From an uncultured Trueperaceae bacterium (lineage in GTDB: Bacteria > Deinococcota > Deinococci > Deinococcales > Trueperaceae), in the NCBI GenBank assembly GCA_963799485.1, contig CAWCXJ010000002.1, positions 1 through 64,000 of the forward strand: 64,000 nt of DNA. Direction: 5' to 3'. Below, one piece after another: positions 1 through 64,000 of the stretch (positions are counted from its first letter, which is position 1; the number at the start of each line of letters is the position of its first letter). Under the pieces are notes generated by a model. It was not told the origin of the DNA and searched no databases. It saw nothing but the letters and a program-made list of their open reading frames with translations. The translations under genes were made by a program, and so were the position numbers.

Positions 1-30
1 AATAGTTGCGACATTTAGGCGCTATTCGAG
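1..30. other. Predicted attL (core GT at 5-6)
   Basis: A ATA GT joined to C TTT TTA GAT (61315) gives I-V-F-L-D-V-G-Q-G-D; lies just past the integrase stop. Only 4 nt of host arm are visible. Confidence 0.55.
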
Positions 31-1347
31 CGTCAACCGTAAACGCTCACGTGTAGCGACCACGACGATGCTTGCAACGTCCAGCAGCTCGGCAAAGGGC
101 ATCTCGCGGGCGGCGGCGGCGTAAGCGGTGAGGGGGTATTCGGTCGCGGGCCTGACAGTGAGCGCGCGCCGGCGCTTTTCCAGGTCGGTGCGATATTCGC
201 CCAGTTCGGCGGGGGTAATCGCGCCCAGCCTGAACGCCTCGAGCCACCTCGCGTCCTCCTCGGCAAGTGCGGCGAGTTCAGCCTCGGCGCGGGTGTCCGG
301 GGGCGCGTGGTCGTCCAGGAGTTGCCGGAGGGTGTCCGGGTCGGTGAGGGCCGCCCGAACCAGCGTCTCGGCCTCACGCTCGAGCCATGCCCGCTCGATG
401 TCGGGTGCGCCGCATGAGCCCGACGGCAGGCTCTGGCTCTGGCAGCGGTAGCGCTCATAGATGGCGGGGCCGCGGCGTTGGGTCTTGCGGTTGCGCCGCG
501 ACTGCATCCGCCGTCCACACATGTCGCAGCGGATGTGCCCGACCAGGGGCCAGCCCGACGAGGGGTAAGCTCCACGCTTGCCTTTTTGTGCTTTTTGCCA
601 CAACTCAGCCGAGACGATAGGGGGGACGCTCAGGGGGTATTTGCCCCAGCGGTGCTCCCCCCTGTAGGCGGGGTTTTTGATGAGTTTGCCGATGACGGTG
701 CGGTGCCACAGCGGGGTACCGGCTTGCTTGCTCTGCGCGGGGCGGGCGACCGGGACACCCTCGTCGTTGAGGGTGTTCTGGATAGCGAACAGGCTTGAGC
801 CCCCGGCGCTCAGCTCGAAGATGCGGCGCACGACGGCGGCCTGCACGGGGTCGATGATGGCGTGACCGTCCAGGCCACGGTAGCCATACGTTTTGATACC
901 CGTCGGGAGTTTGCCGGATTCTGCCATATGCAGGTGGGCGGCGCGGATGCGGGCGGCAATCTTGCGGCGCTCTTCTGCTGCGAAGACAAATTCAATCCCG
1001 GTCTGCATGTCGTCTTCAACCAGCCCGCGTGTGCTGCTGTGTATCTCTAACCCTGCCTCGCGTAAAAGACGCACGAAACGGTGCCCTAACTCTTCGCTGC
1101 GGGCGAGGCGGTAGAGGTCGTAAATAATGACCGCTTCGTAGAGTTCGGCTTCAGCTAGGAGGCGGTAAAACGCTTCGCGCGTTTCAGACACGCCCGAAAT
1201 TTGGTCGACATAGGTAGCCTGGATGTCAAAACCTGTACGCTCGGCGTAGCGAGCATTGGACTCGAGCTGCACCGGAATACCGTGCCTCGAGTCCCTAAGC
1301 TGCCCCGGTGTTGAAACGCGAGCTAGTGACGCGGCGCGTCTAGGCAT
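22..1347 (-). CDS. Large serine recombinase (integrase)
   Basis: N-terminal ARVST catalytic motif, DLYRLAR, recombinase domain (YGYR...LIKNPAYRG), zinc ribbon CDMCGRRM...YRC, coiled coil. Confidence 0.95.
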   Translation of the reverse strand: MPRRAASLARVSTPGQLRDSRHGIPVQLESNARYAERTGFDIQATYVDQISGVSETREAFYRLLAEAELYEAVIIYDLYRLARSEELGHRFVRLLREAGLEIHSSTRGLVEDDMQTGIEFVFAAEERRKIAARIRAAHLHMAESGKLPTGIKTYGYRGLDGHAIIDPVQAAVVRRIFELSAGGSSLFAIQNTLNDEGVPVARPAQSKQAGTPLWHRTVIGKLIKNPAYRGEHRWGKYPLSVPPIVSAELWQKAQKGKRGAYPSSGWPLVGHIRCDMCGRRMQSRRNRKTQRRGPAIYERYRCQSQSLPSGSCGAPDIERAWLEREAETLVRAALTDPDTLRQLLDDHAPPDTRAEAELAALAEEDARWLEAFRLGAITPAELGEYRTDLEKRRRALTVRPATEYPLTAYAAAAREMPFAELLDVASIVVVATRERLRLTLE

Positions 1348-1370
1348 CGTCGAGAGGTTCGGGCATGGGA

Positions 1371-1943
1371 TTAAGGGGCAAATGCTAGAGCAGGTTCGTC
1401 GGCGATAAATACGGCGCGAAAATCACCTCTCACGACGTCGGAAAATTCTTCGTAAGCCGTACCGCGCCCCTCGAATACCAAGCGGCCCCGGTCATCTGTC
1501 TCGAGTTCGCCGTCGCTATCGCTGACCTCGTAAAGCGGTACCAGATCGTCGGTGCTGCTGAGTCTATACAGTCTGACGGAAAGCTTGCCGTTGCCGTCGA
1601 TGCCCATGACGGCGTAACCCTCGGGGCTGTCGTAACACTGGTTATAACAGTTTTGAAAGAGGCCATAACTTGCGTTCGGAACGTCGGGCTCAAGCGTGTC
1701 GATAATGCTGAAGCGTCCTTCACGGGTCTGGTACGATTCGCCACCTTGAAAGCTCCAGCCCCATTCACCGTAATACATCACGCTTTCACCCGGTACGTCG
1801 GGTTCTGCGGGTGATGGGTCTACGGGTTCGGTCGGCGTCGTTGGCGGGTCTGGTGTTGGCGTGGGGGTCGGAGTCGGGCCGGTGCCACCGCAGGCGGCGA
1901 GTAGAACGGTGAGGGCTACGGGGAGGAAGCGGATCGGTTTCAT
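1371..1943 (-). CDS. Lipoprotein moron (possible superinfection exclusion)
   Basis: Lipobox LLAAC, PT-rich linker, located between integrase and repressor. Confidence 0.75.
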   Translation of the reverse strand: MKPIRFLPVALTVLLAACGGTGPTPTPTPTPDPPTTPTEPVDPSPAEPDVPGESVMYYGEWGWSFQGGESYQTREGRFSIIDTLEPDVPNASYGLFQNCYNQCYDSPEGYAVMGIDGNGKLSVRLYRLSSTDDLVPLYEVSDSDGELETDDRGRLVFEGRGTAYEEFSDVVRGDFRAVFIADEPALAFAP

Positions 1944-1990
1944 GAGGTATCCTTTTCTAAACTAAGTAGGTTGAAGGGTTGAATATAAAG

Positions 1991-2629
1991 TTAATTTTGA
2001 CAAGCGCCAAAAAGCTGATCTGTTAAACCAGAGAGACCGCCGACATTGAAAACGGCTGTCTTTGGGCTTTCACTATAGGGTGTCACTTGTGCGACATACT
2101 TGCCATTATCACTTGCCGCCAAACTGTTAATAAAATCCACAGCGTCTTGTTCGCCGCCTGGATAAAAAGTGGCTTGACTATCTGTACTAACGGTCCAGTT
2201 GTCTGAAGAAGCCGGGGATGAACCTACCCGCGAAATAACATCTGCCCCATCGTCTGACGAGCCGAGATAATCATTCCAAACAATGTAAGCTTCAATTTCA
2301 CCGCTTTTACAACGTAAAACTAAACCAACCGGCTGCCCGAAACGAGAGCTTGAACTGCCTTCATCGGCGTCATTGACCAGCACAACTGTCTGGGAATCAT
2401 CTACCGGATTTGTATCAACCGAAACATCCCAATTATCCGTTGACGATGAAACCGGCGCAGTAGTGTCGTCTGCCAGCTTGTCGTAACACGCTAATCTCGC
2501 ATCGGTTCCTTCTATAGCTGAGCAAGTTAAAAGCCCAGCTGATACATCTTCTTGAGCTGAAACGAGACTTACAAAGGTCAAAGCTAAGCTCGAAGCAAAA
2601 GTCAGAGAAAGTAAACGGACAGTTTTCAT
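1991..2629 (-). CDS. Exported protein, VasI/TagO-like
   Basis: Signal peptide, C..IE...RLACYD motif, AT-rich; family call by motif resemblance. Confidence 0.6.
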   Translation of the reverse strand: MKTVRLLSLTFASSLALTFVSLVSAQEDVSAGLLTCSAIEGTDARLACYDKLADDTTAPVSSSTDNWDVSVDTNPVDDSQTVVLVNDADEGSSSSRFGQPVGLVLRCKSGEIEAYIVWNDYLGSSDDGADVISRVGSSPASSDNWTVSTDSQATFYPGGEQDAVDFINSLAASDNGKYVAQVTPYSESPKTAVFNVGGLSGLTDQLFGACQN

Positions 2630-2704
2630 TGCATCTCCTTATGTGTGCGTAATCGGGCATTTCTTACTTTTTGCGAGTTTGTGAAGTAAAAATTTTTCAC
2701 GGTT

Positions 2705-3547
2705 TTACTCTCGAGCTTTCTTCATACGCGCTCTGTTTAAGCGCCGCATCTCAGCCCGATCTTCAGTGATTCGGTTTATATAAACCCCAACTTTTATAAG
2801 CTCATCTCCTTCCTCGAGCACAATAGGTTCGTAACGATCGTTGTAGCTCCGTAAAACGATGCGCCCCTCACGCCCAAATATCTTGAATATGCGGTGCCAC
2901 TCACCGTACTTGAACAGGTCGGCTACGAGTATGTCCCCTTCCTGCGGCTCTTCAACTATGTCAATGATGAAGCGATGACCGGGTTGAAAACTTAAACGCA
3001 AATCTTCACATGCCATACTGTAGCCAAACACTTCGACCACTCGGCAATTTTCCGGTTTGTGCCCGTCTAAATACACCTCGGCAAGCTGTAACGTCCTTCC
3101 CCCCCTAACTCCCCGACCAGCCGCGTTATGGTCTTCTTGAGTTCCCCCTTGGGCTTGTAAAATCGGTATTTCAACCAGTTTACCGACGCCTGGGAGTTCA
3201 GGCAAATCGTTGGGTGGCAGAACACTTTTCAAATCTTCTATTAAATCGTCGAAAAGTGGTTTTGCTAAACCTCGAGCTTCGTCGAGTGCAAACCCGTATC
3301 TGCTTATGAATTGCACTGCGAACTCTGCGCCGCGCGCTTTGATACGGTGCGTTTCGCGTTCGTAAAGGCTGACCGTCGTTTGATCCATGCCAAACGGTTC
3401 GCCAATCCACCCCTGTTTCACCCCGGTATCAAGGCGCTTCTCTTTGAGAACGCTCGTCAAACTATATTGATTAGCGATCACAAAAAAGTCCTGCCATGTG
3501 GCGAAGTCTACGTCAGTTCTTAGTAGTGCTTGCATATCTAAGAACAT
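2705..3547 (-). CDS. CI-like repressor (XRE HTH plus S24 peptidase)
   Basis: HTH (QGWIGEPFGMDQTTVSLYE), GYSM catalytic Ser, downstream Lys (IFKIF), LRSYN; divergent from early genes. Confidence 0.88.
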   Translation of the reverse strand: MFLDMQALLRTDVDFATWQDFFVIANQYSLTSVLKEKRLDTGVKQGWIGEPFGMDQTTVSLYERETHRIKARGAEFAVQFISRYGFALDEARGLAKPLFDDLIEDLKSVLPPNDLPELPGVGKLVEIPILQAQGGTQEDHNAAGRGVRGGRTLQLAEVYLDGHKPENCRVVEVFGYSMACEDLRLSFQPGHRFIIDIVEEPQEGDILVADLFKYGEWHRIFKIFGREGRIVLRSYNDRYEPIVLEEGDELIKVGVYINRITEDRAEMRRLNRARMKKARE

Positions 3548-3672
3548 TCATAGTAGAATAAAGCAACCCTGTCAAGGGAAACGCCAGTTTATGAAAGGAG
3601 AATGAAGAATTTAACCTCTTGTGGAAGGAGGGCGCATCTGTATATCTATATCTACTAAGATCATTCATAGTA
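3518..3672. promoter_or_regulatory. Lysis/lysogeny switch with repeated operators
   Basis: CTAAGAACATTCATAGTA (3538-3555) and CTAAGATCATTCATAGTA (3655-3672), 17/18 identical, quasi-palindromic; half-site TCTTAGTA at 3518-3525. Confidence 0.7.
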
Positions 3673-3686
3673 AACTTGGAGGCACG

Positions 3687-3887
3687 ATGAGACAAAAGCA
3701 AGACCGCGAATGGCTACAAGTTCAGGTGCAAAGCGAATTAAAACACGCGTTGCGCGTAAAAGCAGCCCAGGACAAAGAAACAATGACGACTGCAATTGAG
3801 GCACTTGTGCGGCTGTACGTGTCGGGCAACGTCAGCCTTCAGGGAACATCAGAACTCGAGCCCAAAAAGGAGGCCACACCTTGCTAG
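3687..3887 (+). CDS. Ribbon-helix-helix regulator at the cro position
   Basis: GGAGG SD then ATG 3687; LQVQVQSELKHALRVKAAQ...MTTAIEALV fits the RHH pattern. Confidence 0.7.
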   Translation: MRQKQDREWLQVQVQSELKHALRVKAAQDKETMTTAIEALVRLYVSGNVSLQGTSELEPKKEATPC

Positions 3888-4127
3888 GCCAGCCCCTCAA
3901 ACTCACCCTCTACTTGCACAGCGGGCACGGGGTACGCGCCACCCTAAAACGTCGGCGGGCAGCGCTCGGGCAGAAACGGACAACCTCGTGAAACTCGACT
4001 ACACCAAACACCCCGCAGCCGCCAGACGGTTGCGTGAAGGACTCGAGGCGTTTATCGCGCGGCAGAGGGTGGGGCCGCCAAAAGTCGAGCGGGCGCTGAG
4101 GGAGCGTACGGAAAAGAGGGCGGCAGC

Positions 4128-4394
4128 ATGAGCGAAAAACCCGAAGTCCGCCTCGACAACTGGGAGTATCACGAGGCCCCAGACCCATACTGGCAGCGAA
4201 CAAACGTTCTCTCTGGTGTTCCGGTTGGACATCCCCGGTTTGGCGACGACCCAACACCCATCACGACCTCGGAAGTTGTCGGCAAGCGTGGGGCCGCTGT
4301 TGAGACGCAAAACACCATCTACAAGCTTGGTGTTTGGTCGGGACGCGGTTTAAGTCCCGAGCAACTGCTCAAAAAGTTGTTGGTAGCGAATTGA
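4128..4394 (+). CDS. Phage hypothetical protein
   Basis: ATGA-coupled; GHPRFGD..ITTS..VETQNTIYKLG resembles a common phage family. Confidence 0.7.
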   Translation: MSEKPEVRLDNWEYHEAPDPYWQRTNVLSGVPVGHPRFGDDPTPITTSEVVGKRGAAVETQNTIYKLGVWSGRGLSPEQLLKKLLVAN

Positions 4395-4631
4395 GCATTT
4401 CAGCACTCGCCAACCTCACCGCGATGTACAAACGCGGCGTGTTCAGCACGGCGGAATATGCCGAGGCCCTGCGCAACCTGCACGACTCGAGCACCGACCT
4501 CGACTTTCGGAGCCTCGTGCGGCGTCGGCTCAAGTCGGTTTTGAAGGCGTCGTGACCTGATTTTCGGGAATTGAAAAACCGGGCCGAAGCCCGGAAGTCT
4601 AGCCCGCTCGCCTGCGGGAGATTGGATAACT

Positions 4632-4988
4632 ATGCAAAGTGTAGCACAGACGCAGCCGGTCACACAGACCCCTTCACAGCGGCTTGTCCGGGAGATTCCA
4701 GGCTTCATCTACCGGCACCGGCAAACGGGCGAGTTGTTGGGGATACTTAGCTGCGATTCGGGCCACTGGCTCGAGACGCTGGACGCGTCCGGTTACAAAA
4801 GCGAACGGCACCTGAGAGACATTACGAACGCCCACGAGCGCGTGTCTCAAGGGTCGCTACGGGCAACGCGGGAGGTCGTGACAGACCACGGTGGGGAGTT
4901 TGCCGCCACCCGCGTCGTTTGGAGTGTTGACCGGTACGAACTGCTCGGGGCAATGCGGGCGCTGGAAGAAAGCAGGGCGGCATGTTGA
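4632..4988 (+). CDS. Phage hypothetical protein
   Basis: ORF with GGGAG SD downstream of a hairpin. Confidence 0.65.
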   Translation: MQSVAQTQPVTQTPSQRLVREIPGFIYRHRQTGELLGILSCDSGHWLETLDASGYKSERHLRDITNAHERVSQGSLRATREVVTDHGGEFAATRVVWSVDRYELLGAMRALEESRAAC

Positions 4989-5719
4989 ACGCTGAGGCGA
5001 AACAGGAACTTATCGAGATTGCCCAGGAGCATTACGACGCCGACGCAATCATAGCCGGGACGTATGGCGACGTTGAAAACGGCGAGTTTAGGGGTTGCGC
5101 CGTCGGCTGCATCAATCACGGTTTAGCGCAGCGGCGGAAACTCGACATCGAATGGGGAGACCATGCGGCGGCGGCGAGGGAGACAGGCGTACCAGAATGG
5201 TTGTATTACCTCGTAGACGACCTGTTTGAAAACGCCGCGGAGGGTCGCCGTGAGTTCGTGCGCGACTTCCCAAAACATTTACCCATCGACACCGATTTTC
5301 AACCCGTCCTGCACCGTTTTTTGCTGTTTGTGCTGACCGACGCCGAGCACGGAGCATTGCAGCACGCCGACGATAGGGGCCGAAAGACCATCTTGAACGT
5401 CGCGGCGCTGCATGAGCGTGCACTAGCGGGAGATATGCCGAGCACGGATGATTGGGCGGCGACACGGGCGGCGGCAGAGGCGGCGACACGGGCGGCGGCA
5501 GAGGCGGCGACACGGACGGCGGCAGAGGCGGCGGTATGGACGGCGGCAGAGGCGGCGACAGAGGGGGCACGGGCGGCGACACGGGCGGCGACACGGGCGG
5601 CGACACGGGCGGCGGCAGAGGCGGCGACAGAGGGGGCGGTATGGGCGGCATGGAAGGCGGTATGGGCGGCATACCGCGTGAAACTCCTCGAGCTGTTAGA
5701 CGAGGCGGGCCGTGCCTGA
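4982..5719 (+). CDS. Phage protein with Ala-rich repeat C-terminus
   Basis: GCAVGC motif; AATR/AAAE/AAVW repeats. Confidence 0.75.
   Translation: MLNAEAKQELIEIAQEHYDADAIIAGTYGDVENGEFRGCAVGCINHGLAQRRKLDIEWGDHAAAARETGVPEWLYYLVDDLFENAAEGRREFVRDFPKHLPIDTDFQPVLHRFLLFVLTDAEHGALQHADDRGRKTILNVAALHERALAGDMPSTDDWAATRAAAEAATRAAAEAATRTAAEAAVWTAAEAATEGARAATRAATRAATRAAAEAATEGAVWAAWKAVWAAYRVKLLELLDEAGRA
5455..5670 (+). repeat. Tandem 12-bp coding repeats
   Basis: GCGGCGACACGG / GCGGCGGCAGAG units. Confidence 0.9.
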
Positions 5720-5988
5720 GTTTCTCTCGGTGCAGGTGTTTGTGGAGGCCGGACAGTGGTAGCCACAGCGCCTCTCGAGCTGCCCGTGCTACCCCCGGCG
5801 GTAACGGTGGCGTGGCTTAGGCCAGATGAAGCGGAAGAAGATTTATGTCTCAGAAAGGTGCGTGTGGTGCTTAAGACAGAGGGTCAGCTTTGGGGTGTCT
5901 ACGGCCCTTCATATCTTGTCGAGGGATACGCGAAACGGGCGAAAAAACAGTTGTGGACGGTCGTTTGCAACGCCAAAGGAGTGCGCTG

Positions 5989-6381
5989 ATGTGCGCTGAA
6001 TCGCAGATAAGGTACAGCTCGGAAACCATCCATACCCTTGCCGCGAAGCTAGCCCAAAGCACCGACCCGGCAGACCTGAGAGCCTCCCAAGAGCTGCGTA
6101 AAGTTGCGGACACTTTATGGGAGATGGACAAGGCCCGTGTAGGCGCTGAGAGGGCCGCAGACGCTCAGCAGGAGCATGTGCAGGGCATTTTGGCGAGCGT
6201 AGAGACCGAAGCGGAAATCGGCGGTCTCACGGCGGCGGCGGGGCAGGTCAAGTGGTCACGCCGCTCAGTTCTTACTGGGCGGGTTTACCTCGAGGTCGTC
6301 TTATGCGAAAACGAACTGCGGGTGGGCAGACGGGGCGACAAGGTTTTGCTGATCGGAGAGTTTGACGATGCTCGGCCCTGA
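5989..6381 (+). CDS. Phage hypothetical protein
   Basis: TGATG coupling with upstream ORF, AGGAG SD. Confidence 0.6.
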   Translation: MCAESQIRYSSETIHTLAAKLAQSTDPADLRASQELRKVADTLWEMDKARVGAERAADAQQEHVQGILASVETEAEIGGLTAAAGQVKWSRRSVLTGRVYLEVVLCENELRVGRRGDKVLLIGEFDDARP

Positions 6382-6465
6382 ACTCTGGCTGCTCATCAAG
6401 GCGGCGCTGCTTATCGCCGGGGCGCTGGGGCTCGAGGCCTACGGGCGGCGTAGGGAGAGGCGCTG

Positions 6466-6618
6466 ATGTGGTGGCCTCTATTTGCTTCACTCGGCGCGCT
6501 GGTGGTGGTCGTGCTGCTCTTGTGGCTCGAGCGCAAAGGGTCTTGTTTTTACTGTTCGGGTTCGGGAACGGTGGGGCGTGAATTTTGCCCGGTGTGCCTA
6601 GGGAAGGGAAAAAGATGA
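6466..6618 (+). CDS. Small membrane protein with DnaJ-type zinc-finger motifs
   Basis: Not in ORF track; MWWPLFASLGALVVVVLLLWLERKGSCFYCSGSG...CPVCLGKG. Confidence 0.6.
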   Translation: MWWPLFASLGALVVVVLLLWLERKGSCFYCSGSGTVGREFCPVCLGKGKR

Positions 6619-6649
6619 CAGAGAGTTTTACTGTGCCTGACGCGAAAAG

Positions 6650-6728
6650 TGTTATAATTAAAGCGCCCCCAGCGGTTGTTCTTGGCAGAGAACCGAAGGG
6701 GACATACACACGCGGAGGTGTGCAGATG
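6650..6728 (+). promoter_or_regulatory. Extended -10 promoter plus two-hairpin leader of HNH gene
   Basis: TGTTATAAT; CCCC-CGGTT..TTGGC..AACCG-GGGG; CACAC/GTGTG stem around GGAG. Confidence 0.75.
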
Positions 6729-7367
6729 AATCGTATCACGACTCACCCTATTGGTGAAAAGTTTTGGTTTTGGACTGTTCTCGGCGTGGCTCCGAGAACA
6801 AAGCAGATGCTTTACTACATCGTCGAATGCGAGTGCGGCGTAGTAAAAGAAGTTCAACGCGTCGCGCTTCTAAACGGGAAAACTAAAAGTTGCGGTTGTC
6901 AGTCAAGGCGCATGATCGCTGAGAGTCGTACAAGTCACGGCGCGTCCACGACGAACGGCAGAACGCCTGAATATCGCGCATGGTTAGCGATGAAAAATCG
7001 TTGCTCGAGTCCAAAAAGCCAACAGTGGGGAAATTACGGCGGGCGCGGTATTACAGTCTGCGAGCGCTGGCTTAACTCGTTTGAAAACTTTTTGGAGGAC
7101 ATGGGGCCGCGTCCCGGCCCTGGATATTCTTTAGACCGTGAGGACAACGAAAAGGGGTATTCACCGGATAACTGCCGGTGGGCTACAGCTAAAACGCAAC
7201 TGAACAACAGGCGTGCCAATCATTACCTCGAGTACGAAGGTCAAAGTATGACCTTGACGCAGTGGGCTGAAAAGTTGGGCATGGCGACTTATGTACTAAA
7301 GTCGAGGATTAAAAACGGCTGGACAGTTGCACGTGCTTTTAACGAGCCGGTCAAGAGCCGCAAATGA
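6726..7367 (+). CDS. HNH-like free-standing endonuclease
   Basis: ECECG, SCGC, YGGRGITVCERW, SLDREDNEKGYSPDNCRWAT; start moved to ATG 6726 after GGAGG. Confidence 0.85.
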   Translation: MNRITTHPIGEKFWFWTVLGVAPRTKQMLYYIVECECGVVKEVQRVALLNGKTKSCGCQSRRMIAESRTSHGASTTNGRTPEYRAWLAMKNRCSSPKSQQWGNYGGRGITVCERWLNSFENFLEDMGPRPGPGYSLDREDNEKGYSPDNCRWATAKTQLNNRRANHYLEYEGQSMTLTQWAEKLGMATYVLKSRIKNGWTVARAFNEPVKSRK

Positions 7368-8812
7368 GCAACTTAGCGATTGACCAAAACCCGTTCGCTA
7401 CGCTGGACATTTACGCCGAAAATGGCGTGCAGCCTGAAGCGCCTCGTGTTGATTGCATATCGACCATCAGCGCCGGTACCAAGAAAAAGACCGTCAAAAA
7501 CGGCAAAGAAGTTTGGTATCCGGTCGCGTCACGTGATGGCACGATATGCCACCATGACCCGGAGGGGCGCGCTCCGGGACTTGCGGCGATGCTCCGTAAA
7601 GACCCGAAAAAACTTACGATTACGTTTCCGTTTGACAATCCCAAACAGTTTATTCAACAGCGGTTTGTCAGATACAGCGCGTCGCGCCTCGAGGTCTACG
7701 GCGATGAGCATAGTTTGACGGAGATTAAACTCAGCGGCCCTCAGGACAAACCCGTAGCAACTCGGGTAATACATGAATCAGGCACCGAGGGATATGAGCA
7801 GCTACGCAAAACGTGCAAAGTCTCCTCGAGCGTGTATTTTCTCCTTGCTGAATGGGATGAGCAAGGCGTTCCCAGAGTTCTGTTTCCCGACGGTCTAGGC
7901 TTCCAAAGGCTCAGGTTCACCTCCAGAAATAGCCTGAGCAACTTTATGGCGCAGCTTAAGCTCGTACACGAATTCACGGGCGGGCGGTTAGCAGGCGTTC
8001 CGTTTGACCTCCGGCTGATTAACCGCGAAGTGTCCGACTCGACCGGCGCGAAACGCACTGTGCCGCTCTGGACGATTACTATGCGCCGTCCCGGTGAGAT
8101 GGCGATTACGAGCGATAACTTCCGGCACATCCTCACCTCCGGGCTTCATGCGGGCGACCAGCTCAAGCTGCCGCCGCCGAGCGCCGAAACCGTTGAGATG
8201 GTAGCGCTTGAGCCCGACCTAGACCTCGACGCCGTAACGCTGGACGAAGACGACATCCGGAGACTCGAAAACGGTATCGACCCTGGTCACCGCCGCCGTC
8301 AGTGGTTCGGTGCGGTACGGCATACCTACTTGGACGACGACGACGCGCGCGCCGAGTTTTTGGCCGAGTACGCGCAGGGGATCACGAGCTTAAACGACGC
8401 TGTGAAATATCTGGAACAGCCCGAATGGGACGCGGTGTTAGAGGCGGTCACGGTCACTGTGAGGGAGCGCGAAGAGGCGCGGCTGGCTGCCGAGCACGAG
8501 GCGCGCAACACCGACCCGCAGAGTTATCAGGAGGGCGTCACCGAGAAGCACGTGGCGTTTTTGAATGCGCAGCTAAAACGTGCTGGGGTACGTGACGCCG
8601 AACGGTTCGATTTTCTCTCGTGGCTCTTAGGTGACGAGATTCGCAAAAACGCCGACGTGACGCCCGAACACCTGGAGGCGCTAAAAGGGTTTTTCGGAAC
8701 CGTTAAAGACAATTTGTACCATCCGATCACCGACGGCAAGCTCGCCGACATGATGCACGACTATCACGAGTACGCCCGCAGCGATGAAGCCGCTTTGGAT
8801 GTTTTAGGTTAA
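7364..8812 (+). CDS. Gp3-like recombination directionality factor family protein with C-terminal extension
   Basis: ISAGTKK..YPV, CK....YFLL, GLGFQRLRFTSRNS, GRLAGVPFDLRL resemble the phiC31 gp3-like family. Confidence 0.6.
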   Translation: MSNLAIDQNPFATLDIYAENGVQPEAPRVDCISTISAGTKKKTVKNGKEVWYPVASRDGTICHHDPEGRAPGLAAMLRKDPKKLTITFPFDNPKQFIQQRFVRYSASRLEVYGDEHSLTEIKLSGPQDKPVATRVIHESGTEGYEQLRKTCKVSSSVYFLLAEWDEQGVPRVLFPDGLGFQRLRFTSRNSLSNFMAQLKLVHEFTGGRLAGVPFDLRLINREVSDSTGAKRTVPLWTITMRRPGEMAITSDNFRHILTSGLHAGDQLKLPPPSAETVEMVALEPDLDLDAVTLDEDDIRRLENGIDPGHRRRQWFGAVRHTYLDDDDARAEFLAEYAQGITSLNDAVKYLEQPEWDAVLEAVTVTVREREEARLAAEHEARNTDPQSYQEGVTEKHVAFLNAQLKRAGVRDAERFDFLSWLLGDEIRKNADVTPEHLEALKGFFGTVKDNLYHPITDGKLADMMHDYHEYARSDEAALDVLG

Positions 8813-8820
8813 ACCAGTTC

Positions 8821-8850
8821 AGCCCTCACCACATCCGGTGAGGGCTTTTG
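8821..8850 (+). terminator. Intrinsic terminator
   Basis: AGCCCTCACC-acatcc-GGTGAGGGCT-TTTG. Confidence 0.85.
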
Positions 8851-8918
8851 ACAGCTCGAGAGGTTGAGATGACATTAAAAAATAAGGGGCTCCTAGCCTT
8901 ACGGCACGCAGCCCATAC

Positions 8919-9377
8919 TTATTTTCCCCATATCAACGCATTCGGTAAATGTTGAGAAATTTTCAGCATTCCGAGATGTGCGAGAGCGTGGTGATTGGGG
9001 CAGAGCGCAATCAGATTGCTAGCGTCGTTGTTAGCCGAATCACCATCAATGTGGTGAACGTGAATGTGATAGGCAAACTCGCAGTAATGGCATTTGGATG
9101 TGTCAATAACAGCTCTGTATGGTCGCTCAATCTCGTTCCGGTATTTACGCTTTCTTTCATTGTTTTCAATTCGGCAGTTTTTACAGAATACCCCCATTAC
9201 ATCGCCTTTAGGCTTTCCGCAGCGCGTACAAAGGCTTTGAGCTTTCCGCTTAGCGTACTGCAATTTCCGAATGGGCTTAGCTTTCTCCAAACATCTATCA
9301 CAACATTTTTTGTTTTCAGAAAAGGTGGCATGTTTTGATTTACATTTGCTACAAATACGTTTTGCTAAAATACTCAT
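8919..9377 (-). CDS. HNH endonuclease with Cys-rich N-terminus
   Basis: CHYCE..HVHHIDGD..NNDASNLIALCPNHH; ATG 9377 after AGGAG. Confidence 0.88.
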   Translation of the reverse strand: MSILAKRICSKCKSKHATFSENKKCCDRCLEKAKPIRKLQYAKRKAQSLCTRCGKPKGDVMGVFCKNCRIENNERKRKYRNEIERPYRAVIDTSKCHYCEFAYHIHVHHIDGDSANNDASNLIALCPNHHALAHLGMLKISQHLPNALIWGK

Positions 9378-9457
9378 CAGCGCATCTCCTATGTGCGTTA
9401 GCGTCTGGGTTCGGCTGCCTGCCAAGAAAGCCGTCTCAGACGTGCTTTATTATAGCA
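9375..9457 (-). promoter_or_regulatory. Extended -10 promoter plus two-hairpin leader of HNH gene
   Basis: TGCTATAAT; CGTCTG-CGGCT..TTGGC..AGCCG-CAGACG; CTAAC; CGCA/TGCG stem around AGGAG. Confidence 0.78.
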
Positions 9458-9640
9458 CAAAAGGGGCTCCGAACTGTTTTTACACTGGCAGTTCAGAGCC
9501 GGGTGAATCCTACTACACCGGACGTGCCAGCCTTCAGATTCGCCTTAAGGATAGCAGAAACGGCGTTGCAGCAGCAAAACAGAAAGAGTATACTCGAGTC
9601 AAGCAAAGTGCCGGACGGCATTTTCTTAAGGCAACAAAAA

Positions 9641-9700
9641 CGCCCCTCAAACGGTGCTCTAACACCTCGGGGCGGTCAACCTATTGGGAGGCTGACAGTG
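9641..9700 (+). promoter_or_regulatory. Two-hairpin leader of HNH-AP2 gene
   Basis: CGCCCC-GGTG ctctaa CACC-GGGGCG, then GTCAaCC/GGcTGAC overlapping GGGAGG. Confidence 0.65.
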
Positions 9701-10423
9701 GATAGTTTACCGTTTTTTGACGGCAAGCGTCACGTGCTCGGGAGCTTGTGTAGCCGTAAGCACGATTGGCAGGGAACCGGCAAGAGTTTACGCTATAGGT
9801 CTAACAGGGACTGCGTATCTTGTCTTAGTTTAAGAGACCAAAGCAAGACAAACCCTAAAATTAGGCGAGACCTTCACTGCCAAAATGTCAAGCATTGGAT
9901 GGCTTTACAGGCGCTTGCGCCGAAGCCGAAAAGTGCAACCCTGGCAAACCCTTTAATTACTCCCCTTATCCCTTTGACTCGAGGGTTTTATGCTCGCGTT
10001 GACCGGGAGGACTATCCCGATTTGATAAAAACGCGCTGGCATCTTAACAGTCGTGGCTACGCCGTTACTACCAGCCACCCAAAAAATACAAAGCTTGTTG
10101 CAATGCATCGTGTGATTTTATGCGCGGCAAATGGGCAGATTGTAGACCACAAGGACGGCGACAGATTAAACAACGCACGGCGTAATCTGCGTATTTGCAG
10201 TGTCGCTCAAAACAACATGAACAGTGCAAAACCGAAAAACAGCCGGTCGAGATTTAAGGGGTTGTCTTGGGATAGCAAAAGAAGGTTTTGGAGAGTCAAA
10301 GTCCAATGCGACGGTAAAACACACGAAATTGGACAGTTTACTGACGAACTAGAGGCGGCAAAAGCTTACAACGTTGCGGCCTTGCGGATACAAGGTGAGT
10401 TTGCGAGGGTCAACGACTTATGA
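9698..10423 (+). CDS. HNH endonuclease with AP2 DNA-binding domain
   Basis: MHRVIL..VDHKDGDRLNNARRNLR; SRFKGLSW..GQFTDELEAAKAYN; GTG 9698 after GGGAGG. Confidence 0.88.
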   Translation: MDSLPFFDGKRHVLGSLCSRKHDWQGTGKSLRYRSNRDCVSCLSLRDQSKTNPKIRRDLHCQNVKHWMALQALAPKPKSATLANPLITPLIPLTRGFYARVDREDYPDLIKTRWHLNSRGYAVTTSHPKNTKLVAMHRVILCAANGQIVDHKDGDRLNNARRNLRICSVAQNNMNSAKPKNSRSRFKGLSWDSKRRFWRVKVQCDGKTHEIGQFTDELEAAKAYNVAALRIQGEFARVNDL

Positions 10424-10514
10424 GACTTTTTAACCGATCTAGGGCACGCAGTAATCAGAGTATAACCCCACGTGCCCAAAACTCAATAGATGGTGTGTGC
10501 TTCAGGGGGTCTTT

Positions 10515-10673
10515 ATGACCGCACTCGAGGCGCATCTGGCAGCAGAGGTTTTAGCTGCACAGTTGCTTGACGAACACCCGGACGTAGACAAGCTGCGCTT
10601 TATGCGTGAGCGGGCGGCGGAGCTGGTGGCGTTTATTGATGCTCGACTTGGCGAGATGGAGCGGGCGGCATGA
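10515..10673 (+). CDS. Small hypothetical protein
   Basis: 52 aa (MTALEAHL...), GGGGG SD, ATGA-coupled to next gene; below ORF-track cutoff. Confidence 0.6.
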   Translation: MTALEAHLAAEVLAAQLLDEHPDVDKLRFMRERAAELVAFIDARLGEMERAA

Positions 10674-11104
10674 GCGCCGTTTTGCCTCTACAGGAAATCC
10701 TAGAGGATAGGGTTAGCTTGGCCCCTACTGGCGTTGTAGGGCTCTACGCCCTCTTTCAAGGCGACGTTTTGGTTTATATCGGACAATCCCTGAACGTTCA
10801 CAAACGCGTTCTGACCCATATGCTCGAAGGGAAAAAGGATTTCGACTCTTACCGCGTTATCCCCACGCTGGCATCTGAGTTGTCCGAGTCAGAAGTTGCT
10901 TACATCGTAGAGTTCAAACCCCTCTATAACGCGAATATCCCGCCCAACAACCGTTACAAGAGCATCAATTTCGTTAAAAAGAATTATGAAATCCACGGCT
11001 TGAAGTTAAAGAAACTCATTCGGCAACACAACCTTACGCTGCTTAACTTTGGCCTTACGACCTACCTAGACATCGTAGAGTTTGAAGGCGTTTTCTATGA
11101 GTAA
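10670..11104 (+). CDS. GIY-YIG nuclease family protein
   Basis: GLYALFQGDVLVYIGQSLNVHKRV..E..YI..KPLYN. Confidence 0.8.
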   Translation: MSAVLPLQEILEDRVSLAPTGVVGLYALFQGDVLVYIGQSLNVHKRVLTHMLEGKKDFDSYRVIPTLASELSESEVAYIVEFKPLYNANIPPNNRYKSINFVKKNYEIHGLKLKKLIRQHNLTLLNFGLTTYLDIVEFEGVFYE

Positions 11105-12056
11105 CTACGGCGTCAGAGACGACCGTGAGCGCATCGCGTTCAACCCCGCGCATCTTGACGACTACGGCCTAGACCCTTACGAGTTCCGGGTCTATATGCG
11201 CCTTACGCGCCGCGCTGGTTCTCATGGTACAGCCTATGAGTCAATCAAAAACACTGCGCTTGCTTGCAAGATGAGTGAGCGAAAAGTGCGCTACGCCATT
11301 AAGGTGTTGTGCGCCTTGAAACTCGTTGGGCTTGTAGAAGAGGGCCGAGACAAGCCCAACATCTACACGCTTTTGGCTCACAGCAAATGGGCGAGTGCAG
11401 ATCGCGTTGATTCGCTCAGGGCTCAAGCTTTAGCAATCGATCCCGAAAAGCGCCCTAAGCACAAAAGCCCTGCACCTGATGCAGCCGTACCCCCTGCACA
11501 ATATGCAGCCCCCCCTGCACCTGATGCAGCCCCCCCCCTGCATGTCATGCAGACCCCCCCTGCACCTGATGCAGCCAAAGGTTCTCCCATAAAGGTAGCT
11601 CCCTTTGAAGGTTCTACCTATAAGGATGCGCCGCGAAAAAACAGCGGCTCACCTATTAAGAACTTTGAACCGCAGACCATTACACCATCAAAGCAAGCCT
11701 CTTCCGATGGTGACTGGTACATGGCGACCTACAACGAGTTGCGGCCCCGTGCCTGGAAGGGTTGCGAAGTCATCAATCCACACCGCGCTCGTAAACTCAA
11801 GACGTTTCGATCCGAATACGGAGACCGCGCCCCAGAAATATTCAAGGCTGCGCTGATTTTCGCACAACGTGATACGTGGTGGTCAAGCAAAAACCTGAGT
11901 TTCGACACGCTGTTTACTAATAACCACATGACGCAGTTTGCTGAAGGCGCAATGTCTGCTCTAAAAACCGGCGTAGACCCCGGCGTTGATGCTAAAACGC
12001 AGAAGTTTTACGAACGCAAAGAACGCTATCGCAACTTTGACTTGGGGCTGAACTGA
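11097..12056 (+). CDS. Replication initiator (winged-HTH, lambda O-like)
   Basis: N-terminal wHTH (ESIKNTALACKMSERKVRYAIKVL..NIYTL), internal iterons, C-terminal FDTLF. Confidence 0.8.
   Translation: MSNYGVRDDRERIAFNPAHLDDYGLDPYEFRVYMRLTRRAGSHGTAYESIKNTALACKMSERKVRYAIKVLCALKLVGLVEEGRDKPNIYTLLAHSKWASADRVDSLRAQALAIDPEKRPKHKSPAPDAAVPPAQYAAPPAPDAAPPLHVMQTPPAPDAAKGSPIKVAPFEGSTYKDAPRKNSGSPIKNFEPQTITPSKQASSDGDWYMATYNELRPRAWKGCEVINPHRARKLKTFRSEYGDRAPEIFKAALIFAQRDTWWSSKNLSFDTLFTNNHMTQFAEGAMSALKTGVDPGVDAKTQKFYERKERYRNFDLGLN
11468..11630. repeat. Putative phage origin: five palindromic iterons
   Basis: CCCTGCA-N5-TGCAG five times at 21-24 bp spacing, followed by AAGGT repeats. Confidence 0.75.
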
Positions 12057-12466
12057 TGACCCTGATAATCGCCGACAAAGCGCGGAGTTTGCCTAGAGAC
12101 GACGGGCTCACTGTAGCGCGTTGCAACCATTCTTCTACCCAAATGACGGTTGCGGAAATCAAAGCGGCACGCGCCGAGGCAATCCCGCCGGATGATTTTA
12201 CCGACGCGATTGCGCTGATCTGCGAACGGTTTGACCGTGAAATTAGCGAATCGATTGCACGGCAGTTTTACAGCACCTTAAAACAACACATGGGGGCTGA
12301 AGAGTTTGCCGCCGCTTACAACGATTTTTGGACGACCGAGATGTTTTTTGCCAACGTCATCCCGTTTTTCGTCAAGCACGTTCAGCGCCAGCGCGAAAAC
12401 GCCCCCGACCTGATCAGCTTGGGGATGGCTGAAGCATACAGACGGGGCGCTGAAACAAATGACTGA
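12056..12466 (+). CDS. Hypothetical protein (possible helicase loader/inhibitor)
   Basis: Position only. Confidence 0.5.
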   Translation: MTLIIADKARSLPRDDGLTVARCNHSSTQMTVAEIKAARAEAIPPDDFTDAIALICERFDREISESIARQFYSTLKQHMGAEEFAAAYNDFWTTEMFFANVIPFFVKHVQRQRENAPDLISLGMAEAYRRGAETND

Positions 12467-13304
12467 GGCTTTCCTGGTAGCCCTCGGTTTAGAGCGTGCG
12501 ACCTTTCAGACGTTTGCAGATCACGACGGAGCACCCTACCCGCGCATCATGCACGGGCCGCACCGGGCGGTAAAAAATAGACTCGAGGCACTCAACCGTC
12601 AAGGCTCCGGCGTGTTCGTTATGGCAAACGCTGGAGACCTTCAGGGTCGCCGCGCCGAGAACGTCGTGCGGATCAGCGCCTACTTTGCCGACCTTGACGG
12701 CGCGCCGCTGTTCGACGCTTACCCTTTGCCGCCGACCGCGATTGTCGAATCCAGCCCCGCCCGTTATCACCTGTACTGGCGGGTTACGGACGCGCCGCTA
12801 GAGAGTTTTGGGCACGTACAAAAGCACGTTGCAGGGTTGCTCGGCGGTGACGACAAAGTTCACGACCTGCCCCGCGTGATGCGGCTGCCGGGATATCTGC
12901 ACGCCAAAGCTGAGCCGTTTCAGAGTCGGATGTTAGAGCTTGACGCAAGCGCCGTGTACAGTCACGAGGCCTTTCTCGAGTCGTTCGCCGTACCCGTTTA
13001 CACGCCGCCAACTGCCCTTCCGCCTTTGCCCGCTGCCGCGCTCGCTTACTTGGGTAGAACGGGTGAGCACAAAAGCAGTAACCGGCACAAACTACTTGAG
13101 CGAGTTGCTACGGCAGGCAACGGCGGACGCAATGACACGTTGCACAAAATGGCCTGTGCTTTAGCGAATGATATCGCCGCCGGAACCCTAGACGCCGACA
13201 TTGCCCGCGCTGAACTCACCGAAGCTGCGCACATGGCAGGTTTAGAAGACCGCGAAATTAACTCGACGATTACAAGCGCCTTTAGATATGCGCGGGGCAA
13301 CTGA
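12459..13304 (+). CDS. RepB-like AEP primase with PriCT-like C-terminus
   Basis: YFADLDG, VESSPARYHLYW, DLPRVMRLPG, GGRNDTL..REINSTITSA. Confidence 0.85.
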   Translation: MTEAFLVALGLERATFQTFADHDGAPYPRIMHGPHRAVKNRLEALNRQGSGVFVMANAGDLQGRRAENVVRISAYFADLDGAPLFDAYPLPPTAIVESSPARYHLYWRVTDAPLESFGHVQKHVAGLLGGDDKVHDLPRVMRLPGYLHAKAEPFQSRMLELDASAVYSHEAFLESFAVPVYTPPTALPPLPAAALAYLGRTGEHKSSNRHKLLERVATAGNGGRNDTLHKMACALANDIAAGTLDADIARAELTEAAHMAGLEDREINSTITSAFRYARGN

Positions 13305-14068
13305 TGCGTGAGCGTGAAACGCAAGTAGACCCGCTTCAGACCATCAGTAGTACCGATCTGTTCGCCCTTGACCTCACGCCGCCCCCGATGATTGTGCCCG
13401 GTTTAGTTGCGACCGGGCTCAACATCATGGCGGCTGCGCCCAAAAGCGGCAAGTCGTTCGCCGCGTTGCAACTTGCCCACGCTGTTGCCACCGGCGGGTT
13501 CTGGCTAGGGCAAAAAGCTATGCAGGGCCGTGCCGTGTATTTAGCTTTAGAAGACACGCGTTACCGCCTCAAACACCGGATGCAAGGGTTGAAGCTGACA
13601 CCCACACCGATGCTCGAGTTTGCTACGGAGTCGTCAAGTCTAAAACTCGGCGGGCTCGAGGCCATTCACAACTACATTCACGAGAAGGGGGACGTAAAAC
13701 TCGTGATCCTCGACACCTTAGCGCGGGTAAAAGATACGGCGGTTGGTGGGGACAACGCTTACGAAACCGATTCACAGTTGGGCGGTGCATTACAGCAGGT
13801 TGCGTTCAACGGCGAGATCGCTTTTCTTGTGATCCACCATATGTCGAAGGCCAAAAATAAAGATTTCTTGCTTTCACTCTCCGGCTCTGCCGGTCTTCCC
13901 GGCGCGGCAGACGTGGTGATGGCGTTAGAGCGTGAGCGCAACGATTCTCACGCCAAGTTGCATGTGACTGGGCGCGACCTCGACGAACGGATGATTCACC
14001 TCGACTGGACACCAAATGGCTGGCGCACCTTTGAAGAGCAGCGTGCTCCTGATAGGGGGTTCAACTAA
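13304..14068 (+). CDS. RepA-like (AAA_25) replicative helicase
   Basis: AAPKSGKS Walker A, YLALED, LVILDT, IHH..K, SGS. Confidence 0.88.
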   Translation: MRERETQVDPLQTISSTDLFALDLTPPPMIVPGLVATGLNIMAAAPKSGKSFAALQLAHAVATGGFWLGQKAMQGRAVYLALEDTRYRLKHRMQGLKLTPTPMLEFATESSSLKLGGLEAIHNYIHEKGDVKLVILDTLARVKDTAVGGDNAYETDSQLGGALQQVAFNGEIAFLVIHHMSKAKNKDFLLSLSGSAGLPGAADVVMALERERNDSHAKLHVTGRDLDERMIHLDWTPNGWRTFEEQRAPDRGFN

Positions 14069-14445
14069 TGCCAGCCAACCTAGACCTCGCCCGCTCCGTC
14101 TACGAACTACTCGTGCATCGTCACCCGGACGGTTTGACCCGCCTCAACCTGGCCGCCAAACTCAAATGCGACGACCGGACGGCCCGCGACGCGGTCAACA
14201 CGTGTCGCTACCTGGCAGCGGCAACCCCAAGAAAGAGCGACGGGCGCGTTTTTATCGTAGGGTTTGACCCTTTGTACAAGGTCTACTGTGCGGCTCAAAA
14301 TCCTGAGCAAGCGAGACGGGTAATTGAATATCAGCAAGCTAGGATTACCGACATCACACGCGCACTAGACGCCCAGCGCGAAGCTTTTGAGCAGACTTTC
14401 GGGGTGAAATACCGGGCGACTGAAGAAGTGGAATTGTTTATATGA
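14068..14445 (+). CDS. Winged-HTH hypothetical protein
   Basis: GLTRLNLAAKLKCDDRTARDAV. Confidence 0.6.
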   Translation: MPANLDLARSVYELLVHRHPDGLTRLNLAAKLKCDDRTARDAVNTCRYLAAATPRKSDGRVFIVGFDPLYKVYCAAQNPEQARRVIEYQQARITDITRALDAQREAFEQTFGVKYRATEEVELFI

Positions 14446-14951
14446 GTGCTCAAACGATGCCCGCGCATTCCCGGCAAATCGAGCGGTACACTCCGCGCTA
14501 CATTTTTGAGGGTCTTGCCGCCCGCTTTGACCTTGATCCGTGTGCCCCATTCAGTTATTGCCCAAGTAAGTTTTACTGCGAACGTTGGTACATGCGGGAC
14601 GGTTTGGGTCAAGACGGCTTAGCACTGCCTTGGGATGGTCTTTGCTGGGTCAACCCCCCCTGGACACGCGGCGAAAAGACGAAGTGGATTGCCAAGCTTC
14701 ACGCGCACGGTTCCGGTATCGCGCTTGTCCGGGGAAATACCGACGGCGCTTTTTTACACGACTACCCGCCCGACGCGCTGTTTTTAATTCGGGGCCGGGT
14801 TAAGTACGTGCTGCCGGATGGCGAAAGCGAAAGGCCACGTAAAGGTGGCGCGGTCGGCGGTTTTGAGCCCAGTTTTATGGCGGGTTTCGGAAAAAAAGCC
14901 TCAAGGATTCTCGAGGACTGCACTTTAGAAGGGACGTTTTACCGCCGATGA
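14442..14951 (+). CDS. Phage DNA N6-adenine methyltransferase
   Basis: YTP..IF..FDLDPC, WVNPPW motif IV, GRVKY. Confidence 0.82.
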   Translation: MSAQTMPAHSRQIERYTPRYIFEGLAARFDLDPCAPFSYCPSKFYCERWYMRDGLGQDGLALPWDGLCWVNPPWTRGEKTKWIAKLHAHGSGIALVRGNTDGAFLHDYPPDALFLIRGRVKYVLPDGESERPRKGGAVGGFEPSFMAGFGKKASRILEDCTLEGTFYRR

Positions 14952-15178
14952 AACGCCGCGTCTTAGCTCCCCATACGCCACGCCCCAGGTCTTACCCGTC
15001 GTGTTACGCGCAGGGCTGCCCGCCCCTCTTCGCCCCCGGCACCCTCGCCCTGGTGCTTTCAGGCGAGTTTCAAGGCCAGACCGGACGGATTCGAGTGCTC
15101 GAGCCTTACCACGCCGTGCTCCTGGTCGGCGGCGCTGAGGTCAGGGTGCTGCTGACCGAGCTGAGGAGAGTTTCTTGA
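14948..15178 (+). CDS. KOW-motif small protein
   Basis: PGTLALVLSGEFQGQTGRI. Confidence 0.5.
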   Translation: MKRRVLAPHTPRPRSYPSCYAQGCPPLFAPGTLALVLSGEFQGQTGRIRVLEPYHAVLLVGGAEVRVLLTELRRVS

Positions 15179-15912
15179 ACCGACTTTGCGCCGTCTGCGA
15201 GCGACCCCTCGAGCCTCATCCCGACCCCAGAGTCCGCCCCCGGCAGCGCTACCACTCCGGCACCTGTCGGCGCAAAGGGCGCAACGCCAGAGCCAGGAAG
15301 CGCAGGAGGCTGGCCGCAGAGCAAGCTAGACCCGACCTGGAGGGTTTCGTGTCGGTTCCCGAAATCGCCGCCTCCTTTAACGTCAACCGTTCGGTAATCA
15401 GAGCGTTTTTCCTTCGCCGCAAGCTCTGGAGGCGTCCTTACCGCCTCGAGGTCGGCACCACACACTACCTTCGCGCCGACATCGCCGCGCTCTACAGCGA
15501 GGGCCGCGTCACGAGAAAGCCTGAAGGGTACGTGAGCGTCAAGCGCGTTTTGAGCGACCTGCCCCTTCGCGGGCGTGAGCACCTGGGCAGGCTCGAGCGA
15601 GAAGGGAAGGTGACCGTGATCCGTTTCCGCAAAAACCTCTACCTGAGCCCCGACGACGCCCGTTACGTCCGGGAAACGCTGCTGGATCGGCTGCCGCTAC
15701 CCGGCTGGGTGCCGCTAGCCGAGACGGCGAGAAACACGGGCAAGACCCGGCAAGCGCTCATGGCGTGGCTGAAACGCAGAGACCGCGAAACCCGTATCTA
15801 TCTCGACACCGAAAGCCACCAGTTTGTCCGCCACCTTACCCGGAAGGACGCGGACGAGTACATGAGGGAGCGGTGCAAGGAGAAAAAAAATCCCCGGTCT
15901 AAAAATGCTTGA
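15175..15912 (+). CDS. Multi-HTH DNA-binding protein with N-terminal CxxC
   Basis: CAVC..YHSGTCR; three GFVS/GYVS/GWVP-initiated HTH-like repeats. Confidence 0.6.
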   Translation: MNRLCAVCERPLEPHPDPRVRPRQRYHSGTCRRKGRNARARKRRRLAAEQARPDLEGFVSVPEIAASFNVNRSVIRAFFLRRKLWRRPYRLEVGTTHYLRADIAALYSEGRVTRKPEGYVSVKRVLSDLPLRGREHLGRLEREGKVTVIRFRKNLYLSPDDARYVRETLLDRLPLPGWVPLAETARNTGKTRQALMAWLKRRDRETRIYLDTESHQFVRHLTRKDADEYMRERCKEKKNPRSKNA

Positions 15913-16141
15913 CCCCGATTTTCTCGATGTACTTTCCGACCCTACTTGCAGGCCGATTGTCTGCGTTTTACTCGAGGCCGCTTCGCAGCGTGCCGAGAGT
16001 TTGCGGTGCTCCAGAGATGACGCTATCGGCCTGGACGCGTCCCGGCTGGACGACGCCATCAGCGAAAACGAAGTGGTACGCCGGAAGTGCCGAGAGATTT
16101 TACTAGGAGGAAACGATGTTTTACCCCGAAACCGACCTTGA
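15905..16141 (+). CDS. Hypothetical protein
   Basis: Coupled ORF in early operon. Confidence 0.5.
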   Translation: MLDPDFLDVLSDPTCRPIVCVLLEAASQRAESLRCSRDDAIGLDASRLDDAISENEVVRRKCREILLGGNDVLPRNRP

Positions 16142-16388
16142 ACGCCTCCGTGAAGAAAACGATGCGCTGAGGGCTGAGCTGGGCAGCACACGAAAGAAGG
16201 CGTTGCAAGAGGCTATCGAAGTCTTGAAGCACCGCGCTATCAGCGTAGAGCTTTCGACACTCTGTTTTCCAGACGAAAACGTTACTCGCAAGTGGGCGTT
16301 AGCTGTAAGCAACGAACTGGATAGGGCGTGGCAAGAGCTAGAGATACTCGCCGACATCCCGACCGCTGAGGAGGCTACCCGTGACTGA
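16116..16388 (+). CDS. Hypothetical protein
   Basis: AGGAGG SD. Confidence 0.65.
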   Translation: MFYPETDLERLREENDALRAELGSTRKKALQEAIEVLKHRAISVELSTLCFPDENVTRKWALAVSNELDRAWQELEILADIPTAEEATRD

Positions 16389-16680
16389 GATTACCGCTGA
16401 GGTGCTAGCGGAGTTGGAGCGTACACAGTTTGAAAAAACCGGAGCGGTGCAGTTTTGGGACGCTAAGGGACATTTGATTGGCGAGGCAGAAAACATGCCC
16501 GCCGAACACATGCTTGAACTCGCAATACTCGCGCCCCAACTCATAGCCGCCGCCCGAGACGCCGCCCGCTACCGCACCGCCCTGCAAGAGATAGCGGGCG
16601 TATCGCCCTCGGATAGCAGGTGGGCTAGTGAGGGTGTGCGGGAGTATGCGCGGCGAGTTTTGGGTGAATCGCAGCCATGA
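16381..16680 (+). CDS. Hypothetical protein (mosaic paralog of 17162..17458)
   Basis: Shared N- and C-terminal blocks. Confidence 0.7.
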   Translation: MTEITAEVLAELERTQFEKTGAVQFWDAKGHLIGEAENMPAEHMLELAILAPQLIAAARDAARYRTALQEIAGVSPSDSRWASEGVREYARRVLGESQP

Positions 16681-17444
16681 AATACCGTGCCGACTATCTA
16701 GCCGACACCACGACAGGTGGGGGCTTCACTCAGGTCATTTACGCTGACAACGACAAAGCCGCTCACGAACTCGCGCTAATGCACGCGCCGCGAGATATGG
16801 CGCTCGTTAGCGTCTACCGGGTCGAGCTGAGACGCGATGACCTGAACCGGATGCAAGCGGCGGCGTTTGACGAAAAAACAGACGCTACGCCCGGTGAGCT
16901 TATCGAGATGTTGGGGTTGCTCTTGCACGCTTGGGATGAGGGAGAGCGTAAATATGCTGAGCTTTACAAAGAAGTGCAGTCTTGGAAAAAAGAACGCGAC
17001 TTTTTACGCCGGGGCATCCTCGAGCTGTATCACGGTGAGGTCATCACGATGAGCCGAGCGCGTGAGCTGATGGGCTTTAAACATATCGACCCGGTAAGAG
17101 AGATGTACCGAAGGCTGAAACCGGAATTTGAGGCCGACACCCCGCCCGCAAAGGAGACGCCGTGAACGACCTTACGCCCGAGATGCTAGCGGAGCTGGAG
17201 CGGCTCCGCGAAGAAAACACCGAACTCAAAAAGCTTTTTGAAGCCTTAACGCCAAGTGGTAGCGAGTTCGTAGACTCACCTCGAAACTGCTACCTGTATG
17301 CCAAGCACCGAATAGAGGGGGCTATGGGGGTTGCAAAAGAGCGTAATTTGTACCGCGCCGCCCTGCAAGAGATAGCCGACGTATCGCCGTCGGATAGCAG
17401 GTGGGCTAGTGAGAGTGTGCGGGAATATGCGCGGCGAGTTTTGG
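16570..17444 (+). repeat. 94-bp direct repeat (16570-16663 / 17351-17444)
   Basis: 88/94 identical by manual alignment. Confidence 0.9.
16677..17165 (+). CDS. Hypothetical protein
   Basis: ATGA-coupled; C-terminal ITMSRARELMG HTH-like. Confidence 0.6.
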   Translation: MKYRADYLADTTTGGGFTQVIYADNDKAAHELALMHAPRDMALVSVYRVELRRDDLNRMQAAAFDEKTDATPGELIEMLGLLLHAWDEGERKYAELYKEVQSWKKERDFLRRGILELYHGEVITMSRARELMGFKHIDPVREMYRRLKPEFEADTPPAKETP

Positions 17445-17458
17445 AGGGGGGGTCATGA
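17162..17458 (+). CDS. Hypothetical protein (mosaic paralog of 16381..16680)
   Basis: AAGGAG SD; shared ends. Confidence 0.7.
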   Translation: MNDLTPEMLAELERLREENTELKKLFEALTPSGSEFVDSPRNCYLYAKHRIEGAMGVAKERNLYRAALQEIADVSPSDSRWASESVREYARRVLEGGS

Positions 17459-17721
17459 CCCAAGCTGAATTAAGCCGTATCACCGAGGAAGCAGGCCACT
17501 TTACTGGCCCTAGCGGTCGCCCTGTGATCGTGCTAGGCGAAGCTGAGTTTAACGCCTTGCTTGGCGTTATTTCGGGGTTTCAGCAGTACGCTTCAGAAAT
17601 TATCGAGTCAAGCTTCGTAGACGGCCTTAGCGACGCTGCGGTCGTTGAAATCGGCAAGCGTCATAAGGTGCTCGAGATTGTTTACCCTGCAATCGGAATT
17701 GATGAACCGGGGGGCAGGTAA
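17455..17721 (+). CDS. Hypothetical protein
   Basis: Coupled ORF. Confidence 0.6.
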   Translation: MTQAELSRITEEAGHFTGPSGRPVIVLGEAEFNALLGVISGFQQYASEIIESSFVDGLSDAAVVEIGKRHKVLEIVYPAIGIDEPGGR

Positions 17722-17819
17722 TGCCTAAAGACCTTACCCACGCCTCGGAAGCTGTGCGGCGGCGTAATGCTTTTGAGGGCATTGCAAGTGTTGAATTAAC
17801 GTCACAGACAGGAAATCTA

Positions 17820-17902
17820 TGCTAAAATACAGAAGTCAGCCGGAGCGGTTTGCAGACCCCCCGGCGCGACAAAACCAGACTTTGGGAGAGTGGTTTTGTA
17901 TG
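17820..17902 (+). promoter_or_regulatory. Extended -10 promoter plus two-hairpin leader of HNH gene
   Basis: TGCTAAAAT; GTC-GCCGG-GGT ttgcag ACC-CCGGC-GAC; ACAAAACCA/TGGTTTTGT stem around GGGAG abutting ATG. Confidence 0.75.
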
Positions 17903-18589
17903 GCAAGTGTACCGCGTATTTGTTCTTTTGATGGCTGTGGGCGTAAGCACCACGCTAAGGGTTACTGCAAGCTGCATCATCAACGACTTTCCAGAACCGG
18001 CACGACTGAGGTCGTTCTTCGACCACAAAGTATTTGTAGTGCAAAGGACTGCGGCAACAAAGTTCATAGTCATGGGTTGTGCGGCAAGCATGGTCGGCGA
18101 ATGCGTGAACACGGTTCCTTAGATTTGCCCGTTCGTGTTCGTGACAATGTTGCTTTGTTTTGGAGTAAGGTTAAAAAAACCGAAAATTGTTGGCTGTGGA
18201 CGAGTACCTTAAATGGGTCTGGTTATGGCATCATTTACATACGTCGCGGCAAACCTTACGGGGCACACAGGTTTTCTTTTGAGCTACATAAGGGGGTAAT
18301 CCCTGAGGGCATGTTTGTATGCCACACTTGTGATACACCGGCCTGTGTAAACCCAGAACATCTGTGGGTAGGTACACCAGCGGAAAATTCAGCTGATATG
18401 GTTCGCAAAAACCGCAAAGAACGTGGCAGCGCTCATTACATGGCAAAACTAACCGAGGCTGACGTGGTTAAAATTCGCCGCTTCGTAGCTGAAGGCAAGA
18501 CGCAAACAGAGGTGGCACAAGAGTTCGGGGTCACTTCAAGCCTCATTTCAGCAATTTGCCGTAGAAAATGTTGGCGTCATGTCAGGTAA
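17900..18589 (+). CDS. HNH endonuclease with C-terminal HTH
   Basis: CWLW..GYG..AHRFSF..VCHTCDTPACVNPEHL..EN..DM. Confidence 0.9.
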   Translation: MASVPRICSFDGCGRKHHAKGYCKLHHQRLSRTGTTEVVLRPQSICSAKDCGNKVHSHGLCGKHGRRMREHGSLDLPVRVRDNVALFWSKVKKTENCWLWTSTLNGSGYGIIYIRRGKPYGAHRFSFELHKGVIPEGMFVCHTCDTPACVNPEHLWVGTPAENSADMVRKNRKERGSAHYMAKLTEADVVKIRRFVAEGKTQTEVAQEFGVTSSLISAICRRKCWRHVR

Positions 18590-19109
18590 AAATTGGGAAG
18601 TTGAAGATATTAAGAATTCAGCTGTGCGGCGGCGTAATGCGGAGCTGTTTCGAGAACTGGAAGCCCCCCGTGCGTCTACTCAGAAGCCCAATTTGGCCCC
18701 GGTAACGCTCCAAACGGTTGAATATGTCCTAGCGGAGCCAGAACGCCTCAAAACGTCTCTCAGGCTTTACCTACCTTTCCCCCAATCGGTTAATGATTTG
18801 TACTCGACCGTTCGTAACCGTCGGGTACTGAGCGCCAAAGGGCGGGCCTATCACAAGGAGGTGTGCGCCATCGTTTTAGCCGAGGGTAAAAACGTAAAGC
18901 TGACAGGGAGAGTTTCCTATGCGCTCGTGCTTTATCCGCCGGACAAACGCCGCCGTGATTTGTCTAATTATGTAAAGGTGCTAGAAGACTCCTTAACCCA
19001 GGCGAATTTTTGGGCAGATGATTCGCAAGTTTGCGCGTTTCGGGTCGAGTGGGGCGAAGTCAGAGCCAGAGGCGCGGCGTATATCAAGATTTGGAGTGTT
19101 GATGTCTGA
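18579..19109 (+). CDS. rusA: RusA-family Holliday junction resolvase
   Basis: LPFPQSVN, PPDKRRRDLSNYVKVLEDSL..DDSQV. Confidence 0.88.
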   Translation: MSGKNWEVEDIKNSAVRRRNAELFRELEAPRASTQKPNLAPVTLQTVEYVLAEPERLKTSLRLYLPFPQSVNDLYSTVRNRRVLSAKGRAYHKEVCAIVLAEGKNVKLTGRVSYALVLYPPDKRRRDLSNYVKVLEDSLTQANFWADDSQVCAFRVEWGEVRARGAAYIKIWSVDV

Positions 19110-19864
19110 GTGTCCGCCTGCGCAGCACCTTAGCGCCCCACAACACCTATGGCACGCCGCCTACCCCGAACAGTTTGCTGGATGGTTGCAGCGTTTCCCC
19201 GAGATGCGAAATCTTTGTTAAACAAAAATCACCCTGCCTCTCCGCCACAGAGTGCAGGGTGCGCGCCTTCGCTATTGTACCGCGCCGCCGAGGTAACGAC
19301 TTGACGCAACTGAAACGTAAGCGAGTAGAGAACTCAGTGAACTGCCAGAGGCATTTGGCGAATGATTTATTTCTAGCCTTGCGCCGCTGCGAGCGCTCCG
19401 GCTGGCCGATGAGAACATCCGGTATGGGCTGGCTCGGCTTTCGCACGCTTGGTGGTCACGCTGGCCTCGAGCAGACCCCCCCCGACGCCGAGTTTCTTAA
19501 AATGCTGTCGCTTTCCGAACCGCGGCTAGGCTGCCCACCGCACGCAATCTTTATGCCGCGCGACCACTACGAGAGCTTTCACTATGAGCTGAGCCGGGAA
19601 GAGGCGGCTGTCTGGGACGACCTGGTGTTGCATAGGGCGACGCGGGCGGTGTGGCACATGAACCGGCACAGCGAGGCGAGGGGGGCCGAGTTCTATATGC
19701 AACGCAATCCGGAGGTGGACGAACGAACGGCGGAGCTGAGTCTGCGGTTGCTCGAGCGAGCGGAGATTGTGCGTATCTCGAGTGAAGCTGCTCGCGAGAT
19801 CGAAGAGGCGCGTAAGTCGGCAGAAGAGAAGATTAAGGGGGCGTTAAGTGCTGCACAAACTTGA
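19102..19864 (+). other. Probable single gene split by a +1 frameshift near 19213 (possible late regulator)
   Basis: ATG 19102 with GGAG SD ends at TAA 19221; the +1 frame stays open to 19864 without a good start. Confidence 0.45.
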
Positions 19865-19921
19865 TGTTGGGAGAACGTATGTGCTAATCTTTAACAAAAG
19901 TTCTGTCTAAATTTTCTACTT

Positions 19922-19980
19922 CGCCCCAGTTAGGGGCATTTTTCATGCCGCCGCGCTCTTCGGAGTGCGGCGTTTTTTTG
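19922..19980 (+). terminator. Two tandem intrinsic terminators before the late operon
   Basis: GCCCC/GGGGC-ATTTTT and CGCCGCGCTC-ttcg-GAGTGCGGCG-TTTTTTT. Confidence 0.8.
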
Positions 19981-19987
19981 GGGTGAC

Positions 19988-20482
19988 ATGCAGATATTAA
20001 GCGGTGAGCATAAGACAGTCGCCATAGACAGCGTTAGACCGCACCCGAGAAACGTTCGGCAGGGTGACGTTGGTTTGATACACGAGAGTATCGGCGCAAA
20101 TGGGTTTTACTCAGACATCATCGTGCAGAAGTCTACAGGGCTTATTATCGTTGGTAATCACCGCTGGTCGGCGGCGTTACAGGCTGGCGCTAAAGAAATC
20201 CCGGTAAAGTTTATAGACGTTGACGATGGCGCAGCCCTGCGAATCCTTTTAGCCGATAACAAGACTTCAGACAGCGCAATGAATGACGATGCGGCCCTAG
20301 CTGAACTGTTACAAGAGTTAGCAGGGGATGGTGGGCTCGAGGGTACGGGCTTTAGCGATGATGACCTTGACGAGTTGTTGAGTGACTTAAAAGAACCTGA
20401 GTTTAGAGAATACGATGAAAGCGTGGGTGACGGCGTGAAAATGTTGGAGTGTCCGTCTTGTGGTCATAAATACCCAGCTTAG
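19988..20482 (+). CDS. ParB/Srx N-terminal domain protein
   Basis: PHPRNVR, IIVGNHRW, LADNK; C-terminal CPSCGH. Confidence 0.88.
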   Translation: MQILSGEHKTVAIDSVRPHPRNVRQGDVGLIHESIGANGFYSDIIVQKSTGLIIVGNHRWSAALQAGAKEIPVKFIDVDDGAALRILLADNKTSDSAMNDDAALAELLQELAGDGGLEGTGFSDDDLDELLSDLKEPEFREYDESVGDGVKMLECPSCGHKYPA

Positions 20483-21548
20483 CTATCCTGAGCTGTTAAG
20501 TGCTGCATGGCAGGACGCCATAGCGCCGCGAGCAGACAATGCGCCGACAGTTATCAGCACGTTTGCAGGCGGCGGCGGCAGCACGACCGGGTACAAGATG
20601 GCGAGTTTTAATGAGCTGCTAGCGGTTGAGTGGGACGATAACGCCGTTCAAACTTTAGCCTTAAACTATCCCGATCTGCCGATCTATCACGGTGACATTG
20701 CAAACTTAAGCGTAGCTGAGACGCTAGAGCGCACAGGGTTAGAACCGGGTCAGCTTGACGTGCTAGACGGTTCGCCGCCCTGTCAAGGCTTCTCAACTGC
20801 CGGACGAAGGCTTTTAGACGACCCGCGTAACCAACTTTTTAGGGAGTACGTCAGGCTCTTACGCGGTCTTCAGCCTAAAGTATTTGTAATGGAAAACGTC
20901 AGCGGCATGGTTAAGGGAAAAATGAAGCTCGTCTTTGTAGAGATACTTAAGGAGCTAAAGGCTAGCGGCTACAACGTTTCGGCGCGGCTCTTAAACGCTA
21001 TGTACTTCAGCGTGCCTCAGTCAAGGGAACGCATGATATTTATCGGCGTGCGTAAAGACTTAGGGGTGCTGCCGAGTCATCCGAGCGGATTAAAAAAGAT
21101 TGTGACATTCCGTAAAGCCGTTATAGGCTTATCAGAAACGCTGCAAGATGAAAAAACAAATCATGTATGGGTTGACGAGGTTGCTCGAGGCACGAAATGG
21201 ATAGGCTCAGCATCACAGTTAAAAGAAGGCCAAAAGCTTATTCCTCACCTGCCAAGCAGCATTAGGGCTTGGATGGATAAGCCTTTGCCGACAATCCAAA
21301 AGAATGCTATGCCTAATCAGCCTGCCTATGTGCGAAACAGCACCATACACCCCAAGCAAGCTCGAGCATTAAGCGTTCGGGAGATGGCAAGGTGTCAGTC
21401 TTTCTCTGACGAATACCTTTTTGCAGATGCACTGAGAAATGGTATGCAGCGCATCGGTAACAGCGTCCCGCCCTTAATGATGAAAAGCATCGCAACTCAC
21501 ATAAAAAACGAGATACTAAGCCAAGCCCAACCCGCCGACGCTAGCTAA
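20460..21548 (+). CDS. DNA cytosine-5 methyltransferase
   Basis: FAGGGG, GSPPCQGFS, MENV, PQSRER, RIGNSVPP. Confidence 0.95.
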   Translation: MVINTQLSYPELLSAAWQDAIAPRADNAPTVISTFAGGGGSTTGYKMASFNELLAVEWDDNAVQTLALNYPDLPIYHGDIANLSVAETLERTGLEPGQLDVLDGSPPCQGFSTAGRRLLDDPRNQLFREYVRLLRGLQPKVFVMENVSGMVKGKMKLVFVEILKELKASGYNVSARLLNAMYFSVPQSRERMIFIGVRKDLGVLPSHPSGLKKIVTFRKAVIGLSETLQDEKTNHVWVDEVARGTKWIGSASQLKEGQKLIPHLPSSIRAWMDKPLPTIQKNAMPNQPAYVRNSTIHPKQARALSVREMARCQSFSDEYLFADALRNGMQRIGNSVPPLMMKSIATHIKNEILSQAQPADAS

Positions 21549-21626
21549 GCGGCGCGGGTTTGTACCCCCCGCCTCTCATCCGGGGCGGGCTTCATATTCT
21601 ACGAAAGCGAGGTGTAAGCGAACATC

Positions 21627-22133
21627 ATGGCGTTGAACAAAAGTTCACAAGACATTCTTGAAGACAGACGCCGCGAAGTTGCTGCACTTCGCCGTCGTCG
21701 TTTGACCGTCCGGCAGATTGTGAGCGCACTTGAGCGAGCTGATCGCGTCAACCCTAAGACTAAAAAGCCCTGGGGTGTTGCCACGATTCAAGGCGACCTT
21801 AAAGCCCTCCGCGCCGAGGCGCACCGTGAGGCGTTAAAAGACACAAGCGAACACAAAGCCGAGTTCTTAGCTGACTATCAGGAGCTTATCCGGCTCGCGT
21901 GGTTAGAAAAACGTTATGAAGACGTGCGTAAAGTCCTAAAAGACATGCGTGAACTGCTCGGCACCGACGCGCCGCAGGTGGTGGTGTATGAGCAGCTAAA
22001 TAATGAATACGACGCTGCACTAGGGAGGCTCGAGCGTGAGTTTGGACATGACCCGGCCCTCCTCGGGCGTATCTACGACACGCTTACCGACGCTTCGGGA
22101 CAGGATAGCGGCGCGGCGCGAAGCGTCAACTGA
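21627..22133 (+). CDS. Terminase small subunit (putative)
   Basis: HTH-like N-terminus directly upstream of the large subunit. Confidence 0.65.
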   Translation: MALNKSSQDILEDRRREVAALRRRRLTVRQIVSALERADRVNPKTKKPWGVATIQGDLKALRAEAHREALKDTSEHKAEFLADYQELIRLAWLEKRYEDVRKVLKDMRELLGTDAPQVVVYEQLNNEYDAALGRLEREFGHDPALLGRIYDTLTDASGQDSGAARSVN

Positions 22134-23394
22134 CGCACCGCCCGCTCTCGAGCTCTACCCCAAACAAGCCGAAATTATCAACGACCCGGCCCGCTTTACG
22201 ATTACCGAGGCAACTACAAAGGCGGGCAAAACTTTAGGACACCTCAAATGGCAGATAGACGAAATCTATCAGTCCGGCAGAGGCAACCACTGGTGGGTCG
22301 CGCCTATCAGCGACCAGGCCGACATTGCTTACCGCCGCGCACAAGACTACCTGCGCGGCTTTGTAGACGCGTCCGGCAAGCTCGAGAAGATAGGGAACGC
22401 TGTTCCCTTCGCTAAAAACGACACTCGTAAATACATTGACGTGTACGGTGCGCGGTGGTGGTTTAAGTCTGCCGACAACCCTGACAGCCTCTACGGTGAG
22501 GACGTGTACACGCTCGTCACCGACGAGATCAGCCGTTGGAAGGAGCAGGCATGGACGGCGTGCTACTCGACGTTGACAGCCACGCAGGGACGCGCCAAAC
22601 TGATTGGCAACGTCAAAGGACGGCGCAACTTCGCCTATAAGCTGGCGCGTAAAGCCGAAGCGGGTGAGCCGGGCTGGAGCTATCACCGGCTGACGGCTGC
22701 CGACGCCATCGAAGGCGGCGTGATCGACGCGCACATCGTCGAGCAGGCGCGGCGTGACCTACCTGAGCATGTCTTCAAAGAGCTGTACGAAGCCGAGGCC
22801 GCTGACGACGGCGCAAACCCGTTTGGGCTGGTCGCGATTGAAGCGTGTTATAGGCCGGTGCAGAGCAGCGCTCCGGTAAGCGTATACGGGTGCGACTTAG
22901 CTAAGAGTATCGACTGGACTTGGGTTATCGGCCTAGACGCCGACGGTAACGAATGCTTTAGCGAACGCTGGCAGGGGCCGTGGGGTGAGACGAAGCGCAA
23001 GATACTCGAGCTGACGCGTGGCGTGCATACGCTTTGTGACAGTTCGGGCGTGGGCGACCCCATCGTCGAAGAGCTGCAAGAGTCACATGACAAACTTCTT
23101 GGATTTAAGTTTTCCAGTTCCAGCAAACAACAGCTCATGTTAGGCCTGGCGAGCGCGCTGCAAAGCCAGACGATTCACTACAGCGACCCGCGTCTAAAGT
23201 TTGAACTCGAGGCGTTTGAATATGTCTACAGTGCAACCGGCGTTAAGTACAGCGCACCCTCCGGTGAGCACGATGATGGTGTCGTGGCCTTAGCTTTAGC
23301 TGAACGGATGCGGCAGACGGTGCCGGTTGCACCCCGCCAAGCCTCGGCAAGCGCTCAAATAACTGCACTTAGAAAACTTGCCCGGAAGGGGTGA
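22036..23394 (+). CDS. Terminase large subunit
   Basis: ATTKAGKT, LVTDE, GCDLA, CDSSGVG, HDDGVVALALA. Confidence 0.9.
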   Translation: MSLDMTRPSSGVSTTRLPTLRDRIAARREASTDAPPALELYPKQAEIINDPARFTITEATTKAGKTLGHLKWQIDEIYQSGRGNHWWVAPISDQADIAYRRAQDYLRGFVDASGKLEKIGNAVPFAKNDTRKYIDVYGARWWFKSADNPDSLYGEDVYTLVTDEISRWKEQAWTACYSTLTATQGRAKLIGNVKGRRNFAYKLARKAEAGEPGWSYHRLTAADAIEGGVIDAHIVEQARRDLPEHVFKELYEAEAADDGANPFGLVAIEACYRPVQSSAPVSVYGCDLAKSIDWTWVIGLDADGNECFSERWQGPWGETKRKILELTRGVHTLCDSSGVGDPIVEELQESHDKLLGFKFSSSSKQQLMLGLASALQSQTIHYSDPRLKFELEAFEYVYSATGVKYSAPSGEHDDGVVALALAERMRQTVPVAPRQASASAQITALRKLARKG

Positions 23395-23395
23395 C

Positions 23396-24763
23396 ATGGC
23401 AAAGAGAAAAGCGACACCTAAATCACAGTCACCCCCCAGCGGGATGCAAGCGGCGGCGCTCGCCTCGGTGCGCGTCCCGAATGCCCGCGAAAGCAAAGAC
23501 CCTTACGGCGGCTTTAGCAGCGCCCTACCTGTTTTTACAGAAACCTTTAGCGGCTTTCCGGGAGATTCGGCGCGTCGTCTTATCGGCGTGCTGCGTTACC
23601 TCGCGTCATTTGATGAGGACGCCGCGACCACGCTCAGACAGCTTCAGGCCGCCGTCAACACCGGGCTGAACTATGAGTTCCAGGGCGGCACGCGAGCTAA
23701 AAAGCAGGCTGAAGCCGAAGTGTGGGCGTGGGGTTCAAGGGTTTACGCGGGCGGTCTAAGTGGTCTCATCAACAATCAAGTACGCGAGAGCTTCGTGGGC
23801 GGCGCAACCTCGCTCGAATGGGTACCTCAGCGCAACCGTGAGGGCGTGCGTGAGGTCGTGCCGGTGCCGCGTGAGACGGTCTCGATAAGACGCGGTGACA
23901 ATGACGATCTGATTTACGAACAGGCGCTTATGGGGCGCACGGTTGAACTCAGCCCGGTTACTTATAGGTACGTACCGGTCGAGACAGAAGCCGACAAACT
24001 GCACGGCGTCCCGTTGGCCCTCGCTGCAATCGAAGCCCTGGACCGCAAACGCACCCTCTTGACGGCAGAGCAGCGCATTATCAAGCTTAAGGAGAAGCTC
24101 GCGCTTGTGGTGGCGACGTTGCCGATGCCTTCCCCCTCGAGCCTCGGCTATCAGACAACCGATGACGAGGGCTACGCCGACGCTGCCGGTGAGCTGCTCA
24201 GCACCTACGTCAACCTGCTTGTTGAGACCGGCGACAAACTCGGTGTGTATGCGGGTTGGGAGACCGCCGACGGCAAACCGAACATTCAAAGTACGCCGAC
24301 CGACCAGAACGTTCAGGGGCTAGGCGATCTCACCAAAAGCAACCAGCACCGCGCTTGGAACGGCTTAGGCATCCCGCCTTTTCTGGCGGGTGAGATGGGT
24401 AGCACGAATTACGCCCTTGCTAGGGTCGTCATGCCGTCGTTTTACACCATTGCGGACAACATCCAGCGGGCAATTCTGGCGCAAATTGAACACGGTGTAA
24501 ATCTGCATTTGCGTCTAGCAGGTATCCCGGCAAAGGTATGGGTAAGTTTTAAGCCGCGTCCGTCGGCATTTGAAGACGATGAAGCGACCGCGCGCGAGAC
24601 CCGCGCAAAAACCGACACGCTACTTTACAAACTCTTGGGTGAGGCTTACATCCCGACCTTAGCAGCAAATTGGGACGTCAGCGTAGATGATCTTAAAAAG
24701 GCGCTTAAGGATAAACCCGAGCCGCCAGACCCGCCCGAAGGAGGCGACGATGGAGAACAATAA
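23396..24763 (+). CDS. Portal protein
   Basis: Size and position after terminase; HGVPL..A, LGIPPFLAG..STNYA. Confidence 0.8.
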   Translation: MAKRKATPKSQSPPSGMQAAALASVRVPNARESKDPYGGFSSALPVFTETFSGFPGDSARRLIGVLRYLASFDEDAATTLRQLQAAVNTGLNYEFQGGTRAKKQAEAEVWAWGSRVYAGGLSGLINNQVRESFVGGATSLEWVPQRNREGVREVVPVPRETVSIRRGDNDDLIYEQALMGRTVELSPVTYRYVPVETEADKLHGVPLALAAIEALDRKRTLLTAEQRIIKLKEKLALVVATLPMPSPSSLGYQTTDDEGYADAAGELLSTYVNLLVETGDKLGVYAGWETADGKPNIQSTPTDQNVQGLGDLTKSNQHRAWNGLGIPPFLAGEMGSTNYALARVVMPSFYTIADNIQRAILAQIEHGVNLHLRLAGIPAKVWVSFKPRPSAFEDDEATARETRAKTDTLLYKLLGEAYIPTLAANWDVSVDDLKKALKDKPEPPDPPEGGDDGEQ

Positions 24764-24765
24764 TA

Positions 24766-24841
24766 TGCTATAATATATGTGCCACACGGTACTCTTTGGA
24801 CGGATACCGGGCGGCACTAACCACGTTAGGAGTGGCTAATG
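24766..24841 (+). promoter_or_regulatory. Extended -10 promoter plus two-hairpin leader of HNH gene
   Basis: TGCTATAAT; GTGCC-CGGTA..TTTGGA..TACCG-GGCAC; TAaCCAC/GTGGcTA around AGGAG. Confidence 0.78.
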
Positions 24842-25552
24842 GACAGTGTACCCGATGGTATGAAAAAATGCGGCAAATGCTTAGGGGCAAAGCCTGCAAC
24901 GCTCGAGTTTTTCACTAGTAATGGTGTTGGCAAATTAAAAGCCGTTTGTAAAGCTTGCAAAAAGAAGCCGCCCAGACACCCGCCTATCCCTGATGGTGAG
25001 CGGTGGTGTGCTTTATGCAAGAAAAGTTATCCTGCAACCTTTGAGTACTTTTCAAAACATAAGGGCAGTAAATTAGGCTTAGCGGCTCGTTGTAGAGAAT
25101 GTAGTAAAAGGGTTACATTGGAGTGGCGAGAGCAGAATCCTGAACGCGCCTCTAAAGCTGGCATGAGATGGCACGCCAATAATCGCCAGTCTGCAAACTT
25201 ACAGCGGCGCGAGAGGCGACTGTTAAATCTCGGACGTGAAAAGGCGACCCAAAAAGTCTACAGAGAGAAAAACCAGCTAAGCATAAGGGTTGCTAACCGG
25301 AATTATAAAGCACGTAAAAAGCAAGCGGAAGGTTCTTTTACCGCGCTAGAATGGCAAGCTAAGCTCGAGCTTTACAAAGGTCGCTGCCATTGGTGCAGTA
25401 AGAAAATCAAAGGTACGCCGCACGCTGACCATCTCATACCCATTACTCGCGGGGGGTCTAATTATATCTCAAACATCGTCCCATCGTGCAGTTTTTGTAA
25501 TGTCAGCAAGCATAATAAGCTACCGCATGAATGGATAGGGCGGTTGCTTTGA
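24839..25552 (+). CDS. HNH endonuclease
   Basis: CHWC..HADHLIPITRGGSNYISNIVPSCSFCNVSK; AT-rich. Confidence 0.92.
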   Translation: MDSVPDGMKKCGKCLGAKPATLEFFTSNGVGKLKAVCKACKKKPPRHPPIPDGERWCALCKKSYPATFEYFSKHKGSKLGLAARCRECSKRVTLEWREQNPERASKAGMRWHANNRQSANLQRRERRLLNLGREKATQKVYREKNQLSIRVANRNYKARKKQAEGSFTALEWQAKLELYKGRCHWCSKKIKGTPHADHLIPITRGGSNYISNIVPSCSFCNVSKHNKLPHEWIGRLL

Positions 25553-25561
25553 AAGGAGAAT

Positions 25562-26797
25562 ATGGATAAGCATCAAGGGGCTATTACCGGCCCCCTTAAA
25601 CTTGCGCTTGACCCACCTAATGGTTTTCCAGATGGTCATATTGAAACCATAAACGCGCTACAGGCAAAAGCCACCAAACAAACTCTGAATGAGGCCGACC
25701 TAATCAGTCGGCCTATTCTTTTGTTTGGCAATCAACTCACGGCTTACTTTACCCGCGTTCGGGACGAAGACCTTTATGCAATGGCAGAGCAGATAAATGA
25801 CAAAGGCGGGTCGCTATTGAGTGGTCACGTAACCGACGAGATACCACTAGGACGTGTGTACAAGGCCGATGTGATATCCGGTAGTGCGCCGGGTGAGTTG
25901 CTTTTAACGACGTGGGCTTATTGGTTAAACGATACCGACGGGCAAAACCTAGCAGCTAAGATTGACGCAGGAATTGCAGGCCAAGCGAGTATCGGCTACT
26001 TTTATGACCGAGCTATTTGCTCTATTACCGGGCTTGATTATTGGGACAGCCCTTATATCGCCGGTCAAGAATACGAAATAACCGATGCCGAAACAGGCCG
26101 CGTTACTCGCCAGCTCTGCTTCATCTGGACAGTTGAAAATGTCGAGTTTTCCGAAGCGTCTATCGTTTACGAAGGCGCTTATCCCAATACACGCGTCGGC
26201 GGCGAATCGTTAGCCGCTAGCGCGTCACCTACTCGCTTTGTCATGGCAGCGTCACGAGACACTGTGAACCTGCTTTCAAAGACCAAGCCCAAAAACGAGC
26301 TTGGTAAACCTACCCCTCCGGTTGAGCCGGAGCGACACAAGGAGGTTTCGGTTGTGAAGCTGAAGCTGAAGATGCCCGATGGCTCAGTCAAGGAGCTAGA
26401 GGATAACGAAGTGCAGGGGGTACTTGACGCCCAACTGCAAACCGCTAGCGAGGGAGGGGAGCAAAAGTACAAAGAAGCGGTCGCTAAGACTTTGGGCCTC
26501 GAGCCTAAAGACCTGACCGACGCCAAGCTTGCCGAACTCAAAGCGCAAGCGGCAGCGGGTCTGGCCTACCGCGAATCTCTCAACGCCCGTTTGTCGGCTG
26601 CCGCTCTAGCGGTCGAGGGCGACGCACCCAAAGCCGAGCGCATTGTAAGGCTTGCCAAAAATGCCGAGCTGAGTGACCTCGAGGAACTCGTTGACGACTG
26701 GGAGACCAAACGTGACGAAACTATCCCGAACGGTCGCCTGAGCCGTGAAAACGACCCTGACAAAAAACCTCACGCAGCCAATTACGACGCGGTTTAA
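25562..26797 (+). CDS. Prohead protease/scaffold fusion
   Basis: LLSGH..PLGR, ASIGY, CSITG, EASIVYEGA, helical C-terminus. Confidence 0.75.
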   Translation: MDKHQGAITGPLKLALDPPNGFPDGHIETINALQAKATKQTLNEADLISRPILLFGNQLTAYFTRVRDEDLYAMAEQINDKGGSLLSGHVTDEIPLGRVYKADVISGSAPGELLLTTWAYWLNDTDGQNLAAKIDAGIAGQASIGYFYDRAICSITGLDYWDSPYIAGQEYEITDAETGRVTRQLCFIWTVENVEFSEASIVYEGAYPNTRVGGESLAASASPTRFVMAASRDTVNLLSKTKPKNELGKPTPPVEPERHKEVSVVKLKLKMPDGSVKELEDNEVQGVLDAQLQTASEGGEQKYKEAVAKTLGLEPKDLTDAKLAELKAQAAAGLAYRESLNARLSAAALAVEGDAPKAERIVRLAKNAELSDLEELVDDWETKRDETIPNGRLSRENDPDKKPHAANYDAV

Positions 26798-26818
26798 GCC
26801 GCGCTTAAGGGAGACATC

Positions 26819-27178
26819 ATGAAGTTTGGAAACGTAGAGTACTCAGCTCAGCGTGTAGAGGGCGGCATTACCTACACCATCGCTGCGGGCGCACAAGAGG
26901 GCGACGCTGTGACGCTGACCGGAACCGCAACGATGGGGCGGGGTGCAGACGCGGACGTGTTTGTCGGCAAACTCGCCAAGCTCGAGGCTGACGGGCTCGG
27001 CACAGTCGAAGCCCACGGCGTTATCACGGTGCCGTGTGTAGCGGGGCTCGCCGCAGGTTGGCAACCGCTCGTGGTTGACGGGGCCGGGAAGGTCAAAGCG
27101 GCGGCAGCGGGTGCAGCAGGTCGGCAAGCCTTGGTTATCGGCGTCGCTGACGACATGGCTGTAATCGATCTGCCGTAA
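26819..27178 (+). CDS. Head decoration/cement protein
   Basis: Gly/Ala-rich beta protein upstream of capsid gene. Confidence 0.65.
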   Translation: MKFGNVEYSAQRVEGGITYTIAAGAQEGDAVTLTGTATMGRGADADVFVGKLAKLEADGLGTVEAHGVITVPCVAGLAAGWQPLVVDGAGKVKAAAAGAAGRQALVIGVADDMAVIDLP

Positions 27179-27198
27179 ACCCCAAACATTTATTCATC

Positions 27199-27220
27199 GC
27201 CGCCCTCGGGCGGTTTTTCC
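27199..27220 (+). terminator. Intrinsic terminator-like hairpin
   Basis: GCCGCCC-tc-GGGCGGT-TTTT. Confidence 0.6.
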
Positions 27221-27242
27221 ATGCCTACTTGAAGGAGGCGAC

Positions 27243-28343
27243 GTGTCTGTAACGATTGCAAAACTTAAAGACTTAGACGAGGGTGTGTATTTAGAGGCCC
27301 GCAAAGAAGGGCTGAGCCTCTCGCAGTGGCTTGGCGAGCTTGGGCGTAAAGGTGAGTTGTCTGAAGACCTCTATCGCCCTGACGTGCGTAACAGCAAGGG
27401 TGAACTGGTTGACCCGTTCAAGCAGCTTATCGCCGCTGCAGGTATCCGGACGAAAGGCGAGCTAGCCCAGACCGGCGACGCGTTTTTTAGCGACCCTACC
27501 AACCGCGTGTTGTTTCCTGAGTACGTTTCAAGACAGTACCGCGATACCGAGCGAGCCTTACCGCCGCTGTTCGTGACCTTAGCCGACCTCGTGACAAACC
27601 GCGAGGGTATCAACTCGAACGCGTACCGTTCGGGCATCATCACCGGCACACCTGAAACTGAACTTGAGTTTGGACGCGTCGCCGAAGGTGCCGAGCTGCC
27701 CCGTTACGTGGTCAAGCTGTCAGACAAGGCCATCAACGTCTACAAATACGGCGGCATCTTGCAGATGACCTACGAATCGGTGCGCCGCGCCTCGCTGCCG
27801 ATGCTCAACCGCTACATCGCTAAAATCGCGCGCGCACAGGTACGCCGCAAAATCAAGCACGCGCTTTCGGTCGCGCTTAATGGCGACGGCAACGCAAACC
27901 CGGCAGTCAACAGCGCCGCTTCGGGTAGCGCGTGGACGTATGCCGACCTGGTCGCGTTGCACTTCGCCGCTGCTACAGGCGGCACGATGCTCACCACAAT
28001 TATTGGTGACAGCACGGAAATCGGCAGCATCCTCAACATGGCGCAGTTTGTTGACGCGGGCGCAACCGGCACCGGCGCGGCGTTTCGTGACAACGGCGAA
28101 CTCCCCAGCCCACTAGGTATCACCCTGAAACTTGCCCTACCCGGCTCGGTACTCGAAGGTTCACGTAAACTTCTGGGCGTCGATTCGCAAGACGCTCTAG
28201 TCGAGGTCTACGAAAACGGCTCAGAGATTACCGAGTCCGACAAACTGATTCACACTCAGTTCGATATGATCTCGCTGTCCGAAAACCTCGCTTATGCCAA
28301 ACCCGAAACTCTCGCCTTCGTGACGAAAACGCGAGCAGTTTAA
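27243..28343 (+). CDS. Major capsid protein (HK97 fold)
   Basis: RVAEGAELP, VYKYGG..TYE, LNGDGN; AAGGAGG SD. Confidence 0.88.
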   Translation: MSVTIAKLKDLDEGVYLEARKEGLSLSQWLGELGRKGELSEDLYRPDVRNSKGELVDPFKQLIAAAGIRTKGELAQTGDAFFSDPTNRVLFPEYVSRQYRDTERALPPLFVTLADLVTNREGINSNAYRSGIITGTPETELEFGRVAEGAELPRYVVKLSDKAINVYKYGGILQMTYESVRRASLPMLNRYIAKIARAQVRRKIKHALSVALNGDGNANPAVNSAASGSAWTYADLVALHFAAATGGTMLTTIIGDSTEIGSILNMAQFVDAGATGTGAAFRDNGELPSPLGITLKLALPGSVLEGSRKLLGVDSQDALVEVYENGSEITESDKLIHTQFDMISLSENLAYAKPETLAFVTKTRAV

Positions 28344-28564
28344 TGGCAGCCCTGACTAAAGCGGAAGAATCCGAAGAGGCGACCGAAGAAACGCCTAAGA
28401 CCATCAAAGTCAAGATTAGCCGGAAGGTCAGCGACAACACGAACGGGCAAGGCGCATATACCGACCCCGGCAGTAAGGCGAGCATCGGCGCTGAAGCGGC
28501 AGAAGTCCCTAACACGCCGTTCGTACAGGCGCTGCTGATGACGGGCGAAATCGTCAAGGGCTAA
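28343..28564 (+). CDS. Small virion protein
   Basis: TAATG-coupled after capsid gene. Confidence 0.6.
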   Translation: MAALTKAEESEEATEETPKTIKVKISRKVSDNTNGQGAYTDPGSKASIGAEAAEVPNTPFVQALLMTGEIVKG

Positions 28565-28567
28565 GCC

Positions 28568-28918
28568 GTGCCTCACCCTGAAGGCGTAGATGCAACCGAC
28601 TTTGGTGAGTCGTTAGAAGCGGCACTCAAACTTGTCGGCAAGTCCGATGATGGAACAAGTGACCAGCTCAGCGATTTTCTTTACCAGACGGCCCACAAAG
28701 TAAGCGAAAACAACTACATCTACCGGCGCTTTTTAGCCGCTGCATTGTGGCTCGAGTCGCGTCCCAAGTGGCTGATTAAAGGTGATGGGGCCGAGTGGGA
28801 AGGACGTACGCTGGCAATCTCCGCATTAAAAAATCAGCAACGCAACATGGATGCGGATTATGGGTTGACGGTAACGCAAGCCCGGCCCGGCGGTATCTTT
28901 GCCGGTACGTCGCGCTAG
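28568..28918 (+). CDS. Head-tail adaptor (putative)
   Basis: Position. Confidence 0.55.
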   Translation: MPHPEGVDATDFGESLEAALKLVGKSDDGTSDQLSDFLYQTAHKVSENNYIYRRFLAAALWLESRPKWLIKGDGAEWEGRTLAISALKNQQRNMDADYGLTVTQARPGGIFAGTSR

Positions 28919-28933
28919 AGAGGAGCGTGTCAT

Positions 28934-29326
28934 GTGAGCGAGGGGCCTTTATTCTACGACAAGCCTCACTATCCGTTGACGTTTTCAAGCACCGCTTACC
29001 AAACCGACGCAGACGGGAACACTGTCTACGACGAATACAACGAACCCGCACTTGTTGAAGGCGCGGGTTTTACAATCCGCGCCCACGCCAAAAAACTTTC
29101 AGGTAACGAAGCCGAACGTTTAGGGCTAGACCGTACCCGCATGAACCTCGAGCTTTTATGTGCCGACCCCATGAGTGGTGACAGCCGCATTACGGGCGGT
29201 TCACGCTGCTCACTGTCGTTTATGGGCAAGACCGGCACGGTGACAATTAAAGCTGTGCCTGACGAACGTCTACACGATGTGGTGAAGGAAATTGGGGTGA
29301 AGTATTGGGGCGTTTGGGATGGCTAA
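28934..29326 (+). CDS. Head closure protein (putative)
   Basis: Position. Confidence 0.55.
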   Translation: MSEGPLFYDKPHYPLTFSSTAYQTDADGNTVYDEYNEPALVEGAGFTIRAHAKKLSGNEAERLGLDRTRMNLELLCADPMSGDSRITGGSRCSLSFMGKTGTVTIKAVPDERLHDVVKEIGVKYWGVWDG

Positions 29327-29735
29327 AAAGGGCGGTAAGCTCTACCCGAACGCCGCCGCCATTATCGCTAAGCAGTTAGAGCGGCCTGTGCAGCGCGCCG
29401 CCGAGTCCAAGGCCGCCGACCTAAAGCGAAATGTCAGCCGTGGCCCGCGTAGCGGCGTTAAGTACGCGGGATTGCCCTATCAGTCGTCAGCACCGGGAGA
29501 GTTTCCTCAGCAACAGTCTTCAGGTGACGAGGCGCTTGTCAACAGCATAGAAGCAAACCCGACTAACGACCGGCTTAGATGGCAAGTAGGGTTCTTCGGG
29601 CAACCTCAAAAGAAGCTGAACGCACTCGAATGGGGTTATGAGCCGAATAACCTCGAGGCTCGAGCGCCGTTACAAAGGACGATGGACGACAACGAAAGCA
29701 ACAACAGGGCGCTTGAGGCTACAAGGCGGCGTTAG
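29319..29735 (+). CDS. HK97 gp10-like neck protein
   Basis: SAPGEFP..LVNSI..LEWG..ARAPL. Confidence 0.7.
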   Translation: MAKKGGKLYPNAAAIIAKQLERPVQRAAESKAADLKRNVSRGPRSGVKYAGLPYQSSAPGEFPQQQSSGDEALVNSIEANPTNDRLRWQVGFFGQPQKKLNALEWGYEPNNLEARAPLQRTMDDNESNNRALEATRRR

Positions 29736-29959
29736 GCCGGGACAAGTCTAATTTGTTTTATTTCGCATTGCATACCGTCAATTACGCTTTCAACCGTCAC
29801 CCAAACAGCCCTGCTTTGCACGACCTCAATAGCCCCGTCAGGGCTTACCGACTGCACAGGGAATACCCAATTGTTTACGGCTGCCTGAGCAAAAAAGTCT
29901 GCTAACCGATTGTCTGCTTTTATCAAGCTGTCAATCGGTGAAGATGAGAGTTTTTCCAT
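29732..29959 (-). CDS. Leaderless moron, unknown function
   Basis: TGCTAAACT-N5-ATG 29959; opposite to structural operon. Confidence 0.6.
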   Translation of the reverse strand: MEKLSSSPIDSLIKADNRLADFFAQAAVNNWVFPVQSVSPDGAIEVVQSRAVWVTVESVIDGMQCEIKQIRLVPA

Positions 29960-29989
29960 AGCCAAGTTTAGCAAAAACGGGGGTGACGT

Positions 29990-30436
29990 CTGGACACCGT
30001 AGCTTTTCTCCGAACCCTTCACGCCGACCCTGAAAACGACTCGAGCCCCCATCTGCGTGTGTTTGAAAGTGACCTGACGCCGGACGATGAGGCGGCGCTT
30101 GCGGGTTATCCATATCCGTATGCGTTAGTGCTGGGCCTGCCCGAAAACGCACGCGCCTCAACACTTTCAGGCCAAACCGATATAGAAGGCGCACTTGATG
30201 TGGTGCTCGAGCATAGAGGCAGCGCCGCGCGCCCGCATAAACGGACGCTTACCGCGTTGCGTAACCAAGTCATGCGCGCGCCGCTCTACGTAACCCACGC
30301 CGCGCCACAGCTTGAACTTGTGCGCCCGCTTAAATATCTGTCCGGTACGCAACCGGCCTCAAGTTACCAGGACAACACCACCCTATTTGCTACCTGTCGG
30401 TTTCGGGCAGTGTGGCGTATGAAGCTAGGAGACTAA
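29990..30436 (+). CDS. Tail terminator (putative); start uncertain (CTG 29990 or GTG 30059)
   Basis: Position; frame open from 29987; GGGGGTGA precedes CTG. Confidence 0.55.
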   Translation: MDTVAFLRTLHADPENDSSPHLRVFESDLTPDDEAALAGYPYPYALVLGLPENARASTLSGQTDIEGALDVVLEHRGSAARPHKRTLTALRNQVMRAPLYVTHAAPQLELVRPLKYLSGTQPASSYQDNTTLFATCRFRAVWRMKLGD

Positions 30437-30437
30437 C

Positions 30438-30596
30438 ATGCAAGTCGAGTTTACCGGCAAGCAGACCGTGTATAACGGCAGAACCTACCGGGCCGGAGAA
30501 AAGTTACAGGTCTCCGACGACCGCGCCAAAGACCTCCTCAAAGCGGGCTTAGCTAAAGAAGCCGGTAAGAAAGAAGCCCCCGCCAAGTCGGGATGA
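30438..30596 (+). CDS. Small virion-associated protein
   Basis: 52 aa MQVEFTGK..YRAGEKLQVSDDRAKDL, AGGAG SD; below ORF-track cutoff. Confidence 0.7.
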   Translation: MQVEFTGKQTVYNGRTYRAGEKLQVSDDRAKDLLKAGLAKEAGKKEAPAKSG

Positions 30597-30847
30597 AAGT
30601 CCGCTTACCCCGGCACCCCGCCGCTTACGTCGCCAACCTAGCCGAACCGGTCAAGCTCGAGCTTTACGACCGGGCGTGCTTTTTGAACGGCGTCGATCTC
30701 GCCGACCTGATATTTGCACTCGAGCTGCAATTTAAGGGCGGCTTTACAACTGCGACTTTTACCCTGCAAGAAACCCTTGATTTCGACGGGCGGCTTGTCA
30801 AGGTCGCAAAGCGCGTCACCCTACCTTCTCAAAACTTTAAGGAGTAA
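30593..30847 (+). CDS. Hypothetical protein
   Basis: ATGA-coupled. Confidence 0.6.
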   Translation: MKVRLPRHPAAYVANLAEPVKLELYDRACFLNGVDLADLIFALELQFKGGFTTATFTLQETLDFDGRLVKVAKRVTLPSQNFKE

Positions 30848-30849
30848 CC

Positions 30850-31353
30850 ATGCCCGAATTAACCGGCGTTTCCGTTACCGAGCCCGCAGCGGGTTCAGTT
30901 TTAACCATTCAGCCCGACGAGCACGGCTTTTATCTCAAAGCCTTCACGACCGGCACGGCGTCGTTTGTAGACGCCGACAACTACGCCGACCTGATTATCG
31001 GCGCGCTGCCCTTTTCGGCCTCGGTTGACGCCGCTGACCTCCGCACACTTTCCGGTCGGCGTATCCGTGGCGACCGCACCATCACCGCAGATAACCAGAC
31101 GGCGCGCTTCAACGTGTTTTTAGGCCAAGCCAAGCACACGCTGCTGTTTGACCGCCTGGTAACGCGCAAGAGTGCGCCGAACCAGGGCGACCCGCTCGCG
31201 TTCCTTCGTTCGTTCCCTGACTACGCGGGTATCGCCGGGGCTAGCACGGTTGAAAACATGAACCCCGAAGGCGACCCGGACGCCGACGCCTACGGCTGGG
31301 ATGTCGAGTTTGCCTTTTCGGATTTCGACTGGGTAGACCTGACACCTGCTTAG
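30850..31353 (+). CDS. Major tail protein (putative)
   Basis: Strong SD; position before chaperones and tape measure. Confidence 0.65.
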   Translation: MPELTGVSVTEPAAGSVLTIQPDEHGFYLKAFTTGTASFVDADNYADLIIGALPFSASVDAADLRTLSGRRIRGDRTITADNQTARFNVFLGQAKHTLLFDRLVTRKSAPNQGDPLAFLRSFPDYAGIAGASTVENMNPEGDPDADAYGWDVEFAFSDFDWVDLTPA

Positions 31354-31356
31354 GCG

Positions 31357-31611
31357 TTGATACTGACACTAACCGCAGAGGGCTACGGCCCTCTGCATCT
31401 TTTGGACGTGCGAACAGAGGGGGACATGCTCCTGGCGCACGGTTACATGTACGATGGCAACGCGCCTATCCCCCCGGGCGCGACTTTCCACGAGTCCGGC
31501 ACCGTCTACCGCACGACACGGCGCTTAGAGGCGGGCCTGTTTTTTATGCATGAAGACGAACTCGGCTACAAGCTCGAGCTACCTCTCGTGCTTCTACAGG
31601 GGGAAACATAA
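31357..31611 (+). CDS. Hypothetical protein
   Basis: ORF in tail operon. Confidence 0.55.
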   Translation: MILTLTAEGYGPLHLLDVRTEGDMLLAHGYMYDGNAPIPPGATFHESGTVYRTTRRLEAGLFFMHEDELGYKLELPLVLLQGET

Positions 31612-31612
31612 A

Positions 31613-32269
31613 ATGGCAAACAAGATACAGGAAAAGCTGACGGCCTCGAGCCTCATGAAAGCACCTGAGTTTATGGTGTGCGGCGTGGTGTTGTCCTCAC
31701 GCTTGACGGTTGAGGAATACGCCATGCTCGAGGACTACGAAGCCGATAAAGACCTGATCGGCTTACGGGTCAAGCTCGAGGCCGTGCAGGACAAAAACAA
31801 CCGCGACAATCGAGAGAACACCTCTCCCGCGTACCGGGCGCAGGTGCAAAAAGTTGCCGCGCTCACGGTTGCGCGTGAAAATAAACTAGACGGACTTAGG
31901 CAAGACCCGATGAGTTGGGACGACGACGATGACCTGTTCGTCGAGCGCCTCGAGGAAAAGCTGGGCGAAGCGCAAGACAAGCTCGACGCCTTAAAGCCCG
32001 ACCCAAACAAAATATTGCAAGCGATATCTAAAAACCAAAAAGACTTAAACGACTTTAACCACGCGTACCGTAACTTTTATCTCGAGTACGCGCACGGCCT
32101 GGCGGTCTCACGCGGGTTGACCAAAGAAAAGTTTACCGCGTGGCAGGAACGGGCAAACGCGCAGGACACGGCGAACGTAATGGAAGTTATTAAAATGGGA
32201 AAAGCCCTATTCAACCATTCCGAGGAGCCCCGGACTTACGAGGCGCTCCCGAACGCTCTGAAGAACTAA
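31613..32269 (+). CDS. Tail assembly chaperone (gpG-like)
   Basis: Helical; slippery G GGA AAA at 32197-32203. Confidence 0.75.
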   Translation: MANKIQEKLTASSLMKAPEFMVCGVVLSSRLTVEEYAMLEDYEADKDLIGLRVKLEAVQDKNNRDNRENTSPAYRAQVQKVAALTVARENKLDGLRQDPMSWDDDDDLFVERLEEKLGEAQDKLDALKPDPNKILQAISKNQKDLNDFNHAYRNFYLEYAHGLAVSRGLTKEKFTAWQERANAQDTANVMEVIKMGKALFNHSEEPRTYEALPNALKN

Positions 32270-32769
32270 CCGAACATCCGTATGACACGGTGCTCGAGCT
32301 TAAGGTCAAGGCCGCCGCGCTCGGTATCAAGAGTGAGGACTTTCCGAACGCCTACATAGAAGACATTATCCTGGGCTGGGAAGCGGAGAAATTAAAAATC
32401 TACCACGCCTCAAGACCAGTACTAGACGCCCAACTCGCCAAACTCTCGCCTGTGAGCCTCGCCAAAGCCGAAGCTGAAGGCGAAACCGACGACGAGAAGA
32501 AATACGGCGCGAGAGGCCGCAAGATACTCGAGCGCATTACCAGCACCACGCACTTTAGACTGATGCCCGCGCATGAGCAAGGCGCGTTTGTAAGGGCTCG
32601 AGGCTGGCCTCAAGAACAGGGCGAAGTCTATCCGGTCGAGGGCTTAAGCAAAACGCTTGCCGCCGACATTATCCGCTTGGGTGAGTCGGGTGCGGTAGCA
32701 GAGAGCGTTGAATACTGGCGTGCTTACCGGGCGCTTAGGTCGAGGCTTCACAAGACGCTTAAGGGGTAG
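32197..32769 (+). CDS. Tail assembly chaperone -1 frameshift extension (gpGT-like)
   Basis: -1 frame open from GGGAAAA into ORF 32290..32769. Confidence 0.75.
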   Translation, partial: GKSPIQPFRGAPDLRGAPERSEELTEHPYDTVLELKVKAAALGIKSEDFPNAYIEDIILGWEAEKLKIYHASRPVLDAQLAKLSPVSLAKAEAEGETDDEKKYGARGRKILERITSTTHFRLMPAHEQGAFVRARGWPQEQGEVYPVEGLSKTLAADIIRLGESGAVAESVEYWRAYRALRSRLHKTLKG

Positions 32770-32986
32770 CCTTGCGCTCGAGCTGTTCAAGCCGTCCGAT
32801 AACCTCAGCGATACCCCAAGGAATAATCCCGCCGGCAAATCCGCCTATTAGGTAAAGCGTCGCAATAATGCCGTAACTCGTATAAGCGCCCTCTACCCCG
32901 TAGGGAACGCTTGCCAGTGTGTAGCCAAACATTCCGAGGCCGGCTACAACTGACAAGCAGCCTAGACCGATAAGCAAAGTTTTCAT
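32759..32986 (-). CDS. Leaderless two-TM membrane moron
   Basis: TGCTAAGTT-N6-ATG; two hydrophobic helices. Confidence 0.7.
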   Translation of the reverse strand: MKTLLIGLGCLSVVAGLGMFGYTLASVPYGVEGAYTSYGIIATLYLIGGFAGGIIPWGIAEVIGRLEQLERKATP

Positions 32987-33002
32987 TTTAATAACTTAGC
33001 AC

Positions 33003-33030
33003 GCCGCTCGCATGAGCGGCTTTTCTTTTG
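33003..33030 (+). terminator. Intrinsic terminator
   Basis: GCCGCTC-gcat-GAGCGGC-TTTTCTTTT. Confidence 0.75.
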
Positions 33031-33043
33031 CCCCTGAGAGGCG

Positions 33044-36000
33044 GTGATGAAATTGGCAAGCAACTCAGAAAATTCGGTCGGGTTTTTGGCTTTCGACCTA
33101 GGGGTGGATCAGAGCGAAATCAACGATCTTACCAAACAGCTCGAGGCTATCCGTAAGGGTGCTGAGGCGGCCCTTAACATCAAATCCAGCGCTGGGATTA
33201 CGCAAACTCTAAAAGATGCGAACGCTGCCGCCGCACCTCTCAGCAAAACGCTTCAGGCTTTAGCCAAAGACGGCAAGCTCGCAGGCGACGCTCTTAACGC
33301 CACAGGAAAAAGCGCAGGAGCAAGTGCTACCGGGGTTGCAAGGGTCAAAAAAGAAATTGACCCGCTGCAAAAATCTATTCTGTCACTGCGGAACGAAACT
33401 CAAGCCTACAGGAACACTGTTGAAAGTGCGGACGTTTCAAATCGTGACGCGGTTGCTAATTTCGTTAGGTTGAAAGACGCGTCGCTACAGCTTGCGTCTG
33501 GGCTCGAAAAAGATACGAAAGGATACAGAGATTTAACGGGCGTCGCGGCTAGTGCATCCCGATCAATAAAGACGCTAACCGGGGAAACCACACGCTTAGG
33601 CTTTTCTGGGAACACAACGGTCGGCGTTCTCGGTTCCATGCGTAAGGGCTTTGGGGGGCTTGGGGCGGTAATTACCCCATTAGTTGGGGTCGGCGGTCTT
33701 GCCGGGCTCGTTAAGGTCACGGGCGATTTTGTAGGCGAGGCACAACGCGCTAACAGCGCCGCCGTACTTTTTGACAAGTCTATAGATCGCTTTGGCCTTA
33801 ACGCAGGGGAGGCGAATGATCTTGTAGGCAAGCTGTCCGAACAGTTCGGCATTCTGCCGTCAAATGTCCAGAGCGCTGCTACGGTCATGCTCCGCGCCGG
33901 GGCAAGTCTCGAGGACGTAGACAAAGCGCTTACTGCTGCCGGAGCCAGCGCCGCCGCTTCAGGTTTTGATATTGGCAAGGCATTTGAAAATGTAGGTCAG
34001 GCCGTTGCTACCGGACGTTCGGAGTTGCTCGAGTCCAGCGGCATTATTACGAATGCCTCAACTGCTTATGAGGCTTATGCCAAAACCGTAGGCTCATCAG
34101 TTGACGAACTGACGCAAGCACAAAAAGTGCAGGCGCTGAGTAACGCGATCTTTGAAGAATCACGCTATGAAATTGAAGATTTAGACAGCGTTCTAACCGA
34201 CCAAGTTAAATCACAACAAGCTTTCCGCACCGCTCTGGCAGAGTCTCGGCAGGAACTAGGCGAAAAATTTGCGCCTGTCTTGACAAAGGGTACAGAGGCG
34301 GTAACAGCTCTTGTCGGCGGGTTCGGCGAATTGCCCGGTACAGCACAAGCAAGCGCCGCAGGGCTTGGTGTCATGGCAACAAGCGCCGTAGGGCTTTCAG
34401 GTTCTTTTGGCCTACTCCGCACTGCTTCAGCAGCGTTATTCAGTGCGCCCACAGGCCTCATTCTCTTGGGTGTGGGCGCAGCAGCGGGGCTCGGCACGGC
34501 GCTCTACCAGGTCATTACCAGCGCAGAAGATTTAGGCGTGGCGGTTCAAACGTTGGGGGGCGAACTCGAGGCTAATGCCAAAGGGTTTGCTACCGTTCAA
34601 ACCGCTGTCGGTGAATTAACCAAAGTTACCGATAAAAACGGGTTTATGGGCGTTGTCGAAACGCTCGCTACAACCTTAGACGAAAAGGGCGCAGCGTCGC
34701 TCAAGCGTTTTGCTACTGCTACGGCGCTGCCTTTAATCGCCCAGGGTGATTTACAGGGCGCAATAAGCGAGACGATTGCCAAACTAGGCGAACTAGAGCA
34801 GGCGACTTTGCAAACTCAGCTTGCCGAGTCACAACGTCAATACAACGAAATCTTTAACCGGGCTACGTCGCTAAAGCGGATTGTAGACGATCTGGAAGTC
34901 CGGGCGTCGGGCGCTAACGCTGCTTTCGGTGAAGCGTCGCTACCCTTTACGGCGGCTGACGCGGCCTCGCTTAAAAACTACCAGACTCAGCTAGGCGAAA
35001 CTTATGGATTACTGAGTCAGGCGCAGATCGGCCTAAACGAAACCCGTACCCAGATGGACGCCGTAAATGAAGCGCAGCGGATCTTAAATGACAGCACGCT
35101 CACCGCTGAGGAACGTTTGCAAGGCTTTGCCGACGCTTTAGGTTTAGCCGCAGATTTTGGTCTAGAAGCTAACACTGCCCTCACTGGCGCAGGCGCTGCC
35201 GGGGACAACGCAGCCGGGGGCGTCGGCGCGGTAGGTGACGCCGCAGGGAAAACCGCCTCACAGTTTGACGCCGCGCTCACCGCTTCAAGCGACTGGATTA
35301 CCCGCCTGACCCGCGAGGTTGACCAAAACCTCAAACCCGCAAGCGACGTTATTGATACGTTCAAGACCCGTATCAACGAACTCCAAGCCGAGCAGACACG
35401 GCTCGCTAATGCCGGACTTATCAACGGTGCTCAGTACGACCTGGCCCAAGAGAAAATCAAGCTGCTCGTTGCCGCCGTCGAGGACTTGACCGGCGCTAAG
35501 CTCGTCTTGCCGGACATTTCAGCAACCGTTCTGGACCCACTTGACGAGGTACGCAACGCCATCCTCGGCACACAACAAGAACTAGCCCTAAGCCAAGATG
35601 CTGGCGAGGCGTGGGGTGAGGCCTATACCCGCGTGTTTGGCGCAACCGGTAGAGCCGCCACCGAAGCCGACACCCTCGAGAAAAGCTTTTTTATCAACCG
35701 TACCAAACGGCAAAATGAAGACATCATCGCGCAAGAAAACTTAGCGTCGGCAGTTGAATACTATGGCCGCACAGTAGAAAGCAGCTCGAGTTTTTTAGAA
35801 GCGCAGATCGAGCAAAACCAGCGCCATATCAACGTCCTACGTGACACCATCGTTGCTCAAGACGACTGGAACGAACGGCTAGCAATCTCTAACAAGGACT
35901 TGCCGAAAACGACGCGGGCGACCGACGACTTTTCGACCGCTCTAGCCGGGTTAAACGACAACGCCCAGGGTGTAACCAGCGCGTTTGACGATATAGACGA

Positions 36001-39000
36001 CATTACGGGCGGCCTAGAGGACGCTGCCGATCTAGCCAAAGCGCTAGGTAAAAAGTTTGACGGCACAGGCACCGAGGCTAAGCTGCTCGAGGCCAAAATC
36101 ACGTCTCTACTTGAGCGTGGCTTCGACCCTAGCAGCGAGAGCGTTGCAGGGCTAACCGAGCGCCTTGTCGAGCTGCGTAAAGAGCAAAAAGAGGCCGAAA
36201 AAGCCAACAAAACGTATGCCGAGAACCTCAAAGTCACACGTGACGCCCAAGAGCAGCTAGCCGACGCCTCGAGTATCGCCACCGACGATATCGACGAGCT
36301 GATTCGGTCGTTAGACCGCGCTGCTGAGGGTGCCGGTTTACTCGGCCAACAGGCGCGACAGGCGCAGACTGATTTAGCCGCTTTGCAAGTTGCCCGTGAC
36401 GTTGCTTTTGGCTTTGATTTACTAGGCCAAGCTGCTACGGGTGCACTTGAAGCGTTTCCCGAAATGGCGACAGAAGGCAAAGTCGCGCTAGGGGCACTTG
36501 AGGGTGCGGCGGGCTCGGCAACCGCCGCCTTACAAGACGGCCAAATCAGCATGGCCGACGGGTTTGGGATTGTCAGTAGCGCGATCGACGGCGTATTGTC
36601 GCAGCTCGGCGACGATGTACCGGCTGAAGTGAAGATAGCCGGTAGCGCTATCTCAAGCGTGTTTAGCGGCGCTGCCGCCGGGGCCGCGTTTGGGCCTTGG
36701 GGCGCGGTAGCAGGCGGGGTTATCGGCGGCATCTCAGGGCTGTTCGGCGGTATCACTGAGGAGCAGAGACGGCAAGCCGAGGCACAAAGAGCGTTTAACG
36801 ACGAGCTGCAAAATACCTATGAAATCACTGTTGATATTGCCGACCAGAACAAAGAAGGGCAGACACAAAGCAGTAACGCGCTGCTCGACTCCAAGCTCGA
36901 TTACGCTCAATCGTCAGGCAATTATGAAGGCAAACGCGGTAAGGGTGCTTTAGGTCTCGCGCAACTTAAAATCGACTTGATTACCGAGTACGAAGACTTT
37001 CAAGCCACCATCGATGCCATGCAAGATCGTTACACGGCGATTGATACCCAGGTCAGAGCGATTAACCAGCAGCTCGAGACGGGTATCTCGGAAAGCGGCG
37101 CACGCCTTACCGAGGCCCAGAAAGCCGACCTGCAGGCCCAACGTACCGCCCTTCTTACCGAGCAGGGCAACCTGCAAACCGAGTACGACAACTACTTTGA
37201 GGCGTTCGGTTACAAAGTCGGCGCGCTCTTGGAGCAAACCGACCAGATCGCTAAGGATTTAGGAATCAGCCAACAAGAACTCTACACTGCACTGCTAACT
37301 GGTAACGACGAAATCTTGGGGCAGCTTACCGGCGAACAGCAAGAGGCTTTGCGGATTAGTTTGGTGTCTTACTATCAAGCCTTTGGGGTATTGCCCGAAG
37401 GTGCCGCTGAGGCCGCTGAAGCTCTGGGCCTCAGTACCACGACGTTGCTTGCTGAACTCGAAGCGTCCGACCAGACGCTAGGCACAGCAGCGGCTAACGG
37501 GGCGACAGCGACCCGCGAGGGTGTTGACGCTCTAAATCAGCAGCTTATTGATTTCTTCGGGCCGGAGAAGTCCGCGCAAATCCGCGCTATGATTTTGGCG
37601 CTGTACGACGAACAGGCAACTGCGTTAGGTGAGGGCGACCAGACGCTTGCGGCCACCGCGCAGGGCGTGAACGCCGCACCCGCAGCTTTAACCGGGATTT
37701 TAGACCAGATCAGCGCGATCTTCGGCGACAAAGCCGGGCCAATTATTGACCTTATCAACCAGACTTACGCCGATATGAGCGGGGCGGTTGATACTAGCAC
37801 CACGACTCTTTCTACACAGGCTACTACCAGCGGCACCACCCTTTCAGGCGACCTCAGCAGCATCTTTAACAGCGCCAAGGACGCCATTACCAACACCGCA
37901 CCGGGCGCGTTTTCAAGCCTTACCGACGCCCTCAGTGGGATACGCGGCGGGCTGGGCGACGAAGGCGACCTCTTAGGGCAAAGTCTCTTCGCGCAGGAAC
38001 AAGCGTTAGCCGAGCGGCAAAAGCAGCTTTTCCGAGAACAAGAGATTATGGCGGGCAGATACGGCCCCGACGCTAAAAAAGCGCTTGAAGACCAGATACA
38101 AGCCGAACGCGAGGCGCTAAAAATTGCCCTTTACTCCGCCAATGGTGGCGGCTTGATCGGCTACTTGAGCCTTAGTGAAACCAATGCCGCAAACGCCCTC
38201 GGTTCGTTTTTTAACAAACAAGGCACGACCCTTACCACACAGGGTAGCCAGACCGTCGGCAAAATCAACAATGTGACCGGCGATATTCGTACCGCGATGA
38301 ACAAGCTTGTCGCGGCCTCGACCGTCGGCAAACCTGGCAGCGGCCTGTTCAGTTTCAAAAACCCAGGTAGCGGGGGAGGCGGCAGTAGACCCGGTGCAGC
38401 GGGATTCTTCGCACCCCTAAACGCCACTATCGACGAACATGCGCTAGGCGGCATGTCTTCGGAGTTCGGCAACTTCGACACCTACGGGCTGATGCAAGAG
38501 ATTGAAGCGCGGCCTTTCGGGTACGGCACGTCGTTTGCCCAGGTTGAGCCCGACACCTCTTACCGGAGCGGGAACGTCAGCTCTGCCGGGGCGCTAGGTG
38601 GCCTCCTTTTAAGCGTCCAGCGCGGCGTAGAGGGCTACAAGACGGGCGTGGTAGGCAGCATCAACAGCGCCATCAAAACGCAGCAAAAAGCCTTTAGTGC
38701 CCTCTCAAACAGCTTTGAGCAGGGCGTACAGACCGACACTGAGCGCACCTTAAAGGCGCTCACCGAGGCCGACCGTAAGCAACGCGCTTTCATTAAAAAG
38801 TACGGCGAGCGCAAATCCAGAGCGCCGAAAGAAGAGAAAGAAGCCTACGCCGCGAACAAGGCGGCGTTACTCGAGTTTGAACGCGACACCTTCGATATCA
38901 TCTCAGGCCGCGCCCTGACCGGGTACGCCATTATCGGGCGGAGTGACGGCAACCTTACCGGGATACTCGGGCAGCTCTTGGGCTCAAAAGTCAAGCTCAA

Positions 39001-39643
39001 ACAAGGGCTGACAGAATATCAGCAAGAAATCCTCGACTTTGCCAAGACGACCGGACTCGCCCTCGAGCAGAGTGTTTCGGGCGGCATCTCGCAAGGACTC
39101 AAGACGGCGATCAAGTCGGGTGCGGCGCTTGACTTTCAAGCGACCCTCGAGGGGCTTTTCGACACGACCTTCGACGGACTTTTCGACCAGCTCAGCAAAC
39201 AGGTCTTAGCGCAGTCGCTGGGGCCGCTCTTAACCGACCTCACCGCCGACATCACCAAAGGCGACGTAAACGGAGCCGCCCAAGGTGTGCAGCAGATCGC
39301 CGACAAACTGCCCGGCATCTTCGGCAAACTCGAGCAGATTCTTGCGCCCTTACGCGGGGCGGCTGACCGGCTCGGTTTTAGTACGCCCGCGAACGAACCG
39401 ACGTTTGAAAACTTAGGCCAGAGTATCAAGCTCGAGGCCCGTAGTCTCGGCTCCGCGACCCCGGACTGGTTTACCAGGATGGGGGCTTACTTCGATACCT
39501 TCGGGCGCGGTGCTGAACTCATCAGCCGCGCTGCCGATATGCAGTGGCGCGCCGCAAACAAGATAGACGCCGCCGCCGACAAGCTCTTAAAGGGGACAAA
39601 TGCTTATGAGTCTCGCAACCCGCAGAAACTTACGAAAATCTAA
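33044..39643 (+). CDS. Tail tape measure protein
   Basis: 2199 aa, Ala/Gly-rich helical, hydrophobic segments, GPWGAVAGG. Confidence 0.92.
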   Translation: MMKLASNSENSVGFLAFDLGVDQSEINDLTKQLEAIRKGAEAALNIKSSAGITQTLKDANAAAAPLSKTLQALAKDGKLAGDALNATGKSAGASATGVARVKKEIDPLQKSILSLRNETQAYRNTVESADVSNRDAVANFVRLKDASLQLASGLEKDTKGYRDLTGVAASASRSIKTLTGETTRLGFSGNTTVGVLGSMRKGFGGLGAVITPLVGVGGLAGLVKVTGDFVGEAQRANSAAVLFDKSIDRFGLNAGEANDLVGKLSEQFGILPSNVQSAATVMLRAGASLEDVDKALTAAGASAAASGFDIGKAFENVGQAVATGRSELLESSGIITNASTAYEAYAKTVGSSVDELTQAQKVQALSNAIFEESRYEIEDLDSVLTDQVKSQQAFRTALAESRQELGEKFAPVLTKGTEAVTALVGGFGELPGTAQASAAGLGVMATSAVGLSGSFGLLRTASAALFSAPTGLILLGVGAAAGLGTALYQVITSAEDLGVAVQTLGGELEANAKGFATVQTAVGELTKVTDKNGFMGVVETLATTLDEKGAASLKRFATATALPLIAQGDLQGAISETIAKLGELEQATLQTQLAESQRQYNEIFNRATSLKRIVDDLEVRASGANAAFGEASLPFTAADAASLKNYQTQLGETYGLLSQAQIGLNETRTQMDAVNEAQRILNDSTLTAEERLQGFADALGLAADFGLEANTALTGAGAAGDNAAGGVGAVGDAAGKTASQFDAALTASSDWITRLTREVDQNLKPASDVIDTFKTRINELQAEQTRLANAGLINGAQYDLAQEKIKLLVAAVEDLTGAKLVLPDISATVLDPLDEVRNAILGTQQELALSQDAGEAWGEAYTRVFGATGRAATEADTLEKSFFINRTKRQNEDIIAQENLASAVEYYGRTVESSSSFLEAQIEQNQRHINVLRDTIVAQDDWNERLAISNKDLPKTTRATDDFSTALAGLNDNAQGVTSAFDDIDDITGGLEDAADLAKALGKKFDGTGTEAKLLEAKITSLLERGFDPSSESVAGLTERLVELRKEQKEAEKANKTYAENLKVTRDAQEQLADASSIATDDIDELIRSLDRAAEGAGLLGQQARQAQTDLAALQVARDVAFGFDLLGQAATGALEAFPEMATEGKVALGALEGAAGSATAALQDGQISMADGFGIVSSAIDGVLSQLGDDVPAEVKIAGSAISSVFSGAAAGAAFGPWGAVAGGVIGGISGLFGGITEEQRRQAEAQRAFNDELQNTYEITVDIADQNKEGQTQSSNALLDSKLDYAQSSGNYEGKRGKGALGLAQLKIDLITEYEDFQATIDAMQDRYTAIDTQVRAINQQLETGISESGARLTEAQKADLQAQRTALLTEQGNLQTEYDNYFEAFGYKVGALLEQTDQIAKDLGISQQELYTALLTGNDEILGQLTGEQQEALRISLVSYYQAFGVLPEGAAEAAEALGLSTTTLLAELEASDQTLGTAAANGATATREGVDALNQQLIDFFGPEKSAQIRAMILALYDEQATALGEGDQTLAATAQGVNAAPAALTGILDQISAIFGDKAGPIIDLINQTYADMSGAVDTSTTTLSTQATTSGTTLSGDLSSIFNSAKDAITNTAPGAFSSLTDALSGIRGGLGDEGDLLGQSLFAQEQALAERQKQLFREQEIMAGRYGPDAKKALEDQIQAEREALKIALYSANGGGLIGYLSLSETNAANALGSFFNKQGTTLTTQGSQTVGKINNVTGDIRTAMNKLVAASTVGKPGSGLFSFKNPGSGGGGSRPGAAGFFAPLNATIDEHALGGMSSEFGNFDTYGLMQEIEARPFGYGTSFAQVEPDTSYRSGNVSSAGALGGLLLSVQRGVEGYKTGVVGSINSAIKTQQKAFSALSNSFEQGVQTDTERTLKALTEADRKQRAFIKKYGERKSRAPKEEKEAYAANKAALLEFERDTFDIISGRALTGYAIIGRSDGNLTGILGQLLGSKVKLKQGLTEYQQEILDFAKTTGLALEQSVSGGISQGLKTAIKSGAALDFQATLEGLFDTTFDGLFDQLSKQVLAQSLGPLLTDLTADITKGDVNGAAQGVQQIADKLPGIFGKLEQILAPLRGAADRLGFSTPANEPTFENLGQSIKLEARSLGSATPDWFTRMGAYFDTFGRGAELISRAADMQWRAANKIDAAADKLLKGTNAYESRNPQKLTKI

Positions 39644-41320
39644 ATGACCCAACTTGCTGCACTTAACCGCGCCGTCTTGCCACAACCGCCGTCACAGGGC
39701 ATTCAGGACTTTCACCTGATCGTGCTAAATCAGTCGGGGACGCAAGTCCTCAACCAGTTTTCAGCTTTCAAGTACAACGGCCTTGACCGTGAAGTAGCGT
39801 GCGCGGTTGCGCCCGGTGGCGCGGTCAAGACGTTGACTTTTACCGGCCTACCTGAACTCGTGGCGTGTACCGGGGGCGAAATTATCGTGTTCCGCCTCAA
39901 CGACGGCGACGGCTGGAAAGACGTGTTTTACGGCGCGATTACCGAGGGCTGGGCGGCAAAACCGTCACGGCAGCCCCGGCAGTACCTTGCCGACGCCGAA
40001 TACCTCTTAGACGGCACTGTGACCGACGCCGTAAGCTATCCCGCACAAGACCCGGCTCTTATCGCCCAAGACCTCGTGCGCCGGTTGCGGCATCCGGCGC
40101 TGAACTTTAACGAAATCGACTTCCCGCAGACGGCGACCACGCTCGAGGGCGGCTTTGAACAGCCGGGCATCCCTTTGGGTGAGGCGCTTAAACTACTCGC
40201 GCAGAGTGTTGCCGACTCGGGGCGCACCATCACGACCGGCGTTGACGGGCGCGGGTTCGTGTTCTTTCGGGAGCTTTCGGGCACACTTGACGTACCGTAC
40301 TACCCGGAAGACTATACCGACCTGCCGACAAATGCAGCGGATACGGTGACGGCGGTGTTGTGGGTGATTGGGAATGAGCCGAGCGTACCGGGATGGAGTG
40401 GGCCTTACAGCCCTAGCACGTTGACACATCTGAGCGTGCCTGACCCCGGCTTGCACCAGCGCTATGGGCGGACTATTGCCTCATTACCGCCTACTGATAA
40501 TTTGTGGATTGCCAAGCCCGGTGCTGCTGAAAGTGTGTTTTCTTCTAGTTTTCTAAACTCTCAAAACGTCAACGACGGCAACCCCTCCACCTTTGCACAA
40601 CGAAATCCGGCAAACACAACGAGCAATGGTTACATAGGCGTGAGTCATTCGGGCATGATAGCCGGTGAGCCAACTTATGGGGTTCGAGTAAGGTATAGGC
40701 GCGGCTATGACGCGACCGGGCTGTCGAGACTACAAATCGGTTTTCAAATCGAGACGGTAAACGAGCCTATCTATGTCACTTCGGGCTACCTTAACGTGCC
40801 TCTTGGCTACACTGGAGACGCGGCGCAAAGTATCGACGTTTTGTTTCCATTATCAAAGCCGGTCTATGTGGACAACATTCTCGGGGAGCCTGTAGGGTTT
40901 TATCAAGCCTCGGGCGTAAGCAGTGTCATGCAAGCAACCGTGTACGCCGACAATATAGGCACGTATGAAGTCTACGAGCTTTCCTTTTTGACGCTCAACA
41001 CCTCTCTCTTGGACGCCGCCGCTATCGCCGAACTCCGCACCCCCGCGCAAGAACCCGCGCAGCTCGTGTTACGCCGCGCCCAAGACCGTAACCGGGTCGG
41101 TTACTACGCCCCGGCGTTGCCGAAAGTCAAGCTCGAGACCGGCCTCTCCGACGCCGCCGAGTACCGCTACGCGTTTGACCGCTCCAACGGCGTCAGCACC
41201 GTGGTGGATTTAGGCTCACCCTCACGTGAAGGGGACGCGGCGCTGGCTGAGCGCATCCGGCTTGCGATTGACACCCGGACACGCCAAAGCGAGGTAAGAA
41301 CTACGATTGGCAGGCTTTAG
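39644..41320 (+). CDS. Tail tip/baseplate hub protein
   Basis: Follows tape measure; GVDGRGFVFFR, ..RYGR. Confidence 0.65.
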   Translation: MTQLAALNRAVLPQPPSQGIQDFHLIVLNQSGTQVLNQFSAFKYNGLDREVACAVAPGGAVKTLTFTGLPELVACTGGEIIVFRLNDGDGWKDVFYGAITEGWAAKPSRQPRQYLADAEYLLDGTVTDAVSYPAQDPALIAQDLVRRLRHPALNFNEIDFPQTATTLEGGFEQPGIPLGEALKLLAQSVADSGRTITTGVDGRGFVFFRELSGTLDVPYYPEDYTDLPTNAADTVTAVLWVIGNEPSVPGWSGPYSPSTLTHLSVPDPGLHQRYGRTIASLPPTDNLWIAKPGAAESVFSSSFLNSQNVNDGNPSTFAQRNPANTTSNGYIGVSHSGMIAGEPTYGVRVRYRRGYDATGLSRLQIGFQIETVNEPIYVTSGYLNVPLGYTGDAAQSIDVLFPLSKPVYVDNILGEPVGFYQASGVSSVMQATVYADNIGTYEVYELSFLTLNTSLLDAAAIAELRTPAQEPAQLVLRRAQDRNRVGYYAPALPKVKLETGLSDAAEYRYAFDRSNGVSTVVDLGSPSREGDAALAERIRLAIDTRTRQSEVRTTIGRL

Positions 41321-41322
41321 GA

Positions 41323-43311
41323 ATGGCTAACCTCAGCAAATTACGCGTTTACAAACCGCCCGATATCGAAGACCACGCCATCGTGACCGCCTCTGGGACG
41401 GTCTACAACGTGGCGATGGACGAACCCGAGTACACCGTGGGGAGCCTTGAAACCGCCATGATAGGGTTTGGCCCCGGTACGTGGCTCCCGGCGTCGTCCC
41501 TTTCCGACCCCGAACCCGCTAGTAAAGACTTTAATCTGGTCGTTGACGACCGGGTAGGGCGCAACGTCAAGCGGCGTGTGGAGGGGATAGAGGACGCGCT
41601 GCTCTACGCCGCTGAAGTGTGGCGACCCGACGGGCTGATGCTGCCGGTCACACGTGGCGCGGTGCGGAGCGCGACCCGCAACACTTTAGAAGCGACCGTC
41701 TACCCGACCGGCCCGCACTGGCAGCACCCCCTACTCGACCGGGTGACGGGCAAGGTGCCGTATGCGCTCGAGTCGAGCGCCGCCGCACCCATCGTCAACA
41801 CGGTTGACAGTAGCGCCCTGCACGCGTTCCTGACCCCGGCCCGGATGCCCGAAGGCTCGCTTTGCGTCGGCGTGTTTTGCAACGAACCGGCGCTCTACAG
41901 CGTCGCCTCGGTAGGCGCGACGATTAGCGCGCAGGGACAGGCGAACGCGGCCTCTGCCGGGATTTTCTACAGCCTCGGGACGTTCTACGCGCACGCGTTT
42001 GGACAGCAGACCTCACTACTCGGGACAACACAGGTGTTGCGGCTGTTCGCGCTCACGTGGCAAGAGGAACGGCAAGCGCGGTTTTACAGCTACACCGCCG
42101 ACGGGCTTATCGAACACGGGTCGTTTCCGGTTGGCAGCGTCCCGGCTTTTAGCGAACGCGAGCTGAGCCTCGGCTATATCAGCGGGGTCGGCGGGATAGA
42201 GGGCGCGTTTATGCCCGGCGCGCCGCGTCTGGGTAAAACAGGCGTACCGTTCCTGACGCAGCGGGTACTGACGTGGCCTGAGCTTAATGACGGCTTAGGC
42301 GCGTGGTATCGGCACCTCACCGGCTTTAGCCAATTCACCCCAACGCCGGTTGCAGCGGGCCTCGAGCTACTCAAACCCGCAGCCGCACAAATCGTTATCG
42401 GCGTGCCCAAGGAAATCCTCGTCACCGTCTTACGCACCGGCGGGCTCACTGAAGCCATCAAACTCACGGCGACGCCGGATAATATCTCGCTACGCGCCGC
42501 AAGCCTCGTGGAAGTGGTAGACAGCGACTTCACGACCGACATTTTCAAACTGACGCTGCTCGCCGAGGAAGGACTGACGCTAGGCGACCACAGCGTATCG
42601 CTGACAGCGACCACGGTTTCAGGACTCCGCAGCACTGCCGTGCTAGACCTCCGCACCTTTAACGAGCTGCCCGCCCTGCCGCCGAACACCACGCACGAAT
42701 GGCGGCTATACGACCCGGTCAACAAATCATTGGCGACGATGCGACAAAACACCGGGACAGCCGGGGCAGCGGGCGATTTAGTCCTGAACGGTCTTGCCCG
42801 TTTTTCAAACGGTTGGGACGCGGTCGTGGGTGATGGTAGCGATATCGCGCCCTACGGCCCAGCTATCGTCACGGTAGACAACGCTTTCGATATGGCGACC
42901 GACTACACCGTGTCGTGGGCATTTTGGGACGTGGACAAGTTGCCGCTGCTGAGTATCCTCTTTAGTGGCTCGAGCATGACGAACAAATGGGACTTCTGGC
43001 AAATCTACATTGCAAGTACCGGCCTTCGCTTACGTGTCAGCAAGGGTACGACTTCGCAGACGGTAAACGCTACCGACGCCGCGCTGAGTATTCAGGCGGG
43101 CGTTATGCACCTGTCGGTAAAGTGTGACGCCGACGGTAACTTCACGCTTGAAAATCCAACACTCGACCAGACGGCAGTGTTCAGAAACCCCGGCCTGTCC
43201 GGTAGTGGACGCCTGACGCTGTTTGGCACGAAACTCTCAGACGGCACGGTGCAAGGACTCTCGGCAGGTACGGCGCTCGTGGGGAGCATACAGACAGGCA
43301 TCGTGACGTGA
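41323..43311 (+). CDS. Minor tail protein with beta-sandwich (LamG/Ig-like) domains
   Basis: Beta-rich; position. Confidence 0.6.
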   Translation: MANLSKLRVYKPPDIEDHAIVTASGTVYNVAMDEPEYTVGSLETAMIGFGPGTWLPASSLSDPEPASKDFNLVVDDRVGRNVKRRVEGIEDALLYAAEVWRPDGLMLPVTRGAVRSATRNTLEATVYPTGPHWQHPLLDRVTGKVPYALESSAAAPIVNTVDSSALHAFLTPARMPEGSLCVGVFCNEPALYSVASVGATISAQGQANAASAGIFYSLGTFYAHAFGQQTSLLGTTQVLRLFALTWQEERQARFYSYTADGLIEHGSFPVGSVPAFSERELSLGYISGVGGIEGAFMPGAPRLGKTGVPFLTQRVLTWPELNDGLGAWYRHLTGFSQFTPTPVAAGLELLKPAAAQIVIGVPKEILVTVLRTGGLTEAIKLTATPDNISLRAASLVEVVDSDFTTDIFKLTLLAEEGLTLGDHSVSLTATTVSGLRSTAVLDLRTFNELPALPPNTTHEWRLYDPVNKSLATMRQNTGTAGAAGDLVLNGLARFSNGWDAVVGDGSDIAPYGPAIVTVDNAFDMATDYTVSWAFWDVDKLPLLSILFSGSSMTNKWDFWQIYIASTGLRLRVSKGTTSQTVNATDAALSIQAGVMHLSVKCDADGNFTLENPTLDQTAVFRNPGLSGSGRLTLFGTKLSDGTVQGLSAGTALVGSIQTGIVT

Positions 43312-43324
43312 TAGGGGGCAAGAT

Positions 43325-46159
43325 GTGTCACTAGATTCACAAGCCGCGTATTTCGCGCAATATGTAGCCTCGTCCCGATTGACGGGGCCTTCTCTCGAGC
43401 TACCTATCGGCACCGTAGCAGCTTATCGTGCCGACCTGCCGATGCCGGGGCAGAACGACCAGCCGTACACGAGTACACAGGCGCTTGTTTTTGGCACTGG
43501 CACAACCAGCGCTGACGGGACACTGACGACGTTCGGCAGCACCCTGATACGCACACCCTACCTGCTCGGCACCGACGCTTCAAAAGCCTTTGATGTGATG
43601 TTTACCCTTATCGACGCGGGGCCGGGTACGGGTGACAGCTCACTCGCCCTCTTTAGTGTCGGCGCTGAAGACGACCTCGACGCCTACGCCAAGCTCACCC
43701 TGTCAGCCGACCCGGTAGGGCAGCGCTCGCTAGTCTTAAACGCTTTCGACAAGGGCGTGTCGGGCGGCGTGACGGCAAAACTCCCGGCGGGGCTAGGACT
43801 CGGCGGCGTTCATAGCTTCTGGCTCAAGGTCAACCCTGTAGCAAAGCAGCTCACTCTCATGCACCTCGGTAGCCTTACCGCCGTTACAGCGACGCTCGCC
43901 TCCTACGCCTGGACAGGCAAGCTCTGTATGGCGCTAGGCGGCGCGTACCGGGGTTTGCAGGGTACGACCGGCAACCGGACGCCACGTGGCGCTGAGAAGT
44001 ACCTCGAGGCCCGTAGTGTCGGCTTTGCCCTCGTCGCCCGCGCCCTGCTCTCGAGCGAAGCACAGGACACCGCGAGCATTTTAGTCGGCACCTACCGTCA
44101 CCCGACGATTACCGTGCAGCCAGTAACCGCGTTTATCAAGGCGGGCGACCCCTCGACGACGTTCCGCGCGACGCTCGTCAACAGCGAGGCAAATCCGGTG
44201 TGGACATTGACCGGGCCGGGTACGCTGACGCTTGACGGCTTGAACGTCATCTATACCCCACCGGGCAGCATCAGCGCCACGAGCACCGCCATCATCCGGG
44301 CGCAAGCGGTCGGCGGGAACACCTTTGAAAGTATCATCACCCTCAGCCCTGCGGGGAACGCCGGAACGCCCGTCATCAACAGCTTTACGGCCCTACCTGC
44401 GAACGTCACAGCGGGGGGTGAAATCACCCTCGCGTGGAACGTGGCGGGGGCTACGAGCCTCACCGACGGCGACGGGGTAGCCCTCTCGCCGGTCACATCG
44501 GGCAGCGTCAAACGGACGCCCTACAGCGACACGACGTACATCCTCAAGGCGACGAACAGCAACGGGACGGTCACGGCGCGGGCGACGGTCACGGTCACGG
44601 GTAGCGTCACCGTCAACAGCTACAGCTACGACCCGAACTTCAGGGAGTCGGCGCTCGTCAACGGGCAAAGCGACCTGTACCGGCGGGCCATCGACGGGGC
44701 GCTGGGCTTTTTGGACACCGGCAAAAACTACGTGCACGGGGCGTCGAACCCGCACTGGAACGACGCGAACGCAAACACGGCGGGGCGGCCCAACACCGCT
44801 GTCATGAACTTTTTGCTGGCGCTCTACACCCAGACGAAAGCGCCGGAACTTATCGGGATTTTTGCCGACCGTATCGAACTCAATATCAACGCGATGCGTG
44901 CGCTCGGGCAGGGCACGCCGCCGCCGTCCAGGTATTACCCCGAAGGTAAAGGACGGTACTTGCTGGCGCTCGAGAAGGAGGCGTATTACAACACGCCCGT
45001 CACGGTGCAAAACGACAACGGCACGAGTTTTCAAACCTCGTGGCTGACCATGCCGAAGCCGCTGTTTGTCCGCAAAACAACCAAGGCGACGCCGGAAGGC
45101 AAGACTGCCAGCGGCGCGGACGCGAACCCGCACGATTTGACGCCGCGCCTGTCCGGGTACGTGGCGCTCCTGATGGTGCTAGACCAGAACCGCAACTACA
45201 ACCGGGGCGCGGGTAAAGAGTCGATTGCGAGCCTGTGCGACTGGGGTTACGACTGGTTTTACAAATACCTGGCGTTTTATCGCTACCGGGCGGATAACTC
45301 AACACAGGAGCCCGACTTCAGGGGACTAGGCCGGTTCCGCGACGGGATGATCGACTGGAAAGAGGACATCGCCCACGACTTCGTGCAGCACCTTTACCTC
45401 GACTTCATGAGCTGGGAGTGGGCGCGGCTCCGCGAAGGCCCCGCAAGCCTGCGCGCTGTGTTCTGGGAGAACTCGTACCGGAAGCGGCTGTCATGGATTG
45501 AACTCTCCACCAATTACGCCCCCACGCCCAACGGCAAGGAGACCGCCGTGTTCGGGCATCAAATGTCGAAACCACGTATGACGTGGCGTAATGCGTCGCA
45601 GACGGCGGCGTTTTCCGGCGGCGGCTGGTTTGCGCGCTACTCGTCCGACCTGTACCACTGCATCAACGTCATGGCGCTTTTGGGCGCGCCGGGAATGAAG
45701 CGCTTCGCCGAGGCGCTGGCAAACAACTTTTCGCAAGTCGGCTGGATTAGCAATACGAAACTCTCGACGCGGATTGCCGGGCCGGGTAACAAGTTTGTCG
45801 ATGGCTCGAATATCCCTTACGGCCCACCTTGGCCCAGCGGCCTGAAGCTCGACCAGCCGAGTAGTAAGTTTTACGAGTACGTCACGACACAGGCCCAGGT
45901 CACGCCGGTAGACCAGGCGGACTCGCTCGCCTCGTTGCAAAACCGTTTTCGTCAGACGCAGGGGTTTGAATTAGCCGCGTTCGACCCGACAAGTGATAAA
46001 GAGAACATCAAACGGGTGTACGAAATCTCGGCTATCTACCCGAACTACACCCCGGCACGCGGGCAGACGATTACAAAAAGCGACGATAACTGGTGCAAGC
46101 GTCAGATTATCGATTTCATTATCTCGAGGCGCTTTGGCGTCAACCCTAAAAATATCTAA
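43325..46159 (+). CDS. Virion protein: LamG-like, Ig-like, then helical putative enzymatic domain
   Basis: PVINSFTA..ITLAWNV..TTYILKATN Ig repeat; aromatic-rich helical C-terminus paralogous to 50043..51608. Confidence 0.6.
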   Translation: MSLDSQAAYFAQYVASSRLTGPSLELPIGTVAAYRADLPMPGQNDQPYTSTQALVFGTGTTSADGTLTTFGSTLIRTPYLLGTDASKAFDVMFTLIDAGPGTGDSSLALFSVGAEDDLDAYAKLTLSADPVGQRSLVLNAFDKGVSGGVTAKLPAGLGLGGVHSFWLKVNPVAKQLTLMHLGSLTAVTATLASYAWTGKLCMALGGAYRGLQGTTGNRTPRGAEKYLEARSVGFALVARALLSSEAQDTASILVGTYRHPTITVQPVTAFIKAGDPSTTFRATLVNSEANPVWTLTGPGTLTLDGLNVIYTPPGSISATSTAIIRAQAVGGNTFESIITLSPAGNAGTPVINSFTALPANVTAGGEITLAWNVAGATSLTDGDGVALSPVTSGSVKRTPYSDTTYILKATNSNGTVTARATVTVTGSVTVNSYSYDPNFRESALVNGQSDLYRRAIDGALGFLDTGKNYVHGASNPHWNDANANTAGRPNTAVMNFLLALYTQTKAPELIGIFADRIELNINAMRALGQGTPPPSRYYPEGKGRYLLALEKEAYYNTPVTVQNDNGTSFQTSWLTMPKPLFVRKTTKATPEGKTASGADANPHDLTPRLSGYVALLMVLDQNRNYNRGAGKESIASLCDWGYDWFYKYLAFYRYRADNSTQEPDFRGLGRFRDGMIDWKEDIAHDFVQHLYLDFMSWEWARLREGPASLRAVFWENSYRKRLSWIELSTNYAPTPNGKETAVFGHQMSKPRMTWRNASQTAAFSGGGWFARYSSDLYHCINVMALLGAPGMKRFAEALANNFSQVGWISNTKLSTRIAGPGNKFVDGSNIPYGPPWPSGLKLDQPSSKFYEYVTTQAQVTPVDQADSLASLQNRFRQTQGFELAAFDPTSDKENIKRVYEISAIYPNYTPARGQTITKSDDNWCKRQIIDFIISRRFGVNPKNI

Positions 46160-46167
46160 GGAGGCTC

Positions 46168-46650
46168 ATGTCGCAACTGGCGAATTATCTGCCGCTCAAG
46201 CAGGGGCGCGACGCGGTCATCGTGCTGACCGCCGAGGACGCCGCAACGGGCGCGGCACTGGCGGTGGGCTGGCTCCCAACCGACGCCGCCCGTATGCAAA
46301 TCCGGGAGTATCTCAACGGCCCGGTCATAGGCGAGCTGACGAGTGAACGGCACATTGGCATTTTTGCCGCTGCCGGCCCTGAATCGGCGTACATCACGCT
46401 CTCATTTTACGGGGAGGAAACGATTACCTGGAGGCTGAGCGCGGCTAAAGAATTGTTGCCGCTCGAGCCTATAGCCGAAACGTTTGTCGATGGCGACCTC
46501 GTGCTACCGGGTCAAAAACTTTACGGGACGCTGTTCCTGACCGACCAGAACGATACAGACCGGCCCGGTAGCGGGGCGGATTTTGCTTTTCTAATGGAGG
46601 TTAGCTTGACCCGCGAGGCTGAGGTCGAAGTGGTGGTAGACGATGCCTGA
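46168..46650 (+). CDS. BppU-like adaptor, module A
   Basis: LKQGRD..ARMQIREYLNGPVIGEL. Confidence 0.6.
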   Translation: MSQLANYLPLKQGRDAVIVLTAEDAATGAALAVGWLPTDAARMQIREYLNGPVIGELTSERHIGIFAAAGPESAYITLSFYGEETITWRLSAAKELLPLEPIAETFVDGDLVLPGQKLYGTLFLTDQNDTDRPGSGADFAFLMEVSLTREAEVEVVVDDA

Positions 46651-47515
46651 GGTTGCAATCAGGGCGCAAATCGACGATGTGGTTATCCTTATCGGCGCGG
46701 GGACGCTTACGCTCATCCCCCAAATCCCCTTCCCGGGTGGTTCAAACATTCCGCCCGGTACACAAAACGAAGCGCTTGGATATGTAGACGCCAACTTCGC
46801 GCTAACGGTGAATACGGTAGGCCCCGCTGAACTTGGAGCGCTGCGCGGGCAGTTTGACCTGACCCGCGAACAGGTAGACAACTTCGACGCCGCGCTAGAG
46901 GGACTCGAGACCAATCAGACGGGGCTCCGAAACGACCTCAACACCCTGGACAGCACCGTGCAAAGCCTCAACACGGCGGGGCTGAGTTCGGTCGCGGTCG
47001 ATAACGTCGGCAATCTGATTTTCACCTACGCCGATGGTGGTACGAATAACTACGGCTTTTTCCCGGCCCCCCGCACGTTTCGCGGGTACGCGACGGCAAA
47101 GCCTACGGCCTCCGGTGTACAGGGCGATATTTTCTTTAACTTCGGCCCTGCCCTGAACATCGTGTGGTGGCTCTGCACGACAACGGGGGTAGCCACCGGC
47201 GGCACGGGAACGGTAGCGGTCTGGGAGGCGCGAGGCGTGCCAGATTACGCGCCGATGGTGTTCGATTTCAACGCGAACGGCGTGTATCTGAACTTCGTCG
47301 GCAAGGTGGGCGAAGTCTACGCCGCGCCTACCTACTTCGGGGTCGCTACCGGCTCTAACGTTGTCTGGCGCGCCTACACGAACGCCGCGCTCACGGGTGG
47401 CACGGTTATCAGCTTTCCCTATACCGTCACTGCCGACCTCACGACGATAGAAGCAACCGTTTCAGGTCTGGCAGCCGGGGTCAAGGCCGGAGCGCGGCTG
47501 AAGCGCACAGCGTAA
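46643..47515 (+). CDS. Tail fibre-like protein, module A
   Basis: Coiled coil, GNLIFTYADG, PTASGVQGDIFFN..WLCT. Confidence 0.6.
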   Translation: MPEVAIRAQIDDVVILIGAGTLTLIPQIPFPGGSNIPPGTQNEALGYVDANFALTVNTVGPAELGALRGQFDLTREQVDNFDAALEGLETNQTGLRNDLNTLDSTVQSLNTAGLSSVAVDNVGNLIFTYADGGTNNYGFFPAPRTFRGYATAKPTASGVQGDIFFNFGPALNIVWWLCTTTGVATGGTGTVAVWEARGVPDYAPMVFDFNANGVYLNFVGKVGEVYAAPTYFGVATGSNVVWRAYTNAALTGGTVISFPYTVTADLTTIEATVSGLAAGVKAGARLKRTA

Positions 47516-48153
47516 TGCCGCTAGCTATCCGGCGGCGCATCACAGCGGGTGGTACGACGCGGGACACGCTCCTGTTTGCTGCTACCGCAGCTGCCGATAC
47601 CCGGTATATCTACGATGGCGCAGACAGCCCGAGCAGCTTGGCAACGACAAACTACCTTTACGTGCGGCACATCAGCAGCACGCGCTTCAACTATCGCAGC
47701 TTCATGTACCTCACAGCCGAGAGCGGACGAAGCTTACCCGCGAACGCGACTATCGTTTCAGCACTGGCGCATATCTACCCGGACGGCGGTGCTACGACGC
47801 CGCATCCCTCACGCTGGGCGTTTGAAAAAGCAATCAATCCGACCCGGATTACCCAGAAGTCTGAATTGACGATGCCGAACGTTGGCGGCGGGCGCGTCAA
47901 AACGTCGCTGTATACCTGGACACCGCCGGGTAGCTGGACAGCCCCGAACCTCTATGACGTGGACGTGACGGCGCAGGCGCAAGAGGTGCGAGCGTTCGGG
48001 TCAGGTGCAATCACCAACTTGTGCCTCTTTTGGCTGCCTGAGAATAACAACGGATACGCAGGCGACAACAACAATCACCGGACGCTTTCGTATCAGGGCG
48101 ACCCGGCAAAGACGGTGACGCTTACGGTTACATTCGACGTGCCGACGCCATGA
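47515..48153 (+). CDS. DNRLRE-like carbohydrate-binding virion protein
   Basis: ADTRY..YRSFM..LPANATIVSA..DVTAQ. Confidence 0.55.
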   Translation: MPLAIRRRITAGGTTRDTLLFAATAAADTRYIYDGADSPSSLATTNYLYVRHISSTRFNYRSFMYLTAESGRSLPANATIVSALAHIYPDGGATTPHPSRWAFEKAINPTRITQKSELTMPNVGGGRVKTSLYTWTPPGSWTAPNLYDVDVTAQAQEVRAFGSGAITNLCLFWLPENNNGYAGDNNNHRTLSYQGDPAKTVTLTVTFDVPTP

Positions 48154-48497
48154 CCCAAGTCAACTCGCAACTCAACACCGATATTTTAGGAGGCCCTGTG
48201 GCGACCAACCCCGCATTCAAAAGTGTGAACACCCGCGTACTCGTGGACGCGCTGCAAAAAGAGACGATTGCGCGTACCGAAGCTCATCTGGTGAAAATAA
48301 AAACCCTGTCGTGGCGTCAGCAGTTTTTAGACCCGACGAGTGAACTTATCGGCGAGTTAAAAGCCTCTAACGCGCTGCTCGACATTTTGATGACCGGACA
48401 CGGGTTTCTTACCAACCCGACAAACGACACGGCGGCGGGCTTCGAGGGCGCATATAGCTACCTGACGGGCAAGGGTATCGCGCCGGGAATCGACTGA
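48150..48497 (+). CDS. Hypothetical protein
   Basis: Coupled ORF. Confidence 0.6.
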   Translation: MTQVNSQLNTDILGGPVATNPAFKSVNTRVLVDALQKETIARTEAHLVKIKTLSWRQQFLDPTSELIGELKASNALLDILMTGHGFLTNPTNDTAAGFEGAYSYLTGKGIAPGID

Positions 48498-48498
48498 A

Positions 48499-48529
48499 AA
48501 GATGCTCGAGAATAACTCTCGAGCATCTT
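48499..48529. terminator. Bidirectional terminator-like inverted repeat
   Basis: AAGATGCTCGAG-aataact-CTCGAGCATCTT between convergent genes. Confidence 0.75.
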
Positions 48530-48570
48530 CGGTAGATATGCCTTTGGGGTCGCCGTGACGACCTAACTCC

Positions 48571-48780
48571 TCAACCCCCCAAACCCTTCACCCGTTCGGA
48601 TTCAAAGAGGATGAGCGTCAAAAACTCTCCCTGCGTGCCGTCCGTTTCGGTGTGCCAAAAATCGAAAGCCAACTCGAATGCAGCCTTGACTCTGGGCTCG
48701 AGCGAAAACCCCTTCGTAATGAGGGGTTCGCTATTCTTGGGCTTCCTGCCCGCACCCTTGCGGGTGCCGCCTTTAGGCAC
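48571..48780 (-). CDS. AT-hook-like/RHH small DNA-binding protein
   Basis: GGTRKGAGRKP; GTG 48780 coupled to upstream stop. Confidence 0.65.
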   Translation of the reverse strand: MPKGGTRKGAGRKPKNSEPLITKGFSLEPRVKAAFELAFDFWHTETDGTQGEFLTLILFESERVKGLGG

Positions 48781-49021
48781 GGGCGGCCTTCGCCCGAAGC
48801 CTCCACTCGAGGCCGTCGGGGTCGGCCCATAAGAAGGTAAACTTCTGGTCGCCATGCTGGAGGCTGTGAAACTCCAGCACGTGCTGGGTAGCGTCCAACC
48901 ACGCGACCAACTGTTTCCCGCTGTGTAAAGTCACAGGCGGGAAACCGTAATAAAAGATGGTAAAGTCTCCGTCCAGTTCTTTCAAATCTTCTGCTCGTTT
49001 TTCAATCATGTTATTTCCCAT
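48773..49021 (-). CDS. Hypothetical protein
   Basis: GGAGG SD. Confidence 0.6.
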   Translation of the reverse strand: MGNNMIEKRAEDLKELDGDFTIFYYGFPPVTLHSGKQLVAWLDATQHVLEFHSLQHGDQKFTFLWADPDGLEWRLRAKAARA

Positions 49022-49058
49022 CCTCCCCGGATTACGCGCCGGGGACGCGGTGAAAGGT

Positions 49059-49247
49059 CTAGCTCACTTCGGTGATGGTGGCGATATCGTCGATATCCCA
49101 CTGAGCTTCCCACTCAAAAGCCCCGGTCTGGTCAAAGCTGCTGGGCTGAGTGACGCTCTGCCATTCACAGTAGGCGTTCAGGGCGTCGCGGGCGGTGTCG
49201 CCCTCGAAGGTATGCGTCTCATCGGCGACGCGGATTTCGTAGGTCAT
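49059..49247 (-). CDS. Hypothetical acidic protein
   Basis: ATGA-coupled at 49247. Confidence 0.6.
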   Translation of the reverse strand: MTYEIRVADETHTFEGDTARDALNAYCEWQSVTQPSSFDQTGAFEWEAQWDIDDIATITEVS

Positions 49248-49465
49248 GCCATCAACCGGGCGAGAATCCGTTTTGCCTCGGGGTTTTGCATGGCCGGGAC
49301 TTCCTCGACGCCCCGGTCGGCGGCTTCCCAGGTGTACTCGAAAACTTCTTCGTTGCTGACGCCCGCCCGCTCGAGCGTGTTTAAGTTCGTCATGCATTCG
49401 CCGAGAATCTGACCCTCGGTGAAACCAGCTGCGGCTAATGCTTCGGTATAATCGTTAAGTGTCAT
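49244..49465 (-). CDS. Hypothetical protein
   Basis: AGGGAG SD after consensus promoter. Confidence 0.7.
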   Translation of the reverse strand: MTLNDYTEALAAAGFTEGQILGECMTNLNTLERAGVSNEEVFEYTWEAADRGVEEVPAMQNPEAKRILARLMA

Positions 49466-49516
49466 TTCGTTCTCCCTTTAAGCGGTGCCTCTCGGCCTCC
49501 CCGCTTTGATAGATAT

Positions 49517-49545
49517 ATAATACACGTTTCATAGGATAATGTCAA
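49517..49545 (-). promoter_or_regulatory. Near-consensus sigma70-type promoter
   Basis: TTGACA-N17-TATTAT on the minus strand. Confidence 0.8.
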
Positions 49546-49612
49546 TAGCTAAATCAGAGTGTGAAGTATTTACATTTCTCGCCCGTCTACACGGGATTTT
49601 CAAGGAGGTTTT

Positions 49613-50050
49613 ATGCACGCAGATATCACTGAAGTCATTACCGCCGCGCAAAAATACGCCGCAGCCGCAGCCGCCGAGTTCAAAGCAAGAGACGAGACCA
49701 TCAGCACGCTCGAGACCAGGCTTGCCAACGCCGGGCTCACCGAAGCGCAGCTCGCCGACGCCATCGAGCAGGTCGGCGCACTCCAGGCCCAACTCCAGGC
49801 GATGCAAGACAACCTGAACGCGACACCCGACGATAGCCGCATCGCCGAACTCGAGGGCGCACTGGCAAAAGCCGAGACGAACGCGGCTAACTGGCGGAAA
49901 GCGAAACAGGACGCCCAGACCGAGAGTAACGGCCTAAAAAAGCAGGTCGCGGATTTCGAGGCGCAGAAGGCCGAGTACGCCGTGGAGGTCGCGGGCTATA
50001 AAGCCGAGTACGCCGGGCTCGAGGCCAAAATCACGAAGCTGGGTGCTTGA
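49613..50050 (+). CDS. Coiled-coil protein
   Basis: AAGGAGG SD; heptad pattern. Confidence 0.75.
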   Translation: MHADITEVITAAQKYAAAAAAEFKARDETISTLETRLANAGLTEAQLADAIEQVGALQAQLQAMQDNLNATPDDSRIAELEGALAKAETNAANWRKAKQDAQTESNGLKKQVADFEAQKAEYAVEVAGYKAEYAGLEAKITKLGA

Positions 50051-51608
50051 TATGCAAAACCTCATCAACGACGTAAAGCAGCTGCGGCGTAACGTCGCAA
50101 ACCTCAGTGAACGGGCAAAGGCTTTAAGCGCTCAAAAGGTGAAGCGGAAGCTCGTAGGCAGCAGCCTTGTGCCCGACTCGGCCTTTACCCTGGCGGCGTT
50201 TTCCGGCGTACTGTTTACGCTGCTGAGCTACATCGGGAAAATGGTCGCCGCGAACGCGAAAGAGGCGTGGCCAAAGTTCAAAGACCTGCACTACGGCAAC
50301 CTCGGCAAAGTGAACTACGCCGTCACCGCTGCGACGATGCAGCAGGTAGGCCGGAGTGTTGGCGCGTACCTGTTTATGCTCGAGTTGCTGGGCCGGGCTT
50401 TCGGCACGGACTGGCACATCACCGAGTCGAAGCGGCTGTACGAACAGTTGCGTAAGAATCTAATTTGGGACACCGCGACGATTTGGGGTGTGAAAATCAG
50501 CCTCTGGCGACCGCGCTCTAACTGGAAAGGCGTAGAGCCGCTCGACTCCGGGCCGAACGGCATCACGACCATCAAGAACGACAAAGAGTTGAACCTGCTC
50601 ACCGGCACGGTCGGCGGGATGGTCTACCGCTTCTTCGAGATGCTGCGCTCGGGGGTAAAAGCGTTCGCCGCTCTCGCTGAGGACAGCCTCGAGGTCGTTT
50701 TGCGGCTAGAGCTGCTTCAAGCGCTGCTGGGTAGAGGCGACCTGATGGGCTACACCGACCGGGTGATTCACCCGTTCGTGTGCATCATGAAATATATGTG
50801 GCAGCAAGGCCGAATTGCCGAGGCGCACCCCGCCATTTACGAGCGGGTAGTAGCTAAGCTTCACAAAGAGATGGGCGACAAAATCAAAGGCATCCTGCCC
50901 GCCAAAGCAGCCGACCGGGTAAAGCAGTGCGATGACCGGGTAGCGCGTATGACCATCATGCTCGAGAACGAAATCGCCGACGTTGAGCAAGACGTAAACG
51001 GTCAAACGCTTAAAAGTTACACCTGGGCGTACAACGTCCTGGGGATGACACCGGGCGCTTCGAAAGAGGACGGATACCAGCCACTTGTATACGTTCGCTT
51101 GCTTCAAACCATGATGATGGAGCTGGGCGTCTACGGCATCGGCATGTTTGCCACCGACGAGTTTCAGCGCAGGCTCAGCAACACGCAGTATTCCGGGGTG
51201 CAGCCGGAACCGCTCAAGTACCGTTGCATCGATGAAGAGACCTGGAACGACACCTTCAACTGGAACACCCACTGTCCAATTGCCGAGCGCTGGGTAGACG
51301 GGAAAGACGCCAAAGGGCAGGTTCATAAGTTCCGCTTTCAGGCGCGGCACGGGGGTTACACCCGCGTCCTCGTCACCCGTCCTACGGTGAAAAATAGCGA
51401 CGGCGAGCGCTACTTCGAGACCGCCAAAAAGACCTGGGGGCATGAGGTCGGCCCGTCTTTAATGTTCGCTACAGACGAACACGTAAAGTTTTCGCAGCGC
51501 GAATGGGGCACGCCTGACGACATTAAAAGCCGGGGCGATGGTGTGGGCTGGCTGGTCGGCATGGCGCTGCGGTTGGGTTTAGCGCAGGGGCTTGTGAAAT
51601 GGGACTAA
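50043..51608 (+). CDS. Helical putative enzyme, paralog of C-terminal domain of 43325..46159
   Basis: Collinear shared motifs (see findings). Confidence 0.6.
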   Translation: MLDMQNLINDVKQLRRNVANLSERAKALSAQKVKRKLVGSSLVPDSAFTLAAFSGVLFTLLSYIGKMVAANAKEAWPKFKDLHYGNLGKVNYAVTAATMQQVGRSVGAYLFMLELLGRAFGTDWHITESKRLYEQLRKNLIWDTATIWGVKISLWRPRSNWKGVEPLDSGPNGITTIKNDKELNLLTGTVGGMVYRFFEMLRSGVKAFAALAEDSLEVVLRLELLQALLGRGDLMGYTDRVIHPFVCIMKYMWQQGRIAEAHPAIYERVVAKLHKEMGDKIKGILPAKAADRVKQCDDRVARMTIMLENEIADVEQDVNGQTLKSYTWAYNVLGMTPGASKEDGYQPLVYVRLLQTMMMELGVYGIGMFATDEFQRRLSNTQYSGVQPEPLKYRCIDEETWNDTFNWNTHCPIAERWVDGKDAKGQVHKFRFQARHGGYTRVLVTRPTVKNSDGERYFETAKKTWGHEVGPSLMFATDEHVKFSQREWGTPDDIKSRGDGVGWLVGMALRLGLAQGLVKWD

Positions 51609-52042
51609 ACAAAACCGAACCCCCACAGAACCGCGAAGTGTCCGCGCTCGACCCGCTTACAAGCGGGCTTTTTTTGACCTACCTGGCTTTGCTCGAGCGT
51701 ACCTTCCCGCAATTTTCAATCATCGTCGTAGAAACCCGGCGGAGTAAAGAGCGCCAGGAGTGGCTCGTCGCGCAGGGCGAAAACACCAGCCGCACGCTCT
51801 ACAGTAACCATCTGCTCGGACGGGCTATGGACGTCGGATTTTTGCGTAAGGCAACGGGCGAAATGGATTGGTCGCCCGAAACCTATATGAACGTCTATAC
51901 CAGGTTAGACCCGCGTTTGTTCGGCTTGATCGCGGGGGCACAAATGTGGCGCGGTTGGGATTCACCCCACCTTCAACTCCAGGATGTGCGGCTCTGCTAC
52001 GAGGCTCTTGTCGGGACTAAAGAGGATGTTTGGCTCTCTTGA
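51599..52042 (+). CDS. Endolysin, M15-family (L-Ala-D-Glu-type) peptidase
   Basis: ETRRSKERQ, SNHLLGRAMD, WDSPHLQ. Confidence 0.85.
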   Translation: MGLNKTEPPQNREVSALDPLTSGLFLTYLALLERTFPQFSIIVVETRRSKERQEWLVAQGENTSRTLYSNHLLGRAMDVGFLRKATGEMDWSPETYMNVYTRLDPRLFGLIAGAQMWRGWDSPHLQLQDVRLCYEALVGTKEDVWLS

Positions 52043-52712
52043 ACCGTCAGTCTTTCTCGAGTTGCCGCGAAAGGCGGTGGTCTTTACGTCGCTAGCCGTC
52101 TATATCCGCGTCGGTGACGCCCAGATTCTCGCTGCGGACAGCCGCATGACGCTCCGTACCGATACACCGGGGCGCGGTCGTGAGATCTCTTTTTTAGACG
52201 GTGGCTCGAAAGTTTGGGGTTTGCCTCCTCCGCTCGCGCATATCGGCGTGGCGGGGTTTGGCGATTTTGGCGAGGGCGGGCGTTCGGTCGGTGACATCCT
52301 GCTTGAGTTCGCCAGAGGACAAAAGGTCGCCACGGTTGAGGAGACCGCGCTCTCTCTCGGGCCGTTTATCGCCGCTCGGCTCCAGGGCCGCACCTCGTTT
52401 TTCGTCTGCGGCTATGACGAGACAGCCTATTTCGGGCGCTCGTTTCTGGTCTCGGGTAACGCGGTGTCCGACATGCACGGGCACGGCACGACGGGCCTCA
52501 GTTTGGGCGGTCAGAAAGCGGTAGCGGACGCGGTGGTCGGCTCCTTGAAAATTCCGCTCGAGTTTATGTCGCCGGACGACGCGGTGATGATGGCTAGGTG
52601 GCTCATCCGGCTGACAAGGCAAGCGCAGGCGTTCTCAAAAACGACGCCGACAGTGGGCGGCAGGGCGCGGGTGCTGCTGCTTAAACGCGGGCTGGCCGCA
52701 CAAATGCTTTAG
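51984..52712 (+). CDS. Proteasome-beta-like Ntn hydrolase; start uncertain
   Basis: SLAV..ILAADSR..K, FFVCGYD, TVGG. Confidence 0.7.
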   Translation: MCGSATRLLSGLKRMFGSLEPSVFLELPRKAVVFTSLAVYIRVGDAQILAADSRMTLRTDTPGRGREISFLDGGSKVWGLPPPLAHIGVAGFGDFGEGGRSVGDILLEFARGQKVATVEETALSLGPFIAARLQGRTSFFVCGYDETAYFGRSFLVSGNAVSDMHGHGTTGLSLGGQKAVADAVVGSLKIPLEFMSPDDAVMMARWLIRLTRQAQAFSKTTPTVGGRARVLLLKRGLAAQML

Positions 52713-52726
52713 AAAGGAGGCAAAAC

Positions 52727-53131
52727 TTGAGACCACTCATCGACTTGACCGCGCCGGCCCTGAATAACCCGCCGTATTCGCAGAGTAGCGATATAGACCT
52801 CTGCACACTGACGCTGCCGGAGGTGAACGAAGGCGACGTCTGCGAGATGATGGTGCGCGAGGATTTAGGCGGGCCGGTCGTCGGGACACTGGGGAGCATA
52901 GCGGGCAACTTCATCCTCGACCCGCCAAACAATAAAATCCGGGTAAGGCTGACCGACGAAACGACACGAAAATGGTTTCGCAAAGCGGATGTCACCCCGG
53001 ACACGGCTGTAAGAACACTGACCGGGACGATGTTGCACCGAAACGCGGCGGGCGAGTCGTACAGTTTTGAGCCGGATATTCGTTTTGAGTTTGAAATCAG
53101 CTATACCAGTAACAGGCGCGGTAATGGCTGA
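52727..53131 (+). CDS. BppU-like adaptor, module B
   Basis: CEMMVREDLGGPVVGTL, paralog of 46168. Confidence 0.6.
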   Translation: MRPLIDLTAPALNNPPYSQSSDIDLCTLTLPEVNEGDVCEMMVREDLGGPVVGTLGSIAGNFILDPPNNKIRVRLTDETTRKWFRKADVTPDTAVRTLTGTMLHRNAAGESYSFEPDIRFEFEISYTSNRRGNG

Positions 53132-53480
53132 CATTCTAGTTGAAATCAACCGCCCGACTTTTGAGGTCGCGGTCAGCGTGACGCAACCCCCGGATGTGAG
53201 TATCGGGGTGCAACTCGTGCGGCCTCAAGTAAATGTCGAGGTGATGCAGGGCGGGAGTGGCCCGCCGACGGCGGCTTCTGCTTTCGTCTACACCCAAAAC
53301 ACGCCCGCGACCGAGTGGAGCGTAGCGCATCCCTTCGGCGCTCGCCCCGCTTCGCTGCTGCTTATCGACGATGCGGGTGTTTTTCTCGTCCCCGACGCTG
53401 TAGAAATATCTGCTGAGCGAGTCGTACTCGTTTTTGCCCTGCCTACCGCAGGGAGTTTAACCCTCCTGAAAGGAAGTTAA
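53124..53480 (+). CDS. Fibre/virion protein
   Basis: FVYTQNTPATEWSVAHPFG. Confidence 0.6.
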   Translation: MADILVEINRPTFEVAVSVTQPPDVSIGVQLVRPQVNVEVMQGGSGPPTAASAFVYTQNTPATEWSVAHPFGARPASLLLIDDAGVFLVPDAVEISAERVVLVFALPTAGSLTLLKGS

Positions 53481-53483
53481 ATC

Positions 53484-54278
53484 ATGCCTACCCGAATTTC
53501 AAACGGCCTGGATTTACAAGGCGCACGTATTCAAAATGTTGGCTCACCCTCGGCACCGATGGACAGCGTTAATAAGGCTTATGTCGACGCTGCTGCTTAC
53601 GGCGTGGACTGGAAAAACAGCGTACGCGCACTTGCAACGGGCAATATCAGCCTGTCGGCTCCAGGTGCGAGTATTGACGGCGTGACGTTAGCGGCAGGCG
53701 ACAGCATTGCGCTCATCGGACAGACAAACGCCTCACAAAACGGTATCTACATTTGGAACGGTGCGTCTACGGCACTTGTTCGCAGAACGGACAGCGACGC
53801 GAACGCAGAAGTCACGGCGGGGTTGACGTTCACTGTCACTGAAGGCACGACCTACGCTAACAAAAGTTACCGCCTGATTACTCCCGACCCTATCGTTCTG
53901 GACACTACAAACCTTTCTTTTACCGACGCCGGGGGAGCCTCGCCACCCAACTCTGCCGGTGATGGTCTAAACCTTACCGGACAGACCTTCAGCGTCAAGC
54001 CTAAGCCTTCCGGCAATATCATCGTAGACAGTACGGGTGTCTCGGTAGACACCTCCATAATCGCCCGGAAGTTTGCGGCGAACGTCGGCGACGGCAGCGC
54101 AACTTCCTACACCGTGACGCATAACCTGGGGACGCTCGACGCGTCCGTGTCGCTTGTCGAGGTCGCTACCGGCGTACAGTGGGTGCCTGACGTGACCGCC
54201 CGAACGACTAATACGGTTACGCTGGCTTTCAACACCGCCCCGGCTTCTGGCGCGTTCAGGGCGATTGTCACAGGCTAG
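53484..54278 (+). CDS. Tail fibre/decoration protein
   Basis: VNKAYVD, DWKNSVR, QTNASQNGIY, VTEGT, THNLGT. Confidence 0.75.
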   Translation: MPTRISNGLDLQGARIQNVGSPSAPMDSVNKAYVDAAAYGVDWKNSVRALATGNISLSAPGASIDGVTLAAGDSIALIGQTNASQNGIYIWNGASTALVRRTDSDANAEVTAGLTFTVTEGTTYANKSYRLITPDPIVLDTTNLSFTDAGGASPPNSAGDGLNLTGQTFSVKPKPSGNIIVDSTGVSVDTSIIARKFAANVGDGSATSYTVTHNLGTLDASVSLVEVATGVQWVPDVTARTTNTVTLAFNTAPASGAFRAIVTG

Positions 54279-56188
54279 TGCCTAAGTTCGCTAACGGCGC
54301 GGACTTCGGCGGGGCTCGAGTAAGAAACGTAGGCGACGCCGTAGACCCTAGTGACGGGATAAGTAAAAGTTTGCTCGAGAGCGCCATGTACGGGACACGG
54401 GTACTCAGCCCCGAATACTACGGCGCGGTCGGCGACAGCGTAACAGACGATACTGCCGCCATTCAAGCATGCTTTACCGCAGCAGCGCAGAAAAAAGCCA
54501 TCGTTTCATTCAGCCCGGGCGTGGAGTACAGGGTTAGTGCGTCCCTGACCTATCCATCCGGGCTCGTGCAAATCGAAGGTAACGGGGCGGAGCTGGTGTT
54601 CACCTCCAACGCTTTTGATTTGCTCTCGCTTGGTACGCCCGGGCTGACTCAAGTCAATCAGACCGGCGGTTATGTCCGTAACCTCTCGGTTTTTGGGCCG
54701 GGGGGAGACAACGCCAACGCCGTGCCGCCGAGCAATTACAAGGCCGGTATCGTCGTTAATAGTACGCGGCACTTTCGCATAATTGATTGCCGCACCAATA
54801 ATGTAGACATCGGGTTCGACCTGCGCGGCAACTGTTACGGCAGTAAGTTCCTCACCTGCCGCACGCTCTCGACCTGTAACGTCGGCATCCTTTTACGTGG
54901 CGGCTCCGGCCTTATCGCCGGGTCGGGTTCGGATATTCAAATCGAGGGCTTTTGGGGTGGCGGTCACAAGGCCGCTTTCTGGTGTGAAGGCAACGCGGGA
55001 GGCTATTGGTTCACCGACTGCAAACCGGGCGGCGGCTGGCAGAGCGCCCCTGCCCCTATCGACTATTACGGCGTCTGGGTATTCGGGGCGACCTATGAGC
55101 CGCAGACGACGGTAACGGCGGCGGTTGCGGTCAACGCCTCGACCATTCAGGTAGCAGACGCCTCCAAGCTGTTTACCAATGAAATCATTATCAACGGGCA
55201 AGAAATCCAAATCCTCAGTAAGTCTGGGAACACCCTCACGGTGGCGACTACGGCAACCGGCGGCTGGCAAGCAAACTACAACGTCAAGGCGGCTATCGCT
55301 AGTGGGGCGGGGGTGCAGGTCACAAGCGGCGTCGGTAACATCAGTATCAAGGGCGGTGGCGTCGAAGGCACGCACGATATGCACGCGCTCCGGCTTTTCC
55401 GGGACGTCGCGGGGTTAGGCGTCAGCGACTTCAGCTTTTTCTCCAACGGCTCGGGCGGCGTAAATCAGATGATTCAGGTGCTCAAACACACGGGCGAGGG
55501 TAGCGCGTCGGTCACGTTTACGAACTGCATCATTCAAGGCGCGTGGACAGGGCCCAGCCCCATCACCATGACGACGCGCTGGAAGAACGCCAACCAGTTC
55601 ACTGAAATCGGAACGACGCATAACTACGACGTGCCGCCGTCGTTTGCAGGTACGACCATGAACCTCATCGACCGCCCGATGGTGAGCTGGTCGAGCGTTA
55701 CGGGCGGTATGGCACTCGTTCCCAAAACGGGCGTGGTTTTTCTTAGCAGTCGCGGCGTGCGGGTGAATGCCGGAGCGCTCGAGGTAAGTACGAGTAACAC
55801 GCTGGCAAGTTGGGCGGCAGTGGGTGGCGGCGGGACGGCGAGCACGAACGAGTTCCCCGGCCCGGTTAAAGTGGTCAATACAAACGGATACGTCTTGCAA
55901 GCAGGCGACGCGGGCGGGCTAGTGATTTACGACGTGGGCGGTACTGCCGGAACCTACTCGCTACCTAACGGAGTCGCCGCAGGCTACACCGTGTCGGTAT
56001 CACAGGGTTTTTCAGGGCAGCTCACCGTGACGGCGGCAGGGTCACAGGGGCCTGATGGAATACGGACGCCAACGGGGATTTTCGGCACGGTCAAAACGAA
56101 ATCGTCGGGTAGCATCATCAAGTTCGTTAAAGATGCTGGTACGCGCTGGTACGCGCTGCCATTCGGGGATAGCTACGTGGCACCGTGA
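54278..56188 (+). CDS. Tailspike with pectate-lyase-3-like beta helix (depolymerase)
   Basis: YGAVGDSVTDDTAAIQ followed by beta-helix repeats. Confidence 0.82.
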   Translation: MPKFANGADFGGARVRNVGDAVDPSDGISKSLLESAMYGTRVLSPEYYGAVGDSVTDDTAAIQACFTAAAQKKAIVSFSPGVEYRVSASLTYPSGLVQIEGNGAELVFTSNAFDLLSLGTPGLTQVNQTGGYVRNLSVFGPGGDNANAVPPSNYKAGIVVNSTRHFRIIDCRTNNVDIGFDLRGNCYGSKFLTCRTLSTCNVGILLRGGSGLIAGSGSDIQIEGFWGGGHKAAFWCEGNAGGYWFTDCKPGGGWQSAPAPIDYYGVWVFGATYEPQTTVTAAVAVNASTIQVADASKLFTNEIIINGQEIQILSKSGNTLTVATTATGGWQANYNVKAAIASGAGVQVTSGVGNISIKGGGVEGTHDMHALRLFRDVAGLGVSDFSFFSNGSGGVNQMIQVLKHTGEGSASVTFTNCIIQGAWTGPSPITMTTRWKNANQFTEIGTTHNYDVPPSFAGTTMNLIDRPMVSWSSVTGGMALVPKTGVVFLSSRGVRVNAGALEVSTSNTLASWAAVGGGGTASTNEFPGPVKVVNTNGYVLQAGDAGGLVIYDVGGTAGTYSLPNGVAAGYTVSVSQGFSGQLTVTAAGSQGPDGIRTPTGIFGTVKTKSSGSIIKFVKDAGTRWYALPFGDSYVAP

Positions 56189-56571
56189 CCCCGGCTGAAA
56201 ATTTGTATTGGTATCGCGTTGACCGCATTATCTCAGCATTTGACGGCGATACCTTTAGGGCCGAGTTGTCACTCGGCTTCCACATGAGCGCAGAGCTGAT
56301 ATTCCGAGTAGCCGGAATTGACACGCCTGAGATGGGGCAGCCCGGCGCGCTCGAGGCCAGGGACTACCTGCGAAAAAGGTTTGCTGACGCGCTGCCTAAC
56401 AGTCTGACGATTCGTACCTACAAGGGAGACAAGTACGGACGCTGGTTGGCTCAGATTTTTATAGGCGACGAGCACCTAAACCAGACGATGATTGACCTTG
56501 GCTACGCCGTTTTTTACGACGGCGGGCCGCGAGGAGGCCAGGAACGTGTTGAAACGTCACAGAAGTTCTGA
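56185..56571 (+). CDS. Thermonuclease (SNase-like)
   Basis: DGDT, RVAGIDTPE, DKYGRWLA, GYA. Confidence 0.9.
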   Translation: MTPAENLYWYRVDRIISAFDGDTFRAELSLGFHMSAELIFRVAGIDTPEMGQPGALEARDYLRKRFADALPNSLTIRTYKGDKYGRWLAQIFIGDEHLNQTMIDLGYAVFYDGGPRGGQERVETSQKF

Positions 56572-56776
56572 ATCCGGGCAATTTATAAACTCCGAAGCTG
56601 CCGCCCAAAGGCCCGCCGAAACCGTAGCCGAAGCCGTCAAGCAACCCGACACAGAAGCCGGGGTGCGTGCCCTTTATGGGGCGCTCGTACAAGATGGCGT
56701 CGAGTTTGACGATTTAAGTCAAGAGACCAGGGACAACTATCGGGCAGCTTTGAAAGCTGCCCTTGCCAAACTTTAG
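56492..56776 (+). CDS. Hypothetical protein (start probably near 56546)
   Basis: RSSESGQFI..PAETVAE; GAGGAGG upstream. Confidence 0.55.
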   Translation: MTLATPFFTTAGREEARNVLKRHRSSESGQFINSEAAAQRPAETVAEAVKQPDTEAGVRALYGALVQDGVEFDDLSQETRDNYRAALKAALAKL

Positions 56777-56787
56777 GAGAAAAAACT

Positions 56788-57438
56788 ATGCTCAAGAAAA
56801 CCTTATTCTCGCTAACGCTCGTCTTAATGACGGGCGTCGTTTTTGCTCAAGACCCGGGCATCATGGTCAACCTTCCGAGTTGGGGAACTAGCTTACTCTC
56901 GTTCGCTGCCGCCCTCACGCTACTAACCCAAGCTGTAAAGGTGCGCCTTAAAAAACGCCTGGACAACGTACCTAACGGCGTGATTCAGGGCGTGACGGTG
57001 CTACTCGGTATCGGTATTTCAGGAGCCATTCAGCAGCAGGGGCTACTCACCGACCCGCTCTTTGCTTCCATCGCCGACCCTTGGGGCTGGATTTTGTACG
57101 GCACGTTAGCTGGTATCGGCTCGGTCGGTGGATATGATTTGCTCATGGCAGCCATCAGCATGACCGGCGGCAAGACGACGATGGTTGACACGTCTGCGCT
57201 GCCGCAGAGCCCCGAAGATTTGCTCGAGATCGTCAAAAGTTCGGACATCGCTCTGGACGTTCGCAAGCGGGCGGTGGAAACGCTCAAGGCAATCAACCCG
57301 CTTGCCGGGGCTGCTGCCGAGATCGCGCTGAATCAACTCGCTACGCGGCCCCTAACCGAAACCGAGGCCAAAGACCGGGTAAAAGACGAAATCGAGAAGC
57401 GCGGGACACAGAATCCGACGGTGGTTGAGGGTGGCTAA
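56788..57438 (+). CDS. Holin-like membrane protein
   Basis: Several TM segments; LTQAVK..G..SVGGYD. Confidence 0.65.
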   Translation: MLKKTLFSLTLVLMTGVVFAQDPGIMVNLPSWGTSLLSFAAALTLLTQAVKVRLKKRLDNVPNGVIQGVTVLLGIGISGAIQQQGLLTDPLFASIADPWGWILYGTLAGIGSVGGYDLLMAAISMTGGKTTMVDTSALPQSPEDLLEIVKSSDIALDVRKRAVETLKAINPLAGAAAEIALNQLATRPLTETEAKDRVKDEIEKRGTQNPTVVEGG

Positions 57439-57757
57439 GCTTGAGCCGATCAACCACTACAACAGCAACGAGCTTTACGGCTACACGTTTGAGTGTCCGG
57501 GGTGCGGCTGTTCACACATGCCTGTTGTCAACGATAAGCAAGGTGGGCCGCAGTGGGAGTTTAACGGCGACCTTGATCATCCAACTTTTTCGCCGTCGCT
57601 TCTAGTGCGTTGGGAAGAGCATCAGGACGAAGGGCAGCCTACCAAAAAACACATATGCCACAGCTTCGTTCGCGGTGGTCACATTCAGTTTCTGGGCGAT
57701 TCCACCCACCCGCTTGCAGGGCAGACCGTAGAGCTACCGGAGGTAGACGATGATTAG
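57425..57757 (+). CDS. DUF6527-like Cys/His protein
   Basis: CPGCG..H, WEFNGD..PTFSPS, CHSFVRGG.IQFLGDSTH. Confidence 0.75.
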   Translation: MRVAKLEPINHYNSNELYGYTFECPGCGCSHMPVVNDKQGGPQWEFNGDLDHPTFSPSLLVRWEEHQDEGQPTKKHICHSFVRGGHIQFLGDSTHPLAGQTVELPEVDDD

Positions 57758-58106
57758 ATTTGCACCCCTACTTTTACTTCTACTCGTGTCGTGTACGCCT
57801 AGCGTCAGGCAGGCCGCACAGGATGAAACTCTCAGCGTGCGAGACGGAGCACTCGTGCTGCAAATGGCGTCGCCGATAGTCTCTTTCGAGGGCGCGGTCA
57901 AGGGGACGATAGTCTGTACATCGCCGGTTGTCTGTGCGCCTCTGTCCGGGCCGTGGGTGGGCGTGTCGCTGCCGTCCGGGGAGTATCCGGCGCGGGTCGT
58001 CCTGGGGCGCGTAGAGAAGCCTCCGGGCGACGCGTTCGGGTTTGTGAACCTTGCTTCTGGTCGTAAGTCTGTGCAGGTCGAGTTGACGCCGCGACGGAAT
58101 GAATGA
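57750..58106 (+). CDS. Lipoprotein
   Basis: LLVSC lipobox. Confidence 0.7.
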   Translation: MIRFAPLLLLLLVSCTPSVRQAAQDETLSVRDGALVLQMASPIVSFEGAVKGTIVCTSPVVCAPLSGPWVGVSLPSGEYPARVVLGRVEKPPGDAFGFVNLASGRKSVQVELTPRRNE

Positions 58107-58395
58107 CGTGCCCGAAGACGCGCTGAGTGAAATCGCGGAGCTTAAAACGCAACTGAGAGACTTGCGCCTCGAGCTGAGCCATCTCGACACCGTGACGCTC
58201 GGCAACCGCCGCGACCGTGAAGAGTTCCGTAAGAGCTTACAGGGGCGGCTCGAGCAAGCTGAACAAAAACTCGAGGAGGTCGCGGTGACGGTCACCGCGT
58301 ACCAGGGCACCATCAACAAATACCTGGGCATCTTTCTCACGGCCCTCGTCGCCGGGGGCGCGGGGCTGGTCGTCTCGAGACTGTGGGGCGGCTGA
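58099..58395 (+). CDS. Coiled-coil protein with C-terminal TM
   Basis: Sequence composition. Confidence 0.65.
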   Translation: MNDVPEDALSEIAELKTQLRDLRLELSHLDTVTLGNRRDREEFRKSLQGRLEQAEQKLEEVAVTVTAYQGTINKYLGIFLTALVAGGAGLVVSRLWGG

Positions 58396-58889
58396 TGAGA
58401 AAGCGCACCTATGCCTATATTCTGCTGATGGGCAGCCTTGCCGCTTTACTGGGGCTTTACATTCTGTTCGCGGGTCTGGTGTTGCCGTTCGGCGGTTACA
58501 CCATTCACGGTTACAAAAGTATCCCGCCGGTCGTCTGTCCGGGTGAGACGTTGCAACTCAGCACCGACGTCGAGTTTGCGCCGCCCCGTTACGCCCGACT
58601 TGGAAGCTACCGGCTCGTGACGTACTGGGTCAACACGCAGGGGACGCGCACCGAAGGCGAGACGTTCCGGGGGTCGTTCGCGGACTCGCAAGCAGGGCGG
58701 CGCTTTGTCCTTTCGCCCGTGCTGCGTACCGCGCCGCCGACCGAAGGCGACTGGAAACTTGTGAGTAACGTCTATTACGAAGGAACGGTATTGCGCGCCA
58801 GGCGGAGCGCAGAGGCTATGTACACGACCCCCGAACCCGTCTTGCGCACCCTGCCTCTGGAGGCCACAGAATGCCGTTTACAACCCTAG
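58383..58889 (+). CDS. Membrane-anchored protein
   Basis: N-terminal TM. Confidence 0.6.
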   Translation: MGRLMRKRTYAYILLMGSLAALLGLYILFAGLVLPFGGYTIHGYKSIPPVVCPGETLQLSTDVEFAPPRYARLGSYRLVTYWVNTQGTRTEGETFRGSFADSQAGRRFVLSPVLRTAPPTEGDWKLVSNVYYEGTVLRARRSAEAMYTTPEPVLRTLPLEATECRLQP

Positions 58890-59194
58890 CGACCATCAAT
58901 ACCAGTATTATTTTCGGGCTTTCCTTACTCGTGATACTCGCGTTCGGGCACGTGTTGCAAAGGTTCCGGCTGACACAACGAGAAGAAAATACGGTCATGG
59001 TCTTTTTCGGCGTTTACGTGCTGTTCGGTATCGCCGACCGGGCGCTGGCATCGCACCTGACCAGGCTGGCGATGTCGCAAGAGCCGCTAGGTATCTGGTC
59101 GCAAATTGCTATCGACGTGCGCCTCGGGTTCGGCGTCGTTATTTGGGCGTTCTTACTGTATGCGTTTTTCGGCATATGGCGGCGGCGGCTTTAG
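58871..59194 (+). CDS. Three-TM membrane protein
   Basis: Hydrophobic helices. Confidence 0.65.
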   Translation: MPFTTLATINTSIIFGLSLLVILAFGHVLQRFRLTQREENTVMVFFGVYVLFGIADRALASHLTRLAMSQEPLGIWSQIAIDVRLGFGVVIWAFLLYAFFGIWRRRL

Positions 59195-59267
59195 GGCAAA
59201 AAGAAATGCCGCGCCCGGTTTGACGACGGGCGCGGGGTGGGGGCGCAAGTTATTTTTCTAACACAAT

Positions 59268-59468
59268 TCAAAAATCAGCTTGTCGCACATATTCGGCAAA
59301 AATCGCTGAAGCTACCGAGCGCAAATCTAGCCACCTCTGTGTTTCGCCCATCTTATACAGGCGGTGACACTCCGCCTCAACCTGGTCGTAAAGCTCGAGC
59401 GTAACAGCCCTTGCTATCGTGGCGGCGTCTTCGGGGCCGACGTTTGGCAGGTGGGGAGCTAGAGGCAC
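59268..59468 (-). CDS. Hypothetical protein
   Basis: Last gene of leftward cassette. Confidence 0.55.
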   Translation of the reverse strand: MPLAPHLPNVGPEDAATIARAVTLELYDQVEAECHRLYKMGETQRWLDLRSVASAIFAEYVRQADF

Positions 59469-59779
59469 GGGAGGTCGCCTAAAGACGGGTGTAGCAGCAC
59501 TGGCAGGCCGCTACGCCGACCTAAGGTAGCGGCGACGTGCAAAAGTATTACGGCGTCGGGGCAGTCAGTTACAGCTTCGCTGGTTTCGTCAGGCCGGATG
59601 CCGTAAACGGTAAAAAATTCGGCGCGTTTTGCCGGTATCATCGGGATGATGTGCGTTTCGTCCTCAGTTGATTCGTCGGCGTCGTCACGACAACCCGACA
59701 CCTCGAGCCGAGTGAACTCTGTCCAGTCCGGCTCGTCTTGCGCGTAGGCCATATTGAAAAATATCGAACCGTCTAGCAT
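59459..59779 (-). CDS. Hypothetical acidic protein
   Basis: TGATG-coupled at 59779. Confidence 0.6.
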   Translation of the reverse strand: MLDGSIFFNMAYAQDEPDWTEFTRLEVSGCRDDADESTEDETHIIPMIPAKRAEFFTVYGIRPDETSEAVTDCPDAVILLHVAATLGRRSGLPVLLHPSLGDLPCL

Positions 59780-60186
59780 CACAACCAGCCCCTCTCTCTT
59801 GCAAAAGCATACTCGAGCGCGAGCACTTCGGGCGGCATCTCGTCGGCGCGGGTGAGGCCGTCGACGAAGCACGGGCCGCAGATCGAATCTATCTCTGCCG
59901 GGTTTGGCGTCCCTTCACACGTCTCGCAGCGCGGGGTATTGCAGGCACACAAATCAGTGTCTACGGTTGGCTCTACCCCGCATATCGGGCAGACCGAGAG
60001 GACACTCGCGCCCTGACACACGTCACATTCTACGGGCCACTCTTCACCGGATGCGTCTACCGCGTAATCTATGACGCCGCATCCACCGCACGTGCTGCAC
60101 TGCGTCTCGACGAGAATGCTGAGGGGGCTGTGCGCCCCCAGAGCGAGTAACGGTGTGCCGGATGGGTCGGAGATAATGAGGCCCAT
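59779..60186 (-). CDS. Cys-rich zinc-finger protein
   Basis: CSTCGGCG, CDVCQG, CPICG, CETC, CGPC. Confidence 0.7.
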   Translation of the reverse strand: MGLIISDPSGTPLLALGAHSPLSILVETQCSTCGGCGVIDYAVDASGEEWPVECDVCQGASVLSVCPICGVEPTVDTDLCACNTPRCETCEGTPNPAEIDSICGPCFVDGLTRADEMPPEVLALEYAFARERGWL

Positions 60187-60187
60187 A

Positions 60188-60499
60188 TCAGAGCCCCAAC
60201 AATTCTAAGCAAGCTTCGTCGCTGTAATCGTCGTGTGCGTAGGTCAGGCCGTTCTTGGCACAGCGCACAGTGTTGAAATGCTCAGCTACCCGGATGCGCT
60301 CGGCTCGGCTTGCTTGGCGAGTGCTCGTGCGTCCAATCGCCTTCATGACCTCAGCCTCATACGCGGCTCTACCGGGCTTGCCGGGGCGGGGGTCAAACCC
60401 TGCGTTACGGGCGCTCTGGTGCAGATCGCGGAGCTGTTTCGTCCGGGTCGGGGTGCGGGTGGCAACTTTGCGGGGTGCTGCTGTGGTGGTAGTCTGCAT
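60188..60499 (-). CDS. Hypothetical protein
   Basis: GGAGG SD. Confidence 0.7.
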   Translation of the reverse strand: MQTTTTAAPRKVATRTPTRTKQLRDLHQSARNAGFDPRPGKPGRAAYEAEVMKAIGRTSTRQASRAERIRVAEHFNTVRCAKNGLTYAHDDYSDEACLELLGL

Positions 60500-60571
60500 C
60501 TGTCTTACCTCCAGGTGAGATGTCGGGTAAGGGCGCGGCTTCTTGGTCGGAGTGCGTCCTTATCTGTTATT

Positions 60572-60629
60572 ACTATAAGCTTTTTGCCTATATGTGTCAA
60601 TAGTCCATAAGCTTATGCTAAAGTGATGT
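60572..60629. promoter_or_regulatory. Divergent promoters with palindromic operators
   Basis: Minus: TTGACA-N17-TATAGT; plus: TGCTAAAGT-N5-GTG; CATAAGCTTATG 60606-60617 and ATAAGCTT 60575-60582. Confidence 0.75.
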
Positions 60630-60848
60630 GTGGATTTTAACGAACAGCTCAAAACCAGGATGCGTGAGACTATGGCAAAAGACGGTGTTAGCCAGCTCGA
60701 ACTTGCGCGGCGTTTAGGGATAACCCAGCCTGCCGTCTCTGAACTGCTATCACAAAAAAGAGGGATAGTGCCCCGGAGTTTGCTTAGGGCGCTCGACGCC
60801 CTCAACCTGCGCCTCGAGGTCGTGCCGAAGGGGGCCGACAATGCCTGA
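60630..60848 (+). CDS. XRE-family HTH regulator (leaderless)
   Basis: VSQLELARRLGITQPAVSELL. Confidence 0.88.
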   Translation: MDFNEQLKTRMRETMAKDGVSQLELARRLGITQPAVSELLSQKRGIVPRSLLRALDALNLRLEVVPKGADNA

Positions 60849-61182
60849 CTACTACGACCGGCAAGGCAACCCGATAAGCCAAGCCGAGATGATTAGACTT
60901 TTTGCAAACTCTGAAGAACGTATGGTGGCGCTTGACATTATAGGTGACACTCAGGTCTCAACCGTACATCTTGTGATTGACCATAGCTGGGAAGATGGGC
61001 CACCGGTCATCTTTGAGACAATGTGTTTCGGCGGGACTCGAGACCAGGAGCAGATTCGTTACGGCACCGAGGCACAGGCGAGGGCTGGACATCAAAAACT
61101 TGTGGCTGAAATTCAGGCTGAAGCGGGCGTGACGTTAGAGGAAATCGAACTCGAACTGGCAGGGTTGGAGGGCAACGCATGA
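60841..61182 (+). CDS. Phage hypothetical protein
   Basis: VSTVHL.IDH..PVIFETM.FGG..A..GH. Confidence 0.7.
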   Translation: MPDYYDRQGNPISQAEMIRLFANSEERMVALDIIGDTQVSTVHLVIDHSWEDGPPVIFETMCFGGTRDQEQIRYGTEAQARAGHQKLVAEIQAEAGVTLEEIELELAGLEGNA

Positions 61183-61295
61183 CCCAAAAACAGCAAGCCG
61201 AAAGCGCAGCAGCACGGCGCGAGAAAATGTGCAGGGAGAAAGCGGGAAAGCAACGCTACGAGGACGGTGGGGTTTTGGGGGAGCTCGAGGGGGCC

Positions 61296-61330
61296 GAACG
61301 CTAATAAAAGCCGTCTTTTTAGATGTCGGG
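61296..61330. other. Predicted attR (core GT at 61313-61314)
   Basis: ComEC similarity starts at GTC TTT TTA GAT; last small phage ORF stops at 61304. Confidence 0.6.
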
Positions 61331-62044
61331 CAGGGTGACAGCACACTGATCCGTTTGCCGCGCCGCACTGAAATCCTGGTCGATGGTGGCGGGACGCCTT
61401 CTAGCGACTTTGATACGGGCAAGAACACCGTCGTTCCGGCCCTCCGGGCGCTGGGGGTGGACGAACTCGAGCTGGTCGTCGCCTCACATACCGACGTCGA
61501 CCACATCGAAGGGTTGGCGAGCGTTCTCCGCGATATGCCGGTCGGCGGGCTTGTTATCGGCTATCCGTCTTCTGATTCTGAAACGTTCAGGGCACTTGTA
61601 GACGTTGCCGAAGCGCGCGGCGTCCCGGTAACCGAAGTACGGCGTGGCGAGAGGTTGCGCGTCGGCGACGCACGTTTGGATATTCTTAACCCACCGATGC
61701 AACCTTTTGAAGCGAGTAACGACAACTCGGTCGCGTTTGTGCTGAACGCCCTCGGCAGCAAAGCGCTCTTTTTGGGCGATCTGCCGAGCGAGGTTGAAGC
61801 TGCTTTAGCGGTGCCGGACGTAGACATCATGATGGTCGCGCACCACGGCTCGAGGTTTTCCACCTCAGACGCGCTCCTCACCGCCGCCAAACCCGAAACC
61901 GCCGTCCTGTCGTATGGTCGCAACAATTACGGGCATCCCAACCCGGACGTTTTAGCGAGGCTTAAAGCGCACGGCGCGGAGATTTTTGAAACGTATAAGG
62001 TAGGTGCGGTGCGGCTTCCGCTGGGACAGACAGACAAGCAATGA
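61313..62044 (+). pseudogene. comEC: comEC 3' portion (metallo-beta-lactamase domain), interrupted by prophage
   Basis: FLDVGQGD, LVDGG, SHTDVDHIEG, NDNS, FLGD, HHGS, NNYGHP; near holA as is common for comEC. Confidence 0.9.
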
Positions 62045-62201
62045 GTACCGAGCTATGAGCAACGCGTAAAAGCTTTTCTCATGGCTCGGCGCTCGTTGCT
62101 TCTGTAGGGGCTGACGTTCTGTTGACCCGGTAGCTGGTGAACCTACTATCTAAGCATACTTTTCCGCGCCGACGTGTTAATTTGTCCTCAGTGATAGTCC
62201 G

Positions 62202-62960
62202 ATGATTACCCCGGTGCGTGTGCTCTCGAGCGGTGGCCCGGTGCGGGTCGAACTCGCCCGCTGGCAGGGCAAGCTCGTCGTCGTCAAGCAGCTTCAGGCC
62301 GCCTCGTCGGTACTCGCCAACCGTTTGGGCCGTGAAGCCGCCGTCGTCACGCATTTGGAGCACGAAAACATCGTGCCTTTGTTGGCTGTTCAAGATACCA
62401 GCCTGATTTACGCCTACTGTCCCGGCGTCAGCCTCAGCGAAGCGCTCGCTGCGGGGCCGCTCGGCACGGCGAACAGCTTGCGGTTTATCCGCGACGTGCT
62501 CGCGGCGCTCGCCTACGCGCACGCGCAAAACGTGATTCACCTAGACGTCAAACCCTCGAACATTTTAATCAACGGTGAAAAGGCGCTCCTGACCGACTTC
62601 GGTTTTGCCAAAGACTTGGCGCTCGCCTCGATTACGCAGCAGGGCGTGTCTTTGGGGACGCCCAACTATATGGCCCCCGAGCAGTTTACCGGTGAGCGCA
62701 GCGACCCCCGCAGCGACCTCTACGCGGTCGGCGCGGTTTTGTATCACATGCTGACGGGTGCGCCGCCTTTTGAACGCGATATTTTCAGGTTTTTAACCGG
62801 CGACCGTACCGTAAAGCTCGCGCCTCTGCCCGAGGCGGCAGCGCCGCTCGCGGGGTTCTTGGGTAGGGCGCTAGCGTACGACCCCGAAAAGCGCTTTAAC
62901 AGTGCCGCCGAGATGCGCGCGGCGCTCGCGCATATCTATCTGGACGATCTGTTTTTTTGA
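62202..62960 (+). CDS. Ser/Thr protein kinase
   Basis: VVVK, HLDVKPSN, DFG, GTPNYMAPE, DLYAVG. Confidence 0.93.
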   Translation: MITPVRVLSSGGPVRVELARWQGKLVVVKQLQAASSVLANRLGREAAVVTHLEHENIVPLLAVQDTSLIYAYCPGVSLSEALAAGPLGTANSLRFIRDVLAALAYAHAQNVIHLDVKPSNILINGEKALLTDFGFAKDLALASITQQGVSLGTPNYMAPEQFTGERSDPRSDLYAVGAVLYHMLTGAPPFERDIFRFLTGDRTVKLAPLPEAAAPLAGFLGRALAYDPEKRFNSAAEMRAALAHIYLDDLFF

Positions 62961-63118
62961 TGTGCCTAGTTGGATGAAAATTCGACTGCATATGACGAAA
63001 GAAAATGGAGAAGGCAGCAGGAACAACAAGCAGCTTCAAGCGGTATTCTTTATTCTGTTTTATGCTGCTTTCAGCCCGCCGGGTTGCAAGCAGGTCATCA
63101 TCTTGGCTTCTGTTTCAA

Positions 63119-64000
63119 ATGATTCTATCTTTTAGCGGCGACCCCTTTTTAGCGACGCGCGCGGCGCGGCGGGCGCTCCGGTCGCGCGGTTTTCGCACGG
63201 AAGAAATCACCGAACTCGGTGAAGGGATGAACGCCCCGCAGGTCGCGCAGCTCGCCGCGCAGTCGGGGCTTTTCGGGCAGGTGGCGCTGCTCCTAGACTT
63301 CGACGCAGCCTTTCGGGGTCAGGGCGGCGTCAAACCACGAAACGAAACGCTCAAGGTGCTAGCAGCCGTTTCAAAGGACACACTGGTCGTCGTCCTCGAC
63401 CTGAGCGCGACCCCGGCGCGGCAAAAAACCTATAACGCGCTCGGCACGCACGAAAACCTGCCGACACCGCGTTTTAGCGCCCTGACGCACTGGGTCAGGC
63501 AGGAGCTGTACGCCGCCGAACTCGAGGTCGAAAAAGACGTGCCCGACACCCTCGCCGACCTTTTTGGCGAAGACCTGCCGGGCATCGCTGCCGAAATCCA
63601 AAAGCTCGCGGTGTTAGACGAAACCTTGACGAGTACGCGCGTCCGCGAAATTGCCAACAGGCCGGCCGCGAGAGACGCCTTCAGCCTTATCGAAGCGGTT
63701 ACGGACAGGGACGCAAGGCGCGCGCTGAGCGTGACGCGCAGTTTGGTCGCGCAGGGCGAAGCGCCGCCCCGCGTATTGGGCGCGCTGACCTGGCAGTACA
63801 CCCTGGTGGCGCGCTGCGTGGGTTTACAAGCAGGTCGGGCTAGAGTTGACGCGGGCTTGGTCGCGCAAACCCTCAAGGTCAAACCGTTCGTCGCGCAAAA
63901 AGCCTTGACTATCGCTAAAAACCTCGACGAAGCGGGCTTAAGACGGGTGCTGACGAGCCTCTTAAGCGCAGATGTTGCGATGAAAACGGGAAAAGACGAG
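63119..64000 (+). CDS. holA: DNA polymerase III delta subunit (runs off window)
   Basis: Not in ORF track; MILSFSGDPFLA..SGLFG..EIQKL..AD.AMKTG resembles Thermus HolA. Confidence 0.85.
   Translation, partial: MILSFSGDPFLATRAARRALRSRGFRTEEITELGEGMNAPQVAQLAAQSGLFGQVALLLDFDAAFRGQGGVKPRNETLKVLAAVSKDTLVVVLDLSATPARQKTYNALGTHENLPTPRFSALTHWVRQELYAAELEVEKDVPDTLADLFGEDLPGIAAEIQKLAVLDETLTSTRVREIANRPAARDAFSLIEAVTDRDARRALSVTRSLVAQGEAPPRVLGALTWQYTLVARCVGLQAGRARVDAGLVAQTLKVKPFVAQKALTIAKNLDEAGLRRVLTSLLSADVAMKTGKDE

Follow-up and report, generated by a model that had tools for sequence, protein, structure and literature searches.

A portable promoter and two-hairpin leader accompanies unrelated HNH endonuclease genes in a temperate prophage

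The stretch of DNA analysed here (the window, 64 kb) is a temperate siphophage-like prophage in which we found five HNH nuclease genes. They were assigned by Pfam and PHROGs profile matches, HNH1 through PHROGs only and HNH2 with a Pfam match below the cut-off. The proteins have 152 to 241 amino acids, with AP2, HTH or zinc-finger parts for DNA binding, and judged by these profiles they are small ordinary phage HNH proteins. They had been described as unrelated nucleases and, indeed, no pair gave a BLASTP E value below 0.1 (best pairwise E, 0.15). The open reading frames (ORFs) are:

6726..7367, plus strand: HNH1, 213 aa, phrog_374
8919..9377, minus strand: HNH2, 152 aa, phrog_8048, Pfam HNH_3 below cut-off
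9698..10423, plus strand: HNH3, 241 aa, GTG start, HNH_3 and AP2-like domain, phrog_99
17900..18589, plus strand: HNH4, 229 aa, HNH_3 and C-terminal HTH, phrog_3593
24839..25552, plus strand: HNH5, 237 aa, Pfam HNH PF01844, phrog_1035

HNH1 ends in a stop codon that overlaps the beginning of the gene (7364-8812) for a Gp3-like recombination directionality factor (RDF), the end of HNH4 overlaps the start of a rusA-like gene (18579), and directly behind the HNH5 stop codon comes the Shine-Dalgarno sequence (SD) of the head gene that follows. Contig C3 carries a sibling prophage that is colinear, with blocks of 75 to 97% identity; it contributes two further leaders and one solo promoter-hairpin without a nuclease. 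The window itself belongs to contig C2.

The earlier note had placed leaders that start with an extended -10 element, TGnTAwAAT, at 6650, 9457 (minus strand), 17820 and 24766, and all four positions were correct. For HNH3 it had seen no obvious promoter; a degenerate one, followed by the broken 5' half of an A-type hairpin, does lie ahead of that leader.

6650..6658, plus strand: extended -10 promoter TGTTATAAT of the HNH1 cassette, with no recognisable -35
9449..9457, minus strand: extended -10 promoter TGCTATAAT of HNH2, 3 nt inside the edge of the insert
17820..17828, plus strand: extended -10 promoter TGCTAAAAT of HNH4
24766..24774, plus strand: extended -10 promoter TGCTATAAT of HNH5
9586..9594, plus strand: degenerate promoter GAGTATACT of the HNH3 leader, aligning with TGGTATGCT of the C3 solo module
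9609..9633, plus strand: A-type hairpin remnant (5' half, ..TTTTCTTAAGGCA) before HNH3, homologous to the C3 solo hairpin

The window contains five TGNTAWAAT sites, compared with 1.47 ± 1.16 expected from 100 dinucleotide shuffles, one of which had at least five; the density is 0.057/kb on C2 and about 0.011/kb outside C2 and C3 (37 sites in 3.5 Mb). The count by itself is only mildly unusual, and the weight rests on placement. Four of the five sites lie 73 to 80 nt upstream of the start codons of HNH1 (6726), HNH2 (9377, minus strand), HNH4 (17900) and HNH5 (24839). When the ORFs of C2 and C3 were called with a crude procedure, the strict motif was found near the 5' end of 5/8 HNH-overlapping calls and 0/204 others (Fisher p = 1.6e-8); the motif is specific to the HNH cassettes. 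In the host chromosome it comes with a -35 element, e.g., TTGACA-N17-TGGTATAAT on contig C7. Promoter activity and the start of transcription are predicted from consensus spacing only. The layout is not general: in leaders judged by eye, TGnTAnnnT was present within 140 nt upstream of the predicted start in only 5 of 39 HNH_3 genes from two other families, none of which had the leaders described here.

Behind the promoter, each leader folds into two hairpins with the SD in the second, as had been proposed. Hairpin 1 is an interrupted stem-loop of 34 to 41 nt.

6667..6701, plus strand: hairpin 1 of HNH1, A-type, CCCC-AG-CGGTT-G-TTCT[TGGC]AGAG-AACCG-AA-GGGG, -15.4 kcal/mol
9402..9442, minus strand: hairpin 1 of HNH2, A-type, CGTCTG-AGA-CGGCT-T-TCT[TGGC]AGG-C-AGCCG-AACC-CAGACG, -16.0 kcal/mol
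9641..9674, plus strand: hairpin 1 of HNH3, CGCCCC..GGTG[CTCTAA]CACC..GGGGCG, -14.3 kcal/mol
17835..17870, plus strand: hairpin 1 of HNH4, B-type, GTC-A-GCCGG..GGTT[TGCA]GACC..CCGGC-GC-GAC, -16.5 kcal/mol
24779..24817, plus strand: hairpin 1 of HNH5, A-type (divergent), GTGCC-ACA-CGGTA-C-TCT[TTGGAC]GGA-TACCG-GGC-GGCAC, -16.6 kcal/mol

It begins 4 to 10 nt after the -10 element, i.e., at about +1; the 4 to 7 nt given previously holds when hairpin 1 of the 17820 leader is taken to include its GTC/GAC pairs. A spacer of 0 to 7 nt separates it from hairpin 2. Despite unlike sequences, hairpin 1 folds with -14.3 to -17.2 kcal/mol in seven leaders. Compared with shuffled sequences, the minimum free energies of the five window leaders gave z values of -2.35, -0.30, -1.49, -2.49 and -2.16, and across eight leaders the Stouffer z against dinucleotide shuffles was -5.9.

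The motif CGGnn..TCTTGG..nnCCG, reported for three copies with stems that differ yet still pair, was found exactly so. A test of covariation had also been proposed. In the four A-type copies, 51/54 cells pair and 8/14 pairs have changed on both sides, including 6/6 pairs of the outer stem. The covariation score was 0.643, compared with 0.292 ± 0.082 in shuffles (0/500 as high), and 37 to 54% of cells paired in slid-alignment controls; with four sequences aligned to the model's own structure, the score leans towards that structure. The hairpins are maintained through compensatory substitution.

Hairpin 2 is a small stem that holds the SD in its loop and 3' arm, 0 to 6 nt ahead of the start codon.

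6709..6722, plus strand: hairpin 2 of HNH1, CACGC[GGAG]GTGTG, SD in loop and 3' arm, 3 nt before ATG
9381..9397, minus strand: hairpin 2 of HNH2, CGCA..TGCG, AGGAG in loop, weak, -2.4 kcal/mol
9675..9696, plus strand: hairpin 2 of HNH3, GTCA.CC[TATTGGGA]GG.TGAC, SD in loop and 3' arm
17869..17899, plus strand: hairpin 2 of HNH4, 9-bp stem ACAAAACCA/TGGTTTTGT around GGGAGAG, -11.2 kcal/mol, ending at ATG
24821..24835, plus strand: hairpin 2 of HNH5, CCAC[GTTAGGA]GTGG

Its arms also covary (CACAC/GTGTG, CGCA/TGCG, CCAC/GTGG). In HNH2, HNH5 and HNH1 the stem is weak (-2.4 to -5 kcal/mol) and much of the SD stays in the loop; the throttle on translation may be slight.

Filled and empty sites in the two sibling prophages show that promoter, both hairpins and ORF move as one insert. 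The following features mark two of the inserts.

8894..9460, minus strand: whole HNH2 cassette, 567 bp, with promoter, leader, ORF and a terminator-like hairpin with a T run
8884..8893: left 10-bp direct repeat AAGGGGCTCC flanking the HNH2 insert
9461..9470: right 10-bp direct repeat AAGGGGCTCC flanking the HNH2 insert
17750..17770: left 21-nt direct repeat AGCTGTGCGGCGGCGTAATGC beside HNH4, duplicating part of the 5' end of the rusA-like gene
18620..18640: right 21-nt direct repeat beside HNH4

C3 is without the HNH2 cassette, and where the flanks meet there, the 10-bp repeat is present only once. The HNH3 stretch (about 9635-10432) is missing in C3 as well. Conversely, C2 has no counterpart of a C3 cassette (43186-42440) that is flanked by a second copy of codons 1 to 18 of a methylase gene. 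For HNH5, 8 of 11 fetched related prophage loci held both flanking genes, and in 6 of these 8 the following head gene borders directly on the portal gene and leaves no space for a nuclease.

Leaders are also shared by nucleases that do not resemble each other. The A-type leader is found on HNH1, HNH2 and HNH5, no two of which are similar, and one copy stands solo in C3. HNH4 shares the B-type leader with an HNH1-family ORF in C3, with homology starting exactly at the -10 element, and HNH1-family ORFs carry three different leader types. The type of leader is independent of the nuclease family. In another genus of the family (genome G016), two HNH_3 genes with different N-terminal architectures have one common leader. 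Its promoter, its lower stem and the region around the start have been conserved, while compensatory swaps have replaced the upper part of the hairpin 1 stem and the two arms of hairpin 2. Among IMG/VR entries, the homologue nearest to HNH1 (L004, 48% identity) shows the same layout built from unrelated sequence. No further leader copy was detected in 127 related genomes, IMG/VR (a phage-database search that had been suggested) or metagenomes. The filled and empty sites, the sharing of leaders by unrelated ORFs and the compensatory stem changes bear out the earlier idea of a portable cassette of promoter, structured leader and nuclease.

We consider it somewhat more probable than its opposite that the leaders are an autonomous, recombining expression module of free-standing HNH homing endonucleases, in which a minimal promoter is followed by a protective stem-loop at the 5' end and an SD hairpin that throttles translation. 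Free-standing cassettes would have invaded the prophage, each with a housekeeping-sigma promoter cut down to what is probably the least that works, an extended -10 with no -35. Being minimal, such a promoter would let a cassette lie as close as 3 nt to the end of an upstream gene; the HNH5 promoter begins 3 nt past the portal stop codon (24761-24763). The predicted transcription start is the foot of hairpin 1, which in the mRNA would be a protective and insulating 5'-terminal stem-loop that withholds a single-stranded 5' end from RNase J and an RppH-type pyrophosphohydrolase and leaves hardly any unstructured leader, and hairpin 2 would reduce ribosome access to the SD. The net result would be a stable, weakly translated message and a low nuclease output independent of the landing site. 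The module itself would be the leader from promoter to SD, recombining among unrelated nuclease ORFs.

These functions of hairpins 1 and 2, stabiliser and throttle, are inferred, and the host setting makes the first of them plausible. RNase J is present in the host (538.9 bits; cut-off, 400), and RNase E/G was not found in the 99.99% complete host genome. A review (PMC3997798) gives at least two unpaired 5' nucleotides as the requirement of Bacillus subtilis RppH and lists the classical papers on 5' stem-loop stabilisers. However, a strictly 5'-terminal role does not fit all copies because hairpin 1 lies farther from the predicted start in HNH3 (about 40 nt beyond the degenerate promoter) and in the C3 solo copy (14 nt past the -10 element). 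Also, unrepressed strong promoters reading into the RDF gene behind HNH1, rusA and the head genes should be costly to a lysogen, and some additional control of the cassette promoters is likely.

Such control could come from a trans-acting RNA-binding regulator of phage or host that reads the apical loop of hairpin 1 and switches the cassettes co-ordinately, e.g., silences them in the lysogen. Loop and apical stem are the most conserved parts of the hairpin: TTCTTGGCAG is identical in 3/4 A-type copies whose lower stems differ completely, a conservation that a pure stability element would not need and that counts against the expression module in its simple form. Moreover, TTGCA stands at the apex of three otherwise dissimilar hairpins with unrelated stems (HNH4, C3 43165 and G016 33705), and the C3 solo copy, which sits before replication genes, indicates that the element is not bound to nuclease proteins. 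However, no candidate binding protein was identified, and no motif covers all loops (CTCTAA in HNH3, CGCAA at C3 11231, CGCAAA at G016 38760, TTAGTAG in the IMG/VR relative). TTG(G)CA at hairpin tips is about as dense in C2 and C3 as in the chromosome (0.48 and 0.30 to 0.52 per kb), and the common apical sequence may reflect only recent shared descent. We regard a shared regulator as unlikely.

Alternatively, the hairpin may act as DNA, as a cruciform, a single-strand hairpin or about 55 bp of homology that makes a hot spot of recombination or insertion for cassette capture, with any RNA role secondary. The homology of C2 to the C3 solo hairpin stops in the loop, directly past ..TTCTT(AA)GGCA, and the HNH3 cassette starts there; the HNH2 insertion point is the 3' foot of a terminator hairpin, with the 10-bp duplication; leader types and ORFs have been reassorted, and shuffling of this kind has been reported for PeSL promoter-stem-loop cassettes (PMC2839356). 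However, a single junction in a single loop is an anecdote, and the HNH4, HNH5 and C3 43186-42440 cassettes were not inserted at hairpins. Exchange driven by homology requires no hairpin, yet compensatory changes preserve the pairing, and the apical G-U pairs agree with the sense strand and would be A-C mismatches on the opposite strand. A role as DNA is distinctly improbable.

Still less credit is due to hairpin 1 as a transcriptional element, either an attenuator or terminator of read-through or of its own promoter or a palindromic operator for a repressor at +1 to +40. PeSL stem-loops are described as terminators or attenuators (PMC2839356), CGG and CCG are held 16 to 17 nt apart in 4/4 A-type copies, and control in the lysogen would be useful. 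But no U run follows any hairpin 1, although the same phage uses canonical T-run terminators (e.g., 8830-8850 and 19949-19972); a terminator between the portal and head genes would have polar effects in the late operon, and the arms of the supposed operator vary complementarily among copies, a pattern that a sequence-specific site in double-stranded DNA does not need.

That hairpin 1 is a riboswitch-like ligand site or a guide-like RNA partner of the nucleases, as the earlier note had suggested, is hardly credible: its sole support is one fixed-loop element common to different nucleases, and against it stand a lone stem-loop without junction, pseudoknot or multi-helix pocket, loop-loop complementarity no better than in shuffles (7/7 leaders), no Rfam match, HEARO included, either at the gathering threshold or with E values of up to 5 (a scan that had been called for), the ordinary size and domains of the proteins, and a solo copy without a nuclease gene.

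Rather than a novel class of RNA, the leaders represent a local variation on a theme already known. The nearest known systems are the ribosome-binding-site hairpins of T4 homing endonucleases and the PeSL cassettes of T4-type phages, which likewise are promoter-stem-loop modules that recombine among genes. The likeness to T4 I-TevI that had been drawn holds only for the second hairpin; the T4 feature of a promoter inside the hairpin is absent here. The remaining copy of the promoter motif lies within HNH2:

9363..9371, plus strand: fifth motif copy TGCTAAAAT, antisense in codons 2-6 of HNH2, putative promoter

It faces the HNH2 promoter and is directed at HNH3, 335 nt ahead of that gene.

The window holds the first 64 kb of contig C2 (CAWCXJ010000002.1, 87,954 bp) from a 3.65-Mb assembly of 15 contigs, and its content is, as judged by PHROG and Pfam scans, a temperate siphophage-like prophage. 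The recognisable genes are the following, among them the five HNH nuclease genes HNH1 to HNH5.

Genes of the window prophage (PHROG/Pfam assignments unless given otherwise)
22-1347, minus strand: serine integrase
2705-3547, minus strand: CI-like repressor
6726-7367, plus strand: HNH1 (phrog_374, E 8.5e-64; identified by PHROGs alone)
7364-8812: Gp3-like recombination directionality factor, 482 aa (Pfam PF18897, 63.4 bits)
8919-9377, minus strand: HNH2 (PHROG 8048; Pfam score under Pfam's cut-off)
9698-10423, plus strand: HNH3 (HNH_3 or HNH Pfam domain; PHROG 99)
11-14 kb: replication initiator and primase/helicase pieces
17900-18589, plus strand: HNH4 (HNH_3 or HNH Pfam domain; PHROG 3593)
18579-19109: RusA
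22036-23394: large terminase
23378-24763: portal
24839-25552, plus strand: HNH5 (HNH_3 or HNH Pfam domain; PHROG 1035)
27243-28343: major head protein
33044-39643: tape measure
elsewhere in the window prophage: DNA methyltransferases

A second contig of the same assembly, C3 (52.6 kb), carries a sibling prophage that is colinear with C2 1880-58740 in reverse orientation, in blocks of 75-97% identity. The two share the same immunity region (97% over 1880-4124) and differ in the head module and in the HNH insertions. With a contamination estimate of 4.63% for the assembly, C3 could represent a second prophage or a second strain. The start of the directionality-factor gene overlaps the HNH1 stop codon (ATGA), and no counterpart of this factor was found in C3 by tblastn.

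An earlier note on this DNA had claimed that the five HNH genes are unrelated and share a two-hairpin leader with covarying stems, and that four of them stand behind an extended -10 promoter, TGnTAwAAT. All of this held up. No pair of the five proteins was similar at a BLASTP E value below 0.1, and their best PHROGs (374, 8048, 99, 3593 and 1035) are all different. The promoter motif occurs five times in the window against 1.47 ± 1.16 times in 100 dinucleotide shuffles, one of which reached five, and four of the sites lie 73-80 nt upstream of the start codons of HNH1, HNH2, HNH4 and HNH5. With a crude ORF caller applied to C2 and C3, the strict motif was found at the 5' end of five of eight HNH-overlapping ORF calls and of none of 204 others (p = 1.6e-8). 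Between 1 and 58 kb, 22 upstream gaps on the plus strand measure 45 nt or more; judged by eye, only the four HNH gaps among them have a -10 element with two hairpins behind it. Promoters and transcript starts are predictions throughout, start codons in the fetched relatives are heuristic, and several likenesses of layout were judged by eye. The fifth motif (9363, plus strand) lies antisense within the first HNH2 codons and faces the HNH2 promoter. The two perfect motifs (9363-9371, plus strand; 9449-9457, minus strand) are about 80 bp apart, and the predicted transcripts would overlap antisense across the HNH2 leader; the arrangement could cause transcriptional interference or act as an antisense switch between HNH2 and HNH3.

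Hairpin 1, the larger and more 5' of the two, is an interrupted stem-loop of 34-41 nt whose folding energy is strikingly even, at -14.3 to -17.2 kcal/mol across seven leaders. It lies downstream of the -10 element. Six leaders have a good promoter, and in these it starts 4-10 nt past the -10 hexamer, which places it at about +1 of the transcript predicted from sequence alone. After 0-7 unpaired nucleotides follows hairpin 2, which is short (-2.4 to -12.3 kcal/mol), ends 0-6 nt upstream of the start codon and holds the Shine-Dalgarno (SD) sequence in its loop and 3' arm in all seven leaders. As a set, the leaders exceed shuffled sequences in structure (Stouffer z -5.9, n = 8 leaders). Kissing loops between the two hairpins were not supported: the best complementary runs between the loops were 2-5 nt long and were matched by 12-100% of shuffles in all seven leaders. 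The leaders also contain no terminator.

In C2 and C3 together we found eight such modules, seven of them ahead of HNH genes. Those of C3 are as follows.

Modules of C3
11231, minus strand: TGTTATAAT and two hairpins, before an HNH1-family gene
43165, minus strand: TGCTATGAT and a hairpin 1 homologous to that of HNH4 (GTCAGCCGG..TTGCA..CCCGGCGCG), before another HNH1-family gene
solo module, with no nuclease gene: TGGTATGCT, 14 nt, then CACCCGTCGG-TGT-TTCT[TGGC]AGAA-GT-CCGACGGGTG (-21.1 kcal/mol)

The solo module is located upstream of replication-module genes, and the third HNH gene of C3 (about 48108, minus strand) is without such a leader. Two types of leader recur. The A-type belongs to HNH1, HNH2, HNH5 and the solo copy, and thus stands before three nucleases without detectable similarity and once before none; the B-type belongs to HNH4, an HNH_3 protein, and to the HNH1-family protein at C3 43165. 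The leaders of HNH3 and C3 11231 are single types, and HNH1-family ORFs have three leader types. To judge from these combinations, the leader is itself a module that reassorts with nuclease ORFs.

Similarity among the A-type copies extends from the promoter through the SD sequence, and the stems differ by compensatory changes. Since MAFFT did not align the hairpin structures in register, its alignments were excluded from the counts of changes. Instead, a covariance model was seeded with the HNH2 leader alone, aligned to itself; over 121.7 kb the best matches to this model were the other three A-type copies, and one spurious match shared their rank. The four copies were realigned to the seed model and a second model, R2, was built from them. 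In the resulting alignment, 51 of 54 cells are standard pairs and 8 of the 14 pairs changed on both sides, including all six outer-stem pairs. The covariation score was 0.643 against 0.292 ± 0.082 in shuffles (0 of 500 reached 0.643), for four sequences in an alignment fitted to the model's own structure. When the partners were slid by 1-3 columns, pairing was 37-54%. The arms of hairpin 2 co-vary as well (CACAC/GTGTG, CGCA/TGCG, CCAC/GTGG). The best-conserved part of hairpin 1 is its tip: TTCTTGGCAG is identical in three of the four A-type copies, and TTGCA stands at the apex of three otherwise unrelated hairpins, which hints at sequence-specific recognition. A genome of another genus of the family (G016) has two HNH_3 genes of different N-terminal architecture with a common leader, conserved in the -10 region, the lower stem of hairpin 1 and the start region. 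Here, too, the arms are swapped in a compensatory manner, in the upper stem of hairpin 1 (GCCG/CGGC versus GGAG/CUCC) and in hairpin 2 (CACCT/AGGTG versus GGCTC/GAGCC). On comparison of the sequences, this pair is an independent parallel to the leaders of the window.

The portable cassette of promoter, leader and nuclease that had been proposed was borne out by filled and empty sites in C2 and C3 and by the reassorted leaders. The HNH2 insert (C2 8894-9460, 567 bp) is missing from C3, where the flanks join at a single AAGGGGCTCC that is duplicated around the insert in C2. One edge of the insert lies 3 nt ahead of the TG of the promoter; the other end is a terminator-like hairpin with a T run, formed partly from the duplicated bases. 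A canonical terminator (8826-8850) lies behind the directionality-factor gene, and a minus-strand terminator (9466-9505) lies directly upstream of the HNH2 promoter, a terminator-promoter composite that resembles that of some promoter-early stem-loop elements (PeSLs). For HNH3, about 9635-10432 is missing from C3. Conversely, C2 lacks the stretch C3 43186-42440, at the flank of which the first 18 codons of the methyltransferase gene are duplicated; the complete copy of that gene lies 3' of the nuclease. In C3:43236-42439 (minus strand), the 17-18 duplicated methyltransferase codons run in frame through the promoter and the hairpins into the HNH ORF, giving an open frame of 266 codons from which an N-terminally extended nuclease is possible.

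HNH4 is flanked by an exact 21-nt duplication from the 5' part of a rusA-like gene. Of the two copies, the upstream one is a 34-codon stub (17721-17825) with its stop codon in the HNH4 promoter, and the intact gene behind HNH4 (18579-18640 region) has a different N-terminal segment. By its sequence, insertion of HNH4 left the stub of the gene's original 5' end, and the 21-nt repeat marks the crossover. The HNH5 promoter begins 3 nt past the portal stop codon, and the SD sequence of the next head gene lies directly behind the HNH5 stop. From another family of the order we took 11 related prophage loci, eight of which hold both the portal and the next head gene; these are adjacent in six of the eight and separated by 400-500 nt in the other two, and the one gap examined contains a small ORF and no recognisable leader. 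Presence/absence polymorphism at conserved sites was thus seen for HNH2, HNH3 and C3 43186-42440 between the sibling prophages and for HNH5 among related loci. Since, in addition, the homology between the B-type leaders of HNH4 and C3 43165 begins exactly at the -10 element, the travelling unit is promoter plus leader plus ORF. The most compact means of bringing transcription along is a promoter of the extended -10 kind, since it can do without a -35 box. Insert edges lie at the promoter for HNH2, HNH5 and the B-type, and one junction lies in a hairpin loop: the homology of the solo hairpin between C2 and C3 stops in the loop, and there the HNH3 cassette begins, a hint that the DNA hairpin has a role in cassette capture. 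Phage morons are units of promoter, gene and terminator placed between phage genes. HNH2 is like them in having its own promoter, a terminator-like hairpin with a T run and opposite orientation, and in being missing from the sibling prophage. Unlike morons, the four same-orientation cassettes lack a terminator and read into downstream phage genes, and the cargo is a selfish nuclease rather than a gene of benefit to the host.

We then looked for the element elsewhere. The earlier note had left open a match to an Rfam family, had read the first hairpin as a regulatory ligand site or a nuclease-associated RNA, and had pointed to phage databases. Rfam gave no match in the whole window at the gathering threshold and, at E values of up to 5 over 6000-26000, six weak matches, none of them on any leader. 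A known Rfam family, HEARO/IscB-associated RNA and known phage leaders included, was therefore rejected, and the reading as a nuclease-associated or guide RNA is weak. In the window's own genome, model R2 found only its four training copies and one weak match (E 0.67) within the coding sequence of a helicase; in 127 other genomes of the family, where stricter filters applied, it found nothing at E <= 0.1. As hairpin 1 is, moreover, a single interrupted hairpin, a ligand site (riboswitch) is a weak reading as well. The scans of IMG/VR yielded chance-like matches alone: 50 stretches with the exact B-type pattern, all in a high-GC context without promoter or SD sequence, and 20 with the exact A-type pattern, none with the closing stems. 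A pattern scan of metagenomes returned seven stretches, none with the A-type fold, and the nearest (locus L254) lies within a 329-aa ORF. Hairpins tipped with TTG(G)CA were not enriched on prophage contigs, and among 202 matches to a TCTTGG-type motif the convincing hairpins were the known copies alone. Among 20 HNH_3 loci of the family, the layout was found in the two G016 leaders alone. In two other families (40 loci, 39 with a predicted start; judged by eye with heuristic start codons), 5 of 39 HNH_3 loci had any TGnTAnnnT within 140 nt upstream, and none had these leaders.

Relatives of the HNH1 protein within the family were found solely in the window's own genome, leader plus HNH1 DNA had no match in the 127 family genomes in a BLAST-type search, window 6000-26000 had no megablast match in the phage collection, and a BLAST-type search of IMG/VR found no relative of the portal protein. 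In IMG/VR, the homologue nearest to HNH1 (48% identity) carries a leader of identical layout and unrelated sequence. The negative results with Rfam, R2, the pattern scans and the HNH_3 surveys indicate that these sequences are local modules of a phage lineage and not a widespread RNA family. The leaders are a real, well-defined feature, a local variant of homing-endonuclease expression control and of promoter-stem-loop shuffling modules; they are not a new class of RNA. The HNH_3/HNH Pfam domains of HNH3, HNH4 and HNH5 are nuclease domains of homing-endonuclease families.

The likeness to the I-TevI type of control in T4, which the earlier note had drawn, may hold for hairpin 2, which has the SD sequence within its loop and 3' arm at stabilities of only -2.4 to -12.3 kcal/mol, and fails for the placement of the promoter. 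As here, the T-even genes dealt with in PMC2988022 (I-TevI, I-TevII, I-TevIII, segB and Aeh1 mobE) have a dedicated promoter just upstream; their RNA hairpin involves the SD sequence, and its presumed purpose is likewise low, controlled expression of the nuclease. In T4, transcripts started at the late promoter of the endonuclease are without the 5' arm of the hairpin owing to the position of that promoter, and read-through transcripts alone are silenced (PMC2988022). Here, in contrast, hairpin 2 follows the -10 element at a distance of 50-60 nt, and both arms are part of every predicted transcript. Moreover, the promoter is of the host-type extended -10 kind, unlike the late or middle promoters of phages, a further and larger hairpin stands 5' of hairpin 2, the phage is temperate and the host belongs to a different phylum-level lineage. 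The second relative is the PeSL, a mobile cassette of T4-type phages. According to PMC2839356, PeSLs are short intergenic units in which a strong sigma-70-type promoter is joined to a stable stem-loop and which reach to the SD sequence and start of the next gene; they repeat within one phage genome (about 50 copies, ahead of ORFans), are linked to accessory or variable genes and are implicated in modular shuffling. The eight modules of C2 and C3 share this make-up, being repeated intergenic units of promoter and stem-loop that reach to the SD sequence and start; they mark gene-shuffling junctions between two close relatives, and leader reassortment, promoter-edged inserts and the solo copy match the PeSL pattern as described in that source (PMC2839356). 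In PeSLs, the stem-loops lie mostly within or upstream of the promoter and are terminators or attenuators (PMC2839356). The stem-loop studied here differs, as far as its sequence tells, in being transcribed: it stands between the -10 element and the SD hairpin and lacks a U run. The number differs as well, with eight modules in two prophages, seven before HNH genes, compared with about 50 per genome.

What could hairpin 1 do? The leaders of ompA, papA, aprE and ermC stabilise mRNA by 5'-terminal stem-loops, and like them, the leaders described here have a stable hairpin at or near the predicted 5' end, followed by the ribosome-binding region. Hairpin 1 is unlike the known stabilisers in having a conserved loop sequence, which is, to our knowledge, a feature of none of them. 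The host genome encodes RNase J (538.9 bits against a cut-off of 400 bits), and no RNase E/G was found in it. According to PMC3997798, enzymes of 5'-end-dependent decay require nucleotides that are unpaired at the 5' end, and stem-loops at that end are a classical kind of stabiliser; hairpin 1 can therefore be read as a 5'-terminal protective stem-loop. The model that we consider most likely has hairpin 1 as this protective element and hairpin 2 as a translation brake. Hairpin 1 would protect and insulate the message, hairpin 2 would restrain ribosome binding, and both together would give a stable, weakly translated, context-independent mRNA for a possibly harmful nuclease.

There are hints of two rival, less likely functions. 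Hairpin 1 may be bound by a common trans-acting RNA-binding regulator, as suggested by the strong conservation of its tip in A-type copies and by the recurrence of TTGCA on unrelated hairpins; furthermore, unrepressed strong promoters reading into the directionality-factor gene, rusA and head genes should be costly to the lysogen. Alternatively, it may be a recombination hot spot at the level of DNA, to which the end of C2/C3 homology in the loop of the solo hairpin and the start of the HNH3 cassette point. In the boldest reading, the promoter-hairpin would be the temperate-phage counterpart of the PeSL, a module that acts on its own in regulation and recombination, whether or not a nuclease gene is attached: a common factor recognising its conserved tip (UUCUUGGCAG or UUGCA) would silence all cassettes in the lysogen, and the DNA hairpin would be a favoured docking site for the capture of new endonuclease genes, compare the HNH3 start in a broken A-type loop. 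We regard this reading as rather unlikely. The case for a terminator is weak, as no U run follows hairpin 1, and an operator is likewise a weak reading. A sigma-54 promoter, a -35 box in the loop, CsrA sites, an RNase III site and an anti-SD switch were rejected on inspection of the sequence for misfits in spacing, motif or helix length.

Homing endonuclease genes need to be expressed wherever they have landed, without harm to the carrier phage. What is understood of the control of their expression comes mainly from lytic T4-type phages. The locus described here would solve the problem in another, highly compact way, in a temperate phage from a bacterial lineage that has received little study: its 9-bp promoter has room right behind a stop codon, its leader of about 65 nt is structured throughout, and leaders are exchanged freely among unrelated nucleases. 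Two sibling prophages with filled and empty sites, a solo module and a junction in a loop make a convenient natural system for the reassortment of regulatory modules and selfish genes, and the modules are candidates for compact, context-insulated expression parts in this bacterial group. The element is local to the phage lineage and was found in none of 127 related genomes, which limits its reach.

Several repeats were noted along the prophage. About 16 tandem 12-nt units (GGCGGCGACACG-like) at 5410-5700 lie within an ORF (4982-5719), and their product would be a glycine-rich repeat. Within the O-like replication initiator gene, three 26-nt direct repeats (CCCTGCACCTGATGCAGCC..) at a spacing of 45 nt (11468-11583) resemble origin iterons. 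A 94-nt repeat of 94% identity (16570-16663 and 17351-17444, spacing 781 nt) and a second repeat pair (16379 and 17160) indicate a tandem duplication of a two-gene block. Finally, at C3:37595 (minus strand), a terminator-like hairpin (GGTGCCC-TACG-GGGCATC) with TTTT lies no more than 35 nt behind TGCTAAAAT; this unit corresponds to the terminator-rich gap 19865-19987 of the window and could produce a very short transcript or small RNA.
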